Origin: Stegostoma tigrinum
Taxonomy: Eukaryota
NCBI RefSeq assembly: GCF_030684315.1
Contig: NC_081365.1
Span: forward strand, 39,089,830 to 39,153,829
DNA: 64,000 nucleotides
Reading direction: 5' to 3'
The notes below the pieces were generated by a model. That model did no database searches and had not been told where the DNA came from. It saw nothing but the letters and a program-made list of their open reading frames with translations. The stretch's first letter is position 1. The number at the start of each line of letters is the position of its first letter. The translations under genes were made by a program, and so were the position numbers. Shown here piece after piece: positions 1-64,000 of the stretch.

Positions 1-640
1 TCTACTTCCTTTTACCATTCATCTAACAGGTTTTTCAATTCTTGATTGTTTTGTCAATGGAAACAGTCCCTGCCTTTCTACCCTATTCAGACCCCTCCCC
101 TGACTTGAACACATCTACCAAATCTCCTCTCAAACTTCTCTAAGGAGAACAACCCCAACTTCAAAGATGGCAAACATGAGATTACACAGCTGCCACATAC
201 TAACACATCGCAACGGATGATTGGTAGGCAAAAAGTAAAGGAACAGTGGGCTAATATAAAAGAGGAGATGGTGCACATTAGGTGAAACTACATCCCCCAT
301 GACAGTCAAAGGCATGGCAATCAAAGCCAGAGGTCCAAGGATGATGAAATACATAGAGGCTGGATATTTGCTGCAGCTGACACATCGACCGAGGAATCTG
401 AGGTTGCATGCTGCTCCTTAACATGGGGAACCATGTGCCCAGGTCATTATTAAATGCTCAGAATATCTCAGAGCCAGACTGCTGCTGAGGTCCTGCCAGC
501 ATTGAAACATGCACCTACTAATAAACTGGAGCAGCTGCCACTGGCAGTGGTCTATCACACTATCTTTTGTCCATGAGAAAAAACATAAGAGAGGATCCAA
601 AGAGGTGAAGAATTAACCCATCTTCACATCATTGCCTCAA

Positions 641-2432
641 AAGAACATAGAACATTGAACCGTACAGCAAGCCCTTCAGCCCATGATGTTGTGTGGAACT
701 TTTACCCTAAACCTAAGGTCTATCTAATCTCCACCCTATCTTATACTATCATTCATATGCCTATCTAGTAGCCACCTAAATGCCCCTAATGAGGCCGACT
801 CCTCTACCCTCTAATGCATTCCATGCCCCTACCATTCTCTGAGTAAAGAATCTACCTCTGATATCTGCCCTATATCTACCTCCACTCACTTTAAAACTAT
901 GTCCCCTTGTAATAGCTACCTCCACCCTAGGAAAAAGTTTCTGGCTGTCTACTCTATCTATACCTATGATCATTTTATACACCTCCATCAAGTCACCTTC
1001 AAAAGAGAAAAGCCCTAGTTGTCTCAGCCTTTCCTTGTAAGACCTTCCCTCCATTCCAGGCAACATTCTGGTAAATCTCCTCTGCCCCTTTTTCAATTCT
1101 TCCATATCTTTCCTGTAATGAGGCAACCAGAACTGGACACAATACTCCACATGTGGCTGAACCAGGGTTTTGTTAAGCTGGAGCATGACTTCACGGCTCT
1201 TGAACGCAATCTCTCTATTAATGAAAGCTAACACACCATATGCCTTCTTAACAACTCTATCCACCTGGGTGGCATCTTTCAGTGAACAGTGAACCCTGAG
1301 ATCCCTCTGCTCTTCCACACTGCCAAGAATCATTCCGTTAACTCTGTATTCTGCTTTCAATTTTGTCCCTCTAAAATGGAACACCTCACACTTTTCAGGG
1401 TTAACTCCATCTGGCACTTCTCAGCCAAGCTCTGCATCCTATCAATGTCCCTTTGTAACCTGGAACAGCCCTCCGCAATACCACAACTCGACCCACCTTC
1501 GTATTGTCCGTGAACTTACTAATCCACGCTTCCACTCCTACGTCCAAACCATTTACAAAAATCACAAATAGAAGAGAACTCAGAACAGATCCTTGTGGTA
1601 CACCACTCGTAACTGAGCACCATGTTGAATATTTTCTGTCCACTACCACACTTTGTCTTCTAAGGGTCAGCCAATTCTGAATCCAATCTGCCACATTTTC
1701 CCCTATCCCATGCCTCCTTACTTTCTGCATGAGCCAACCATGGGGAACCTTATCAAATGCCTTACTTAAATCCATGTATATCACATCCACTGCTCTACCC
1801 TCATCCATGTGTTTGGTCACTTCTTCAAAGAATTCAGCAAGGTTTGTGAGGCATGATTTACCCCTCACAAATCCATGCTGACTATTACAAATCAAACTAT
1901 GCTCTTCTAAGTGATCATAAATCCTAACTCTAAGAACCCTTTCCAATAATTTGCTCACCACTGACGTAAGACTAATTGGCCTGTAATTCCCAGGGTTATC
2001 CCTGTTCCCATTTTTTGACCAAGGGAATGATGTTTGTCTCTCTCCAATCTTCCGGCACAATACCCATGGACAGTGAGGATGAAAAGACCATTGCCAAAGG
2101 CCCTACGATCTCTTCCTTCACTTCCCATAGAGTCCTCGGATAAATCCCATCAGGCCCTGGGGACTTATCTATCTTCAAGTTCCTCAAAATTCCTATACAC
2201 CTTTCTTACTAGCATCTACCTCCTCTAGCCTACCAGCCTGTTTCACATTGTCTTCCCCTACAACTAGTTCCCTCTCAGCTGCGAATACCGAAGAAAAGTA
2301 TTCATTAAGGACCTCTTCTATCTCTTTATGCTCCGTGCATGAATTCCCTTTACAATCCTTGATCGGCCCTACCCTTTCTCTGGTCATTCTGTTATTCTTC
2401 ACGGAAGTGTAAAAACCTTGGGGATTTCCTTG
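641..2432 (-). mobile_element. CR1-clade LINE (HER1-like), 5'-truncated, ORF2 RT broken by frameshifts
   Basis: ORFs 2193-2402, 1996-2187, 1401-2060 and 776-1417 give CR1 ORF2 motifs (KSPGPDGIYP, NYRPISLTS, QHGF, DLSKAFDKVPH, SGVPQGSVL, YCVQFW). A 3' microsatellite-like tail lies near 641-660. Confidence 0.95.
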
Positions 2433-2744
2433 AAGTGGAAGAGAGAGTATGAGTCATAATCATACACCATGAAGATATCAGTCAAGGAAAAATTGGCACT
2501 CATCTTAGAGATGAGATTGTAAATGACTTTGCACTTATTAAGGAATTGCCAGACACAATTTTCATTGGAAAGCCTCATTCCAAGAGAAGCTTCTACTCTC
2601 CAATGCCAAATGTCATGATCTCCTCTAACACGCAGGTGCTAATGTCCACATAAGGAGATTTGTCCCTCTCCATCACTGGGCCAACAAGATCAGCAAATAT
2701 TCACCATCATACCTTACAAATGCACCACTTGTGCATTGCAGATA

Positions 2745-2945
2745 TAATCATAGAATCCCAACAGTGCAGAAAGAGACCAAACAGCCCATTGAGTCTGCAC
2801 CAACCCTCAGCATCCCACTCAGACCGCCCCCCTCTGTTTAACCCCATAACACTGCATTTACTATAGCTAAACTATCTAATCTGCATGTTTCTAGGCACTA
2901 TGGGGCAAGTTAGCATCAATCCACCTAACCTGCACATTTTTGCAT
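2745..2945 (-). mobile_element. HE1-type V-SINE fragment
   Basis: Matches the other HE1-like copies (e.g. caatccacctaacctgcacat, atcatagaatccc tail). Confidence 0.7.
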
Positions 2946-3598
2946 TCAACTTGGTGGATTCTCATGTGCAATTAGCTCACTGACACTGGGTGAAGAGCAT
3001 AAAAACACCACGCAGAATATTGCAGAGGTAGATTTGGGCAAGTCTCCCTGAAGAAGGGAGGACAGACACAGCCTTGCTGAGCTATGCAGATGCAGAGTCT
3101 CAGGAATGGAGCTTCTACCTTGTAATTTAGAAGCATAACTTCTGCTACGGCTATCCTAAGGTGGTGCAGGATTGTGAGCTAAAAGTGGAAGAATCCATCC
3201 AGCCAGTTCATGTGAATGGCTATGGCTTAGGGGCTGTGTGTGCATAAGCCTCTCCATTGAGTGAGTGGTGAGCCACATAGCAAGTGAAACTGTTAAGTGA
3301 GTTATCCTTTAGACATACAGTCAGTGATACACAAAGCGAGCAAAGCATGGGGCAACTCCAGATGTATAAAGCAATGAACAACAAACAAAGCATTCAGACT
3401 ACCAAAGTTAGTAGCTAGAAGCCATACTATCAGAGGCCTTAGGTGATAGAACAGACAATGCCAATGAAAGACTGTGGGAAACAAAGATAATATGGGACAT
3501 GCGGATCAAAAAGTGTGGGAATTGTAATATGTGTGCTTCATCAGTATAAAACTTGAAGATTTTCTGTAACTCAACACACTGAGCTTTAACCTTCCCCT

Positions 3599-3657
3599 TC
3601 ATATAAATGATTGCTGCTTTGTTTTCCTGAAGTCTTGTATCAATCTATTAAGTGCAC
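3599..3657 (-). CDS. Probable terminal coding exon of VJ gene 1: (G)ALNRLIQDFRKTKQQSFI*
   Basis: Minus-strand acceptor ...actaatggctcactcttttAG|GT. It is in phase 1, matching the V-exon donor, and is open to TGA at 3601-3599. No hydrophobic TM exon was found between it and the V exon. No canonical polyA signal was seen nearby. Confidence 0.5.
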
Positions 3658-5814
3658 CTAAAAGAGTGAGCCATTAGTTTCAGCACCTTCAATGCATAAA
3701 GGAACTGTCTATTGATGTCCACAGGATGGAGCCTCACATTAAGTTTTCTAGTTTTGTCAGTGGCATTGGCAGCACATTAATATTTTGAGAGGATATCAGT
3801 TGGGCCCCTCCTGATTCTCTCCTCCAGACATCCAAGAGCACAGGAGTGAGGGTGTCACCAAGGCGTTCCGAAGAGGTGACTGTCTTTGTGCCTGTGCAGC
3901 AGGGCCAAGGTGAGGAGGCTCCCCCTGCAATGATTCAAAAGCAGTTTCCTTTGGAGATTCTCCCATCCATACATCCATGATGAGGTTAACCACCACAGAT
4001 GACTCGTCTAAGATAAGTCAGCAGGATGCTCCCACCTTCTTTCAAAGAGAGAACCACATAGAATCAGCCAAGGGCAAAGGCTACTCTGTTAGGCAAAGAT
4101 AACAAGGTGTAGAGCTACAAGGTGTAGAGCTGGATGACAAAAATCCAACTCTCCACCTTGTTATCTCAGATTCTCCAGCATCTGCAGTTCCTACTATCTC
4201 TGTTAGGCAGAACATTGAGTGAGTCATTGTGTTTTCTCCTTGCTGCTTGCAATGTAATAATCTTTTCTAAATATAATAAAAATACTGACATTTGAAGGCA
4301 TGGGTATGAGTCTCCCTTTTTTGATGGTAAAATGTGAAGAAGGGTATAAAGTGGTGAAAGAGATAAAGAATTCCTCAGCAGTAATGCCAAAGGACAATGT
4401 GCATCATTCCTTGGCAGTGTGTACATGTTCCAGGCTGCGTTAGTGATGCCAAGGGATTTTTTTTGTTTTTGTTTGTTCATTCATGAATGTGGACGTAACT
4501 GGCTAGGCCAACATTTATTGCCTATCCTTAATTACCAGTGGGCAGTTAAGAGTTAACAACATTTCCGTGGTCTGCAGCCACATATATGTCAGTTCGGATA
4601 AGGACTGCAGTTTCCTTTTCTAAAGGACATAAGTGAACTAGACGGATATTTACAACAATTGACACTCAATAATCGTTGGCTTGTTTTAAAGTTCTAGATT
4701 TTTATTGATTCAAATTGATTCAAAGACTTTAGGGAGATTCCTAGAACTTTCTAGATGAGGGGCTTTACTGAAGTTTGGATAAATTGAAGAAGATTGTTCT
4801 CCTTAAAGGGAAGGTTGAGAGAAATTTTGATAGTATCAAACATCATGAGAAGCCCAGAGTAGAGATAGTTTCCATTGACCAAAGTTGTGGGGACCAGAGG
4901 ACACAGAGGAAAACATTTTTTTAAACTCAGTCTGTGGTTAGAGTCTGCAATACACTGCCTGAAAAGTTAGCAGAAGCAAATTCAACAGTGGCTTTCCAAA
5001 GGCATTTGGGTAAATACTTTGGGGTTGGGTAAAAAACCTCCAGTAATAGCATATATTTCCAAAATATTAACCAAAGGACATGTGCTGCTGCTTCATTGTG
5101 CTTTAATGTTGTTGAAATTCTAAGAAGGAACACATTACTTTGTGTGTGATTGCATCTTACATCTGAAACAATTTCTCCAAAGTACTAACCTGCCTTTGTA
5201 GCTACGTGTATTTCTGTGCACATTTTTGTGGCAGTTTAATCACCAACTAGTGAACACGATTTCACAAGCTATTTAGTGCTCTTGTAGTGCAGTGACAGCA
5301 TAACTTGAGCTGGGCCTGGATTCAAGTCCCAACTACTTCAGTGGTGTATTATAACGGGATGATTAAAACTTTTATAAAAGGCTCTCAGTTAAATTTGAGC
5401 TGGAGACATTCACTGGAAATGGCTGACGAGTGGAAAAGGACACGAGTTCTGACGAAGAGTAACCAGACTCTATGACCTTAACTCTGCTACCTGCTCACAG
5501 ATGCTGCCAGACCTGCTGAGCTTTGCCAGCAATTTCTGTTTTTGTGTTGGAAAAGAATTGCTGATTTAATGCCCAAATGCGTACTAGACAGAGCACCACA
5601 CAGTGGGAAATGTTCCACGCCACTATCAGAACAGCCTGGAGGGAGCTCTTTTAGGCTAGATTACAGACTTTCTCATAGTTTCATAATAATAGCTCATAAA
5701 CACTGCAAGTCCGGCCATTCAGGATTTTCAGATGTACGAAATTTGCTTTTTTTGGTATCCAAATCAATACCTAACCCAAACTATAGGCAGTTTCATTGAG
5801 ATATTTTCCCTTAC

Positions 5815-6162
5815 CTTGAACAATTAGGTGAGTGCCAGGGCCAGTGATCTTGCTCAGTTGTGAACCTTCACGAATGACCATGTTGCAATAATACAAACCA
5901 ATATCAGGATAGCGAAGACCTTTAATGAACAATATGCTGTGAAAATTAGGCATGTTGCCACTGAAGAAACTGAAACGACTATCCTCCTCAGTACTGATAT
6001 TTCTCACTTGCTTTTCACCAAATTCACTTTGGTAATGCCAGTAGAAATGGCCTTTCACTGCTTTGCCTTTGTATTGTAGAACGCAACTGAAACGGGCAGA
6101 GTGGTTTACCCGTAACCTCAGTAATGAGGGAGATTGTAGCAGCTCCAGTTCAGTGGCAGCAC
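5815..6162 (-). CDS. VJ gene 1 exon 2: single-exon germline-joined V-set Ig domain, NKp30/NCR3-like
   Basis: 348-nt phase 1-1 exon (tataatAG|GT ... CAAG|gtaagg) encoding (C)AATELELLQSPSLLRLRVNHSARFSCVLQYKGKAVKGHFYWHYQSEFGEKQVRNISTEEDSRFSFFSGNMPNFHSILFIKGLRYPDIGLYYCNMVIREGSQLSKITGPGTHLIVQ(G). It has the B-strand Cys, C-strand Trp, DxGxYYC and a J-type GxGTxLxV. Confidence 0.92.
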
Positions 6163-6274
6163 CTATTATAACACAATTTTGAAGTTAGTAAAAAAAAGAA
6201 CCATTCTAATAAACGTGCACAATACTAAATAGTTAATTATGCATGTTACTTAGAAGTAGAATCAATGTACTTAC

Positions 6275-6308
6275 ACACCGAATACAACAGCAATGTAATA
6301 ATCAACAT
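6275..6308 (-). CDS. VJ gene 1 exon 1: signal-peptide (leader) exon MLIITLLLYSV(C)
   Basis: ATG at 6308, hydrophobic codons, a phase-1 donor T|GTAAGT and a 112-bp intron to the V exon. This is the classic IgSF split-leader arrangement. Confidence 0.88.
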
Positions 6309-6324
6309 TATGCCTTCGTCACAG

Positions 6325-6410
6325 TGATAGGAACAACCACAGCTTCTGACTGAATAAAAGCAAGTGAGACACAATTTTGCAGCAATTACAGTTCCTCTTC
6401 CGTAACGGAA
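6325..6410 (-). promoter_or_regulatory. Putative promoter of VJ gene 1 with RUNX (TGTGGTT) and ETS/PU.1 (GAGGAACT, CGGAAG) motifs
   Basis: The motifs are read on the minus strand within about 100 bp upstream of the ATG. Function is inferred. Confidence 0.4.
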
Positions 6411-7873
6411 AACTCTTTTCCTAGAATAAAGTTGTTTTCAGAAATGTCCCTTATTTTTCTTTGAATATTCAATTGACAAATCTGTCTGGCCCATGAATTT
6501 CTGAGAATTTAAAGAACATTTCCAAAAATCTTCTCATTAGTTGATAATGGACAGTCAGGTCAATGATGGTTTTTTTAATGTAATTTTACATTCTTCTCAT
6601 TTCGAGGTTACGTTTTGGCACCAAACGCCCTATCTGATTGTCTGTACAGAATGTTACTTGGACCAATTCCACCAGAACAGAAAAGACAATGAAATGAGCT
6701 CACAAAATTTTATACGATCAATGTGGTGAAAGGTGATAGCTTATTTGGCTGAGTTGGAGAGTCAATGACAAGGGTTGATCAATTTAAAATAACAACAAAG
6801 AAAATGAAGAGAGACTAGGAGAGATATATTTATAGAGCAGGTTATTAATGGTTACCATGCCTCTTCATTGTGAGTAATTGTATTTTTAAATACAATGTAA
6901 ATGTATATTTGGAGCAAATTGGGAGCAGAGATATTAATTTCATAATGAGAAATACGCTGTTGGAAATATTTCAGAAAGCCAGGGAACATCTTACAGAAAG
7001 ATGCATGTTTCAAGTCACTGATCTTCCATCAGGTTTCAAATTTCCAGCACCTGCAGCATTGTGCTTTGTATTAGATTTGGAAGTTAGCACAGATATCATG
7101 GTCTAAAAAGCCTGAAACCTGTGCTGGTATCCCTTTTTGGTTCTATAATGTCATGAAAGGTGATTGAGTACATGCAAAGCAAAAATTTTGCCATTGTTGG
7201 AACTTAACCTCTTGCCTCCATTTTGTTGTTGCAACCAAATTAGTTGTTGGTAGTAGGGAAGTTGAGAATTTCTGAGTACAACTTGAGACAGGCTTTGAAG
7301 CTTTTTCTGTTGCACTCATCAGGACAAATGCAAGGATACCAAAATTCAAGGGGAGTAATAATTTATACTTCATGAACAATTGGTCCAGGTTAGTTGCTAA
7401 ATCAATTCTGACTGGTAGAACCATTGTTGTGAAGGGTGCCCAAGGACATTATTGTCACCACACTTTTTTTAATTCAATAAGATACAATGACTGGACTTTT
7501 TTCTGCTTACAGAGGACAAGTCATTTATGTGAATATATGTAGCTTCTAACAAGTATGAATGAACCACATTGCAAGCCTGACTGATAAACCTAAATTGTTT
7601 GTTTGCATAATTTTCAAGTAATTGTGAATGTTCAAGAAATGCTGTCCAATCACAGAATCACATTGAAAGCTAGATATGAGGCAGAATCTTATGACAGCCT
7701 GAATGGTGTGGACTGTTGGAGGAAATGTGGCACAATTGTTCAATAAATCCAGTGAGGGAGGCCTACCTCAACACTGGAAGTAACCTGTTATATTTGTTAA
7801 CTGAGATCTGGGTATTGAGGTGAGATTCTCACTAGGAAGCAGTGATTGTTGTGAAGCTTCATCGGAGGCTGCG

Positions 7874-7907
7874 CTGATGATGTTACCCAGCAGGGTAATG
7901 AAATGTC
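7874..7907 (+). ncRNA. Minimal hammerhead ribozyme core in a short PLE-type repeat (family C)
   Basis: CTGATGA-T-GTTACCC[AGCA]GGGTAAT-GAAA-T-GTC: conserved CUGANGA and GAAA boxes, a 7-bp stem II and a GUC triplet. Confidence 0.65.
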
Positions 7908-9049
7908 TGTGGAATAACAAAGCAGCTCGGCGAGGCAACCAACCACAATATCCACAACCCAAGTTACAAATCAATTCTGAAACCTTGGAACAGTGCTGTG
8001 TTCATCCAGCTCTACACCTTGCTATCTAGCAGTGATTGCTTATTGAGGGTGATTATTGCTTGTTAACAATTTTATTAAATGCACATCTCACCTCATTAAA
8101 ATGTATCTTTCCATCTTACCTTCCACTGCAAACAAATTAGATGTCAGTAAATCTCAACATGAAAATCAGGCCAAGAATCTTCCAACATTAGCTCTCCACT
8201 GGCTGCTAAGAATCTCTATGTTGGGCCACCAGCATCAACATCTCAAGGCACACTTCATAGGCCCTAGTCATGTACATCCCATGTCAAAGGATGTGTGCCT
8301 CGAAGGAGCTTTGTAACACATGTCCAATCGCGAACTGTGAGTTTATGCACTTCAATGTGCACCTTGGGTGAAAGCAGCAAATGCCAGTATAAAGTTGCAG
8401 CAAGGCCACTCTAAACTCACAAACACAGAACCCAGCTCAAGGACTTTCATCTCTGAACTGTTTTGCTTGCTCTCATGGTGCTCACTCTCCTTGACTCAAT
8501 CTGGATACCTACAGTATCCTGCCTTGCCTTGCATTTTTATTCTTTATCCCCTCAATGATCAGTACCAGGCACACAGTACTTCTGCCTTGCTGTTTTGTGC
8601 AGGCACAAAGCCAGGAAACCTGTCATGCTTGATAGTCATCTTCAGTCAAGTCAAGGCCTTTGATCATAGGGTCCCAACAAATACATTAAGGCCAGTTTTC
8701 AATACCAATCTAGAGGCTGCACGTGGTCAGTCAGCCACGCAGTGCAGAGTCAAGATCCTCTCTTCAAAAGGGATGAGGATTTTTACTTGAGACGGACTGG
8801 TGTTAAGGGAGATGAAAGTGGGTGGCACACCCATTACATCTGGTGTCGGTGGGCTGGTGTCCCAACCCAGAGAGTAGGGCAATGCAGAGGACATGCAGGG
8901 TTCGTGGTGTTGTTGGTTTGATTGGGTGTGAGCAAGTGAAGGAAGATGTTGCAGGTAGTAATGAGAGCAGTAGAGTATGAGCCATGGTGGATGGTGGATA
9001 TGGCAGTAGAAGCAGAGTGAGCATGAGTTATCAGAAAGAAGATAGTTGC

Positions 9050-9250
9050 ACTTGTACTAATGGAGCGAAGATGTCTTTCTTCCAATATTGCTGGGCAGTG
9101 GCTAAGACTGCACTGAGTTGGATGACAACCTCAGGTTGAGATGGTCTGGCGTTGAGGTTTCTATTGCTAGTCCCGGGGAGTGGGGATATCCCCCTCTGCA
9201 CCACCCTGACCAGCAGAAGATCCAGGTCCCTACTGACTTTCTCTTGCCAT
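9050..9250 (-). mobile_element. Degenerate Myb/SANT-like remnant, possibly Harbinger-derived
   Basis: Frame-broken translation gives DLDLLLVRVVQR...EVVIQLSAVLATAQQYWKK, reminiscent of Harbinger Myb/SANT ORFs. Confidence 0.35.
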
Positions 9251-9649
9251 ATATGGCTGGGGAGAAAATGTCAGGAAATATGCTGGGCAGATCCAGTCAA
9301 ACAGTGCTTGTCCAGGTGCATTACACTGTTTTAAAGATGGCACCTCTTCAGGGATACCCTTGCAATGGTGAGTCCTTCTAGGTACAGCATTTGGTATAGT
9401 GGGGTTACAATTGAGTTGGGGTACCAAGGTGTATTAAGATTAAATGTTCACATAGCAAAAACAGAGTAAATTACACTTATTTCTCTTCATTGATTGTGTT
9501 TGGCCTTGTTTTGCAAAGTGAAAAATATAAGGTGTAACCATGATTGGTATGTGTCTAAACTGTTTTTATTAAGTCCTAAGAAAATGAAATCCTTTAAAAA
9601 CCCGGAAGTGATTGGATATAATAGTTAATGATAGGGCACACAAAAAAAC

Positions 9650-10850
9650 AGTAGCAGACATAGACCACTCAGTTCCATGAGGTTGGCCTGCCATTCGATA
9701 AGATCACAATTCATGTGTTTGTGTTTCAAATGCAACATTACCATCTACCCTGATAACAGTTGATTCCCTTGCCAAACAAAAATCTATCAGCTTCTGCTTT
9801 AAAAATATTTAATAACTCCTCCTCATCTGCCTTCTGAAGTAGAGAGATGCAAAGTCACACAATCCTCTGAGAGAAAACAAAATTCCCCTAATCGCTAAAA
9901 GTTTTAAAAGGGTGATTCCAAGTTTTAAAATAGTGCCCCCTAATTCTGCACTAACTCACAAAAGGAAACATTCTCTACATGTCCACATTGTCAAGTCCAG
10001 TTAGGATCTTATACACTTCAATCAAGTCACCCAACACTGTTCTGAACTTCAGTAGAAACAAGCCCAACCTGTCCAAACTACCTTGATAAGAAAACACACT
10101 CATTCCAGGTAGCAATCCAGTAAACCTTCTCTGAATTACCTCCAATGCATTTACATCCTTCATTAAATAAGGAGAACAAAAGCTGCACACAGAATTCAAG
10201 AGGTACCACCAATACCCCGTGTAGCTGAAGTATTACCTTCCTTAGTTTCTGTTCAGTTTATCTCGTAATAAAGGGTAGTGTGCCGAGGTTTCTTGACACG
10301 TGCTGTGCCAGCCAATCTCATAACCATGCTAGTTTGTTACGCCAATCAGTCCACACTGACCCTTGCAGCATCCCACCCATACCCATCTCCCTATAACCCA
10401 CACACCCCTGAACACTACAGGCAATTTGGCATGGCCGATCCACCTAACCTGCACATCTTTGGACTGTGGTAGGAAACCGGAGCACCCAGAGGAAACCCAC
10501 GTAGACACAGGGAGAATGTGCAAACCAAACAGACTGCATTTTTGTAAAGATCTTTGCTGTGGCACCTTATCAAGTGCCTACTAGAAATCCAAGTACATCT
10601 GAAGGTTCCTCTTTATCCACAAGACATGTTACTCCTTCAAAGAACTCCAAGAAATCGCTTAAGCACCAATTCCCTTTCAGGAAACCATATTTAATTGAGC
10701 CGCTATAATCTCTTCAATGATCAATTCTAATATTTTCTCTCTGACAGATAAGGCCTTTCTCCCTTTTTGATGGGTCATATTTACAACTTTCTAGTCTCAT
10801 GGAATCTTTCCTGAATCAAGGGACTTTTGGAAAATTAACCAGCATATCTA
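9650..10850 (-). mobile_element. Old CR1 LINE fragment, interrupted by a SINE segment at 10348-10534
   Basis: ORF 9975-10199 (SPYLMKDVNALEVIQRRFT...DLIEVYKIL) plus a degenerate RT region near 10550-10700. Confidence 0.8.
10348..10534 (-). mobile_element. Internal segment of an HE1-type SINE, exact inverted copy of 11088-11274
   Basis: The reverse complement matches 11088-11274 by eye over 187 bp, and both give the same ORF-track peptide. Confidence 0.9.
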
Positions 10851-10854
10851 AAAC

Positions 10855-12260
10855 TGGATGTGATCTATTTGAATTTCAGGAAGACTTTTGACAAGGTGCC
10901 ACACAGGAGACCGCTGAATAAGAGCCCATAGTATTAGGGGCAAAGTATTGGCATGGATAAAGGATTGGCTGACTGGCAGAAGGCAGAGTAAGGTTAAAAG
11001 GATCTTTTTTGTGACAGTGGCACAGTGGCTAGCACTGCAGCCTCACAGCGCCAGGCAGCTCAGGTTTGATTCCGCCCTCGGGCAACTGTCTGTTTGGTTT
11101 GCACATTCTCCCTGTGTCTACGTGGGTTTCCTCTGGGTGCTCCGGTTTCCTACCACAGTCCAAAGATGTGCAGGTTAGGTGGATCGGCCATGCCAAATTG
11201 CCTGTAGTGTTCAGGGGTGTGTGGGTTATAGGGAGATGGGTATGGGTGGGATGCTGCAAGGGTCAGTGTGGACTTGTTAGGCCGAAGGGCCTGTTTCTAT
11301 GCCATAGGGATTCTATGAATATTGGAGTTCTGCAGCGGTCAGTGTTGGCACTACAATTATTTAAATTAACAATCTGGATGAAACTGAGGTCTTTGTTGCT
11401 AAGTTTGCAGATGACACAAACGTAGGTGGAGGGACAGATAGTGTTGATGAAGGAGGGAGGCTGCACAAGGACTTGGGCAGGCTAAGTGAGTGGACAAAGA
11501 AATGGCAGATGGAATGCAATGTTGGAAAGTGTAAGGTTATTTACTTTGGTAGGAAGAGAGGGATGGACTATTTTCTAAACCGAGAATGGCTTTGGATATC
11601 AGAAGCACAAAGGGGCTTAGGAGTTCAATATCAGCATCCTCTTAACGTTAACATTCAGGTTTAGTTGGCAGTTGAGAAGGTAAATGTAGTGTTAACATTC
11701 ATTTCAAGTGGGCTAGAATGTCCTACTGAGGTAGACTGCATTTGGAATATTTATAGCAGTTTTGGGCCCCATCTCTAAAGATGGTATGTTGGTATTGGAG
11801 GGTGTCCAGACGAAATTTTCAAGAATGATCCTTGGGTTGCAGCGTTTGTCATATGAGGATCTGCTAAGGACTATGCTTCCGTACTCGATGGAATTTAGAA
11901 GGATGATTGAGACATACACAATACTGAGAAGCCTGGATAGGCTGGACATTGAGATGATGTTTCCACTAGTAGAGAAGACCAGGAACTGAGGGCACAGCCT
12001 CAGAGTGAAGGATGACCCTTTAGAACAGAGACGATGAAAAATCCTTTTTTAGCCTGATGGGTAGGTAACCTGTGGAACTTATTGCTGTAGAAGGCTGTGG
12101 AGGCCAAGTCATTGAGTGCATTTAAAACAGAGATAGATAGGTTCTTGATTAACGAAAGGATTGAAGGTTATGGAGAAAAAGGCAGGAAATGGGGGTTGAG
12201 AAACAGATCAGCCATAACAGAATGGCAGAAAAGACTGCTCCTATATCTTATGGCCTTAAC
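10855..12260 (+). mobile_element. CR1 LINE fragment with an inserted HE1 SINE
   Basis: FDKVPH, KFADDT, KWQMECNVGKCKVIYFG and LEGVQTKFSRMILGL motifs in broken frames. Confidence 0.85.
11012..11318 (+). mobile_element. HE1-type V-SINE, near full length
   Basis: tRNA-like head (gtggcacagtggctagcactgcagcctcacagcgccagg...ggtttgattcc), V-domain core (gtgggtttcctctgggtgctccggtttcc) and a LINE-derived 3' tail (gattctatga). Confidence 0.9.
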
Positions 12261-13061
12261 GACATTAGTAGCAATATCTTTCAAGATCCTAGAATGAAGT
12301 CCATCTGAACCTGAAGACCTGTCAGCCCACAGTTTCATCAGTTTGCCTATTACCACTTCCCTTGAGACTGCAATTTCACGAAGTTCTTTTCTCTTTTCCA
12401 CCTCATGATTTCAGCCAAAGTGGAATTTCTTTTTCTATCCTCTATAGTGAAGACAGAAGTAAATATTTGTTCATTTCATTTTCTTATTATCTACTATTAA
12501 CACCCTACTTTTGTTCTTGAGAGAACTCTCTATTTTTACTCTTTTCCCTTTTAAATACCTATAGAAATTCATACTGCTACATTTTAAGCTAACTTCATCT
12601 CATACTGTGATTTCTTCCACTTTGTTAACCAGTTCCACATGCTGTGCCATTTTTATATTCTGACAAGTCATTTGACCTTTTACTCAACTGTGCAGATATA
12701 TACCTTTTCCTTAAGTTTGGTGCATCTGCTATCATTATCAATCAGCCATGAATGGTGGGATTCCTTTAATAATTTTTCCTTTATAGTTTCATACTTATTC
12801 TGAAATATCCCCTTAAATACCAGAGGTTGCTTCTGGATTGATCATCCCCTAGTCAAGGATGCCGGTTTACTTTAGCTAGATCAGCTTTCATGTCCAGAGT
12901 GGTCCTTACTTCGGTTTAAAATACTAGTCTCAGACACAACTGTTTCCCATTCAAGCTGAAAATGTAACATTCAATCCAATTGTGCTCACTGTTACCTTGA
13001 AAGGTCCCTTCATTCTAAGGTCATTAATTAATCTTGTCATATCGCACACAGTAAGAATTTT

Positions 13062-13595
13062 GATATAATAAAATGTGAGGCTGGATGAACACAGCAGGCC
13101 AAACAGCATCTCAGGAGCACAAAAGCTGACGTTTCGGGCCTAGACCCTTCATCAGAGAGGGGGATGGGGAGAGGGAACTGGAATAAATAGGGAGAGGGGG
13201 GGAGGCGGACCGAAGATGGAGAGAAAAGAAGATAGGTGGAGAGAGTGTAGGTGGGGAGGTAGGGAGGGGATAGGTCAGTCCAGGGAAGACGGACAGGTCA
13301 AGGAGGTGGGATGAGGTTAGTAGGTAGCTGGGGGTGCGGCTTGGGGTGGGAGGAAGGGATGGGTGAGAGGAAGAACAGGTTAGGGAGGCAGAGACAGGTT
13401 GGACTGGTTTTGGGATGCAGTGGGGGGGGGGGGGGGAAGAGCTGGGCTGGTTGTGTGGTGCAGTGGGGGGAGGGGACGAACTGGGCTGGTTTAGGGATGC
13501 AGTAGGGGAAGGGGAGATTTTGAAACTGGTGAAGTCCACATTGATACCATATGGCTGCAGGGTTCCCAGGCGGAATATGAGTTGCTGTTCCTGCA
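13062..13595 (-). mobile_element. Penelope-like element, 3' fragment with hammerhead core at 13128-13155
   Basis: Nearly identical to 59427-59953 in the opposite orientation; encodes the C-terminal QEQQLIFRLGTLQPYGIN. Confidence 0.95.
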
Positions 13596-15652
13596 TATAA
13601 CCTGTTTTCTCATCATTTCCAGAAATGTGCTGCTCTAAGGATCAAAATAAAATAATCTATTCCCCCATCTCAGTATCAGCACTCTGGTCTCATTCTGAAA
13701 CATGTGGGCTGCTGATGTCATCAGTCAAACTCGAGTCCTTTCATAAATGGGGTTTGGGCATTTCATGTGAACTCTTGCTGTTACATTGGTATTTTTATGG
13801 TGATAATCCACGCATGTTTGATGCAAGCACAGTCCACAAATCAAAAGAATAAAGCTTAATATTTTGAAATTAGTTTATTAAATAGGTTAAAACACAGAGT
13901 TAGCGCATTACATGTAATTTAAAATTCAAGCTTTAAAAGTCTGACGAACACAGGAAGGTTTAAAAAAAACAAAATCATAATAAAGTATATAAGGAAAGGC
14001 CTGATAATTTTTTTAAAAATCCAGCACTTCAATGTAACACAAATTGTTTCAGGCTTCAAAGAGTCAATTGTTTGTCATGGTCCATTGTCTTGATTAATCA
14101 AAACATTGTAAATTGAGCAGAGCCAATACAAAGGTATCTACATAAGTAGCACGTTGTGTTCATCTAAGTTAGTATAAAAAAAGTAGACAATAAAACAACA
14201 TCTCACACAAACTGATGGATTTTCATGTGCGTAGTCCATCACCCATGTTTGCCAATCTCTGGCAGCCATGATGAAGTTCCTATTCACAGCAAGTATCCTA
14301 CTATTAGGATTTATGCCTCTCCTAGCATCATTTACTTGCCACACTATCACATCTTGGGTATCCTTCCGCATCCCACTCCCCACTCAGCCCAAGAGTTGTT
14401 AGTCAGAGGCCAGCAGCTCTGCAATTTTGGTTCTGCAATAATGGCATTGTCACCAACAGTGACAGCTACTGCTCGCATTACAGTTAGTTAATGGAACGGA
14501 GAGTTCCATACCACCACCAGACTCCTCCCTCGGCTCCTTGATACTGGGTCCCTCTATCATGCACAGATGACAGGTGCCTCCACTTGTTGCTAGCTGAATA
14601 CCAATGATGATCTTATGAGGCACTTGAGTGGTTGTTTAAGAGCCTTGATTGCTTTCTGGACAACGGCTGCCAACCTGAACCTAAAATACACTGTTTACAG
14701 TGCAATGGTTGAAGTTAGTTTTAAGTATTTCAAACTGGCACAAAGCCGGTATTAAAAAAAAAACAGCTGTATGATTGAGATTATTTGAAATTTATAAAAT
14801 TGATTTAATTTTAATTGTGACTTCAGTATTGAGATCACTAAAGTTAAATCAATAAGTAAGAGCTAAACATCCATTCAGTATGATTCCATATTAATATAAA
14901 ATATGGATGCAAAATACGTATAATCTAATATAAACAAATTCACATACAAAATTATTGTGTTATAGATTGGGTACATTTCCACAAACAGCAGACACAATGT
15001 CTCCTTACCCAGATTTTTATTTCAAAATAAACATGCACCATTTAGTCAGAAAAAGTTCTGAATAAAACCAAGTTCAATTGAATCCATTGTTTGCTATCAC
15101 CAAAGTATATCACAGTATCCCATACAGCAATTTACATTCATTTCTCTCAGGCCTTGGTTTCTTGATCATACCTCCATTATTTTCAAGTGGTTTTTGTGCA
15201 TCATAACAAAAATGCATTGCTTCTAGTACAAGGTAATGCCATTTAAAAACGAGATCCTTTATTTTATTACACTGTGCTGCAGAGTATTCATTTGTGAAAT
15301 CTGAAATAAAAGTACATTGTTACCCCCTTGTTATTACTATAATGCAGAACTCAATATTTGAATCGGTGCTGGTTCAGTGAATGTTCAAGTTACTTCTCTT
15401 GGGATTATAACTGATAAATTAGTCAATTTGATAAGATCTGAAAAGTAATTAACAACAGCTAGATCAGAACATCTCTGTCTCTGTCCACATCTTATAATTA
15501 AAAACTATAGCAAACATTAAACTGGCTAAGTTTTGAGCACCCCTGAAGATCACAGATTCTTCCAGATTGGCTGAACAGCCATTACGTCAATGCAATTTCT
15601 TTTTAAAAAAAGATCAATCATAGGTTTGTGGTTTCCATGTCTTGGTTTTTTT

Positions 15653-15801
15653 TTACAGAGCAACAGTTCTAACCAGATTCTGGTAAGAGTTGCTATTTAT
15701 TGTTCCAGAGCATTCTGAATGTTCAGTCAACTTTCCACAACAGGACCAGTGTGGCTGGCCAGGGTGACCTTTGTGCCCATGTCCACAGCCTTGGTACCCA
15801 C
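15653..15801 (-). CDS. TRIM45: TRIM45 last coding exon
   Basis: Acceptor aattggcAG|GT, phase 1. Encodes GYQGCGHGHKGHPGQPHWSCCGKLTEHSECSGTINSNSYQNLVRTVAL*, the characteristic TRIM45 C-terminus. Confidence 0.95.
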
Positions 15802-16264
15802 CTGCCAATTGAATACAAAGAACAAAAAGTTTCACAATACTGTACAATCAGCAATCCCTGTAAATTTCATGCAGTGTCACGTCAGAAACAATGCCCATCA
15901 AACTAACTACATCTCTACCTTCTATAAAAAGGCAAACATTCACGTTCGTTCTATATTCTGAATTTTCTCAACAAGTTGTTCCTCCATGAGCTGGATGGAG
16001 CATCATACATAAATAAGTCACCCCTTCCTCCGTGTTCATGTTTAATTACTTTAAAGTAGTCACGGATAACTTTAAAATCAACAAAAAAAGCACCTCCCTT
16101 TTCAGTAGATGATTTTTACACTTTCAAAGGAAATAAATTAGGAAGATTAATAAAAAAAAGTTCTCTTCCAATATTATTTGTGCTATTTCAGTTTCTGTTT
16201 TATTTTTAAGCATTATTTATATAGACTACCAAATCACTTATTACAACCCAGTAAGGATTAAAAC

Positions 16265-16452
16265 ATGAAGGAGAAAACAGAGTTAACATTTTGGGTCCGG
16301 TGACCCTTCCTCAGAAGTTCTAAGTAAGGGTAACCGGGCCCAAAGCGTTAACTCTGTTTTCTCCTTTACAGATGCCGCCAGACCTGCTGAACTTTTCCAG
16401 CAACTTTGTTTTTGTTCCTGATTTACAGCATCTGTAGTTCTTTTGGTTTTTA
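16265..16452. repeat. Palindromic PLE-derived short element (family B) with two degenerate hammerhead cores on opposite strands
   Basis: Inverted arms gaaggagaaaacagagttaac / gttaactctgttttctcc flank gggtccggtgacccttcctcag and ctaagtaagggtaaccgggccc. Confidence 0.7.
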
Positions 16453-16827
16453 TTAAGAACTAAAATGTGACCGGTGAGATGTGTAATTCACTCATAAAGG
16501 CTATCAAAAATATATTAAAGAATCAGCAAGTGTAGGTGATAATGCAGTGTATACAAAAACACACATTGTTGAGGTCTTGGGGATATTAATTATTAAATTG
16601 TATATTAAGTGCTTCATTGCATTCAGGTGGTAAACATTAAAAAGCGTTTTACTTGTGTTTCTCAGAATATAAAGTATAAGAACCTATAGCTGTAGAATTT
16701 GGAGGTCTATATTTGTATTGTGTATCTCTGTAAATGATGTTTTGAATGATTATGCCCTAGTTTTATAATTCACTGTCTGCTTATCTGCAACGGAACAATT
16801 ATAAGTGAGACTTTCTATTAAACTCAC

Positions 16828-16954
16828 CGAGCATTGTGCCTCCGCAACCACAACGGACATCCTTTTGTCCAACACTAGAACAGAATGTGCAGCAATGAAA
16901 TATACCAGTGTGCTTACGGTATTTACTTGTGACTGTTATACTGAATGGAGATCC
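16828..16954 (-). CDS. TRIM45: TRIM45 coding exon 5 (missed by the ORF track)
   Basis: 127 nt, phase 0-1, tttcccAG|GGA...CTCG|gtgagt. Encodes GSPFSITVTSKYRKHTGIFHCCTFCSSVGQKDVRCGCGGTML(G). Confidence 0.95.
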
Positions 16955-17529
16955 CTGGGAAACGAACAGCAGTTACTGAAGTTATATTATACTTAACATT
17001 GAAAAAATTCTTTAATGTTAAAAAAAGCAAAACAAGTGCTTCTTACTGTAAGTTATATGCCCCCTTCTTCAATGCACAGAAGTGACCAAATGTACAGCTA
17101 CTGTACTGAAGGGCAAAATTTCAATTACTGTAATATTCTATCCTGTCCAAGTTTTATTTACAATATTTGTATTAGAGGAATGACAGTTTAAGTCACATTA
17201 TTTTAAATCTACAAACTGGACTACTCCAGAATATGAGAGTTCAAATCACAGCAAAACAATTTAAGAAATTACAGTTTTTGTTTGCTTTCAAGCCTGGAGA
17301 TTGCAGCAAGTGACCGTAAAGCTGTGAGATTGTTGTTAAAAACTCAAATGATGTGGTTTAGGCAGTGGATTCACCTGTACTTACCCAACCTAGCCTAGGG
17401 GTAACTACATTCAGACACCAAAGTGACTGACTTTAATTGCCCTCAGAAATGGCCGTGTAAACCAATGTATCAGCAATTCAAGAAGACAGGGCCTGTGCTG
17501 AAATACAGATTAAAATTGATTTATTTATA

Positions 17530-18060
17530 AGGGATCTCATGTTGAGATTGTACAGGATGTTGGTGAAGTCACTTCTGGAGTACTGTGTGCAGCTCTGGTC
17601 ATCCTGTTATAAGAAGGCTATTATTAAACTGAAGTAGATTCGGGAAAGATTTACCAGGATGTCGCAGGGAACGGAGAGCACAATATAAAAACAAATTGGA
17701 AAGACCGGGACAGGTTTTTCACTGGAGCTTAGGAAGTTAAGGGGTGACCTTGAAGTTTATAAGATCATGAGGGGCATAGACAAAGTGAATGACAAGGGTA
17801 TTTTTCTTAGGGGGCGCGAGTTCAAAACTAGAGGGTGTATTTTTAAGGTGAGAGGAGAAAAATTTTAAAATGATATATGTGGGGCAACCTTTTTTTTAAA
17901 CAAAAATCACAATGTTTCGCGTGTGGATTGAACTGCCAGAGAGAAGTTGTGGAGGAAAATGGGCTGAGCCCTAGCAGATCAGACTAGTTTAGTTTGGGAA
18001 CATGGTTGGCATGGATTGGTAGGACCGAGGGGTCAGTTTCGACACAATAGGACTCTACTG
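17530..18060 (+). mobile_element. CR1 LINE 3' fragment
   Basis: ctggagtactgtgtgcagctctggtc (LEYCVQLW) and a CR1 3' UTR-like sequence. Confidence 0.75.
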
Positions 18061-20741
18061 CCTCTGTCATGAAATATCAGAGATTTGGAAAGATACAAAG
18101 TAAGATTGCAATGAATCAGTCCACAAGGTAGAAAAATATCCTTTTCTAGAGCATACGGACAAATTTGGAAAGGTTTGTTCATAGGGAATACCCAGAAACA
18201 TTAAAATTATAGAAAAAATATGGCACAGAAATGGGACATCCAGCTCAAGCAGCCAATGCTCCATTTATGCTCTACTTAAGCTTTCTTCTGTTCTTCCTTT
18301 TTATCCAACAACATAACCAAAAACAAACAAAAGGGTACTGACAGTCAGAGATTTCAACCATTCCAATTCTAACCAGCATAAAATCAGTGCACAGTGGGCA
18401 CAGGATTCTTTAAAAAACATTCATGGAAACTATTTTAGTGAGTATCAGGAAGCCAGCCAAGTGGAAGCTGTATTATGTGATCAGCATTTTGTTGGTAATG
18501 ATCATAATTCATTGATACTTACTATAAAAAAAGTTCAAAGATAGATCTAGCGAAAAAGTTGTCAATTGGCACAAGGTCAATTTTACAAAGCTGAGATATG
18601 TTTTAACAAATATGTTTGAGAAACAACAACTTGAAGGTGACATTCAAAAAGAAGATTGTGAAGGTATAGCGCAAGTATGTTCTCACAGATAAAGGCTGAG
18701 ACTCTCAAATCTAGGGCCTTTGGGCAATCCATGAGTATGCAAGATAAGATGAGGAAAAAGTGAAAGCTTGTAGCAGATGCTGAGAACTCAATAGTGCAGA
18801 GAGACTCAAAGGGTACAAGAGATATAAGAGTTGAAATATTTTTCAAAATATTAGAAAAACAGAGCAAATGAGATATTATTGGCAAGTAAAATCCAATGAT
18901 ATTTGTAAATACAAAAACAAAGTGATATGTCGGACCTATTAGAACTTAAAATTATAACTGGGCTGTGGAGGTGAAAAATTGGGCCATGTTTATATCTGTT
19001 TTGCCAAAAGAGGGAAATGATCTAAACACTGTCGTCATCGATGAGGAAGGAAATGAAATACAATGTGGTAAGCATGAGAGATGAATTAAGATAATCATCA
19101 TCTTTGAAAGTAGATAAGTTACCAGTCCTAGATGAGACATATTTCAGACTGCTAAGAAAAGCCGGGCGAGGAATTATTGAAAGCTCTGACTATCATTTTC
19201 CAATCCTCTCTGTCTACTCAAAAGATTTTAAAACATTTAAAGGTCACCATCAGCATTCTTTTTGCAAGAAAGAAACAAACAAAACAATTTTACATAAATG
19301 CTTCATAGAATCAGTCAAAGCAGAATTTCTGCTTTGCCAAATCCTCAGTTCAATTATCCATTTAAATGAGATAAAGATTATAAAGATTTTAATTTTTCTT
19401 TAAAATGAGGTAGCATATCAAATCGAAAATTTTTGTGGGTCGTTGCTTCTGTGACAAAGCTTGTGAATTGAAAACGTGTGTTTGGGTTGCAGTGGTCTTG
19501 AAATCTCGAATTTCTAAAGATCCAACTGATCACGTTGATCCAGGTTTGGCTTCTCCTATTGCATTATTTTGTTTGTTCAGTACTTTGTTGTTTGTTAATG
19601 GCATTTTGCAATTAAATCTAAATTTAATTACTTCTTTTGTGCAAAGTAGACAAAACACAAGGGCTGTTAGCAGAAGATAAGAGAACCAAGTGTGTCTTAA
19701 ACTTCAAATCGTGAAAGATCAGAACACACAGTTAATTGAAGATAAGTAGGAATCTTGCAAGCATTGGAAAGAATTAGAAGGCTTTATACAAGATGCAGAG
19801 TATTCAGCTCTGCGCTAAATGCCTTCTGCAATTAGCCTGAGTAATGGGGCAATTGCACCTCACTCTAGACAAGCTGACAAAGCAGGTTTTTCATGTAACT
19901 TCTTAAAATACTCATGGGTTGTCAGAGTTTTAGTTACTTTTTATTGATTAATTTATAGAATGTGGACAACACTGGCAATTATTTACTGTCAATCACCAAG
20001 TGTGCTTTAGAAGGTATGCACACACAACGCTAGGGAAAAAAAAAGTTAGGGATTTGGCAACGATGGGGCAATAGTCATAGGTTTGAAAATCAAGAAAGTG
20101 TGATACTTGGATGGGAATTTCAGGTGTGGTGTTCCTGTGTACCTACTGCTCTTGTTGTTCTAGGCACTAGAAGTTATCACTTTGAATTGTGCTGTCAAAA
20201 CTGTCTTTCTGAATTGTTGTCATGCACCTTACGGATAATATACACTCTACTCATGATCAGCTGGTGGTGGAGCAAGTGAATAATTGTTTGGCAGTACAGA
20301 ACTGAAACCCTATTTAAAAAGGAGCTAAGCGGCAAAGCTTTTTTGTCTTGAACTCATTGGAACTTGGAACAAGGCGGAACACTAATTTCTACTGCCTGAG
20401 AAGTGGGTTGTGATTGGTTGGGCCATTGTTGGCATGAAGATACAGCACAAACAGTTAACTGTCTATTTTCATTCTTAGAACAAACAGGCAGAGTCTTATT
20501 TGTCAGGGTGTTGTTGTGGGAGTGTCACAGAAATTGGCAGGCATCATTCCCCTATTGCCAATTAAAAAGTAGCAATGAATACGCAAAATCATTTTGCCTA
20601 CATAGAATAGCATCCTGTGTTAATATACACTGAGTCCATCATGTGCCCGACTAATCATTTTAAAGGGTTCCTAGTGTAAATTCTTAGCACAGTCTGTATG
20701 ATATAGTTACTAGTCGTCCTTAGGTTGCTGGTTTTAATAGG

Positions 20742-21070
20742 AGGTATGGTGGCTCAATGCTTCGTACTGCTGCCTCACAGCGCTAGGGGCTTCGATTCTA
20801 GCCTCGGGCAACTGTCTGTGTGGAGTTTGCACATTCTCCCTGTGTCTGCGTGGGTTTCTTCCGGGTGCTCCGGTTTCCTCCCACAGTCCAAAAATGTGAA
20901 GTTTAGATGGATTGGCCATGCCAAATTGCCCAGGGATGTTTAGGTTAGGTGGGCTAGGTGTGGGGAAAGCGGAAAGCAGGGGGATGGGTTTGAGTGGAAT
21001 GCTCTTCGTAGGGGGAGTGTGGACTTGTTGGGCCAAAATGGCCTGTTTCCACACTGTAGGGATTCTATGA
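20742..21070 (+). mobile_element. HE1-type V-SINE, full length
   Basis: Same head, core and tail as 11012-11318. Confidence 0.9.
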
Positions 21071-21089
21071 ATTTGATAAATGCAAATGG

Positions 21090-21290
21090 CATTTCTGACT
21101 GGTTGTCAGGAGGCATTTCAGAACTTAAAAGCCATGTTAACCACAGCACCAGTTTTAGCCACACCAAACTTCTTGAAACCCTTTACAGTTGCTATTGATG
21201 CCAGTGATGTAGGGGTTTGAGCTGTGTTGATGCAGGAAGATGATGGAGGAATTTGAAAAGTCCACCAGAGAAAATACTCCACTTCAGTAT
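21090..21290 (+). mobile_element. Gypsy/Ty3 LTR-retrotransposon RT-RNase H fragment
   Basis: Translates to TTAPVLATPNFLKPFTVAIDASDVGV*AVLMQEDD. Confidence 0.7.
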
Positions 21291-22091
21291 CTGAGGAGTC
21301 GCAAATGATGCTGCGTATTTTGCAAACATCCCCTCTTCTTAACCTTATGATGGAGGGAAAGTCACTGATAAAGCTGAAAATGATTGGGTTCAGGACATCT
21401 ATCTTGAGGACCTCCAGAGTGATGTCTTGGAGCCCAGATGATTCAGCTCCAACAACCCCATTTACAAACCCATTAGTTTACCTCAGTCATCAACAACTGA
21501 TAAAATGGTATCAATGACAGTGCCATCCCATTAGTGACGCCAAGTTTAGGTTCTATCAGGGCCACTCAGCTGATAAACTCATCACAGCTTTGCTCCAAAC
21601 TGGAAGAGAGTTGAACCAAAAATAAATGCCTTTAACATCAAATCAACATTTGGTCAACATGAACCAACATTAAAAAAAGAGAAGGGTGAAGTTGCTGCAA
21701 AGATTTCAGTGCTGTAAAACAGCCCACTAAAATAATCTAACTCAGAACAAAAATAAAGAAACACAGAAAAAGAAGAAAAAGAAAAAGAAAAAAAAAAATC
21801 ACTTATACTTCACTCTCCATACCATATAATGAGCCACAAAACAACAGTGCTTCTAATTCAATATCCTTGGGGCATTTTTTGAGCAAAGTGTAAATCAGAA
21901 GTGTATATTTTACATAATTACATGCATGCTTTCTAGAGACAAGCATATCTAGGAGGTTAGATGCAACTAGAAAACCCACTTAGAAACACAAGAACTATTT
22001 TAAACCCTTAAAAGCTGCATTCAAGCCAGGATCCAAAAGGTATGAAGAGCCAAGTCAACTTACACCCTTGTGACCTCAATATGTAACTCAC

Positions 22092-22206
22092 TTGTACATG
22101 CTGTCCCTTCATACAGACATATCCCTCATACAAGCCTGACACCCGAGGAGTGTACGTAAATTGATAAGTTCCATCATGATTGTCGTGTAGTATTGTCTTG
22201 AGAGTG
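22092..22206 (-). CDS. TRIM45: TRIM45 coding exon 4 (filamin repeat; missed by the ORF track)
   Basis: 115 nt, phase 2-0, ctctcatgcAG|C...CAA|gtgagt. Encodes TLKTILHDNHDGTYQFTYTPRVSGLYEGYVCMKGQHVQ. Confidence 0.95.
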
Positions 22207-23415
22207 CTGCATGAGAGAGAAGCAAAGTATTCACAAGTTTTCCATTCAGTTAAACAATAGATTACTGTTGAGGTATTTTAGGATTAAAGATTTCTTTTTA
22301 AAAGCACGCAAATATAGGTGAGGAAAACACGGTTTCCCGAACATCTGGATTACTCAATCTGTGATTGAAATGTAAAGTAGGCAACTGGTCTTATTTCAAC
22401 ATTCAAGGTGGAACGTTTCTTAAGAATTTTGAACTTCAGTTCAATATTTCTCGGGATGACCCAACAATAACTTGTAAGGTTATACAAATTAAATACAGTA
22501 GTACATTCAGTCATTGAAGCCCCACATAATAGGAGCAATATGGAGCATTGCATATGCTATGTACACTTTGTTGGGAGAAAAAAAAGGCGACTTTGGACTT
22601 AAGTTGAGTAAGATTTTCCACGATAGAGACTTTTTGAGCTCAAGTCTGGGTCTGTTATATAGAATCTAGCTGTCATGATTAATCAACAATTCTAATATCA
22701 TTATATCATGGATTGCACCAGGATCAGGACAGTGGTGGCCGAATTGGGATTTTGGCCTTTTTGCCCATGTAGCAATGCTGGATTTCTCATGTTCCTATGA
22801 AGGAATCTGTAGAAGCATCCAGAGAAAACAGCAAGTCTTTTAAAAGGAAATGAAAGCATTGCTTGTCAGCTGCTTTCAATGTTTCATTATTAGCTACAAA
22901 ATCAGCTTGAACAAGAAAGTAAGACTTGAATGACATCAACCAAAGATGCAAGTATGTTGTGAATAGCCAGTACAATAAATATAAGCAGATAATTAATTTT
23001 AGTCAATGGGGAATGTTTAGGACGATAAGCAATTTTAAAAAAAACTACTTCTCAAAAGATTTGAGAACTATTCATTCAGGAAATATCTTTAAGTAACTTT
23101 GACCATTTAAGTCAATGAGTTGTTTTCAAAGGATTCAGGAACAGATACATTGAGGAATCATCTGTAATTTGCACCTTTGTTAAGCAAACTAGGGTACGTA
23201 AAAGAACACTGCGCAATGGACAGACAATCTGGGCCAGTCAGTCATTTTTTTCCCCCAAAGTAGACAGTAGATGCACATAGGGACCCCTCAGAATTCCTCT
23301 ATGGGATGGATGAGCTGTTCAATAACCCAAACTTAACTCACTTTGTGTAGTATTAGTGCCGCATTTTGTCATGCAGTAATTTATGGCACAGTTAACCCTT
23401 GCACAAATCACTCAC

Positions 23416-23545
23416 CATTCTTTATTCTTCTTGTTGTAGATGCTGACCTGAATGGATTCGCCTCCTCGCCCTATCTGCTGCCCGGATTGGTCATTACAGA
23501 CCAGAACAAATACACTTGGCTGGTCTTGCCAAGCCACACGGAGGC
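23416..23545 (-). CDS. TRIM45: TRIM45 coding exon 3 (filamin repeat)
   Basis: 130 nt, phase 1-2, cacactcAG|GC...GAATG|gtgagt. Encodes GLRVAWQDQPSVFVLVCNDQSGQQIGRGGESIQVSIYNKKNKE. Confidence 0.95.
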
Positions 23546-23809
23546 CTGAGTGTGAGCAAGTTAAATTGTATTTTGATGAATTCATTGGTGTACGCACATA
23601 AACAATTAACACAATAAATAGATAAACACACAAAATCACGTATTCCTACAGGCCCCACTTGCCCTGAAATAACAGAAATCATGAATTTTATCCATGTGAC
23701 TCCATGCACAGCGAAAGCCTGGTTTGTATGCCACACCCTGACACCATACTGACTTGAAGGTGCTGGAGATCCCTTGTCTCAACACAGGACAGGAACAGTT
23801 CAAACTGAA

Positions 23810-23995
23810 AGAACTGCAGATGCTGCAAATCAAACAAGAAATAGAAAGTGCTGGAAAAGCTCAGCAGGTCTGGCAGCATCTGTGGAGAGAAATCAGAGTT
23901 CTGAGGAAGGATCATTTGACCCGAAACGTTAACAGATTTCCATAGATGCTGCCAGACCTGCTGAGCTTTTTCAGCAATTTCTAATTTTTGTTACA
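23810..23995 (+). repeat. Hairpin PLE-derived element (family B) with hammerhead core at 23901-23930
   Basis: Long inverted arms (gctcagcaggtctggcagcatct / agatgctgccagacctgctgagc) close CTGAGGA-AGGATCATTTGACCC-GAAAC-GTT. Confidence 0.8.
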
Positions 23996-24499
23996 GGAAC
24001 ATTTCACCTCCCCGTCCCTTGGCTCGCAAGAAATTTAACAGCATGTTGCCATTTCCGTTCTCTTAGCTACAGTTGTCTGCTTTGTCATAGAAAATTCTGC
24101 AATTCAATCTCCATCCTCCCGCAACCAGCTCACATTCTAAATGAAATATCTTGTTTCCTTCCACAACGTGCCAGCAACCCACTGAAAAGGCAGCCCAATA
24201 GTTTTCACAATGCTGCCTGTGGCACTGGCAGGCCATATTTAGACAAACAAGATGATAGGCAATAAAGTTTTCACCAGACATCAGTGAGCATGTTCTAAAT
24301 TTCAGTCAGTTGCAGTAAACAGGAAAAACAGAGTGACAGCCTACAATATGTAGGATTTCAATCTAGCAATTCAAATGTTTTAAACAACCTCAGACATATT
24401 CCTTGCTGAGCAACTTTTAGACACGGGGTGGAAGTCACACACACTGTAAGCAGCAAAAATACATCAAGTCACTATGGAAACTGGGCTCGCTATTTTATA

Positions 24500-24722
24500 T
24501 AACACGGTGTGAAGCTGGATGAACACAGCAGGCCGAGCAGCATCAGAGGAGCAGGAAAGCTTGACATTTCCAGTTGGGACCCTTCTTCAGAAAAGAGAAG
24601 AAGGGTCCCAACCTGAAACGTCAAGCTTTCCTGCTCCTGATGCTGCTTGGCCAGCTGTGTCCATCCAGCTTCACACCGTGTTATCTCAGATTCTCCAGCA
24701 TTGGCAGTTCCTACTATCTCTG
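24500..24722. repeat. Palindromic PLE-terminus element (family A variant)
   Basis: Inverted copies of the PLE 3' terminus meet at two degenerate hammerhead cores (gggacccttcttcag / gaagggtcccaacctgaaacgtc). Confidence 0.75.
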
Positions 24723-25178
24723 TCACTATTTTACATGTCTGTAAGTGGAACATGGTTACTTACCTTCCTGCCCTGTTGGTTACTATTGATGGAGTTCATA
24801 CAGGCAAATTTACTGCTATATAAGAACAAAACTCCACGCTACTTGTTATTGAGAGGCAATTGCTTGCAACAAAAAGATTTGACCCGCATCTCCTGTTGAC
24901 TTTGATTATAAAAGGCAGCAGGGAAACCCAGTTTGTGCATTAAACTAAGTTACAAGTAATTAAGGTTAAGTTTTACCATTAAAACAAAGCTACGCATTCT
25001 GACAGTGCATTGAGAAGAGTCAATTGAGGAAAAGAAAATTCCACCGTATCGATTAAGTACGTAATTAAAGCCCTCACTGATGTTTCATTATTGCTATTTT
25101 ATTCTTCTATCAATTTTGCTGTGAATGTCTGAAGGACTACAGGCCAGCTCGGGCTAAAAAAAGAAAAGATCTGATACG

Positions 25179-25242
25179 GTGTGTGTGCGTGTGCGCGTGT
25201 GAGCGCGAGAGGGAGAGAGAGTGCAAGCGAGCAAGAGCGAGA
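25179..25242. repeat. Compound (TG)/(CG)/(GA) microsatellite
   Basis: gtgtgtgtgcgtgtgcgcgtgtgagcgcgagagggagagagagtg. Confidence 0.8.
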
Positions 25243-25380
25243 GGCCGGGCCTGGAGGAGAGTTGAAGCCTTCATTACAGGGTTTTAACAGTCACCCCACC
25301 CTGCTCTTTCTCCCCTGAAACAGTATGGTATTTGAATAGATAGCAGAGGTCACCCAATGGACAAGGAGGTGAATTGATTC

Positions 25381-25486
25381 TGTAACAAAAATAGAAATTG
25401 CTGAAAAAGATCAGCAGGTCTGGCAGCATCTATGGAAATCTGTTAACGTTTCGGGTCAAATGACCCTTCCTCAGAAATCTGATTTC
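25381..25486 (-). repeat. Family-B element with an intact hammerhead core (25445-25474), inverted copy of 23889-23995
   Basis: The minus strand reads CTGAGGA-A-GGGTCA[TT]TGACCC-GAAAC-GTT. Confidence 0.8.
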
Positions 25487-26669
25487 ACCAAAGGACATGA
25501 TTACAGAATGTCTGAAGGAGACCCTATATTCAACAGATGACCTTTGTTGAATGGTGACTGAGGCCTCATGGAGTCAGTCTAAACAGGGCAGAACCAGAAT
25601 TAAAGTTGTTTTTTTTGACCTATGTTTTCTGAGAGATGGTTCCGGGCTGTTGCTAAGATAGAATGAAGATTTGAAAGTTCCTGTCTAATCTGACACAGCA
25701 GCCTCTGGATGCCTAGAAAAAAAATGAAAGTTACATTATAAGTATTGCTGTCTTTGCTTCAATGAATTGAGGTGACCTTGATCAACATTTTAGGAAAACC
25801 AGCCAACAAGTCCATATTTATGCCTGCAAAACAATGCATTTTGAGAGCCATTTAAATAATCTGGCCACTTTTGTAGTTTTATTTATTCCCTTAAATGTGC
25901 TTGTTTGTCTGTCTGTCTATGTGACAGGGCTGAAAACAAATGTTTCGGGTTTGAAGCACAAATGTTAATCAGCTTACCATGCCACCAAATTTTCTCTCGC
26001 TAATATTAGTTTTTAATTTAATAAATTGTTAAGCCTTTGTTTGAGATACAAAACTGATATCTGGAAGGTAATTATTCTGGGATTCATTATTCATTAGTCT
26101 GGTTATGAATATTGAAGTGACTATTTTGGGTGTTTCAATAGTATAATTTTGCTGTGTTGTGAAATGCAATCTCATTCGAAGAAAAAGTGGCCTAATTCCC
26201 ACAGAAACAAGTATAGAAGAGACAAATCAGGAAGGATGGCATCAAAATAATTGCAAAATTCGATACTGTTGACAGCATTCAGGAAGCCAGCCTTGTCTCA
26301 GATTAAAGCCTTTAATTTTTTTTGTCTTCTTTTGTACTGGTCACAGTTCCCTTTTAACTTTGTAATTATGTGTATGTACTTATGCATGAAGTTTGCATTT
26401 TAATTAGCAATGCTCTACTTTGGTTCACTTGTATGTCAGATGTTATTTTAGCACATATGACTTATAAAATTTCACTCATTAAAACTTTATAAATTTGATT
26501 AAGATGAGGCAACTTTAAAAACTCAAAGCCACTTCAAGGCTAAGGGCAGACTCCTGAAATCCAGATCCATCAAAACCTGTTACTGCTGCTGGAATGCATT
26601 AAGAAATGCTAAGCACTAGACTTTCAACCACAGCCATCATAAAGGCCAACCCACACAAACTATAGGTGG

Positions 26670-26815
26670 ACACACTCCTGGAAATACTCCGGGCCATGTC
26701 TGAGTCGTTGCCCACCCTCGCATTGAAGTTGCCTAGGACGATGAGTTTGTCTTTCGTGCTGACTTTCAGGACGAGAGACTTGAGCTGGTCGGAGAAGGCG
26801 AGTTTCTGCCTGTAC
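26670..26815 (-). mobile_element. RTE-clade LINE AP-endonuclease fragment
   Basis: Translates to KLAFSDQLKSLVLKVSTKDKLIVLGNFNARVGNDSD (GDFNARVG motif). It is GC-richer than its flanks. Confidence 0.7.
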
Positions 26816-28794
26816 TTTAATTTGAAGAAACGTATACAGACTATATGTCCAGCAACTGTACTTCTTCATTGAAGTGTTCCTGTTTATAACTTTAATTTGA
26901 TGTCTTAAACAAATCATAAAAAATAATACAGTCCAGTGACATGGAGCCAAGGCATAAGATATAATTTGCTGAACTTGGAAATACAAACTCCAGGAAACTC
27001 TCTTGTTATAAAGTTTGCAGACTGTATGGTCTGTAAATGCTCTGAACAGCAATCTTACTGCTGAACTTAAGCAACCGCATATCTCCATTCACTATGTGTG
27101 AAATAAAAATCAGCTTACCACAATCCGTTCCATTATCTTGTGTCTTTTATCCTACATGCTTCAGTTGTGCTTATACCCCAAACTTCATATCATATCAAAA
27201 ACCTTCTGGAAGTCTGTATACACAACATCTATTGCAAAGCCCTCATCAATTATTTTCATTCCCCCATTTAAGATAAAGGTAAATGTACACAATGTGTCCT
27301 TATCAAATCCAGACTGGGTCAACTTTACTGGTCCAAGTAACTGTTAATTTTCTTGCAGACTATATTTTCCAAAAGGTTCCCCTCACCTATGCTAAATTGA
27401 TTTGGCCATGATTGTTAAGGTTATTTTTCTCAATTCCTGAACAAGAGTGTAACGTTTCCAACTTTCTAGGCCTCCAGCACCTGTTTTGTAGATGAGTAGG
27501 TTAGAAGACTGTGCCCAAATATTTCATAATTTCTACCCTTCTATCTGCTAGCATTATAAATGGCATCAGATTGAGATTGGATAATTTACCCAGGTTAAGG
27601 ACTACAAAACTTTGTAGTACTTCTGCTTTAACCTAAACATTATCCCAAAACTTCATTCACCTTCATTGGCAAAGTCATCCTTTGTCAATAAGCCTGAACA
27701 GATTTCAAGCATATTTTGGCCTGCACCAACCACTTCCATTTTAGGCATGCAACTTGGACTGTAAAGTCCATACCTTTTTATGTTTCTGTATTTTTGATTT
27801 TGGACTGGAAGGTTCAAAAGCCAAAAGATTTTCAAAGGATTGCCACATATTTTAAAAGCAAGTAATATGACACTTATTGCAAGTACTGGTTAAAGAACAG
27901 TTGGTTCAAATATTGGGGGCGGTGGGGGGTGTCAAATTGGAGGGGGAGGAGGTCAAGCTAGAGACAACAATGTGTGACGAATGGAGATTTGGCCAGAAAC
28001 ATGTAGCAGATTGGTCAGTTACACCTTCTGTTTTTGCCAACACTATGCCATTGGCTCACAGGTACTTGAACAGGTGGGAGGTGTGAATGTTTGGATTAGA
28101 AACCATAAAACATCTGGAAGTGAAGGAGTTGTTTTTGCTGTGCTGCAAGAAGCATCTCAAGCCTGAAAATAAGCAGCTACTTCCTCCCTTATTTGTTGCG
28201 GCAAGCTATGAATCTTAAATAATAAGTCAGAGATTTTTTAATAGCGTCAACCAGTCACCCTGTGCCTCTGCAAACAAGTGAGAGAATTGGGAGAAGGAAG
28301 ATCAAGAAACAGGGCTTCTAGAAAGACCCACTCTTGAAAATATGCACTGAAATTAATATTGCAAGGAAGGTTTTGAGTAATTTTGAAAATTACTCAAAAA
28401 AAGGAAGCTACTGTCTCTACTGCTTACTTAGTCTCTGACAAGAAAGTGGCCTGGTTCCCATAGAAACAGCTATTTAGGGAAGACAAACCAGCAAGGAAAG
28501 ATTTCAAAATAATTGTAAAATCTACTACTGTTGACTAGATTCAGGAACCCAACCTTGTCTCAGATTAAATCCTTGATTATTTTTGTCTTTTATTGCATGG
28601 TCACAAGTCTGTCTCTCCATTTGTCCCCTTCCCTCACTCCCAGTGTCTGTCCCTCCCCTCACCCCACCAAACCCTCCACCACCGCGTCCAGTGTCTATCT
28701 GTCTCGCTTCCCCCCACCCTGTGTCTGTGTGTGCGCGTATGCAAGAAGATTGCTTTTTAATTCACAATGCTGTGACTGAAAACAAAACACGCCT

Positions 28795-29130
28795 CAGAAT
28801 CACAGATTCCCTACAGTGTGGAAGCATGCTGTTCAGCCCATCATCACCACTCCAAACATCATCCCACTCAGACCCACCCCCTACCCTAGTCTATCCCTGT
28901 AACTCGACATTCCCCATGGCTAATCCACCTAGCCTACGCAGCCCTGGACACGATGGGCAATTTAGCATGGCCAATCCACTTTAGCTGCACATCTTTGCAT
29001 TGAGAGGGGAAATTCCTGCAGACACAGGGAGAATATGCAAGATTCACGCAGATAGTTGCCCGAGAGTGGAACTGAACCCAGCTCCCTGGCACTGAGAAGC
29101 AGCATTGCTAACCACTCAGCCACAGTGCTG
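28795..29130 (-). mobile_element. HE1-type V-SINE
   Basis: Reverse complement of the HE1 head, core and tail. Confidence 0.8.
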
Positions 29131-32100
29131 CGTCCATCTCAGCTCAAAATGGTTGATCACGGATTCTGCGAATATGTCTCAATGCTCCAGATGCCCGCAA
29201 TCAGAGAAACATTTTCCCAGTATCTACCCTGTCAATCTGCTCATGATTGTTACATATTTAAATGAGACCATTTCTCATTTTCGCATATGCCCGAGAATAC
29301 AGAGTAGTCTACACCATGTTTTCTAAGAGGAAAATCCACTAAACCCAGGAATCAATCTAGATAATTTATGTTTTGCTCTCAAGGCTGTCCTGAGGTAAGG
29401 AAACTGAAACTATGCACAATACTTCAGGTGTGGTCTCAACAAAGCCCTGCTCTCTATAATTACTATAACATTTATTTACACTTGTAATTGAATGCCTTTG
29501 TAACATGTAAAAGTCTCACATACCATCAGCTTTTCTAAATACTTGCTGAAGCATGTCAACTTGGTGATGCATGAACAAGCTCTCTTTGATTGCAAACATT
29601 TACCAGTCTCTCACCATTAAAACATTTCTACTTTTCCCATCAAAGTGGATAGTTGCACACTTTTTCATTACATATTCTATCTGCCACATTTCCCAATCAG
29701 CGATATTTTCTGAAGCATTTTGCAACATCCTTGTGACCTCCACTCAACTTACTTTCTGTTTTCCTTTGCGTCAACAGTTAACTTGGGTACATTACATATC
29801 CTCCTCATTGAAGTCAATGGACTGTAAAAAGCTGAAGTCCAAGTACTGATCCTTATACCACACTCATTACTGCCTAACCCCAAAGTGATCCACTTATTCT
29901 CACTGTTTCTTGTCGATTTGTCATTTGCCAAGCCCCAATCCATATTACACAAAAAAACCCCCAAAGAACTGCATATGTTGGAAATAGGAAACAGAAATTG
30001 CTGGTGCAGCAGATCTGGCAGCATCTGTGGAGAGAAAGCAGAGTTAATGTTTGGGTCCAGTCACCCTTCTCCAGAACTGATTATACTTGGGGGAAAAAAA
30101 TTGGTATATATGCTGAAGATGGGATGGGGGAGGGGAGGAGTAATCAATGGAGATCAATCCTAGAGAACGAGAACGAGAACGAGAACGCAATAATTGGGCA
30201 GTCGGAGCAGTGAATCAGTCTGGGAGAATCAACAGCTGCTAATGGTCAAATATTGGGTATTTTTGTTTTGTGCAGCACCTTACTGAATGCTTTTTGAAAT
30301 TCCAAACACAGTACATTCACTGGTTTTCTCTCTACAAACTGTTTGTTACAATCTTAAAAAAGATTAAAAATGCCAATGATTTCTTTATTACCTTGGTTAT
30401 ATCTCCCTCTAATTACCTGGCTTACATTTCATTTGACAATTTAACGGAGCCTATAAACTGCTCCCATCAGGGTTATTTGCCCCTTGATGCTTCTATATAC
30501 ATTGTAATCTACTCCTTCACACACTCGGCAGTGTTTCCTTGTCTCTATTTTATATATGCCATAATTTATTGTCTGGTCTACCCACTCCTCCCATTCTACC
30601 CATCACTTCTAAAGCTCAAACATCCTGATTTAATGCTTCCCCCACAAATGGGTTTCAAGTTAGTCAGTCAGAGAGACGTTAAATCCAGCAGGTTCAGATT
30701 ACATTATCCAGATTACATACTGGATATGTAATCCAGTAGTTTCTGGGAGCCCTATACCTTGCACAATTTTATCATTGACAAAAGGGACAACTGTGAATTG
30801 TAGTGACAAAAAGCTGCTTTTAAAACAAAAAAACAAACAGCATTTAACAGGATGGCTGCAGAATTTCACAGCAAGGAATGATACCTGTTGTGAACCCTAT
30901 TTTTGTGGCTTTGGATTCCTGCAATGTCCAGACAAACAGAAGCCTAAGAGTTGTTTACAAGTGAAGCGATTGTGGTTTTCAGCTTAGAAGGTTGGAACTG
31001 GAAATAAGTTACAGTGGCAGAGACAGAGCGGAAAAAGAAGTGTGCAGATCCCTTCCTAGTCAATAAGCTGCTGTTCTCTGCAGTTAAAAAAAACTCTAAC
31101 CTGAAGAAAACCAATTACTTTTTGTACAGCCGTTGCTGCATGCTGTGACTTTTGAATTGATATATCAGAGACATTTTCGAACTGAATCAGTTACTATATT
31201 TCTTATTGACCAGTGGAAACAATCCAGAGAAAGATAACTGAGCAATAAAGTAATCTGGCCAGCCGAAGAAAGGTTACCTAAAAAACAAACAGAAATTGCT
31301 GGATAAGCTCACTAGGTCTGGCAGCAACTATGGGCAGAAATCAGAGGTAGCATTTCAGGTTCAGTGGTCCTTCCTCAGAACTGCTGAGCTTTTCCAGCAG
31401 TTTACGTTTCTGACTTCCAGCATCCAAGTTCTTTCCTTTACCTCAACATCGGAGCCAGGAAGCAAAGACCACTAAGCTGACGTTGTCAGTAATAGGAAAA
31501 AATGGCAATCTACTTTCCCTATTTATTTGTAGAGGTATATCTTGGGGGAGTGTGTAAGGGAATTAGAGTTTTGGTTAATAATGTTGTATGTCAATAGCTT
31601 TTATCCATTTATGTGCGGCTAAAGTCTAATTAGTGGGAAGAGATAATTTTTGGTTAGTACAGAAATCTGGTCCGTGCTTTCTATTGACCTTGGTCTGAAA
31701 TTCAGATGAAGGGAGACACTGTGTGTACCTTAAAAAATACTTTCATATTTGGTACACTGCTCAGAATATTAGGGCTTAATGCATAACACACTACCCTAGT
31801 GGGTTGTAACATCTGTTATACACTGCAACTTTGCCTTGTGCTGGTACAAATGCATCAGAAATCATGCTGGCTTTCATTTTGCTTTCTCTCCTTTCAGATG
31901 GGAGTTTCCTATGACTCTGACACTCACACCTCCATGAAACACATTTTTTTTGTTTCTTTACTTGCCATATTATGATCTCCCTTTTGCCTTGCACCATCAA
32001 GGCTTTTGTCATTTAATTTCTCCTGTCTTCTGTGCTATCAATGACCTCTTGTTTATTCTTTTAAAAAAAAAGGCAAACTCAATATCCAATTTTCAATTGC

Positions 32101-33069
32101 TTAAAACATTTATATTTCTCACTTTCGCAGTGACCTGAAATGCTAATCTTAGACTGAATCACAGATAATAGGAACTGCAGATGCTGGAGAATCTGAGATA
32201 ACAAAGTGTGGAGCAGGATGAACACAGCAGATCAAGCAGTGCTCCTAAGATTCTGCTTAGCCTGCAGTGTTCATCCAGCTCTACACTTTGTTATCTTGGA
32301 CCAAATCTTCTGGTTAAAAAAAAAATATGAGATTGTCCCCATATCAACAAGATGAACCAAAAGACCCATTAGATGATGCACCAGTCAGGCTGGGAGAAGC
32401 CAACCAATGGGCTTTCCACTAGAACCACCACCTGGGAAAGTGCTGACCCTCCTGCTTGAAGCTGCCAGACAGAGGCTGAAAGTTACAGAGATGGAAGCAA
32501 AGGCAGGGAGTTGGCTCATCACTCACACACTGGCCACAGGGTTTTTCACCAGTCAAGGAGGCAGCCAGTGTTTTTGCCACCCGAGAGCAGAGTTAATGGT
32601 GGTGGTGTGACGTGACAAAGTCTTCAAGGGTCTCAATTATTGTTGTATTGGGTAGATGGTGAGGACCACGCCCCTCCCCCCTCCCACTCGATGCCAACCT
32701 GCCCAATCACGTCCCCTCCTAAATTTTTTCCTCGCTGCTTTTCAGGAGGCGAAGATTCTACTCGTTGTTTCTCCCTCTACTGAAGCTCCTTAAATACTGA
32801 TTATTTACAGATATTTCTGTTACTATCACTGGCAGCTACTAATGGATCTCATGTTATTCTGCATACAAGGGAATTCTCAAAATTACTGTCAGCTTCTGTA
32901 TAACACTGACAGTCTCACCACTGTTACCAAAGCAAAGACCATGTGAAATAGTTTTAAGTTTCTATAGCTTTAGTTGTAAGCTTTTTGATTAGTTCAACAT
33001 TGACACTAAATATTCTGACTGAATTGAATGATGATTTGTTCTTGCTACAGATAAAAACATGATGCAAGT

Positions 33070-34100
33070 AAGAGCCCAATGGAATCCAGGCAAAGTGATA
33101 CACTGGATCCAAAATTGACTGAGGCTGAAGAGGTAGAGGAATAATTTTGTGACTAGAAGTCTATTTCCAGTCAGTGTTGGGGCCCTTGCTGTTTGTGATG
33201 CACAGTAATGATTTGGACTTAAAATATAAAAAGGGGAATGATCAGTAGTTTGTGGATGACAGGGTGGTAAAAATTGAGGAGAACAGCCGTAAACAATAGG
33301 AGAACATCAGTGGACTGGTCAGGTAGTCATCCAGCAGTGGCAAAAAGAATTCAACCTGGAATTGTGCTAGGTAATGCAGTTAGTGAGGCTAACAAGGCAA
33401 AGTGCACATACTGAATGCTGGGACCGGGGCACATACGGAAAATCAGAGGGATTTTATAGTGTGCATGTCACAGATCCCTGAAGGTAGCAAGGCTTGTAAC
33501 AAAGTGGTTAAGAAGGCATATGGGATACATGCTTTTATTAGTAAGGTACAGAATATAAGAGCAGGGGAGGTTATGCTGGAATAACCGCACTGTCCAAAAC
33601 ACTAATTAGGTCATGACTGGAGTACAACAAAAAAGTTCTGGCCATTCAAAAAGGTGCAGAGGACATTACCAGGATGCTAGAAAGCCTAAGCCATGAAGGA
33701 AGATAGGAAAGGTTAGAATTGTTTTTCTTGGCGTAGTAAAGATTGAGAGGGTACTAGATAGAGGTGTATAAGGTTTTGAGGAACATTTATGGGATGGATA
33801 CAAAGGCACTGTTTTCCATTAGAAAATGTGTCAATAACTAGGAGCCAATGATTTAAGAAGAGAGTTAAGGATAATGCTTTTCACCCAAAAGGACGGCAGG
33901 AATCTGGAACTCAGTGCGTGAATGGCTGGTTGAGTCATAAATACTTGTAACATTTCAGTAGCATTTACATATTCACTTGCAGTACCATACCCTCATGGGT
34001 TATGGGCCAAGAGCTGGAACGTGTTATTAGCATAAATCAGACTTTTGTTAGTGGGGAAAGATTTGATGGACAAAATGGCCTCCTTCTGTGCTGTAAATGT
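33070..34100 (+). mobile_element. Old CR1 LINE fragment
   Basis: KVVKKAYG motif (ORF 33402-33584) and a CR1 3' end. Confidence 0.75.
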
Positions 34101-34453
34101 CTGCATCTATAAGATAATCCTTTTTCTTCCAGTGATTATAGTGCTAAGCAAACATGGAAAACAGAGGTAGTCTTGCTTTACATTCATAACAGCTCCAGCA
34201 CGTTACCACCCTGGGACCACCAGCATTATCCACTTTCTTTATCACAGACATTCTCAATGCTTTATTTGCTAGACATCCTCATTTCATATCTGGCACGTCC
34301 CTTCCACTTGGCCACAATCTCACACTGAAATTTGTACATTGATCTCCAATTCTCGTCCTGCAACCAAATCCATTGAAAGTGGAACAATAATTCAAAAGCT
34401 TTAAAAGAAATTCAGTGCTTGAAAAGTTGTCAGTCTTTCATTCTCCTGCTTAC

Positions 34454-35190
34454 CTTCGCCCTGAAGGAGACACTTGCTGGGATCAAGTGTCTTTGTGACA
34501 ATGATTCCAAATACCTCAAATCCATTGCACTGTCCTGCTCTCTCCTGTTGCTGGAATTGTATTCCATCGTCCTCTCTGGGTTGAGTGCTGTAACTGGTCT
34601 TATTCAACAGTTTCAGCCGGTTGACTACCACACGTTTAGTTAGGAGGATTTCTACAGGAGAACCATTGGTGAGCAAGTGCTCAGTGAAATCCACTCCAGT
34701 CTTCATATCTGCCAGGATCTGTTGCAACTGGATCTGCTGAAGATTCAGGGAGTTTTCCTTCTGGATCCTCAGCTCTTCCAGCTCTTTCAAAAGGCTGCTC
34801 CGATGTTTCTCCAATGCTTTGATGTAATCCTCTGTAAACTTATTAATTTCTCCAGTTAAAGTTCTCAGTCGCTTTTGCACCAGCTGCCTTGTATCTGCAA
34901 TCTTTTGCAAAGTCTCCTGCAATCCAGCAATATGTGGCTGTGTTTGCTTCAGAAGCTGCCTGATGAAGCTGCCATATTTGTTAATGACATTAGCGACAAA
35001 GTCACAGTTATGGTCACGGTGGTCCACCATACAACAATCCCTGCACACCAAACAATCACATGTCTCACAAAACAGCCTCAACTCTTCTGCAGGGTGAACA
35101 AAGCACATGATGGACTTATTGACTCTCTCATTTCTACCTTGTAGGTCTGTAAGGGCCACTGTGTTGTGAGAAGCAGTCATCTTCTGCCTC
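34454..35190 (-). CDS. TRIM45: TRIM45 coding exon 2 (B-box 2 and coiled coil)
   Basis: 737 nt, phase 2-1, tcccctgcAG|G AGG CAG AAG...GAAG|gtaagc. Contains the CFVH...FCETCD...CRDC...H B-box followed by a helical coiled coil. Confidence 0.96.
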
Positions 35191-35389
35191 CTGCAGGGGA
35201 TGGATGGATTTGCCTTACAGTTTAAATAATATGACAACCAAGATTTAAAAATACTTACTTAAATTACATGCATTTTTTAATCTTAAAAAAATCATGACTC
35301 ATCACTGTGTTCAAATAAAGATATATTTTGCTGAGAAACAGACAGATCCAGCCAAAAGAATAAACCATTGCGGCTGACCAAGCAAGTTA

Positions 35390-36310
35390 TAGATTGCATT
35401 AAGTTGAAAACAAAAATGTAAAATGCTGTGGAAGTTAGTGGTTGGCCTGAGGTTAGGGAAGGTTTTCAAACAAAACAAGGGAGATTGTGAAAAATTTCAA
35501 AAATAGATAATGAAACTAAATGCAAAACACGAATTCAAAAAGACAGTAAGAGCTTCCACAAGTGAATAAAACAAAAGTGAATATCTTAAGTAAATACTGG
35601 CATATTACAACATAATCAATGGAAAACTAGTAAATGGATGAGACTTGGAACCAATGTGTTGATTCTATCTTCTTGTGAAAAGACATCTAGAAGAAAATCT
35701 GGAGGCAAAGGGCGGGGGGGGGGGGGGAATTTAAGACAATCACTGGAGCAAAAGTAATAGACAAACTCATGGGATTAACAGCTGACAGTGCCAAATTTCG
35801 TGCAGAGATAACAGATGCACTGATTGTAAACTTCCAAAGTTACCCAAATTATGAAAATCTCCCAGATGATTGGAAAAATATCAAATGCCAAATTCCTAGC
35901 TAAAACAGGAGGGAACAGAAAGCTGGAAAATACAGGCTAGTTAGTTATGTTGGATAAATTTGGCTAAAGTGTAAAATGGGAGAAATCAGAGGTTATCCAC
36001 TCTGGTAGGAAGAATAGCAGAACATTATTTAAAAAAAAGGAAAGATGGCGGAAAGGTTGCAGTACAGAGATCTGAATGTCACCATATGTTAGCATGCAGG
36101 TACAGCAAATAATTAGAATAGGAAATGAAATAATGACTATTATTGCAAAAGGATTGTAGTATATATGTAAGTGGGTATTGCTGCAACATTTCAGGACATT
36201 GATGAGACCACCCTAAGGTGCTGTGGTAGCTTTTTGGACTTCTCATTTAGAGATATAAATTTCATTGGAAGCAGTTCAGAGAAGGCTCACTGGGTTAATT
36301 CTTGGGACAA
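35390..36310 (+). mobile_element. Highly degraded CR1 LINE fragment
   Basis: Residual motifs (aaatacaggctagttag; ttggaagcagttcagagaagg = LEAVQRR). Confidence 0.6.
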
Positions 36311-36399
36311 AGGCCTTTAATGATTCACTCCTAGGACATGGGCATCACTATCCAAATCAATGTCTGAGAATTACTTGCAATGATCTCTCTTCTCGGTCC

Positions 36400-37170
36400 A
36401 TTACTATCACCTCTGGCGCTCCTTGACAATCTAGACCTGGCTCCTTCCTATCCTTTATATCACCCAAACAGTGAGACACAGCTTTACCACACCACCACTT
36501 CTCTTGACCTCTCCATGTTAGACTCTGTTCACAGCCAGTGCTGGTTGTGTGGATATTTTCTCCATCTGAATACTACAGTGTCCAAAACCATTGCATTCAG
36601 TCCCTGAATATAACTATACTCTAGTACCCAATACCATCTGAGAGTGTAATGTTAAACCAGATATACACAACCTCAGCATCACACCTATGCTGAGATCAAC
36701 TCCTATCCATGTACTCACACTATCATTCAGACAGTCCATCTCAACGTCTAGAACATCATCTGACCCCTGCCACTGTTTCAGCTCAAATGATGCAAAGATT
36801 TCATCCGTCTCCTTTGTTACCCTGAGATTTCACTATGTGAAGTCACCTTTAATGAACCTCCCTTGCACATTCACCCCAGTGATTTCTGGCCTGCTTTGGT
36901 TCAGGATTAAGCAACACCTCTATTTCAATTTGGACCTCCTTGCTTTCAAACCACTCCATGGCCTCACCCCTTCTTATCCCTGCAAGCTCTTCTAGTCCTA
37001 CCTTTCTGACCGCCTCTAATTCTAGTCTCATCCCTTCAGCTTCTCCAGTTTTAATTGTTTCACCATGGTGGCTGTGCCTTCAGCTGCCTAGGGCCTTAAG
37101 TTTGGAATTCAATCTCTACCTTGATTTCATCATTTAAAAGGCTCTTCAAAATTACTTTGATTAACCAAAT
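36400..37170 (+). mobile_element. L2-clade LINE 3' fragment
   Basis: ORF 36687-36995 ends TPVISGLLWFRIKQHLYFNLDLLAFKPLHGLTPSY, typical of the L2 ORF2 C-terminus. Confidence 0.65.
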
Positions 37171-37279
37171 AAGCAAATGATGCAAAGTTAAGTATTAAAC
37201 TGGCCCTTTGAGTGTTCTGTTATATTTATAATCAAATAAGACAAAAGAACTTTTGATGCTGGAGATCTGAAATAAGGAC

Positions 37280-37485
37280 AGAAATTGCTGGAGAAACTCA
37301 GCAGGTCTGGCAGCAGCTCCAGGAATAAAGCAAAATTAACATTTTTATTTGCCAGACTTGAAACATTAACTCTGCTTTATTCCCATGGACGGAGTAAATG
37401 TTTCAAGTCTGGCAAATAAAAATGTTAATTTTGCTTTATTCCCGGAGATGCTGCCAGACCTGCTGAGTTTCTCCAGCAATTTCTG
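37280..37485. repeat. Near-perfect palindrome with about 88-bp arms, derived from a family-B element
   Basis: 37280-37367 is the reverse complement of about 37397-37485 with only a few mismatches. Confidence 0.85.
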
Positions 37486-37539
37486 TTTTTGCCAAGTGCA
37501 AGTTTTTCTTATAGTTGAAAAAGATTTTTTCTCCAGTTA

Positions 37540-38230
37540 TAGTATCATACAGCATGGAAACAGACCCCTCAGTCCAACTCATCCATACTAACCAGACATC
37601 CCAATCTGGCCTCGTCCCATTTGCCAGCATTTGGCACATATCTTTCTGAACCCTTCCTATTTTTCGACCCATCCAGATGTCTTTTAAATGTTATAGAATC
37701 ATAGAATTCATACTGTGTGGAATGAGGTCATTTGGCCTATCAAGTCCACACAAAAAGGAGCTTCCCACCGAAATTCATCCCTGTAACCCTGCATTTCCCA
37801 AGGCTAACCCATCTAGCCTGCACATCTTTGGACTGTAGGAGGAAATCTACACAGACACTGGGAGAATGTGCAAAACCCACACAGTCACCCGAGATTAGAA
37901 TCAAACCCAAGTCTCTGGTGCTCTGACGCACCAGTGCTAATCACTGTGGTACCGTAATTGTACAAGCCTCCACCACTTCCTCATTCCACCCACACCCCAC
38001 CCTCTGCCTGTTTAAAAAAAGTTACACCTCAGGTGTTTTTAATTCTTTCCCGTCTCACCTTAAACCTCTGCCCTCTAGTTTTGAACTCCCCCACCTTACG
38101 AAAAAGACCACGGCTATTCACTCTATCCACGCCCCTCATGATTTTATGAAGCTCTGTAAGGTCACCCCTCATCCTCCGACGCTTCCTAGCAGAAAAAAAT
38201 CCCCAGCTATTTAGCCTCTCCCAATAACTT
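37540..38230 (-). mobile_element. CR1 3' end with a nested HE1 SINE (about 37695-37950)
   Basis: The CR1 3' sequence resumes on both sides of an HE1 copy. Confidence 0.75.
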
Positions 38231-38306
38231 AATTGGAATCACTGTCTGACAGACCTGATAAAATTTAAATGAAGACCGATTACAAATCCAATGACCTGGG
38301 CTTTAC

Positions 38307-38746
38307 CTGTGTGCTTCAGAGCAGAAATCGCAGAGATTTGTTGAGCAGACGTGACATCTTCTTTCAGCATTTCCATCGTTGCAAAGATCACAGACTATCC
38401 GGTAGTCAGGTCTCTTCAGACTCTCCAGGAAAACTTCATTCTGAATCAGATGGTTACCGGTCAGTTCTCGCAGGCCAGCAGCGGGTACGTTCACTTCATA
38501 GTCGCAGGCTGGACACAGGATACAGATCCTAGACTCGGTGCAGTCGAGTGACCCAGATTCACCCTCTCGCTGAGTTCTGGGAATTGAGAACTGCTGTAAC
38601 CCTCTCACACAGTCCAGGCAGAATGTATGAAGACAGGGCAAGATCCTTGGATCAGTGTAAGTGTTTTTACAAATCGAACACTTTGTCCTGCAGCTCCTTG
38701 GTGATTCTGAACTGGGTACAAAAGTATTTTCCTGACTCGCCGACAT
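38307..38746 (-). CDS. TRIM45: TRIM45 first coding exon (RING and B-box 1)
   Basis: ATG at 38746, 440 nt to donor CACAG|gtaaag (phase 2). Contains the CSIC...PCLHTFCLDC...CPAC RING and the CDLC...CHVC...LCDFCSEAH B-box. The six exons sum to 1698 nt (565 aa plus stop) with consistent phases. Confidence 0.96.
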
Positions 38747-39289
38747 TTTTTGGATCTTTTACACACAACTAAATCGAATTCAAATTCCTAAGTGCTAATG
38801 AAGTGCTAAGTGCTAAAAATCAAAAACAAAACCTTAAATATTTTAGTTGGCGTATCAACAGTTAAGATCTCGTGTTAATTATTTCTGCTTTTTACTCGCT
38901 CCGAAGCTGCCTATTGATCAATAGGCTCGAAAACATGCATTACTTGTTTTTTATCCCCAAAATCCCAGTCCACTCAAATAAGTAACAAAAAATTAAAGAC
39001 ATGTTGCCAGCCACAGGATTGATTTGTACTTGTAATTTGGGTATAGGATCAGACTTGAACTTCAAGTGATTAAAACTGTTATATTTCCGAAATAACAGTG
39101 TGGAGCTGAATGATATTCCCAAAGACTTTGTTATCAATCATTAAACTATGACAGTGACTGACATTATTGTGCGGATCACCTTATAATATGAAACAGCCGA
39201 TTTCCCGTCAGCTGAACATAAAACAACCTAGTCTCGACTCGTAACACATTCCCTGCTATTCACTCAACCAAAAACACCAACTCCCTCAA

Positions 39290-39610
39290 CTTTCGATAAC
39301 TTCGTTTCTTTCGGTTTTCACCACTGTACAAAATGGTTTAAAATCCGGGAAAAAAAAAACACTGCTAGTCCGGAATAAAGTTTCGAACACCAAACTATTC
39401 AATCAGACTCGTTACTTTCTGTCTCTCCCCGATTTCCTTTGTGATTGACAGCTAAGCAGTCCAATCAGCAGTTTCCACACTCAGGACGATCCCAGGAAGT
39501 GCATGATCAATGATCAATTCTCAAGAGTTTGCCGTGAGGCGTTTCGAGCAGAAATGACTGGGAGGTGCTGCCAATGCAGGATCGGAGGATTAAGTGCTCG
39601 GGAGTCTACC
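39290..39610 (-). promoter_or_regulatory. Probable TRIM45 promoter / 5' UTR region
   Basis: Locally raised CpG content, CCAAT-like boxes (ccaatcag near 39461) and an ETS site (caggaagt near 39493), about 0.6-0.8 kb upstream of the ATG. Confidence 0.45.
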
Positions 39611-39621
39611 CGTTTTATATC

Positions 39622-40610
39622 GAGCCAAGCAGCATCTCAGGAGCACAAAAGCTGACGTTTCGGGCCTAGACCCTTCATCAGAAAAGGGGGATGGGGTGAG
39701 GGTTCTGGAATAAATAGGAAGAGAGGGGGAGGCGGACCGAAGATGGAGAGAAAAGAAGATAGGTGAAGAGTGTATAGGTGGGGAGGTAGGGAGGGGATAG
39801 GTCAGTCCAGGGAAGACGGACAGGTCAAGGAGGTGGGTTGAGGTTAGTAGGTAGGAGATCGAGGTGCGGCTTGGGGTGGGAGGAAGGGATGAGTGAGAGG
39901 AAGAACAGGTTAGGGAGGCAGAGACAGGCTGGGCTGGTTTTGGGATACAGCGGGGGGAGGGGAAGAGCTGGGCTGGTTGTGTGATGCAGTGGGTGGAGGG
40001 GACGAACTGGGCTGGTTTTGGGATGCGGTGGGGGAAGGGGAGATTTTGAAGCTTGGGAAGTCCACATTGATACCATTGGGCTGCAGGGTTCCCAAGCGGA
40101 ATATGAGTTGCTGTTCCTGCAACCTTCGGGTGGCATCATTGTGGCACTGCAGAAGGCCCAGGATGGACATGTCGTCTAAGGAATGGGAGAGAGAGGCGAA
40201 ATGGTTTGCGACTGGGAGGTGCAGTTGTTTATTACGAACCAAGTGTAGGTGTTCTGCAAAGCGGTCCCCAAGCCTCTGCTTGCTTTCCCCAATGTCGAAG
40301 AGGCCACATCGTGTACAGCGGATGCAGTATACCACATTGGCGAATGTGCAGGTGAACATCTGCTTAATATGGAAAGTCATCTTGGGGCCTGGGATGGGGG
40401 TGAGGGAGGAGGTGTGGGGGCAGGTGTAGCAATTCTGCCATCTGCAATCCGACCCCACCGAAGACATTATTTCCACCCCACCCTTGCCTGCTTTCTGGAG
40501 GGATCACTCTCTCCGTGACTCCCTCGTCCGCTCCACGCTTCCCTCCAACCCCCCCCCCCCCCCCCCCCCACACCCGGCACTTCCCCTGCAACCGCAGGAA
40601 GTGCTCCACA
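39622..40610 (-). mobile_element. Penelope-like element, 5'-truncated, with an inverted 5' segment (about 40436-40610)
   Basis: GIY-YIG domain (NVVYCIRCTRCGLFDIGESKQRL) on the minus strand; the adjoining upstream piece is present on the plus strand. Hammerhead core at 39654-39681. Confidence 0.92.
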
Positions 40611-41919
40611 ACAACAAAAACAAAGTTGCTGGCAAAGCTCAGTAGGGTCAGCTGACCTGAAATGTTAACTCTGTTTTCTCCTCCACAGATGCTGCCAGAC
40701 CTGCTGAGTTTTTCCAGCAACTTTGTTTTTGTTCCTGATTTAGAGTTTCCACAGTTCTTTTGGTTTTTATCTCCTATTTAATCTATTTGTGCTCACACTT
40801 TGTACCTAATTCAATGCGCACAGTGTCTCACTCATGCCTTTTCACGGTGTTCCCCTTCAGCCAGAGCTAAAGAGTCACAGTACTTCTTGTTGTAGTCGCT
40901 GTTGAGGGATAATTATTGGCTTGTCGAGTAGGATTTCTCCCCAGCTCTTCTTCTAGATAGCACCATTGGTAGAAACTTTCCGGTCCTGAACAGCATGTGT
41001 ATTGGTGAGTCAGTTGGGAACACAGCAGAAATTAGGCTCCTGAGATCAAGAAACAGATACAACAGCTAAGTTTTGAATGGCGAGAAAAGAATCTTGTTAT
41101 TGAGCAACTCGAAGTGTACTTCCATTTATGTGCATACAGTAGCATGACATTACTAACTCACCTCACTGATATGTAGCTTCCTTTAGCCCCAATGAATGGA
41201 TGGAACCTAGACAGGACAAGTCCCGACATGAAAGTCAGAACAATAACCTGGTGACTCCATCTTGCTGCTTTTTCCACTGGGCCTTCATCTTGGACAGCAT
41301 TCCCCCAACATCTCACAGCATGGTCAATAACGCTCCAGAAGCTTGACACCAGCAAAGCAAACTGCTTTAATGGAACCCTAAATCACAGCTTCAATATTCA
41401 TTGCCTATACAGGGACATGCAATGTCAGCAGCGTGTACTACAAAAGGTACAGCAACAAGTCCCCATAGCTTCTTGGATAAAACAATATATAAAAAGAAAC
41501 AAAAAAATGCAGGTATTGGAAATCTGAAACAAAAACATAAATTTCTGGAGAAACTATTGTTCAAAACTGTTCTGAAGAAGGATCACTGGACCCAAAATGA
41601 TCTGCTGAGTTTCTGTTTTTGGCTTTAGACAACACCTTCCAAAATCAGCAATTTCTACCACCTGGAAGTACAGACTCAGCAGATAAATGCAAACCTCACT
41701 GTTTGCAAGTTCTCCAAAGCTGCGCTCGAAACTAACTTTGAACTATGTCAACATTTCTTATCACTGGTGAAAAATCCTGCAAGTATGCCCCTAACTGCAT
41801 TGTAGACTTCCACAACAAATGGATTACAGTGGTTCAGAATTAAATCCAGTGCTACCTTCTCAAGGGCATTTTGGGATGAGCAGTAAGGGGTGATCACATG
41901 TGAGCTTTGCTCACATCAT

Positions 41920-42540
41920 ATTAATGTAGAAACATGAAACTGGGAGCAGGAGTCAAAAATTCAACTCTTCAAGTCCGCTTTATCATTCAATATGATCATA
42001 GCCAATTCAGTGCCCTGTTCCTGCGTTTTACCCCCATGCTCTTTGATCCCATTAGTCCTAAGAATTACATCTAATTCCTTTTTGAAAGCATTCAATATTT
42101 GAGCCTCAACTGCTTTCTGTGGCAAATAATTCCACAGGCTCACCACCCTCTTAGGGAAGAAATTTCTCCTCATTCCTGCCCTACATGGCCTATTCCATAT
42201 CGTTAAACTGTGACCTCTGAATCTGGACTCCCCAGTCATCAGAAACATCTTTCTTGTGTTATCCTGTCTTGGCATGTTCAAAATTTGTCGGTTTCCTCTA
42301 AATACCACTGGATATAGTTATTAACCAATTCAGTTTCTCTTCAACCCTGCAATCAGAGGAATCAGTCTGGTAAAGCTTTGTTGCACTTTCTCTTTAGTAA
42401 AAGCCCCTGCTTCTATATTTGAATCCTGTCACTATGAAGGCCAAAATACCATTCACCTTCTTCAGTGCCAGCCGCATCTGCAGGTTTACTTTCAATGACC
42501 GACTTTGTTGCACTTCCACATTTCACAATTTATTGCGTTC
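41920..42540 (-). mobile_element. CR1 LINE 3' fragment
   Basis: ORF 41961-42308 (RGHSL...RRNFFPKRVVSLWNYLPQKAVEA). Confidence 0.8.
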
Positions 42541-43025
42541 AGATAAAATTAGCTCATTAAGTGAAAGACTGTTAGTTAATTAAAGAGAAGTAAAATTGGA
42601 CAGCAAATTCCATTCTGGTCCTCCCTGCACATATTCAGTTACACATGAACATCCAAACATTCCTGATCAGGTTTCTGCCCTCTTATGTAAATATTGCTGC
42701 ATCTGTACAAATTCAGTTGGGACAATGTTACCCTGTATTTTATTTATAGCCAAGAACTCGTTAAGACACTAAATGCATGCAGTTTATGTGAACAGTTATT
42801 TTCTAGGTGTCTCATTGTCTCTGATTAATTTGTTACATGTTTCACATTGGTGACATCATGAAAACCACTGCATGGATCTTGCCTGCTTGTAAATTCTCCA
42901 CTTCGTTAGATGCAAAGATCACCAGGGTCGACCCAGAAAGTTCACAAGTTTTAACTGCTAATGATGTTTGCCAGACAGATTCTCACTCCTGCTAAGTATA
43001 TCAAAAGCTTGCGCACTTTTAAGTG

Positions 43026-44079
43026 AGAGATAATGGGAACTGCAGATGCTGTAGAATCCAAGATAATAAAGTGTGGAGCTGGATGAACACAGCAGGCCAA
43101 GCAGCATCTTAGGAGCACAAAAGCTGACGTTTCGGTCCTCGACCCTTCATCAGAGAGGGGGATGGGGAGAGGGAACTGGAATAAATAGGGAGAGAGGGGG
43201 AGGCGGACTGAAGATGGAGAGAAAAGAAGATAGGTGGAGAGGAGAGTATAGGTGAGGAGGTAGGGAGGGGATAGGTCAGTCCAGGGAAGACGGACAGGTC
43301 AAGGAGGTGGGATGAGGTTAGTAGATAGGAAATGGAGGTGCGGCTTGGGTGGGATGAAGGGATGGCTGAGAGGAAGAACAGGTTAGGGAGGCAGAGACAG
43401 GCTGGGCTGGTTTTGGGATGCACTGGGGGGAGGGGATGAACTGGGCTGGTTGTGTGATGCAGTGGGGGGAGGGGACGAACTGGGCTGTATTGGGATGCGG
43501 TGGGGGAAGGGGAGATTTTGAAACTGGTGAAGTCCACATTGATACCATTGGGCTGCAGGGCTCCCAGGCGGAATATGAGTTGCTGTTCCTGCAACCTTCG
43601 GGTGGCATCATTGTGGCACTGCAGGAGGCCCATGATGGACATGTCATCTAAAGAATGGGATGGGGAGTTAAAATGGTTCGTGACTGGGAGGTGTAGTTGT
43701 TTATTGTGAACCGAGCGGAGCTGTTCTGCAAAGTGGTCCCCAAGCCTCCGCCTGGGTTTCCCCAATGTAGAGGAAGCCACACCGGGTACAATGGATGCGA
43801 TATACCACATTGGCAGATGTCCAGGTGAACGTCTGCTTAATATGGAAACTCATCTTGGGTCTTGGGATGGGGGTGAGGGAGGAGGTGTGGGAGCAAGTGT
43901 AGCACTTCCTGCGGTTGCAGGGGAAGGTGCCAGGTGTGGTGGGGTTGGTGGGCAGTGTGGAGCGGACAAGGGAGTCACGGAGAGAGTGGTCTCTCCGGAA
44001 GGCAGACAAGGGTGGGGATGGAACAATGTCTTGGGTGGTGGGGTCGGATTGTAGATGGCGGATGTGTCGGAGGATGATG
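43026..44079 (-). mobile_element. Penelope-like element, 5'-truncated, with a 10-bp TSD
   Basis: Frameshifted GIY-YIG region. cttttaagtg is duplicated at 43016-43025 and 44080-44089. Hammerhead core at 43126-43153. Confidence 0.93.
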
Positions 44080-45724
44080 CTTTTAAGTGGTTGGATTCAC
44101 TCATCAACCACAAAGCTCATGAAAATGTTCTTTGGCTGAGCTTTTCTGCACTGTATTAGAAAAATATACAAATGCAATCCACAGTCCAGACACCTCTATT
44201 TATATGAACCTTTCTGCACTTTGAACTCTTTTTGATATGGACTTTGCAAGCTTGTGGTGCAGTCACATTTTTAACCAAAATGCACAGTTTAGGTTTAGTA
44301 TATATTTACACAATAAGTGATTAGATGAAGATACTAAATACAAACAATACGATGGCCTAAATAATAGAAGAGCGTCCCTTCATCCCATTGCACCACCATG
44401 TCCTCAACGTACCACATTTCCAAATGGCAGATAACATTACCATGCACTCACTGAAGAAGATAACATGGTAAAACCACACAGCAAGACTTCCCCTTCACAA
44501 AAGTGAATATCGAGAGGAAACTGAAAGCAATTGGTTTTCAGTTATTTTTTTGGAAAAAAACTGGATATTTACCCAATTAAGAGTATCAGTTGTGTTATTG
44601 TTATACAGAGAAAGCATTTTACCGTTGGAATAGGAGTCATGCTTTAACCATATAAATGCTGAAAGCTGACATGGATGTTATTCTTTGGTAAACTAAAGAG
44701 AATAAAGGCTTTAAAATGTGCTCAAATTTCCCGTTTGGTTTTCTGATAATTCATTCTCTCTTTTAAAGATTATTTGATCCACTCAGTTTCTATATGATGA
44801 GAACCTGGATCAAGAACCTTTGTCCAAGTTGCACTGATACTTTTGAATTAATGCAAATCCAAAAATGTTGTCATCTATGCGGAAATGGTATGCAACAAAA
44901 TATATAAGCCAACCTTAGATTGTTAAATGACTACTGTGCCTTTTCAGGTTTTATTAATCAAACTAAATCTCTTGGAACAGATAAAAATGTAAATATACTT
45001 GCAATAATGTTATCCAATCTGCCAATAAATGATTTTATGGGTTTTTTTGGCTGTGAAATTAATGATAATAGTAACAACACTAGTCTTATTCTGCACAATT
45101 CACAAAATTAAACTTGAAAGTCTGGACGTTGCTTCCTATGATATTGCTACATCCCTGTAAAATTTACAAAGATAGTATTTCACTGGCTGGATTCACAATT
45201 AAATGTGTAGAATAAAGTGAACTTGCAGTACCTGGTACTTGCATAATAAATATGGATTAAGTCCACAAGATTGAAAGGGAGCTCATCCATTTGAATCGAA
45301 GTATCCTTGTAATGATGTGGTATGTTTTATTTACTTCCAAACAACATCCCCAGCCCTGAAAATTCAATTTTTCAGGAATGTGGAGCCATCCCTTGAGGTT
45401 TTCGTTATTACTTGGTATTTAAAAGAAATTTAAATACTTTGTAAGACCTTTTCTTTCTGAATATTGGATTTTATCGCTGAATCTAATATTATTGTAACCA
45501 GCTGATTTTATTTTCTGTATGTAATTTTAAAAGTAAATTAAGTATTCTAACTGATATTTCCATGCCTAGATTCTAAACCTCATCAGTTCAGGTTGTTTAT
45601 TTGTAAATTAGACTCTTGATATCTATTAGTTTATTGTAGATGGTTGTACAAGAAAGATAAATAGGTCAGCAACAAGAATGCACTCCAGCCCACCCCACAA
45701 CACTCCACAACCCACACACATGAA

Positions 45725-45819
45725 GGGTCTGATGAAGGGTCTAGACCCGAAACGTCAGCTTTTGTGCTCCTGAGATGCTGCTTGGCCTGCTGTGTTCATC
45801 CAGCCTCACATTTTATTAT
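45725..45819 (+). mobile_element. Minimal PLE insertion consisting of the hammerhead core (45729-45756) plus the 3' terminus, with an 8-bp TSD
   Basis: cacatgaa at 45717-45724 and 45820-45827; CTGATGA-A-GGGT[CTAG]ACCC-GAAAC-GTC. Confidence 0.85.
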
Positions 45820-46587
45820 CACATGAACCAGAAGGTGGTTGAAGGATTTCAAACCTAAATGTTGCTTTGCTTTCCTTCCAGCCACAGACAGGCACATCAC
45901 GTATCACCATTGTAGCCATCTGTAAATAAATGGTGGTTATATATTAAGATATTAATCTAGTAATGTCAGTCATCACACTAAAAGTGCACAGGTGAAAAAT
46001 AAGATGTTTTTTCATTGAGGTCCACTGTAGCAATGTTATGGTCAAACACATTGTCTTAGGGAATTAGTTATATCTGCAACTGGAACAGAAGCCTACAGCA
46101 GTGTAATCATCAGTGCAACAAACATTTAACAATGCAGAAAAATTGCAGTCAATATGTACAGGTTGTTATTGAATGTTTTCCAGAACACTCGATAAAGTCC
46201 AGTAAGATTTGTTTATGATGGAATTAGGTTCTTTACAAATGGAATTAATATTATCTCACCTAGTGTTGCAGGGCTGTGGAAAATGCTTGAGGAATAGGGT
46301 GTGCTGTGTTGCTGTTGCAGAGAGTCAACAGAAGCACCTTGAGTCAAACAGCCTCCTTATGTGTTATAACTATTCTATGATATACGTTCAGTAAGAACCT
46401 TCAAAGTAAAATTCGGTGAGTATGTGAGGGAGAAAAACATTCCAGGATACAGAAAAAGAGTTAGATTCTTGTCTTCCTCTTTGAAAGAATTGGCTCTGAC
46501 TGGAAGGACTGAATTACTTACTTTTCGGCTGCTCTTTTCTATGAAAAAGAGAAATGGAAATACACACAAGTTTATCTTGAGATGAGA

Positions 46588-47515
46588 AAGAGATAACAAA
46601 GTGTGGAGCTGGATGAACACAGCAGGCCAAGCAGCATCATAGGAGCACAAAAGCTGACATTTCGGGCCTAGACCCTTCATCAGAGAGGGGGATGGGAGAG
46701 GGTTGTGGAATAAACAGGGAGAGAGTGGGAGACAGATCGAAGATGGATAGAGGAGAAGATTGGTGGAGAGGAGACAGACAAGTTAAAGGAGTGGGGAGGG
46801 AGTGAGGAGACGTGAGTGTAGGTGGGGAGGTTGGGAGGGCATAGGTGAGTCTGGGGACGACGGACAGGTCAAGGGGGCGGTTTGAGGTTAGAAGGAAGGA
46901 AATGAGGGTGTGGCTTGAGGTGGGAGGAGGGGATAGGTGAGTGGAAAGACAGGTTGGGGGCGCAGGGATGAGCTGGGCTGGTTTTGGGATGCAGTGGGAG
47001 GAAGGGGAGATTTTGAAGCTTGTGAAATGCATATTGATACCATTGGGCTGCAGGGTTCCCAAGTGGAATATGAGTTGCTGTTCCTGCAACCTTCGGGTGG
47101 CATCGTTGTGGCACTGCAGGAGGCCCAGGATGAACATGGCGTCTAAGGAATGGGAGGGAGAGTTGAAATGGTTCGCGACTGGAAGATGTGGTTGTTTATT
47201 GCAAACCAAGCGTAGGTGTTCTCCTTGGTTTCCCCGCTGTAGAGGAGGCCACAACGGGAACAGCAGATGCAGTATACTGCATTGGCAGATGTGCAGGTGA
47301 ACATCTGCTTGATGTGGAAATTCTTCTTGGGGCCTGGGATGGGGGTGAGGGAGGATGTGTGGGGGCAAGTGCAGCACTTCCGGCAGTTGCAGGGCTAAGT
47401 GCCGGGTGTAGTGTGGTTGGACCGGAGTGTGGAGCGAACAAGGGAGTCACAGAGAGAGTGGTCCCTCCACAAAGCAGACAAAGGTGGGAATGGAAAAATG
47501 TCTTTGATGGTGGGG
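46588..47515 (-). mobile_element. Penelope-like element, older and more diverged copy
   Basis: Same GIY-YIG/3' sequence with indels (ORF 46637-47377). Confidence 0.9.
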
Positions 47516-49074
47516 TGATATTGGCATGCTCTGTGTGCTAAGTGCTGAACTTAGTGTTTCATTCCATGTTGAATACAAAATGATAAGTAATGCAGACAAG
47601 ATGTTCTCCAAATTGGACTTCCCAAAAGTAAAACAGTTCAATTCTTCAAGCAAAGGAATCAGTAATAGTTGTGTATTTAATCTGGCACTGACCAGTGGGA
47701 GCTGTATAGTACAGAATAGCAATTACCCTTAATTTCTCTGCAGCAATTAAGCAGCAGTGATGGTCATGGCGGTTTTTTTCAAAAAATTGTAGTTTGAGAC
47801 AAAATGGCTAAAAGAAAAAGATAAGAAATGCTGTTAGCAATATATATTGGATACTATTCAAAATGAAAATTACTGCAATACTAGTCGTTATTGTATATTA
47901 ACAGCACAGCAATCCTACTGCTGAACTTAAGGAACTACATATCTCCATCTGGTGTGTAAAAAACAATTTATCATAATCTGTTCCATTTGTTTTGCCTTTT
48001 ATCCTACATGCTTCAATTTTGCTAATAATCCAAATTTTGTACCTTATCAAAAAACTTCTGGAAGTACACGTACACAACATTTATTGCAATACCTTCATCA
48101 ATTCTCCTTGTTGCCTCATCAAAAAAAAACTCCATCAAGGCAATCATGCACAATTTGTCCTTTAGAAATCCAGCCTGGTTCAACTTTATTAGTCCAAGTA
48201 ACGATCAATTTTCTACTTCTTTGGCACCAGTTTTTGGGTAAATTTCCCAGGTTAGTACTCTTTCTAGTGCTTCCATTCGTTTAACCTTCACATTATCCCA
48301 AAGCTTCGTTCACCTTCATTGGCAAAGTCATCTTTCATCAATAAGCGTGAATAGATCGCAAGCACTTTTTTGGCCTGCCCCAATTGTTTCCATTTTAGGC
48401 ATGCAATGTAGACTGTAAAGACCATTTTTTTAATGTTTCTGTGTTTTTGATCTTGGACTGCAAGGTTGAAAAGCCAAGAATTTTCAAAAGATCGCTACAT
48501 ATTTTAAAACCAATTAATTTGAAACTTATTGTAAGTGCTGTTTAAGGAACTGTTGGTTCAGATTGTGGGGGAAAGTCAAGTTGTAGACAAGTTAGTGACA
48601 ACAATGTGTGACGAATGGAGATTTGACCAGAAACATGTAGCAGATTAGCCAGTTATTGATGACAAATACCTTCTGCTTGCCAACATTTTGTCATTGGCTC
48701 CCAGATAGTCTAACAGTTGGGAGGTGTGAATGTTTGGATAGAAGCCATAAAACATCTGGAAGTAAAGGAGCTAACCAGGTGGAGTATCACGAGGAAGTGA
48801 AGGAATTGTTTTTTGCTCTGCTGAAAAAAAAATGCATCTCAAGCCTAAAAGTAGACAGCTTAGTTCTCCCATCAGTTACTTTAAGCTTTAAATAATAAGT
48901 CAGAGACCTTTATTAGTGTCAAACAGTTGCCCTGTGCCTCCTGCAAACAAGTGAGAAAACCAGAAGAAGGAAGATGAGGAAGCAGTGCTCTGATCAGGAG
49001 TAGGATCATCTCAGGAAGTCCTTCAAAAAGGATCATTGCGCTGCCTTCCTGTCTTTCTCTCTGCCCATAATACC

Positions 49075-49205
49075 AATTTCTGAAGAAGGGTCTAGGCCCG
49101 AAACGTCAGCTTTCCCGCTCCTCTGATGCTGCTCGGCCTGCTGTGTACATCCAGCTCCACACCTTGTTATCTCGGATTCTCCAGCATCTGCAGTTCTTAT
49201 TATCA
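49075..49205 (+). mobile_element. PLE 3' terminus with an intact hammerhead core (49080-49107)
   Basis: CTGAAGA-A-GGG[TCTAGG]CCC-GAAAC-GTC followed by the family-A terminus. Confidence 0.85.
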
Positions 49206-50122
49206 CTATTATCCGAGACGAAAAGCAGAAACTGCCGGAGAACCTCGATTCACGATTCGAGTCTACTATGAGCCTTTCTTTATTGGAGTCGAAAGGTTTA
49301 CCGTGCTTCCGTCTTCACAGATGCAGCCAGACTGCTCTGTTAGAATGTGACACATTGGAACCTTTTGAACTTCTTTTTACCGACCACTGAGAACATAAAA
49401 AGATTGAAACAGAGACAAAAACACTGGGTTAAGTTTTTGGTATTCGCTTAGGGTTTTAGACCGACAGGTGTAAGTGTTTCCATTGAGATTGGGATCGTAA
49501 AAGTACAAGAGGGCACTGAGACTGACAAAACTCATTCCCCTCTCAGGAAGCATGGCTAGTGTTTTTATATGATTGTGGGGAGGTAGGTTGGATTGATTGT
49601 CTGTTACACCCTCAGATACACTATTATAGAAAAGGAAGGAGCGTGCTCTAAGTCCACTCATTAAATGGTACTCATTATGTTAGGAAGAGTTTAAAACCAT
49701 TGACACTCGGGAGGAATGTATGATACATCTGTATTTATCATTTTGACAAACGAATCAACTTTAAGCCTCGGTTAAAAAGTGAAGAAGCAGAAGAATGCCT
49801 TAATAGGTTGTGAATCCATAGTCCACAGTCACTTAATCTCACCCTGTGAATTTCATTTACATTCCAGGAATGATACAGTACCGCATCTTTCTTGTGGTAA
49901 TGAGTTTGTTTCTGCTCCAGTGTGTGTTTAGCTCCCCAAGTGAACGGTCAGTGATTAGACTATTTAGCAGAGTTTTTTTTAGAAAAAGAAGATAAACGTT
50001 TGCATCTCTTTGACTTTATCTCTCAAATGTTCTGGTGGCAACGTCAACTCGTTGTCAACAAATAATGACACGGTACTTGTTAAATTTACAAGTCTGGTAC
50101 AAACGATTTGTCATGGCAATTT

Positions 50123-52012
50123 GTATCAGCGATAGTGGGAACTGCAGATGCTGGAGAATCCAAGATAACGAAATGTGAGGCTGGATGAACACAGCAGGCC
50201 CAGCAGCATCTCAGGAGCACAAAAGCTGACGTTTCGGGCCTAGACCCTTCATCAGAGAGGGTGATGGGGTGAGGGTTCTGGAATAAATAGGGAGAGAGGG
50301 GGAGGCGGACCGAAGATGGAGAGAAAAGAAGATAGGTGGAGAGGAGAGTATAGGTGGGGAGGTAGGGAGGGGATAGGTCAGTCCAAGGAAGACGGACAGG
50401 TCAAGGAGATGGGATGAGGTTAGTAGGTAGGAGATGGAGGTGCGGCTTGGGGTGGGAGGAAGGGATGGGTGAGAGGAAGAACAGGTTAGGGAGGCAGAGA
50501 CAGATTGGACTGGTTTTGGGATGCAGTGGGTGGAGGGGAAGAGCTGGGCTGGTTGTGTGGTGCAGTGGGGGATGGGGACGAACTGGGCCGGTTTTGGGAT
50601 GCGGTGGGGGAAGGGGAGATTTTGAAGCTTGGGAAGTCCACATTGATACCATTGGGCTGCAGGGTTCCCAAGCGGAATATGAGTTGCTGTTCCTGCAACC
50701 TTCGGGTGCCATCATTGTGGCAATGCAGGAGGCCCATGATGGACATGTCATCTAAAGAATGGGAGGGGGAGTGGAAATGGTTTGCGACTGGGAGGTGCAG
50801 TTGTTTATTGCGAACCGAGCGGAGGTGTTCTGCAAAGCGGTCCCCAAGCCTCCGCTTGGTTTCCCCAATGTAGAGGAAGCCACACCGGGTACAGTGGATG
50901 CAGTATACCACATTGGCAGATGTGCAGGTGAACCTCTGCTTAATGTGGAAAGTCATCTTGGGACCTGGGATAGGGGTGAGGGAGGAGGTGTGGGGGCAAG
51001 TGTAGCATTTCCTGCGGTTGCAGGGGAAGGTGCCGGGTGTGGTGGGGTTGGAGGGCAGTGTGGAGCGAACAAGGGAGTCATGGAGAGAGTGGTCTCTCCG
51101 GAAAGCAGACAGGGGTGGGGATGGAAAAATGTCTTGGATGGTAGGGTCGGATTGTAGATGGCGGAAGTGTCAGAGGATGATGCGTTGTATCCGGAGGTTG
51201 GTGGGGTGGTGTGTGAGAATGAGGGGGATCCTCTTTGGGCGGTTGTGGCGGGGGCAGGGTGTGAGGGATGTGTTGCGGGAGACGCGGTCAAGGGAGTTCT
51301 TGATCACTGTGGGGGGAAGTTGCGGTCCTTGAAGAACTTGGACATCTGGGATGTGTGGGAGTGGAATGCCTCATTGTGGGAGCAAATGCAGCAGAGGTGG
51401 AGGAATTGGGAATAGGGGATGGAATTTTTGCAGGAGGGTGGGTGGGAGGATGTGGATTCTCGGTAGCTCTGGGAGTCGGTGGGCTTGAAATGGGCATCAG
51501 TTACAATCTGGTTGCCTGAGATGGAAACTGAGAGATCCAGGAAGGTGAGGGATGTGCTGGAGATGGCCCAGGTGAACTGAAAGTAGGGGTGGAAGGTGTT
51601 GGTGAAGTGGAGGAACTGTTCGAGCTCCTCTGGGGAGCAAGAGGCAGCGCCGATACAGTCATCAATGTAACGGAGGAAGAGGTGGGGTTTGGGGCCTGTG
51701 TAGGTGCGAAAGAGGGACTGTTCCACGTAACCTACAAAGAGGCAGGCATAGCTGGGGCCCATGTGGGTGCCCATGGCCACCCCCTTAGAGTGTAGGAAGT
51801 GGAAGGAATCGAAAGAGAAGTTGAGGGTGAGGACGAGTTCGGCTAGGCAGATGAGGGTGTTGGTGGAGGGGGACTGGTCGGGCCTGCGGGACAGGAAGAA
51901 GCGGAGGGCCTTGAGGCCCCCTGGCCCCCAACACCTCATTTTCACCATGGACGTCCAGTCCCTATACACCTGTATTCTGCATGCAGATGGCCTCATCCAG
52001 CCTCACATTTCA
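50123..52012 (-). mobile_element. Penelope-like element (RT plus GIY-YIG) with a 5' inversion and a 15-bp TSD, inserted in the pseudogene V exon
   Basis: RT motifs GVAMGTHMGPSYA and RYIDD plus GIY-YIG on the minus strand. TMDVQSLYT is inverted on the plus strand at about 51921-51994. ttgtcatggcaattt occurs at 50108-50122 and 52013-52027. Confidence 0.95.
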
Positions 52013-52494
52013 TTGTCATGGCAATTTTTTCGCTTAACAAAATGTTTGAGGCGTCACTTTGAAACCATGAAATAATGGAATGATTCCAAATAAGATTATG
52101 TAGGACCTGAAATTATTGTAAACAGGCTAGTTAGACATCGTCTACAAGCATTGATAACTATTAACTTTCAGGAAATGTATATTTTATAGAATTAAATAAG
52201 CAGAGAGCATCACAATAGATTACTACTGCCACAGATTGAGATCAACAGTGTTGTAGGTAAAATATTACCAAATACAATTTAGTAGTGAGTCAGACTCAGC
52301 TTTATTAACAAAAGCTTTTGGGAGAAGCGAGGATCTCAAAGCGGCTTCACCAAATTTCTCAGCTATTATAGACGATTTCAAAGCTTATATACATTTGCTG
52401 TTACTCGCCACTCTCCCCCAGTCACGAACACAGTTCCTTAACCTGTTCCAGGCGACTCACAATCATCAGACGTTGCCTCCACAGCTTCGGTCTA

Positions 52495-52565
52495 ACGCTC
52501 CACTTCCTTTATCGGAGTTGTCGTGCTGTTCGTTTGCAGGATCTTCCTGTTTCACCACAGTTCTG
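52495..52565 (-). promoter_or_regulatory. RUNX + ETS motif cluster upstream of the pseudogene first-exon donor
   Basis: Minus strand: TGTGGT (52559-52554), CAGGAAG (52549-52543) and AGGAAGTG (52508-52501), followed by ATGATT|GTGAGT at 52466-52455. Confidence 0.5.
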
Positions 52566-53514
52566 CTTTTTCAGCAGTTTGTATTCTTCAAGCTACTTGT
52601 TGTTAGAGGCGTTAGCAAGTTAACTCTTGACTTAATCCCCTCCATCAACAGTTATAACATACTTTAATTAAACCAATTACATGATGCTCACACCATGTTT
52701 TTAAGCTCAGGTGGGCGAATCTCATCAACATTCTTCATTTATTAGCTTATGCTTATTTTGATGAACGCTAATATAAATGATTTATATTGGGAGAACAGTG
52801 GTTTCCCTTTAGTTTGCCAATGCAATGTTTTTTTAAAATCATGGTTGATGGTATTGTGGAGCATTTCGTAGATTTTGAAGGGATCCTACATACAGAACAC
52901 TCTGAAAAACAAAATTTTAAGCATAATTTTCAACCATCGATCTGTGTCTTGCATTTGCATAATGAATGTTAAAATTCTATTAGTTATAAATGCAACTAAA
53001 TGTCATGTCTGTTTCGACCAAAGGCAATGAGACGCAATGACACATTTAATTTTTGAATACAATATTAATCAAGGTTCATTTCCCAAATGGGGGTCCTCAA
53101 AATGGAAATTGGATTAAATCAGAATTATTGTGATTTAAATTATATTGTGCTCAGTGTTTGTGAATTGACTAGTCATCTAAGACAAAAATATTGTATTGCT
53201 ACATCTAACATCATCATGTGTTTTTGGAAGCAGATCGCAATCTGGAAACATTTCACTTAACTTCAAATTCAAGTTATCTCTTACTGATTAGCAGTTAGTT
53301 CAATATGTTTTCTTCTAGTGTCCTAGATTCTACAAAGTTGTTATTTTTTTGTAAGTTTGTAAGCTTGAGGAGAAAATGCCATTTGCAGTCATTCTGTGCA
53401 TTTCAGTTACCAATTTTATAATTGATTCAAGAAGTCGATAAACCTGATCCCATTTCACTAGAATAAATAAGAAGCAAGCCACAAGAGAATGTAAAGTTAC
53501 TATTCAAATGCAGG

Positions 53515-53718
53515 ATAATAAAATGTGAGGCTGGATGAACACCGCAGGCCCAGCAGCATCTCAGGAGCACAAAAGCTGACGTTTCGGGCCTAGACCCTTC
53601 ATCAGAGAGGCCCGAAACATCAGCTTTTGTGCTCCTGAGATGCTGCTGGGCCTGCTGTGTTCATCCAGCCTCACATTTTATTATCTTGGATTCTCCAGCA
53701 TCTGCAGTTCCCATTATC
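53515..53718. mobile_element. Palindromic non-coding PLE derivative with a hammerhead (minus, 53578-53605) and a 16-bp TSD
   Basis: actattcaaatgcagg at 53499-53514 and 53719-53734; near-perfect inverted arms of about 75 bp. Confidence 0.92.
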
Positions 53719-54479
53719 ACTATTCAAATGCAGGTTTCACTTTCTCTTTTTCCAGCTTTACATCATCAATAAACTTGAATAATTATACTTTATTTCTATA
53801 TCCAAGTTCTTGATATGAACAATAGCCGAGGTCCTTGACTTGCCAAATGCAGTCTGTCAACCCAACGATGACTGTTTGCACTCTCTCCATGTTATCAATA
53901 TGACGTTTGTCTTGTGCAGCACCTAATTGATCATTTCTGAAAATCCAAATACACCTTCGCCCCAGATCTACCCTTCTAGCTATATCCTCAAAAACCAATA
54001 ATTTGTGGAACATGTCTCCCTATTGTAAGGTCAGGTTGACTCTGTATGCTCATGATTTTCTAAATGCAATGAAGTCGTGTACCTATTGAACGAATCATGT
54101 ATTTTCCATACTGTCTACATAACCTCGAGGAACATCCTCCAGCCCGCCCCCAAGCCAGCCCAGCAATCCACCATCTCCACCAACAACAACCCTTCAAACA
54201 CAAAAGTGCACAAAGAAATAGACGCAGAACATTTACGCACTGCATTGATAATGATTTCACCACATACCATGTTTAAAGAGCCGTATCCGCACCAGAATGC
54301 CCTTTTACAAACATCCCCAAAATTGAGCTGGTCCCCGAGTACCGGTCGGTGGTGAGCAGCAGTCAATGTGGTGTGACACAGTGCTCGCTACACCCGCATC
54401 AATCTCGCTGCGACTTGAATTTCCCGCATGATAACCAATATTTCCAAGTAACCCGTGAGGCAGCGTCATCCTCAGTAAC

Positions 54480-54516
54480 ATGGGCGCAGTTCTCAGGCTC
54501 TGGCTCTTGGTCTTAG
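54480..54516 (+). CDS. VJ gene 2 exon 1: leader MGAVLRLWLLVL(G)
   Basis: Good Kozak context (aacATGG), hydrophobic peptide, phase-1 donor TTAG|gtaagg and a 95-bp intron. Confidence 0.9.
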
Positions 54517-54611
54517 GTAAGGATTCACTTTGATTCCAGCTAGAAGTCATTACAGTTAGACTTGGATTCCGTGGAGCTAATGGTCCCATTTGTTGCCTTG
54601 TTATGTTCCAG

Positions 54612-54953
54612 GGCCTGTTGTCCCTCTGGAAGTGATTGAGTCTCCTCCAGTTCTCTCCCTCCTGAGAGGACAGACGGCTCGGATCTACTGTAGCCTGATA
54701 CCGGGGGAGGAGCTGGCTGATTTTGTGAAATATTATTGGTGTCGGGCAAGAGACGCTCCTGATTTGAACAGCAACATATCCAGGATCTTCGTGAAAAACA
54801 GCCCCCGTGTGTCCGTGTCTATGTCTGAGAGTTTTCTCATTATCCGGGAGCTGATGCTGAATGATTCGGACACTTACCGATGCGTGGTTCTTAGAGAGAA
54901 ACCTCGGCCCTGGAAATACTTCCTGGGAAATGGAACAACATTGAACGTCCAAG
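54612..54953 (+). CDS. VJ gene 2 exon 2: single-exon germline-joined V-set Ig domain
   Basis: 342-nt phase 1-1 exon (ttatgttccAG|GG...CAAG|gtaatt) encoding PVVPLEVIESPPVLSLLRGQTARIYCSLIPGEELADFVKYYWCRARDAPDLNSNISRIFVKNSPRVSVSMSESFLIIRELMLNDSDTYRCVVLREKPRPWKYFLGNGTTLNVQ. It has the Cys, Trp, DSxTYxC and GNGTTLNV motifs. Confidence 0.93.
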
Positions 54954-55644
54954 GTAATTGTGAAAGATCGTAAATATTCAGCAGATTGGGTTGCATCTGG
55001 AAACAGAAACAGGTCACGGTTCAGAGAAACGACCTTTGCTGATAAACTGTTCACCAGTAAAACCTCCAGCTTCTTCCAGTTCTCACCAAAACACGCCGAC
55101 CTGAGCCGTGACCTGTTTCTGTTCCCACAGAGACTGCCTGAGTATTTCCAGCAACCGTGATATTTTGTTTCTGATTCAGTCTGGACAGACTAGACAGGGA
55201 GAGGCTATCCCATGTCCGAAACCAAGCGGTACAGGCTGACACTGAATATCTCAAGAAGCAGAATCCACATGAGGGTTCGGTTTTAGCTCGCACTGCCGCA
55301 GAGTGTGGCGGACACAGATTCAATCGGGAATTTTAAAACAGGTTGGGACAACAACCTGAAGAGGAGCATTCCAAAGAGAAACATTTTTCAGAGTTGCCGA
55401 AAGAGCCGAGTTGCTCCGGCTCAGTATGGACACGATGGGCCAAATCGCCTCGGTCTGTGCAGAGGCCTTTCTCTGACTCGATTAAGGGAGAACGAAATAG
55501 CTCAATGTGCGAGAGAAGGAAACAGAAATAGTGCCCAGAAACACACTAATATAAACCAGACTGGGGGTTCTTTGGGATCGAATGGTTCGCCCGGGACGAT
55601 CTTTAATCTGACGGTAACCCCTCACCACCTCCTTTTCTATTTAG

Positions 55645-55682
55645 AACCTTTCAGTCCAGATCCTTTTCAAAACTTAGTTTGA
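55645..55682 (+). CDS. VJ gene 2 probable terminal exon (E)PFSPDPFQNLV*
   Basis: Strong acceptor cctccttttctatttAG|AA in phase 1, TGA at 55680-55682, AATAAA at 55740-55745 and a T-rich downstream element. Confidence 0.7.
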
Positions 55683-55825
55683 AGAAAAACGTCCAAAAGA
55701 CAAACTTCTGTAATCCGAAACCCAACAAGTCAAAGACCGAATAAAACGAAACTGATTTTGGGACAAAGGTTCATTTTTTTATCATTTCCCGGAATATACT
55801 GAAGTAAAAAAAACACAAAACCGAG

Positions 55826-57200
55826 TTTGTGTCGGAACCAGTGAGCCTTACGTCTGTTGTAGGAAAAGTTTTGGAAAGGATTATAAGAGATAGGATTCAT
55901 AATCATCGAGCAAGCAACAATTTGATTAGAGATAGTCAGCATGGATTTGTCAAGGGCAGGTCGTGTCTCACAAACCTCATTGAGTTTTTTGAGAAGGTGA
56001 CCAAGCATGTGGATGAAGGTAGGGCAGTTGACGTGGTGTACATGGACCTCAGTAAAGCCTTTGGTAAGGTTCCACATGGTAGGCTATTAGTGAAAATCCA
56101 GAGGCATGGGATTGAGGGAGATTTAGCAGTTTGGATCAGAAACTGGCTTTGTGTAAGAAGGCAACGAGTGGTGGTTGATGGAAAATATTCAGCCTGGAGT
56201 CCGGTCACTGGTGGTGTGCCTCAACGATCTGTTCTGTGACCACTGCTGTTTGTCATTTTTATAAATGACCTGGATGCAGGCATAGGTGGATGGGTTAGTA
56301 AGTTTGCAGATGACACTAAAGTTGGTGGAGTGGTGGACAATGTGGAAGAATGTTGGAGGTTGCAGGGAGACTTGGATAAACTGCAGAATTGGGCCAAACG
56401 GTGACAAATGGAGTTTAATACAGATAAATGTGAGGTGATTCACTTTGCGAGAAATAATAGGAAGGCAGAATACTGGGTCAATGGAAAGATTCTTGTTAGT
56501 GTGGATGTGCAGAGGGATCGTGGTGTCCATGTACTTAGATCCCTGAAAGTTGCCACCCAGGTTGATAGTGCTGTTAAGAAGGCTTACGGTGTGTTAGGTT
56601 TTATTGGTAGCGGGATTGAGTTCCAGAGCTGTGATGTCATGATGCAATTGTACAAAACACTAGTGTAGCCTCATTTGGAATATTGCGTGCAGTTCTGGTC
56701 GCCCCATTACAGGAAGGATGTGGAAGCATTGGAAAAGGTGCAGAGGAGAGTTACCAGGATGTTGCCTGGTCTGGAGTGCAGGCCCTATGAAGAAAGGCTG
56801 AGGGACTTGAGTCTGTTCTCATTGGAGAGAAGGAGGCTCAGAGGGGATTTAATAGAGATGTACAAGATGATCGGAGGATTAGATAGGGTGGACAGTGAGA
56901 ACCTTTTTCCGAGCATGATGACTTCAGCTTGTACAAGGGGGCATAGCTACAAATTGAGGGGTGATAGATTTAAGACAGATGTCAGAGGCAGGTTCTTTAC
57001 TCAGAGAGTGGTAAGGGCGTGGAATGCCCTGCCTGCCAATGTAATTAACTCAGCCACATTAGGGGCATTTAAATAGTCCTTGGATAAGCCTACGGATAAT
57101 GATGGGATAGTGTAGTGGAGGGGCTGAGGTTAATTCACAGGTCAGCGCAACATGGAGGGTCTGAAGGGCCTGTTCTGTGCTGTATTGTTCTATGTTCTAT
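55826..57200 (+). mobile_element. CR1-clade LINE (HER1-like), 5'-truncated, with in-frame stops
   Basis: ORFs 55829-56239, 56408-56668 and 56675-57076 carry RT motifs; the 3' tail is tgttctatgttctat. Confidence 0.96.
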
Positions 57201-57269
57201 CAAACTGGGGAATTTCAAGACTTGCATATTTTAAAAGTAAGAGGGGAAAGATTAAAAAAAAGACGGAGT

Positions 57270-57490
57270 TTTTTTTAGACAGAGTGATTTGTGGGAGGAA
57301 TGGTCTTCCAGAGGAAGTGGTGGATGTACATACAGATATAATGTTTATAAGACATTTAGATAAATACATGAATAAGAAATGTTTGGAGGGATATGGACCA
57401 AGCCCAGGCAGGTGGGACTGATTTAGTTTGGGATTATAGTCGGCATGAATAGGCTGGGCCGAAGGGTCTGTTTCCGCGCTGTATGATTGC
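57270..57490 (+). mobile_element. CR1 3' end fragment
   Basis: Matches the CR1 tails at about 17930-18050 and 37540-37690. Confidence 0.7.
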
Positions 57491-58333
57491 CTGACTGGAA
57501 AATCAATATAAACGGATAGATCGGATGGCACAATATTAAGTGGTCAGGCAACGTAGAGAAATTCAATTGATCGATATTCCTTGATGAATGTATACAAGTG
57601 TCTACTGCAATGCGACCCAAGGAAGGATTCTTGTCAGGAAATCAGGACGAGTAGCCAGCAGAATATTCTATAGCCGGTGGATTACCTCAGTTTTTATTAT
57701 AAATTCAGACTTACTTAAAACAAAACTGAATTGTTTAAATGAGAAAATTTACTTCCAAAAATGTATTCTTCAAACTTGTTTAAGTGGCATTTGCTGACCT
57801 AAGTGTTTGCTGGAACTATAAAATATGACTTTTAATTGCTACATTACACACAGTTTGTGAACAACACCCCATTCTACCGTTGGAATTCCGTTTGACAAAC
57901 CATGTATTCTTTTGATGCATTCCTTACGGTGTATCACTGCTAAGTACAACGCGAAACAGAATGTTTTAAATTGGCCGTTTGGGAATAAACAGTATTTGGT
58001 CGAGAGAAAAAAGAACAGAAGTTGTTGGAAAAGCTCAGCAGGTCTGGCATCATCAGTGAAGAAAAATCGGGGTTAAGATTTGGGTCCGGTGACCCTTCTT
58101 CAGTATTTGGTCGACATTTCGTATTGTTTTTCTCCAATCAACTTTACAGTATGGCTGGAAGGGAACTGGGTGCAAATCGGAAAGTTGGTGACTGGAAGGT
58201 TTAAAATGACGATTTTGTTCATAAAATCACACTTCATCTATAATTGTATCAGAGATAATGGGTTTTTTTTTAACTCGTCCTCACACTCAACAACTTCTCT
58301 TTTGACTCCTCCCACTTCCTACAGACTAAGGGG

Positions 58334-59638
58334 GTGGCCATGGGCACCCGCATGGGCCCCAGCTATGCCTGCCTCTTTGTAGGTTACGTGGAACAGTCCA
58401 TCTTCCGCACCTACACAGGCCCCAAACCCCACCTCTTCCTCCGGTACATTGATGACTGTATCGGCGCCGCCTCTTGCTCCCCAGAGGAGCTCGAACAGTT
58501 CATCCACTTCACCAACACCTTCCACCCCAACCTTCAGTTCACCTGGGCCATCTCCAGCACATCCCTCACCTTACTGGACCTCTCAGTCTCCATCTCAGGC
58601 AACCAGCTTGTAACTGATGTCCATTTCAAGCCCACCGACTCCCACAGCGACCTAGAATACACCTCCTCCCACCCACCCTCCTGCAAAAATTCCATCCCCT
58701 ATTCCCAATTCCTCCTCCTCCGCCGCATCTGCTCCCACGATAAGACATTCCACTCCCGCACATCCCAGATGTCCAAGTTCTTTAAGGACCGCAACTTCCC
58801 CCCCACGGTGATTGAGAACGCCCTTGACCGCGTCTCCCGCATTTCCCGCGACACATCCCTCACACCCCGCCCCCGCCACAACCGCCCCAAGAGGATCCCC
58901 CTCGTTCTCACACACCACCCTACCAACCTCCGGATACAACGCATTATCCTCCGACACTTCCGCCATTTACAATCCGACCCCACCACCCAAGACATTTTTC
59001 CATCCCCACCCCTGTCTGCTTTCCGGAGAGACCACTCTCTCCGTGACTCCCTTGTTCGCTCCACACTGCCCTCCAACCCCACCACACCCGGCACCTTCCC
59101 CTGCAACCGCAGGAAATGCTACACTTGTCCCCACACCTCCTCCCTCACCCCCATCCCAGGCCCCAAGATGACATTCCACATTAAGCAGAGGTTCACCTGC
59201 ACATCTGCCAATGTGGTATACTGCATCCACTGTACCCGGTGCGGCTTTCTCTACATTGGGGAAACCAAGCGGAGGCTTGGGGACCGCTTTGCAGAACACC
59301 TCCGCTCAGTTCGCAACAAACAACTGCACCTCCCAGTCGCAAACCATTTCCACTCCCCCTCCCATTCTCTTGATGACATGTCCATCATGGGCCTCCTGCA
59401 CTGCCACAATGATGCCACCCGAAGGTTGCAGGAACAGCAACTCATATTCCGCCTGGGAACCCTGCAGCCATATGGTATCAATGTGGACTTCACCAGTTTC
59501 AAAATCTCCCCTTCCCCCACTGCATCCCTAAACCAGCCCAGTTCATCCCCTCCCCCCACTGCACCACACAACCAGCCCAGCTCTTCCCCCCCACCCACTG
59601 CATCCCAAAACCAGTCCAACCTGTCTCTGCCTCCCTAA
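58334..59638 (+). CDS. PLE ORF remnant: C-terminal RT (RYIDD), thumb/linker and GIY-YIG endonuclease
   Basis: 434-aa open frame with AMGTRMGPSYA, RYIDD, FLDL-like (LLDL) and NVVYCIHCTRCGFLYIGETKRRLGDRFAEH. The N-terminus is missing, so it is not autonomous. Confidence 0.9.
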   Translation: MAMGTRMGPSYACLFVGYVEQSIFRTYTGPKPHLFLRYIDDCIGAASCSPEELEQFIHFTNTFHPNLQFTWAISSTSLTLLDLSVSISGNQLVTDVHFKPTDSHSDLEYTSSHPPSCKNSIPYSQFLLLRRICSHDKTFHSRTSQMSKFFKDRNFPPTVIENALDRVSRISRDTSLTPRPRHNRPKRIPLVLTHHPTNLRIQRIILRHFRHLQSDPTTQDIFPSPPLSAFRRDHSLRDSLVRSTLPSNPTTPGTFPCNRRKCYTCPHTSSLTPIPGPKMTFHIKQRFTCTSANVVYCIHCTRCGFLYIGETKRRLGDRFAEHLRSVRNKQLHLPVANHFHSPSHSLDDMSIMGLLHCHNDATRRLQEQQLIFRLGTLQPYGINVDFTSFKISPSPTASLNQPSSSPPPTAPHNQPSSSPPPTASQNQSNLSLPP

Positions 59639-59862
59639 CCGGTTCTTCCTCTCACCCATCCCTTCCTCCCACCCCAAGCCGCACCCCCAGCTACCTACTA
59701 ACCTCATCCCACCTCCTTGACCTGTCCGTCTTCCCTGGACTGACCTATCCCCTCCCTACCTCCCCACCCACACCTTCTCCACCTATCTTCTTTACTCTCC
59801 ATCTTCGGTCCGCCTCCCCCTCTCTCCCTATTTATTCCAGTTCCCTCCCCCCATCCCCCTCT

Positions 59863-59890
59863 CTGATGAAGGGTCTAGGCCCGAAACGTC
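59863..59890 (+). ncRNA. Minimal hammerhead ribozyme core of PLE family A
   Basis: CTGATGA-A-GGG[TCTAGG]CCC-GAAAC-GTC; the loopless ACGU stem III is typical of PLE minimal hammerheads. Confidence 0.8.
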
Positions 59891-60404
59891 AGCTTTTGTG
59901 CTCCTGAGATGCTGCTTGGCCTGCTGTGTTCATCCAGCCTCACATTTTATTATCTTCATCTATAATTAGCAGTTTCTGGAACGTTCAGTGTAGGTAGAAA
60001 AAGGCCCAGATTTTCCGGAAGCTAGATAGTCATTGTTACAGTGGCCGGGAGGCGTGCATGGGGACCCTGCGGACGAACAAATTGCCCGAGGCACTAAAGA
60101 TTCTGTGGACATATCCTCTCTTAAAGTCTCCACATTTGAAAGTTTCTAATGAAATTCAGTAAGTAATTACTCAGGAGAAGGCAAGTACCTTGTACTAAAT
60201 TGCCCCCGCCCCCCCCCCCCAACAGTGACGAACCCCTTACCCCACCTCCCCCAGGGGACTTACAGACCCGGATCCTGACTTGAAACCCAGATCGGATCTG
60301 ACCTGTTCCCCACCTCCCCCCCCCCTCCCCACACCCCACCTTACTGACCAAGTACACTACCCTCTACTCAGCTGGCACCTTAATTTGTATCCTATGCCAG
60401 GGTC

Positions 60405-60720
60405 GCGGGGGGAGGTAATGGCCTAGTGGTATTATCGCTGGGCTGTTAATCCAGAGAGCCAGAAAACCATCTGGGGACCGTGACAGGTGGTGGAATTTGA
60501 ATTCAATAAATATCCAGAATTAAGAATCCACTGTCAATTGTTGGGGGGAAACCCATCTGGTTCACTAATGCCCTTTAGGGAAGGAAACTGCCATCCTTAC
60601 CTGGTCTGGCCTACATGTGACTCCAGTCCCACAGCAATGTGGTTGTCTCTTAATTACCCCCTGGGCAATAAATGCTGCCTAGCCAGCAACACCTTCATCC
60701 TGTGAACAAATAAAAAAAAG
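60405..60720 (+). mobile_element. tRNA-derived SINE of a second family
   Basis: A-box-like tggcctagtgg head and an A-rich tail. Related decayed copies lie at about 4480-4700 (minus) and 17230-17480 (plus). Confidence 0.7.
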
Positions 60721-62145
60721 TCCACCTCATATGATCCCGATTTTGTGGCACCTCTTGTGTGGCAACTACAATGTTTTCTGAGAATCTAAAGAAGTGAAGC
60801 CAAGGCAAACAAACACATTAATGAAATTAAATGCATCTTGGAGTCTAGTAAGTGGGGAGAGAGGAAAGGTTGGACTCGAGGAAAGTATTTATTTCCTTTT
60901 ACGCTTTCTGCCCTGTCAGAATTAGCTCTTGCTCTGCTGCAGGGGATGGATTAGCTTTTTGCTGAGTATCTGGTAAGTGATTAACATCTATTCTATTCTT
61001 AATTTTAACAGTATAAATTCGTAGTAACATTAATAAAATATATCAAAAGGAATATGTGTATAACATGATTAAACAAGTTTAAAACAATTAAGGATTGGAG
61101 ACCAGGTGAAATGTCAAGGCTGAAGTGTGTGGGAGCCTCTGGATGCTGTTGTGGCCCAGGACAAACACATCAGCAAGCGTTTCAAGTTTTAGATGCTTTG
61201 GCTCAGAGTTTATGAGCTGGAGGCTGAAGGAATGTTACTAAGGTTCTTGGTATCAAGAATAGTCAAACCATTTCGGATAAAGTCTTCGAATATGGTCAGG
61301 GACAGGAATATGTGAGCGTAAGGTTGGCGGGGGACGGGGCGTCACTGATAAGGGAAGTCAGAATGAAGTGTGGGCACTGTAATTGTCCAATCTGTCTGAA
61401 GCGTTCTTAGTTTGGGTGAATGCGCGGTCTGTATGTTCAAATTCAAAACTAGAGAGGAATATTTTGAAATTACGGTCAGCTGTTTCCAACAGATTAAGAG
61501 ATTTCTTTTTAATCAGAAGATTGTGTAACTTTGAAATTCCTGACCTTAGAATGCGGATCAGAATTACCTTATTGAATGGTGGAGTAGGCATCGGGGACCA
61601 AACTGTATATTTCTGCTACCATTTCATATGTGTTTATGAAATTCATGGCCTGGTTAATTGTCTTACTGTGAGAAACAAAAGAAAAGTGATTTCAATCCAT
61701 CAGCACTTATTTTCCTTGAAATCTTATTGCTTCCAACACGAACTGTTCATGCTGTTCAACAATGCACAGAATTTCTAGCAAGTTCAAATGGACACTTACG
61801 TAAGGTCTAATTAATCCGAAATGATGGTTTTTAATCTCTTCTCATGTCGTAATGGACATTTACCTCTCACTTCGTATCAAGTACTGCCGGTAGTCGTTGA
61901 AAAACAACCAACCTAGTGTTTAATTCTTATTTTAAGTTAATTAAATTGTGTTGAATTAGTTCTAAAATGTATATCAAAATTACTCTGCAGCACATCATAT
62001 CTCAAAAGTGAGAAAACCTATAACTGAAAGGAATTTATTTTACAAATATAATGAACATACGAAAGCGTGTGGTGCTTATATGACAGTATAGTGGCGTGTG
62101 CAATTCCGAGGTTGTGAGTTCAAGGTTCACCTGGAGCATTTCAAG

Positions 62146-62370
62146 GGCGGCACAGTGGCTCAGTGGTTACCGCTGCTTCCTCCCTGCTCCAGGTACCCGG
62201 GTTCGATTCCACCCTCGGTTGTCGGTGAGGAGTTTTCACATTCTCCAGTTGCACGGTCAACCGTGGTTTCCACCCACAGTCTAAAGATGTGCAGACTAGG
62301 TGGATTAGCCGTGCTAAATTGCTGGTAGTGGGTGGGTTGTCGGGGGATGTTCGGAGTGGATTCTATGTTA
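62146..62370 (+). mobile_element. HE1-type V-SINE, diverged
   Basis: gggcggcacagtggctcagtggtta...ggttcgattcc head and an HE1 core. Confidence 0.8.
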
Positions 62371-64000
62371 AAATATAATGCAAATAGCATACCTGATACT
62401 ATGTATAAATCTATCACTACATTGATAGCTAGTAAGGACAAAAGTGTAGAATTAAAGGTGATGACTGGATACAGGTCAGTGACCTCCAACAATTATTTCT
62501 AGGATAAGCAACTTTGTCAGTTTGACATGAGAAATTTCCAGAAAAATCGAAGTGTGAAGTTTCAGATCCAAATATCCATGTGCAAAAAGTAGTGCTCAGA
62601 GGAGTCTGTTACATGCATGAGTATTTTTTAATGAGATGCACTGTACAACACAAGTCTGCACTGAGTAGAAATATGCCCAAATGGAGAGCTAATCAATAGC
62701 TGGGACTGTAGAGAGATTAGTGGCAGACTGAATAAAAAAACTGAGCAGATAGGTAGTTGGACATTTAACCAAACATAAAAGAAATTGACTAGTGTAGCAG
62801 CACATTGATAACAATCTTTGAGGCCGAGGTTTGGAATTAATGGGGTTTTTATGCACTACTAATAGATCTTTGTTTACCTTAGATTGCTGAGTTATAAAGC
62901 AGTGAATATAATGCAACATTAAGATTTGCTAAAAGTTTCTGAAATTACTTTAAATTTAAAGATAAACAACCATAGCTTAAAGAGGTTTATGGTTTTTATT
63001 TGAGCTTTGAGCAGTTCTATGAAGTTGTTTGACAAAGGTGCTTGAATGGCAATCTGCTGTGGAGAAGGGAAGGACATAATGAAACTAGATTACCTTGGAG
63101 TAAAGAATTCATAATAGTACTAGACAAGAAGTTGTGATAAAATCCTGAAAAAATGATTTAAAGTATGAATAAAATAACTCCAGGAAGAAATTATCAGCAT
63201 TTCCAATCTAGAAGTTAAAATAACAATCAAATTGACTGAGGTGTTAGAGAAAGGGATTCTGGTACAAGTACTATATGCATGATGTTTTTGAGTACTATAC
63301 AAGATAAATCATTGGGTGCAGTAACGGGTATGAAACAAAATTGATGTTTTTCTTCTCAAATTGTAAAGGAGTGTGTTGGGATTAATGGGGTTAGTTTTGC
63401 TGTGTATTTAAAAATGTGTTACAAGTATATAGTTTGGTTTAATCTATACATCTTGATTTTGTTTATGGATAAACTCGTTTTTTGTTTTAAAGCAAAATCT
63501 CTAGCAATGTGTGCTTATGTTTCAGCGAGAGATAACTTCGTTACATCTAAATGAAAACAAAGTAGAATTTGATCAAACAAGTCAGGTTTCAATCTGGTTT
63601 CTGATTTGTCCAGGAGTAATATTAGTTGGGATCACAATTTTTCCAAGCAATTTTAGCATGCAACTCAGTCAGTGTAAACAGGTAAATTTACAACTGTGTT
63701 AACCTAGACCTATCAAACTAAATGTACAAGTAACAGATTTACTTTAAGCACTACTTTGTGTGCATGGCAGTTTCAAACTTAAAATTCACACTCCAATTAT
63801 AAACATTTCCTTTTGTGAACCGTAGAATTTTGGCTAATATGGAATTACCAAATTTATGGTATTATTCTATAAATTATTTTAGATAGTGATTCAAATACTA
63901 CCTACATTTTCAATGCCTAATTTTTAGGACCAGTAGTTTAAACTTAGCTCACTGTTTTACTATGACTGAAAGTTTACAAATGCTGGAAAGGTATCCTGTT

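What the first reader, a model, noticed from the sequence alone, without database searches (positions are those of the whole stretch)
3599..55745. Cluster of non-rearranging germline-joined VJ Ig genes surrounding TRIM45: candidate undescribed shark immune receptor system
Seen: three IgSF loci flank TRIM45, each with V and J-like (GxGT) sequence in a single exon and no RSS at V/J junctions. Two look intact and apparently lack TM exons; the third is a VJ-C1-TM pseudogene. They are very divergent from each other, so they are not recent duplicates. Established: human TRIM45 lies at 1p13 beside VTCN1 (B7-H4), CD101, PTGFRN, CD2 and CD58. Single-exon VJ genes (NKp30, CD28 family, CD8B, PRARP/VJC1-type genes) are regarded as relatives of the pre-RAG antigen-receptor ancestor. 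Inference: this may be a relic 'primordial receptor' locus that pairs a membrane VJ-C1 chain with soluble VJ partners or decoys, and that is absent from the mammalian locus.
Basis: partly seen in the sequence, partly recalled or inferred. Interest (0 to 1): 0.88.

Follow-up and report, generated by a model that had tools for sequence, protein, structure and literature searches.

The report
Two shark V-domain genes flanking TRIM45
Two of the three claimed immunoglobulin-type genes beside shark TRIM45 are real, but one is only the front end of an already-annotated inhibitory receptor gene, the second is a fast-evolving V gene whose tail is unknown, and the third is not there, so this is not a new receptor system.

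Summary
Partly confirmed. The window matches zebra shark (Stegostoma tigrinum). TRIM45 (38.7-34.4 kb, minus strand) is real.

Two leader-plus-V exon pairs flank it. Each has a J-like GxGT strand inside a single exon and no recombination signal sequence (RSS).

- **V3 (54480-54953, plus strand)** is 99% identical to residues 1-126 of a 367-aa RefSeq protein named "SIRP-alpha-like". That protein is V-C1-TM with four ITIM/ITSM motifs. Its family occurs in at least 13 elasmobranch species. The C1, TM and tail exons are not in the window, so "secreted, no TM" is most likely a window-edge artefact.
- **V1 (6308-5815, minus strand)** is intact. Its only close relative is a bamboo-shark model named "CD8-beta-like" (65% identity), whose tail looks repeat-derived. 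V1's 3' exons are unresolved.
- **The third locus**, the "VJ-C1-TM pseudogene" at 45-52 kb, has no support from tblastn, HMM or Pfam. That stretch holds Penelope-type retroelement fragments.

No RNA data were available, and the V1-V3 pairing test gave no verdict.

The kind of gene, a non-rearranging VJ-C1 ITIM receptor (SIRP, PRARP, UrIg), is known. This scan had already noted the same family on other DNA of this genome.

The parts
6275..6308 (-). Gene A (V1) leader exon: ATG at 6308, 11 codons plus 1 base, donor GT at 6274-6273
   Evidence: Sequence read directly. The leader is split and in phase 1, as in antigen-receptor-type V genes.
5815..6162 (-). Gene A (V1) V exon with a J-like G strand (YYC...ITGPGTHLIVQ). 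Phase 1 at both ends: acceptor AG at 6164-6163, donor GT at 5814-5813
   Evidence: Pfam V-set E 9.8e-07, 29.4 bits. It is 65% identical to XP_043556870.1 of Chiloscyllium plagiosum. The best solved relatives are Ig kappa V domains, E 3.8e-06. DNA runs confirm the sequence and show two nonsynonymous variants, R23H and H74R.
34401..35258 (-). TRIM45 exon: B-box 2 and coiled coil
   Evidence: Pfam zf-B_box 2.6e-07. The best PDB hit is the TRIM45 coiled coil, 8sdi, 4.9e-18.
38303..38746 (-). TRIM45 first coding exon: RING and B-box 1
   Evidence: Pfam zf-RING_UBOX 8e-10 and zf-B_box 0.0026.
45147..52466 (.). Claimed VJ-C1-TM pseudogene: not supported. The stretch holds Penelope-like retroelement fragments (46637-47377 and 50489-52002, minus strand) and other repeats
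   Evidence: No Ig signal from Pfam, from tblastn with ten V-C1-TM proteins, or from the family HMM on open frames and on stop-masked frames. A weak GIY-YIG match lies at 50489-51169 (E 8e-4, below Pfam's own cutoff).
54480..54516 (+). Gene C (V3) leader exon: ATG at 54480, 12 codons plus 1 base, donor GT at 54517-54518
   Evidence: 13 of 13 residues are identical to the N-terminus of the S. tigrinum protein P0043. Sequence read directly.
54612..54953 (+). Gene C (V3) V exon with a J-like G strand (YRC...FLGNGTTLNVQ), phase 1 at both ends. It equals residues 14-126 of the RefSeq 'SIRP-alpha-like' V-C1-TM-ITIM protein
   Evidence: Pfam V-set 7.8e-08. It is 99.1% identical to P0043 and P0048 of Stegostoma tigrinum. 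It sits inside a starred (98/99) elasmobranch clade. The C1, TM and cytoplasmic exons are absent from bases 1-64000.

Best explanation
The window is a zebra-shark TRIM45 neighbourhood carrying the 5' ends of two unrelated-looking, non-rearranging V(J) genes.

**Gene C (54.5 kb, plus strand, head-to-head with TRIM45)** is the leader and VJ exon of a conserved elasmobranch receptor. That receptor has one V domain, one C1 domain, a TM segment and a tail with four ITIM/ITSM-type tyrosines (LHYASV, TEYAIL, VDYSTV, TTYASL). Its remaining exons lie more than 9 kb downstream, beyond the window. It most likely works like SIRP-alpha or PRARP: the V-C1 ectodomain binds an unknown ligand and the phosphorylated tail recruits SH2 phosphatases to damp cell activation. 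The architecture is shown. The signalling is inferred from the motifs.

**Gene A (6 kb, minus strand, downstream of TRIM45)** is a separate, faster-evolving VJ-type V gene that is kept open in two orectolobiform sharks. Its 3' exons are unknown. They may lie outside the window, or the gene may be V-only.

**The third 'pseudogene'** is over-reading of repeat-rich DNA.
For: - **V-set domains.** Both V exons are above the Pfam cutoff. Splice sites and phases were read directly.
- **V3 identity.** V3 is 99% identical to residues 14-126 of P0043, and the leader is 13/13 identical.
- **Family architecture.** The P0043 family carries Pfam V-set plus C1-set and is named SIRP-like in at least 13 elasmobranch species. 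Its best solved relative is human SIRP-alpha, 4.6e-20, with one contiguous V-C1 alignment.
- **Tree.** The V tree places V3 in a 14-member elasmobranch clade (98/99). Sharks form a starred subclade within it, and four of the five ray sequences form a weakly supported (88/65) group. V1 plus P0001 form a separate starred pair.
- **V1 constraint.** V1 and P0001 differ at 35% of residues but by only one in-frame indel. Cys, Trp, YYC and GxGT are all kept.
- **No rearrangement signals.** There is no RSS.
- **No third locus.** There is no Ig signal at 45-52 kb.
Against: - No RNA run holds V1. The four holder runs are genomic DNA, so expression and splicing of either gene are untested here.
- V3 differs from P0043 by one residue (Y for D at residue 38). 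A scan note reports a four-ITIM VJ-C1 gene 102 kb before the window. V3 could therefore be a partial duplicate rather than the annotated gene itself.
- P0043 is a pipeline model.
- The bamboo-shark V1 orthologue is modelled without C1 or TM, which leaves room for a V-only gene.
Confidence: 0.72

Rival explanations
1. Three linked VJ genes form a relic 'primordial receptor' locus, in which soluble V-only proteins (V1, V3) pair with or act as decoys for a membrane VJ-C1 chain.
For: Two intact VJ exons with split leaders flank TRIM45. The bamboo-shark V1 orthologue is modelled without a TM. No TM-like exon was recognised in the window downstream of either V exon.
Against: V3 belongs to a V-C1-TM-ITIM protein. 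The third gene is not detectable. Only 5.8 kb and 9 kb of window lie downstream of the two V exons. There is no expression data.
Confidence: 0.06
2. V1 is a functionless leftover: the leader and V exon of a duplicated V-C1 receptor gene that lost its 3' exons and is decaying slowly.
For: - V1 evolves about 2.3 times faster than V3 over the same species split (path 0.52 against 0.21-0.23).
- Both variants seen in four DNA runs are nonsynonymous.
- The only orthologue model ends in a tail that resembles a repeat, and it has only a weak, non-significant (E about 7) out-of-register echo in the window at about 5065-5042.
- No RNA holder was found.
Against: The ORF, both splice sites, the start codon and all fold-defining residues are intact in two species. 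Only one in-frame indel separates them despite 35% divergence. This is hard to get without selection for an open frame (inference).
Confidence: 0.25
3. V3 in this window is a recent partial duplicate (leader plus V only) of the annotated SIRP-like gene, whose complete copy lies elsewhere, for example the gene noted 102 kb before the window.
For: There is one amino-acid difference from P0043. No downstream exon is found in 9 kb. Scan note s1-881492 reports a four-ITIM VJ-C1 gene nearby. Hemiscyllium has two close copies.
Against: A single difference fits allelic or assembly variation. The 9 kb after the V exon is filled with retroelement fragments (RVT_1 at 55829-56239 by Pfam; the Penelope-like ORF at 58334-59638 had no Pfam hit), which fits a long intron. 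Only one S. tigrinum gene was recovered.
Confidence: 0.15

Closest known systems
Elasmobranch 'SIRP-alpha-like / SIRP-beta-1-like' RefSeq gene models (e.g. XP_038658211.1 S. canicula; S. tigrinum P0043)
   Same: V3 is 99% identical to the S. tigrinum member and 47-84% identical to the others. It has the same leader and the same VJ exon.
   Different: Only the first two exons are in the window. I found no paper that describes this family.
Mammalian SIRP-alpha (PDB 2wng)
   Same: It is the best solved relative of the full protein, E 4.6e-20, with a contiguous VJ-to-C1 alignment that includes the G.GT.L.V.AKP junction. From my own knowledge, it also has four tyrosine motifs in its tail.
   Different: The shark protein has one C1 domain, not two. 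From my own knowledge, human SIRP genes lie at 20p13 and not beside TRIM45. The ligand is unknown.
PRARP (chicken non-rearranging VJ-C genes; Fu et al. 2019, cited in PMC10751288 and PMC11599192)
   Same: It is the same kind of gene: a non-rearranging joined VJ domain gene listed with SIRP, CD8, NKp30 and CD79 (PMC11599192).
   Different: The paper and its sequences are not held here, so homology was not tested. PRARP is cited as MHC-linked (PMC10751288), whereas this locus is TRIM45-linked.
UrIg / UrIg2 (PMC12227049; PDB 9dmx)
   Same: These are elasmobranch, non-rearranging genes with a split leader and a single-exon VJ followed by C1-type domains. 9dmx is the top hit of the family profile and the second hit of P0043.
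   Different: UrIg genes have many C domains (nurse-shark UrIg2 has nine) and lie in the MHC or the antigen-receptor complex. The rank is inflated by the several C1 domains. V3 alone does not pick out UrIg2.
CD8 beta and NKp30
   Same: Each has a single V domain with a J-like strand in one exon.
   Different: V1's best solved relatives are Ig kappa V domains. Neither CD8 nor NKp30 is among the best 60. No stalk or TM exon was found, and no CD8A or MHC linkage is seen in the window.

Membership tests
Elasmobranch SIRP-like V-C1-TM-ITIM family (gene C) | N-terminal V-set domain with a J-like G strand in one exon behind a split leader | tested here: met
Elasmobranch SIRP-like V-C1-TM-ITIM family (gene C) | Falls inside the family clade in a V-domain tree | tested here: met
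   the clade has 98/99 support, and V3 pairs with the S. tigrinum protein at 100/98.
Elasmobranch SIRP-like V-C1-TM-ITIM family (gene C) | C1-set domain, TM and ITIM/ITSM tail encoded downstream | tested here: inconclusive
   These are present in the 99%-identical protein P0043, but the exons are absent from the window. The sequence after base 64000 is not available.
Mammalian SIRP family (orthology) | V-C1-C1 ectodomain | tested here: not met
   There is one C1 domain in P0043 and in most members. Only Hypanus has two.
Mammalian SIRP family (orthology) | Conserved synteny with the SIRP cluster | not testable with these tools
   The locus is TRIM45-linked. The human SIRP location is known to me only from memory.
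PRARP | Sequence homology and orthologous position to chicken PRARP genes | not testable with these tools
UrIg / UrIg2 | VJ followed by three or more C1-type domains; MHC or AgRC linkage | tested here: not met
   The protein has a single C1 domain, and the gene is TRIM45-linked.
Rearranging Ig/TCR V genes | RSS heptamer and nonamer at the 3' end of the V exon, with a separate J | tested here: not met
   The J-like strand is contiguous with the V exon. There is no RSS near either exon, and the one match in the window is at chance level.
CD8 beta (gene A) | V domain followed by stalk, TM and short tail; linked to CD8A | tested here: inconclusive
   No such exons lie in the 5.8 kb downstream. CD8 is not among the best 60 solved relatives. 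The window ends too soon to exclude them.
TRIM45 | RING, two B-boxes, coiled coil; closest to TRIM45 among TRIMs | tested here: met
   The C-terminal filamin exon was not located.

The most novel reading that the evidence does not exclude
The TRIM45 neighbourhood lies on the chromosome-1 paralogue of the MHC. It may be a conserved third home in cartilaginous fish, besides the MHC and the antigen-receptor complex, of non-rearranging antigen-receptor-like VJ(-C1) genes. V1 would then be a living, fast-evolving V-only member.
Probability: 0.15. Interest if true: 0.7.

Novelty: new member of a known kind. Interest (0 to 1): 0.35.

Why it matters
Non-rearranging VJ-C1 genes are used to reason about what the RAG transposon invaded (PMC12227049, PMC10751288).

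A conserved elasmobranch VJ-C1-ITIM receptor beside TRIM45, on a region that I recall (own knowledge, not tested here) counts as an MHC paralogue, would add a data point to that argument. The family appears unnamed in the literature.

As it stands, the window shows only two leader-plus-V exon pairs. One of them is already annotated, so the gain is mainly a corrected annotation and a lead for synteny work.

Tried and rejected
- **Word-index searches.** With the V3 frame the search found nothing, because its relatives are longer than the length limit. With the V1 frame it found one protein.
- **The look-up of encoding contigs was closed.** I therefore had no genomic context or DNA for the orthologues, no synteny check and no dN/dS.
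- **Third locus.** I tried Pfam on ten frames, tblastn with ten family proteins, the family HMM on open frames and on stop-masked six-frame chunks, and motif scans. All were negative.
- **A weak V-like frame at 21121-21477 (minus strand).** It scores E about 1 against the HMM and has no Pfam hit, so I rejected it.
- **Sequencing runs.** There are no RNA holders. The four runs laid on the window are genomic DNA.
- **Complex prediction on V3 with V1.** No verdict, score 0.00. This is evidence neither for nor against binding.
- **AlphaFold2 of V1 from a 3-row alignment.** Mean pLDDT was 46.7, too poor for a fold search.
- **Hydrophobic-segment scan downstream of both V exons.** It gave no convincing TM exon.
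- **Filamin exon of TRIM45.** Not located.
- **PRARP paper.** Not held.
- **Spliced models.** They were searched exon by exon by reference. The joined leader-plus-V protein was not built or searched.
Full report
**What is in the window**

The window has no N runs. On the minus strand, ORFs at 38746-38303 and 35258-34401 encode a RING, B-boxes and a coiled coil. Their best solved relative is human TRIM45 (8sdi, E 4.9e-18). The TRIM45 call is therefore right. Its C-terminal filamin exon was not located.

**The V exons**

Motif scans and phmmer over all open frames find exactly two Ig V domains.

- **V1.** A leader (ATG at 6308, ending at 6275, donor GT) is followed by a 112-nt intron and a V exon at 6162-5815, on the minus strand.
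- **V3.** A leader at 54480-54516 is followed by a 95-nt intron and a V exon at 54612-54953, on the plus strand.

Both V exons are phase 1 at both ends. Both score above Pfam's V-set cutoff (29.4 and 32.9 bits against 26). Both carry the B-strand Cys, the C-strand Trp, YxC and a contiguous J-like strand. RSS-like heptamer-spacer-nonamer matches are at chance level (1 seen, 0.78 expected) and none is near a V exon. The two V domains are 27% identical.

The 'single-exon VJ, no RSS, divergent' observation therefore holds for two loci.

**Gene C (V3)**

An exhaustive HMMER search found 32 relatives. The best were proteins of 290-436 aa that NCBI names SIRP-alpha-like or SIRP-beta-1-like in catshark, sawfish and stingray, and leaves uncharacterised in the electric ray. 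Their alignment shows V(J), C1, TM and a tail with ITIM/ITSM-type tyrosines.

A profile search listed the family in at least 13 elasmobranch species, plus a distant Callorhinchus protein, with Pfam V-set and C1-set domains.

V3 is 99.1% identical to residues 14-126 of the Stegostoma tigrinum protein (P0043, 367 aa). The leader is 13/13 identical. This also identifies the window's species.

Nothing in bases 1-64000 matches P0043 beyond about residue 126. The C1, TM and tail exons therefore lie outside the window, more than 9 kb downstream. The DNA in between carries a reverse-transcriptase fragment and a Penelope-like ORF. The 'compact secreted 138-aa gene' reading is therefore most likely a window-edge artefact.

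In a V-domain tree, V3 sits in a starred elasmobranch clade (98/99). Sharks form a starred subclade, and four of the five ray sequences form a weakly supported group. This is the pattern of an old, mostly single-copy gene.

The best solved relative of P0043 is human SIRP-alpha (4.6e-20), through one contiguous V-C1 alignment. UrIg2 and Ig light chains follow. UrIg2's first place with the family profile is inflated by its several C1 domains.

**Gene A (V1)**

The only close relative found is XP_043556870.1 of Chiloscyllium plagiosum, 171 aa, named CD8-beta-chain-like and 65% identical.

Its 47-residue tail contains a stretch like a repeat that is scattered through the window (ACTPAVFFNP against AAGPAVFIQP). 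It has only a weak, non-significant (E about 7), out-of-register echo at about 5065-5042. It therefore looks like an annotation artefact or a non-conserved terminal exon.

V1 matches the V-C1-TM family HMM at 1e-11. In the tree, however, it forms its own long-branched pair with the bamboo-shark protein (100/99). That pair evolves about 2.3 times faster than V3 over the same species split.

V1's best solved relatives are Ig kappa V domains, not CD8 or NKp30. The language-model atlas calls it antigen-receptor-like.

The ORF, the splice sites and the fold residues are intact in both species, with one in-frame indel. I read this as selection for an open frame (inference).

Four DNA runs confirm the sequence and show two variants, both nonsynonymous.

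No C1 or TM exon is recognisable in the 5.8 kb that the window holds downstream.

**The third locus**

The stretch 45147-52466 gave nothing in any of these tests:

- Pfam on ten frames.
- tblastn with ten family proteins.
- The family HMM on open frames.
- The same HMM on stop-masked frames, where no score exceeds 0 bits. The same model finds the 29%-identical V1 at 36 bits.

The stretch holds Penelope-type fragments, with a weak GIY-YIG match below Pfam's cutoff. I treat this locus as not real.

**Expression and pairing**

No RNA run holds V1. The holder runs are genomic DNA. The V1-V3 complex test gave no verdict. A V1 model was too poor to use.

**Literature**

Joined-VJ, non-rearranging genes are an established class: CD79, NITR, SIRP, CD8, NKp30 and PRARP (PMC11599192). 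UrIg and UrIg2 are the recent elasmobranch VJ-C1 examples (PMC12227049, PMC10751288). I found no paper on a TRIM45-linked or 'SIRP-like' shark family. The PRARP paper is not held.

**Earlier scan notes**

Notes report the same kind of gene on other pieces of this genome and one 102 kb before this window. I did not test those.

**Limits**

- Spliced models were searched exon by exon. The joined step was left out.

**Verdict**

Two real VJ exon pairs flank TRIM45. One belongs to a known-kind, pipeline-annotated inhibitory receptor. The other is an unresolved fast-evolving V gene. The third locus and the 'soluble partner' system are unsupported.

Noticed in passing
window 58334-59638 (+), 50489-52002 (-), 46637-47377 (-), 43109-44096 (-), 39910-40476 (-), 13111-13596 (-): There are at least six Penelope-like retroelement copies or fragments, with the YIGETKRRLGDRFAEH endonuclease motif. 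The copy at 58334-59638 keeps a 434-aa open frame. Only 50489-51169 gave a Pfam GIY-YIG match, and it is weak and below Pfam's cutoff.
   Followed up: partly
window 776-2060 (-) and 55829-57076 (+): Two reverse-transcriptase (RVT_1) fragments of a LINE-type element. One lies in the presumed long intron after the V3 exon.
   Followed up: partly
window 4100-4300 and 5300-5700: An extremely high-copy short repeat, with summed contig depth of 1e5-1e6 in the DNA runs. One copy lies 100-500 bases downstream of the V1 exon. A similar repeat seems to supply the C-terminus of the bamboo-shark 'CD8-beta-like' model.
   Followed up: partly
window 6093 and 5940 (V1 exon): Two single-base variants among four DNA runs, both nonsynonymous (R23H in all four runs, H74R in one). 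No synonymous variant was seen.
   Followed up: partly
protein P0035 (Pristis pectinata XP_051869794.1): This family member has the same V-C1 ectodomain but a different membrane segment carrying Arg and His, and almost no tail. That suggests paired activating and inhibitory forms, as with SIRP-beta and SIRP-alpha.
   Followed up: no
protein P0004 (Hypanus sabinus): The C1 domain is tandemly duplicated (V-C1-C1) in this ray, unlike the single C1 of the shark members.
   Followed up: no
window 54710-54760 (V3 C strand, YYWCRARD): An extra Cys directly follows the conserved Trp. It is seen only in the zebra and epaulette shark proteins, and other species have W, F, T or S there. It is therefore not a family feature.
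   Followed up: partly
representative-search hits P0008, P0011, P0013, P0022, P0023: Shark multi-V proteins, one named PTGFRN-like, are significant V3 relatives (E down to 6e-11). They form a separate starred clade. PTGFRN and CD101 are TRIM45 neighbours in human (own knowledge).
   Followed up: no

What the first reader, a model, noticed from the sequence alone, without database searches (positions are those of the whole stretch)
54480..55745. Compact three-exon gene predicted to encode a secreted 138-aa single VJ domain with a free interface cysteine
Seen: leader, VJ exon, a 12-residue hydrophilic tail exon and AATAAA within 1.3 kb. There are three cysteines, the extra one directly after the core Trp (YYWCR). 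There are three N-glycan sequons (NIS, NDS, NGT) and a proline-rich FG loop (REKPRPW). Established: Trp+1 faces the GFCC' V-V pairing surface, and CD28/CTLA-4 bind B7 ligands through a proline-rich FG loop. Inference: a soluble disulfide-linked dimer, a surrogate chain (VpreB-like role) or a decoy for a B7-family ligand.
Basis: partly seen in the sequence, partly recalled or inferred. Interest (0 to 1): 0.75.

Follow-up and report, generated by a model that had tools for sequence, protein, structure and literature searches.

The report
Shark inhibitory receptor's front end
The leader and antibody-like exon are real and match, with one changed residue, the front of an annotated shark cell-surface receptor that likely acts as an immune brake, so the proposed stand-alone secreted protein is probably a misreading, although RNA-like data from a related shark hint at a short soluble version made another way.

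Summary
The DNA features are all there: leader, VJ exon, a strong acceptor at 55645, a stop, AATAAA, three cysteines and three sequons. But the leader and V match RefSeq XP_059506018.1 (Stegostoma tigrinum) with 1 change in 113 V residues. That protein is a 367-aa leader-VJ-C1-transmembrane receptor with four tyrosine motifs. All 18 close relatives from 9 shark and ray species continue into a C1 domain; none stops after V. In horn shark and sawfish, short-tailed sisters with an arginine at the transmembrane start make this a SIRP-like paired family. No C1 or membrane exon lies in the window, so either the gene runs past 64 kb or this copy is truncated. An RNA-like run from a related shark shows no V-to-55645 joint. 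Its main contig stops exactly at the V donor, and a weaker one reads into the intron. In this window that read-through would give a 132-aa soluble V ending GNCERS, with a fourth cysteine. The YWCR cysteine is also in the membrane forms and has a likely partner within the domain in horn shark. Verdict: front end of an annotated, little-studied receptor; the stand-alone three-exon gene is unlikely.

The parts
54480..54516 (+). Leader exon (12 codons plus 1 base; split leader)
   Evidence: identical to the first 12 residues of P0038; covered by X1 contig 1 from 54460
54517..54611 (+). Intron 1, 95 nt, GT-AG
   Evidence: X1 contig skips it (joint 54515 to 54605, i.e. an acceptor about 6 nt upstream of the window's, in frame by inference) and X1 has depth 0 in bin 54542-54598
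54612..54953 (+). Single-exon VJ domain (V-set with GxGT J motif, YWCR, EKPRP loop); front of the VJ-C1-TM receptor
   Evidence: Pfam V-set; 1 difference from P0038, 10 from P0043; model pLDDT 86.5
54954..54973 (+). Read-through of the V donor: codes GNCERS then TAA; would give a 132-aa soluble V with a fourth cysteine (Cys129)
   Evidence: X1 contig 2 covers 54924-54984 and its letters keep the in-frame TAA (tables 7 and 8)
55645..55682 (+). Proposed 12-codon tail exon; likely an unused or minor acceptor inside intron 2
   Evidence: acceptor and stop present; X1 contig 3 runs unbroken over 55626-55799 and no joint to 55645 is listed
55740..55745 (+). AATAAA, candidate intronic polyA signal
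   Evidence: AATAAA occurs 0.84 times per kb per strand in this window
55801..55820 (+). A-rich stretch (15 of 20 A) just past the end of X1 contig 3; possible internal oligo-dT priming site
55808..57076 (+). High-copy LINE (reverse transcriptase-like) remnant directly behind the proposed 3' end
   Evidence: ORFs (CR1-type label recalled); depth above 20,000 in the DNA-like runs from 55796 on; 72-79% inverted match to 999-1979

Best explanation
The leader and VJ exons match the front end of an annotated shark receptor (leader-VJ-C1-transmembrane-tail with four tyrosine motifs), so the main transcript likely splices the V exon to a C1 exon outside this window and makes a membrane protein predicted to be inhibitory, while the 12-residue tail exon is probably intron sequence. 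Shown: sequence match, domain layout of the relatives, absence of C1/TM exons in the window, removal of intron 1 in a related shark. Inferred: the V domain binds a self ligand on another cell (CD47-like or B7-like; unknown), the tyrosines (LHYASV, TEYAIL, VDYSTV, TTYASL) recruit SHP-type phosphatases as in SIRP-alpha, and a short-tailed sister with a transmembrane arginine supplies the activating partner through an ITAM adaptor. Also inferred: the Trp+1 cysteine is the remnant of a second disulfide within the domain whose partner was lost in carpet sharks, not a device for a secreted dimer.
For: P0038 and P0037 (S. tigrinum XP_059506018.1, XP_059506020.1) are 99% identical over the whole V, differ by one residue and have the same leader. 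18 of 18 relatives at 48% V identity or more, from 9 species, continue into C1; 16 of 18 have a TM. A search among 62-198 aa proteins gave 3 candidates, none significant (weak). Run X1: contig 1 (depth 41.3) joins leader to V and ends at exactly 54953; contig 2 (11.4) enters the intron; contig 3 (9.9) crosses the 55645 acceptor unbroken; no joint to 55645 is listed. I infer that the larger share branches to an exon outside the stretch laid. X1's 19 listed V differences fall in 9 of the 10 codons where the full-length P0043 differs from the window. From the loose ends, the intron to 55645 would be only about 61 nt in X1's organism (worked out; too short for most vertebrate introns, recalled). 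A second copy of about 88% identity in the DNA-like runs is no better kept around the acceptor (34 differences and 3 gaps in 265 nt) than around the leader and intron 1 (25 in 210). Best solved-structure match of P0038 is the SIRP-alpha ectodomain 2wng, E 4.6e-20. P0046 and P0035 have a 2-residue tail, an Arg at the TM start, and V domains that group with their own species' long form.
Against: No C1, TM or tail exon in the 9,047 nt between the V donor and the window end, or anywhere in the window, so continuation is inferred, not seen. The window differs from P0038 at one residue, which fits an allele or a separate copy. The DNA-like runs suggest more than one near-identical copy: a contig break at 54352-54381, and a contig that leaves the window's sequence after 55728. 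A possible unrelated + strand gene may start near 60 kb (candidate exons 60058-60158 and 63526-63681; Atlas score 0.84, lead only). The 55645 acceptor-stop-AATAAA pattern is uncommon at its strength. The RNA evidence is one run of another species, held as contigs, and its RNA status is a guess. The V-to-C1 joint itself was not seen. RefSeq entries are gene models.
Confidence: 0.62

Rival explanations
1. The full receptor gene also makes a soluble V-only isoform by reading through the V donor and ending at the intronic AATAAA: 132 aa ending GNCERS, with Cys129 free to dimerise or to pair with Cys56. It would act as a decoy for the receptor's ligand, as secreted PD-L1 does. This can coexist with the best explanation.
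For: In X1, intron 1 has depth 0 while the start of intron 2 is covered at depth 10-11 against 41 on the V exon; contigs 2 and 3 overlap by their loose ends and stop at 55799; the in-frame TAA is kept. Read-through ORF. Precedent: PD-L1 read-through into intron 4 with a cysteine tail that dimerises (PMC8233757 passages) and a LINE-derived soluble antagonist (PMC6877088 abstract). TM-less models exist in the family (P0041, P0039).
Against: The contig ends 54 nt past AATAAA, further than the usual 10-30 nt (recalled), right before an A-rich run, so unspliced pre-mRNA or internal priming explain it as well. Contig depth is a poor measure of expression. Whether X1's organism keeps the tail cysteine and the AATAAA is not shown, because not all differences were listed. 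One run, another species.
Confidence: 0.25
2. This is a truncated duplicate that kept only leader and V; the full-length gene is another copy. With no C1 to splice to, it would yield a V-only secreted protein (via 55645 or by read-through) or be a pseudogene.
For: No C1/TM in the window; one residue differs from P0038; signs of extra copies in runs X2, X3, X5; paired or partial copies are annotated in Hemiscyllium, Heterodontus and Pristis; LINE and Penelope-type insertions follow; possible other gene near 60 kb (lead only).
Against: A 9-kb or longer intron would be ordinary in a shark (recalled); none of 36 ORFs of 45 aa or more scanned in 57.2-58.3 and 60-64 kb had a Pfam match; the candidate 63.5-kb exon has low Atlas recognition (1544) and no PDB match.
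Confidence: 0.22
3. One reading: a stand-alone, conserved three-exon gene whose 138-aa product is a disulfide-linked soluble dimer, surrogate chain or B7 decoy.
For: All signals are present and in phase; the acceptor-stop-AATAAA pattern is found at only 3 of 54 strong acceptors; Cys56 has no partner in this sequence.
Against: Leader and V belong to a membrane receptor in 9 of 9 species examined; no joint to 55645 in X1, where that intron would be about 61 nt; Trp+1 is W, F, T or S in 4 of 9 species and the proline loop is lost in the same 4; no short annotated relative found.
Confidence: 0.07

Closest known systems
RefSeq XP_059506018.1 / 019.1 / 020.1 (Stegostoma tigrinum, 'tyrosine-protein phosphatase non-receptor type substrate 1-like') and orthologues in 8 other elasmobranch species
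   Same: Identical leader; V differs by one residue.
   Different: The annotated protein continues into C1, TM and a 117-aa tail; those exons are not in this window.
SIRP family (SIRP-alpha inhibitory, SIRP-beta activating)
   Same: Joined VJ followed by C1-set, four-tyrosine tail, short-tailed charged-TM sister; 2wng is the best PDB sequence match of P0038.
   Different: One C1 instead of two (two in Hypanus); Arg near the TM start rather than the mid-TM Lys of SIRP-beta (recalled); orthology and CD47 binding not tested.
PRARP pair (Fu et al. 2019, J Immunol 202:1992) and VJC1 genes (Ohta et al. 2019)
   Same: Non-rearranging VJ-C1 receptors with inhibitory motifs that occur as a pair (recalled); a second, distant leader-VJ gene faces the other way at 6308-5815 of this window.
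   Different: Papers not held; only titles seen. Sequence and synteny could not be compared.
CD300 / TREM / pIgR-type V domains
   Same: YWCR motif (PMC3031540).
   Different: The second cysteine is missing here (present in the Heterodontus orthologue); the receptor has a J motif and C1.
CD28 family, including CD28H-like genes (PMC11599192)
   Same: VJ domain with GxG and a proline-containing FG loop at similar spacing from the F-strand Cys.
   Different: No PPP or EIP motif; a C1 domain in the full form; not among the paper's supplementary accessions searched.
Secreted PD-L1 made by intron read-through
   Same: Mechanistic model for the possible 132-aa isoform: donor read-through, short cysteine tail, nearby LINE.
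   Different: PD-L1 is a ligand and keeps two domains; the shark isoform is unproven.
UrIg / UrIg2 (PMC12227049)
   Same: Non-rearranging single-exon VJ with split leader and C1; 9dmx is the second PDB match of P0038.
   Different: UrIg has three and UrIg2 nine or more C1 domains and they lie in the MHC or the antigen-receptor complex; here one C1, an ITIM-type tail, and a TRIM45-type neighbour.

Membership tests
Elasmobranch VJ-C1-TM receptor (XP_059506018 group) | Leader and VJ sequence of the group | tested here: met
   99% identity, groups with P0043 at 98/93 support
Elasmobranch VJ-C1-TM receptor (XP_059506018 group) | C1, TM and tail exons linked to this V | tested here: inconclusive
   absent from the window; only 9,047 nt downstream are visible
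SIRP | Joined VJ followed by C1-set domain(s) | tested here: met
   for the full-length relatives: Pfam V-set + C1-set; one C1 in most
SIRP | Inhibitory member with ITIM/ITSM-type tyrosines and short-tailed partner with charged TM | tested here: met
   P0038 four motifs; P0046 and P0035 have Arg and a 2-residue tail; SIRP layout recalled
SIRP | Orthology by tree and synteny; CD47 binding | not tested
   no SIRP sequence held as a usable protein; binding needs an experiment
CD28 family | Single V, TM and cytoplasmic tail (PMC11599192) | tested here: not met
   138-aa model has no TM; full-length relatives have C1
CD28 family | PPP or EIP motif in the CDR3/FG loop | tested here: not met
   loop is EKPRP and is lost in 4 of 9 species (motifs)
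CD300/TREM/pIgR | YWCR motif | tested here: met
CD300/TREM/pIgR | Second pair of cysteines in the V domain | tested here: not met
   only three Cys here; a fourth is present ten residues on in Heterodontus
VpreB-like surrogate chain | V domain lacking its own G strand (recalled) | tested here: not met
   GNGT motif and G strand 101-112 present in sequence and model
UrIg/UrIg2 | VJ plus three or more C1 domains, in the MHC or antigen-receptor complex (PMC12227049) | tested here: not met
   one C1 (two in Hypanus); neighbour is a RING/B-box/coiled-coil/filamin TRIM
PRARP / VJC1 | Sequence clade and synteny of the described genes | not testable with these tools
   papers not held
Rearranging Ig/TCR segment | Recombination signal next to the segment | tested here: not met
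   no RSS-like site near the exon; J motif is inside it

The most novel reading that the evidence does not exclude
A shark non-rearranging VJ-C1 paired receptor releases its ligand-binding V domain as a soluble, cysteine-tailed decoy by reading through the V donor and using an intronic polyA site (or, in a truncated copy, as its only product). That would be a membrane-versus-secreted switch of the immunoglobulin heavy-chain type acting on an innate receptor with antigen-receptor architecture.
Probability: 0.2. Interest if true: 0.6.

Novelty: new member of a known kind. Interest (0 to 1): 0.33.

Why it matters
The specific claim, a tiny secreted single-VJ gene, would have been a candidate relic of antigen-receptor origins, but it most likely dissolves into the first two exons of an already annotated receptor. 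What remains useful: this receptor pair (long inhibitory, short arginine-TM) is kept from horn shark to rays with ectodomains that group by species, sits beside a TRIM45-type gene, and was not found in the papers searched. If the read-through isoform is real, it gives a simple test of soluble-decoy control of an immune brake in the oldest lineage with adaptive immunity.

Tried and rejected
No whole genome is held for this window, so the sequence beyond 64 kb could not be read. No listed holder is on record as RNA; X1 is a guess and a small share, which I laid. Runs X2, X3 and X5 have no cover at 55739-55795; a hole in contigs proves nothing and is not used. RNA cover of 60-64 kb was not obtained, so whether another gene starts there, and whether X1's intron signal goes on past the LINE, stay open. 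A complex prediction for a V-V homodimer was not available; binding is untested. First structure model from 11 close sequences was poor (pLDDT 53.2) and was dropped for the 18-sequence model. Fold searches gave only general V/I-set matches (VNAR, TCR V-alpha, SIRP, NCAM) and do not name a family; the models return no distances, so the position of Cys56 on the GFCC' face rests on recalled V-domain numbering. tblastn and profile searches for C1/TM/tail remnants in the window found nothing better than E 0.26 and E 1.1, while the V profile found both V exons. An inversion between the flanking inverted Penelope-type copies was considered and rejected as the reason for the missing C1, since no C1 lies on either side. 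Phase-1 hydrophobic exon scan right of the V found none. Search for longer relatives of the second V exon: 67 candidates, none significant. Earlier findings near this place, by sequence and in relatives: none. Fu 2019 and Ohta 2019 are not held; their supplements, and those of PMC12227049, were not seen and may already list this gene.

Full report
Observation. The exon model can be built exactly as described: leader 54480-54516, VJ exon 54612-54953, acceptor at 55645, stop at 55682, AATAAA at 55740; 138 aa, Cys39/56/103, three sequons. The exon is a V-set domain with a confident V-type model (pLDDT 86.5) and no recombination signal nearby. The third exon is the weak link. Its pattern (strong acceptor, in-frame stop, AATAAA within 150 nt) occurs at 3 of 54 acceptors of that strength in the window, and at 52 of 508 when the bar is 14 of 20 pyrimidines. 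That is about 2% to 25% for a 0.7-kb stretch, so it is suggestive but not decisive.

What the V exon belongs to. A full-library search gave 31 hits, four of them at 49-59% identity; these are catshark, sawfish, stingray and electric ray proteins of 290-436 aa with V, C1 and TM. A search among longer proteins gave 6 hits of 195 candidates, led by two Stegostoma tigrinum models at 99%. P0038 (XP_059506018.1) has the same leader and one changed residue in V, so the window is likely zebra shark DNA (inferred). Taking all 18 relatives at 48% identity or more (9 species), every one continues into C1, 16 have a TM, and P0038 ends in four tyrosine motifs. Heterodontus and Pristis each have a second model with a 2-residue tail and an arginine at the start of the TM, whose V groups with the long form of the same species. 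This is the layout of paired inhibitory and activating receptors (PMC3031540, passages). The best solved match of P0038 is the SIRP-alpha ectodomain, then UrIg2. The search among 62-198 aa proteins found no V-only relative (3 candidates, none significant; weak evidence).

What is missing from the window. tblastn and profile searches found no C1, TM or tail exon on either strand, and only 9,047 nt follow the V donor. No genome is held. So the gene either continues past the window or this copy is truncated. For truncation: one residue differs from RefSeq; in three DNA-like runs (2 samples, 1 study) a contig breaks at 54352-54381, a second copy of about 88% identity appears, and the main contig in X2 and X3 carries 916 letters unlike the window after 55728; a possible unrelated exon at 63526-63681 has a leucine-rich-repeat look (score 0.84, lead only). 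Against: none of the 36 ORFs scanned downstream has a Pfam match.

Transcript evidence. One run, X1, is RNA by guess and from a related organism; 4 of the 5 listed runs were laid. Its contig 1 (depth 41.3) joins leader to V, with the joint placed at 54515-54605, about 6 nt upstream of the window's acceptor, and ends at exactly 54953. Contig 2 (11.4) runs from 54924 into the intron. Contig 3 (9.9) covers 55626-55799 in one piece, across the proposed acceptor. No joint to 55645 is listed. Had most molecules used 55645, contig 3 should be split there and deeper beyond it (my reading of how such contigs are built). So the larger branch most likely goes to an exon outside the stretch, which fits C1; that joint was not seen. 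X1's 19 listed V differences (of 22) lie in 9 of the 10 codons where full-length P0043 differs from the window. The loose ends of contigs 2 and 3 overlap and put the intron to 55645 at about 61 nt in that organism.

An unexpected alternative. Intron 1 has no depth in X1, but the start of intron 2 does, up to 55799. Reading through the V donor gives GNCERS and a stop, a 132-aa protein with a fourth cysteine, and X1 keeps that stop. This is how secreted PD-L1 arises, with a cysteine tail that dimerises (PMC8233757, passages; PMC6877088, abstract). But the contig ends 54 nt after AATAAA and just before a run of 15 A in 20, so pre-mRNA or internal priming fit too, and contig depth is a poor guide to expression. 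I put a real soluble isoform at about 0.25.

The cysteine and the loop. Trp+1 is Cys in 11 of 18 relatives (5 of 9 species), all with C1, and W, F, T or S in the rest. In Heterodontus a second Cys lies ten residues on. YWCR with two disulfides is the CD300 signature (PMC3031540). The FG loop EKPRP is kept in the same 5 species and is neither PPP nor EIP (PMC11599192, parts 1-4 of 6 read), so a B7 ligand is possible but not indicated.

Comparison and novelty. It works like a SIRP-type paired receptor; membership of SIRP or PRARP is untested. It fails the tested features of CD28, CD300, VpreB and UrIg (PMC12227049, parts 1-4 of 8 read). The gene is annotated automatically. I found no paper on it in six topic searches, an accession search or the supplements of PMC11599192 and PMC10751288 (main text of the latter seen as passages). 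Fu 2019 and Ohta 2019 were not held and may cover it. Earlier scan notes describe similar shark VJ-C1 paired families elsewhere; these are unchecked leads, and none matched P0038 by sequence.

Verdict. Leader and VJ exons real; stand-alone three-exon secreted gene unlikely (0.07); front end of the membrane receptor 0.62; truncated copy 0.22; soluble read-through isoform 0.25 as an add-on. Interest 0.33.

Noticed in passing
window 6308-5815, minus strand: A second intact leader + VJ unit (phase 1, two cysteines, GPGT motif), 28% identical to the finding's V and facing away from it across the TRIM gene; no C1 or clear TM exon to its left in the window and no longer annotated relative found. Could be the partner gene of a PRARP-like pair.
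   Followed up: partly
window about 22000-38760, minus strand: TRIM gene with RING, B-boxes, coiled coil and filamin repeat, the TRIM45 layout (name recalled).
   Followed up: partly
window 39590-52000 and 58270-59950: Four Penelope-type (label recalled) retroelement copies at about 3.5-kb spacing, and a 94-95% identical inverted copy on the other side of the VJ gene.
   Followed up: no
window 60058-60158 and 63526-63681, plus strand: Two possible exons of an unrelated gene: an ATG-started 33-codon exon with a GTAAGT donor and a 52-codon open exon with a leucine-rich-repeat-like motif; no Pfam or PDB match, Atlas 0.84.
   Followed up: partly
P0046 (Heterodontus) and P0035 (Pristis): Short-tailed sister receptors with an arginine at the TM start and ectodomains nearly identical to the inhibitory form of the same species, suggesting gene conversion in a paired system.
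   Followed up: partly
window 54416-54626, 54895-54984, 55406-55671: Runs X2, X3 and X5 hold a second copy of about 88% identity that lacks 54985-55405 of intron 2; it may be the activating sister gene.
   Followed up: no
window 10348-10534 and 11088-11274: 187-nt perfect inverted repeat, 553 nt apart; possibly a young element or an assembly artefact.
   Followed up: no
P0025, P0032: More distant V-C1-TM proteins with an (E/Q)IPPP loop like that of CD28H, linking the VJ-C1 layout to a CD28H-type motif.
   Followed up: no
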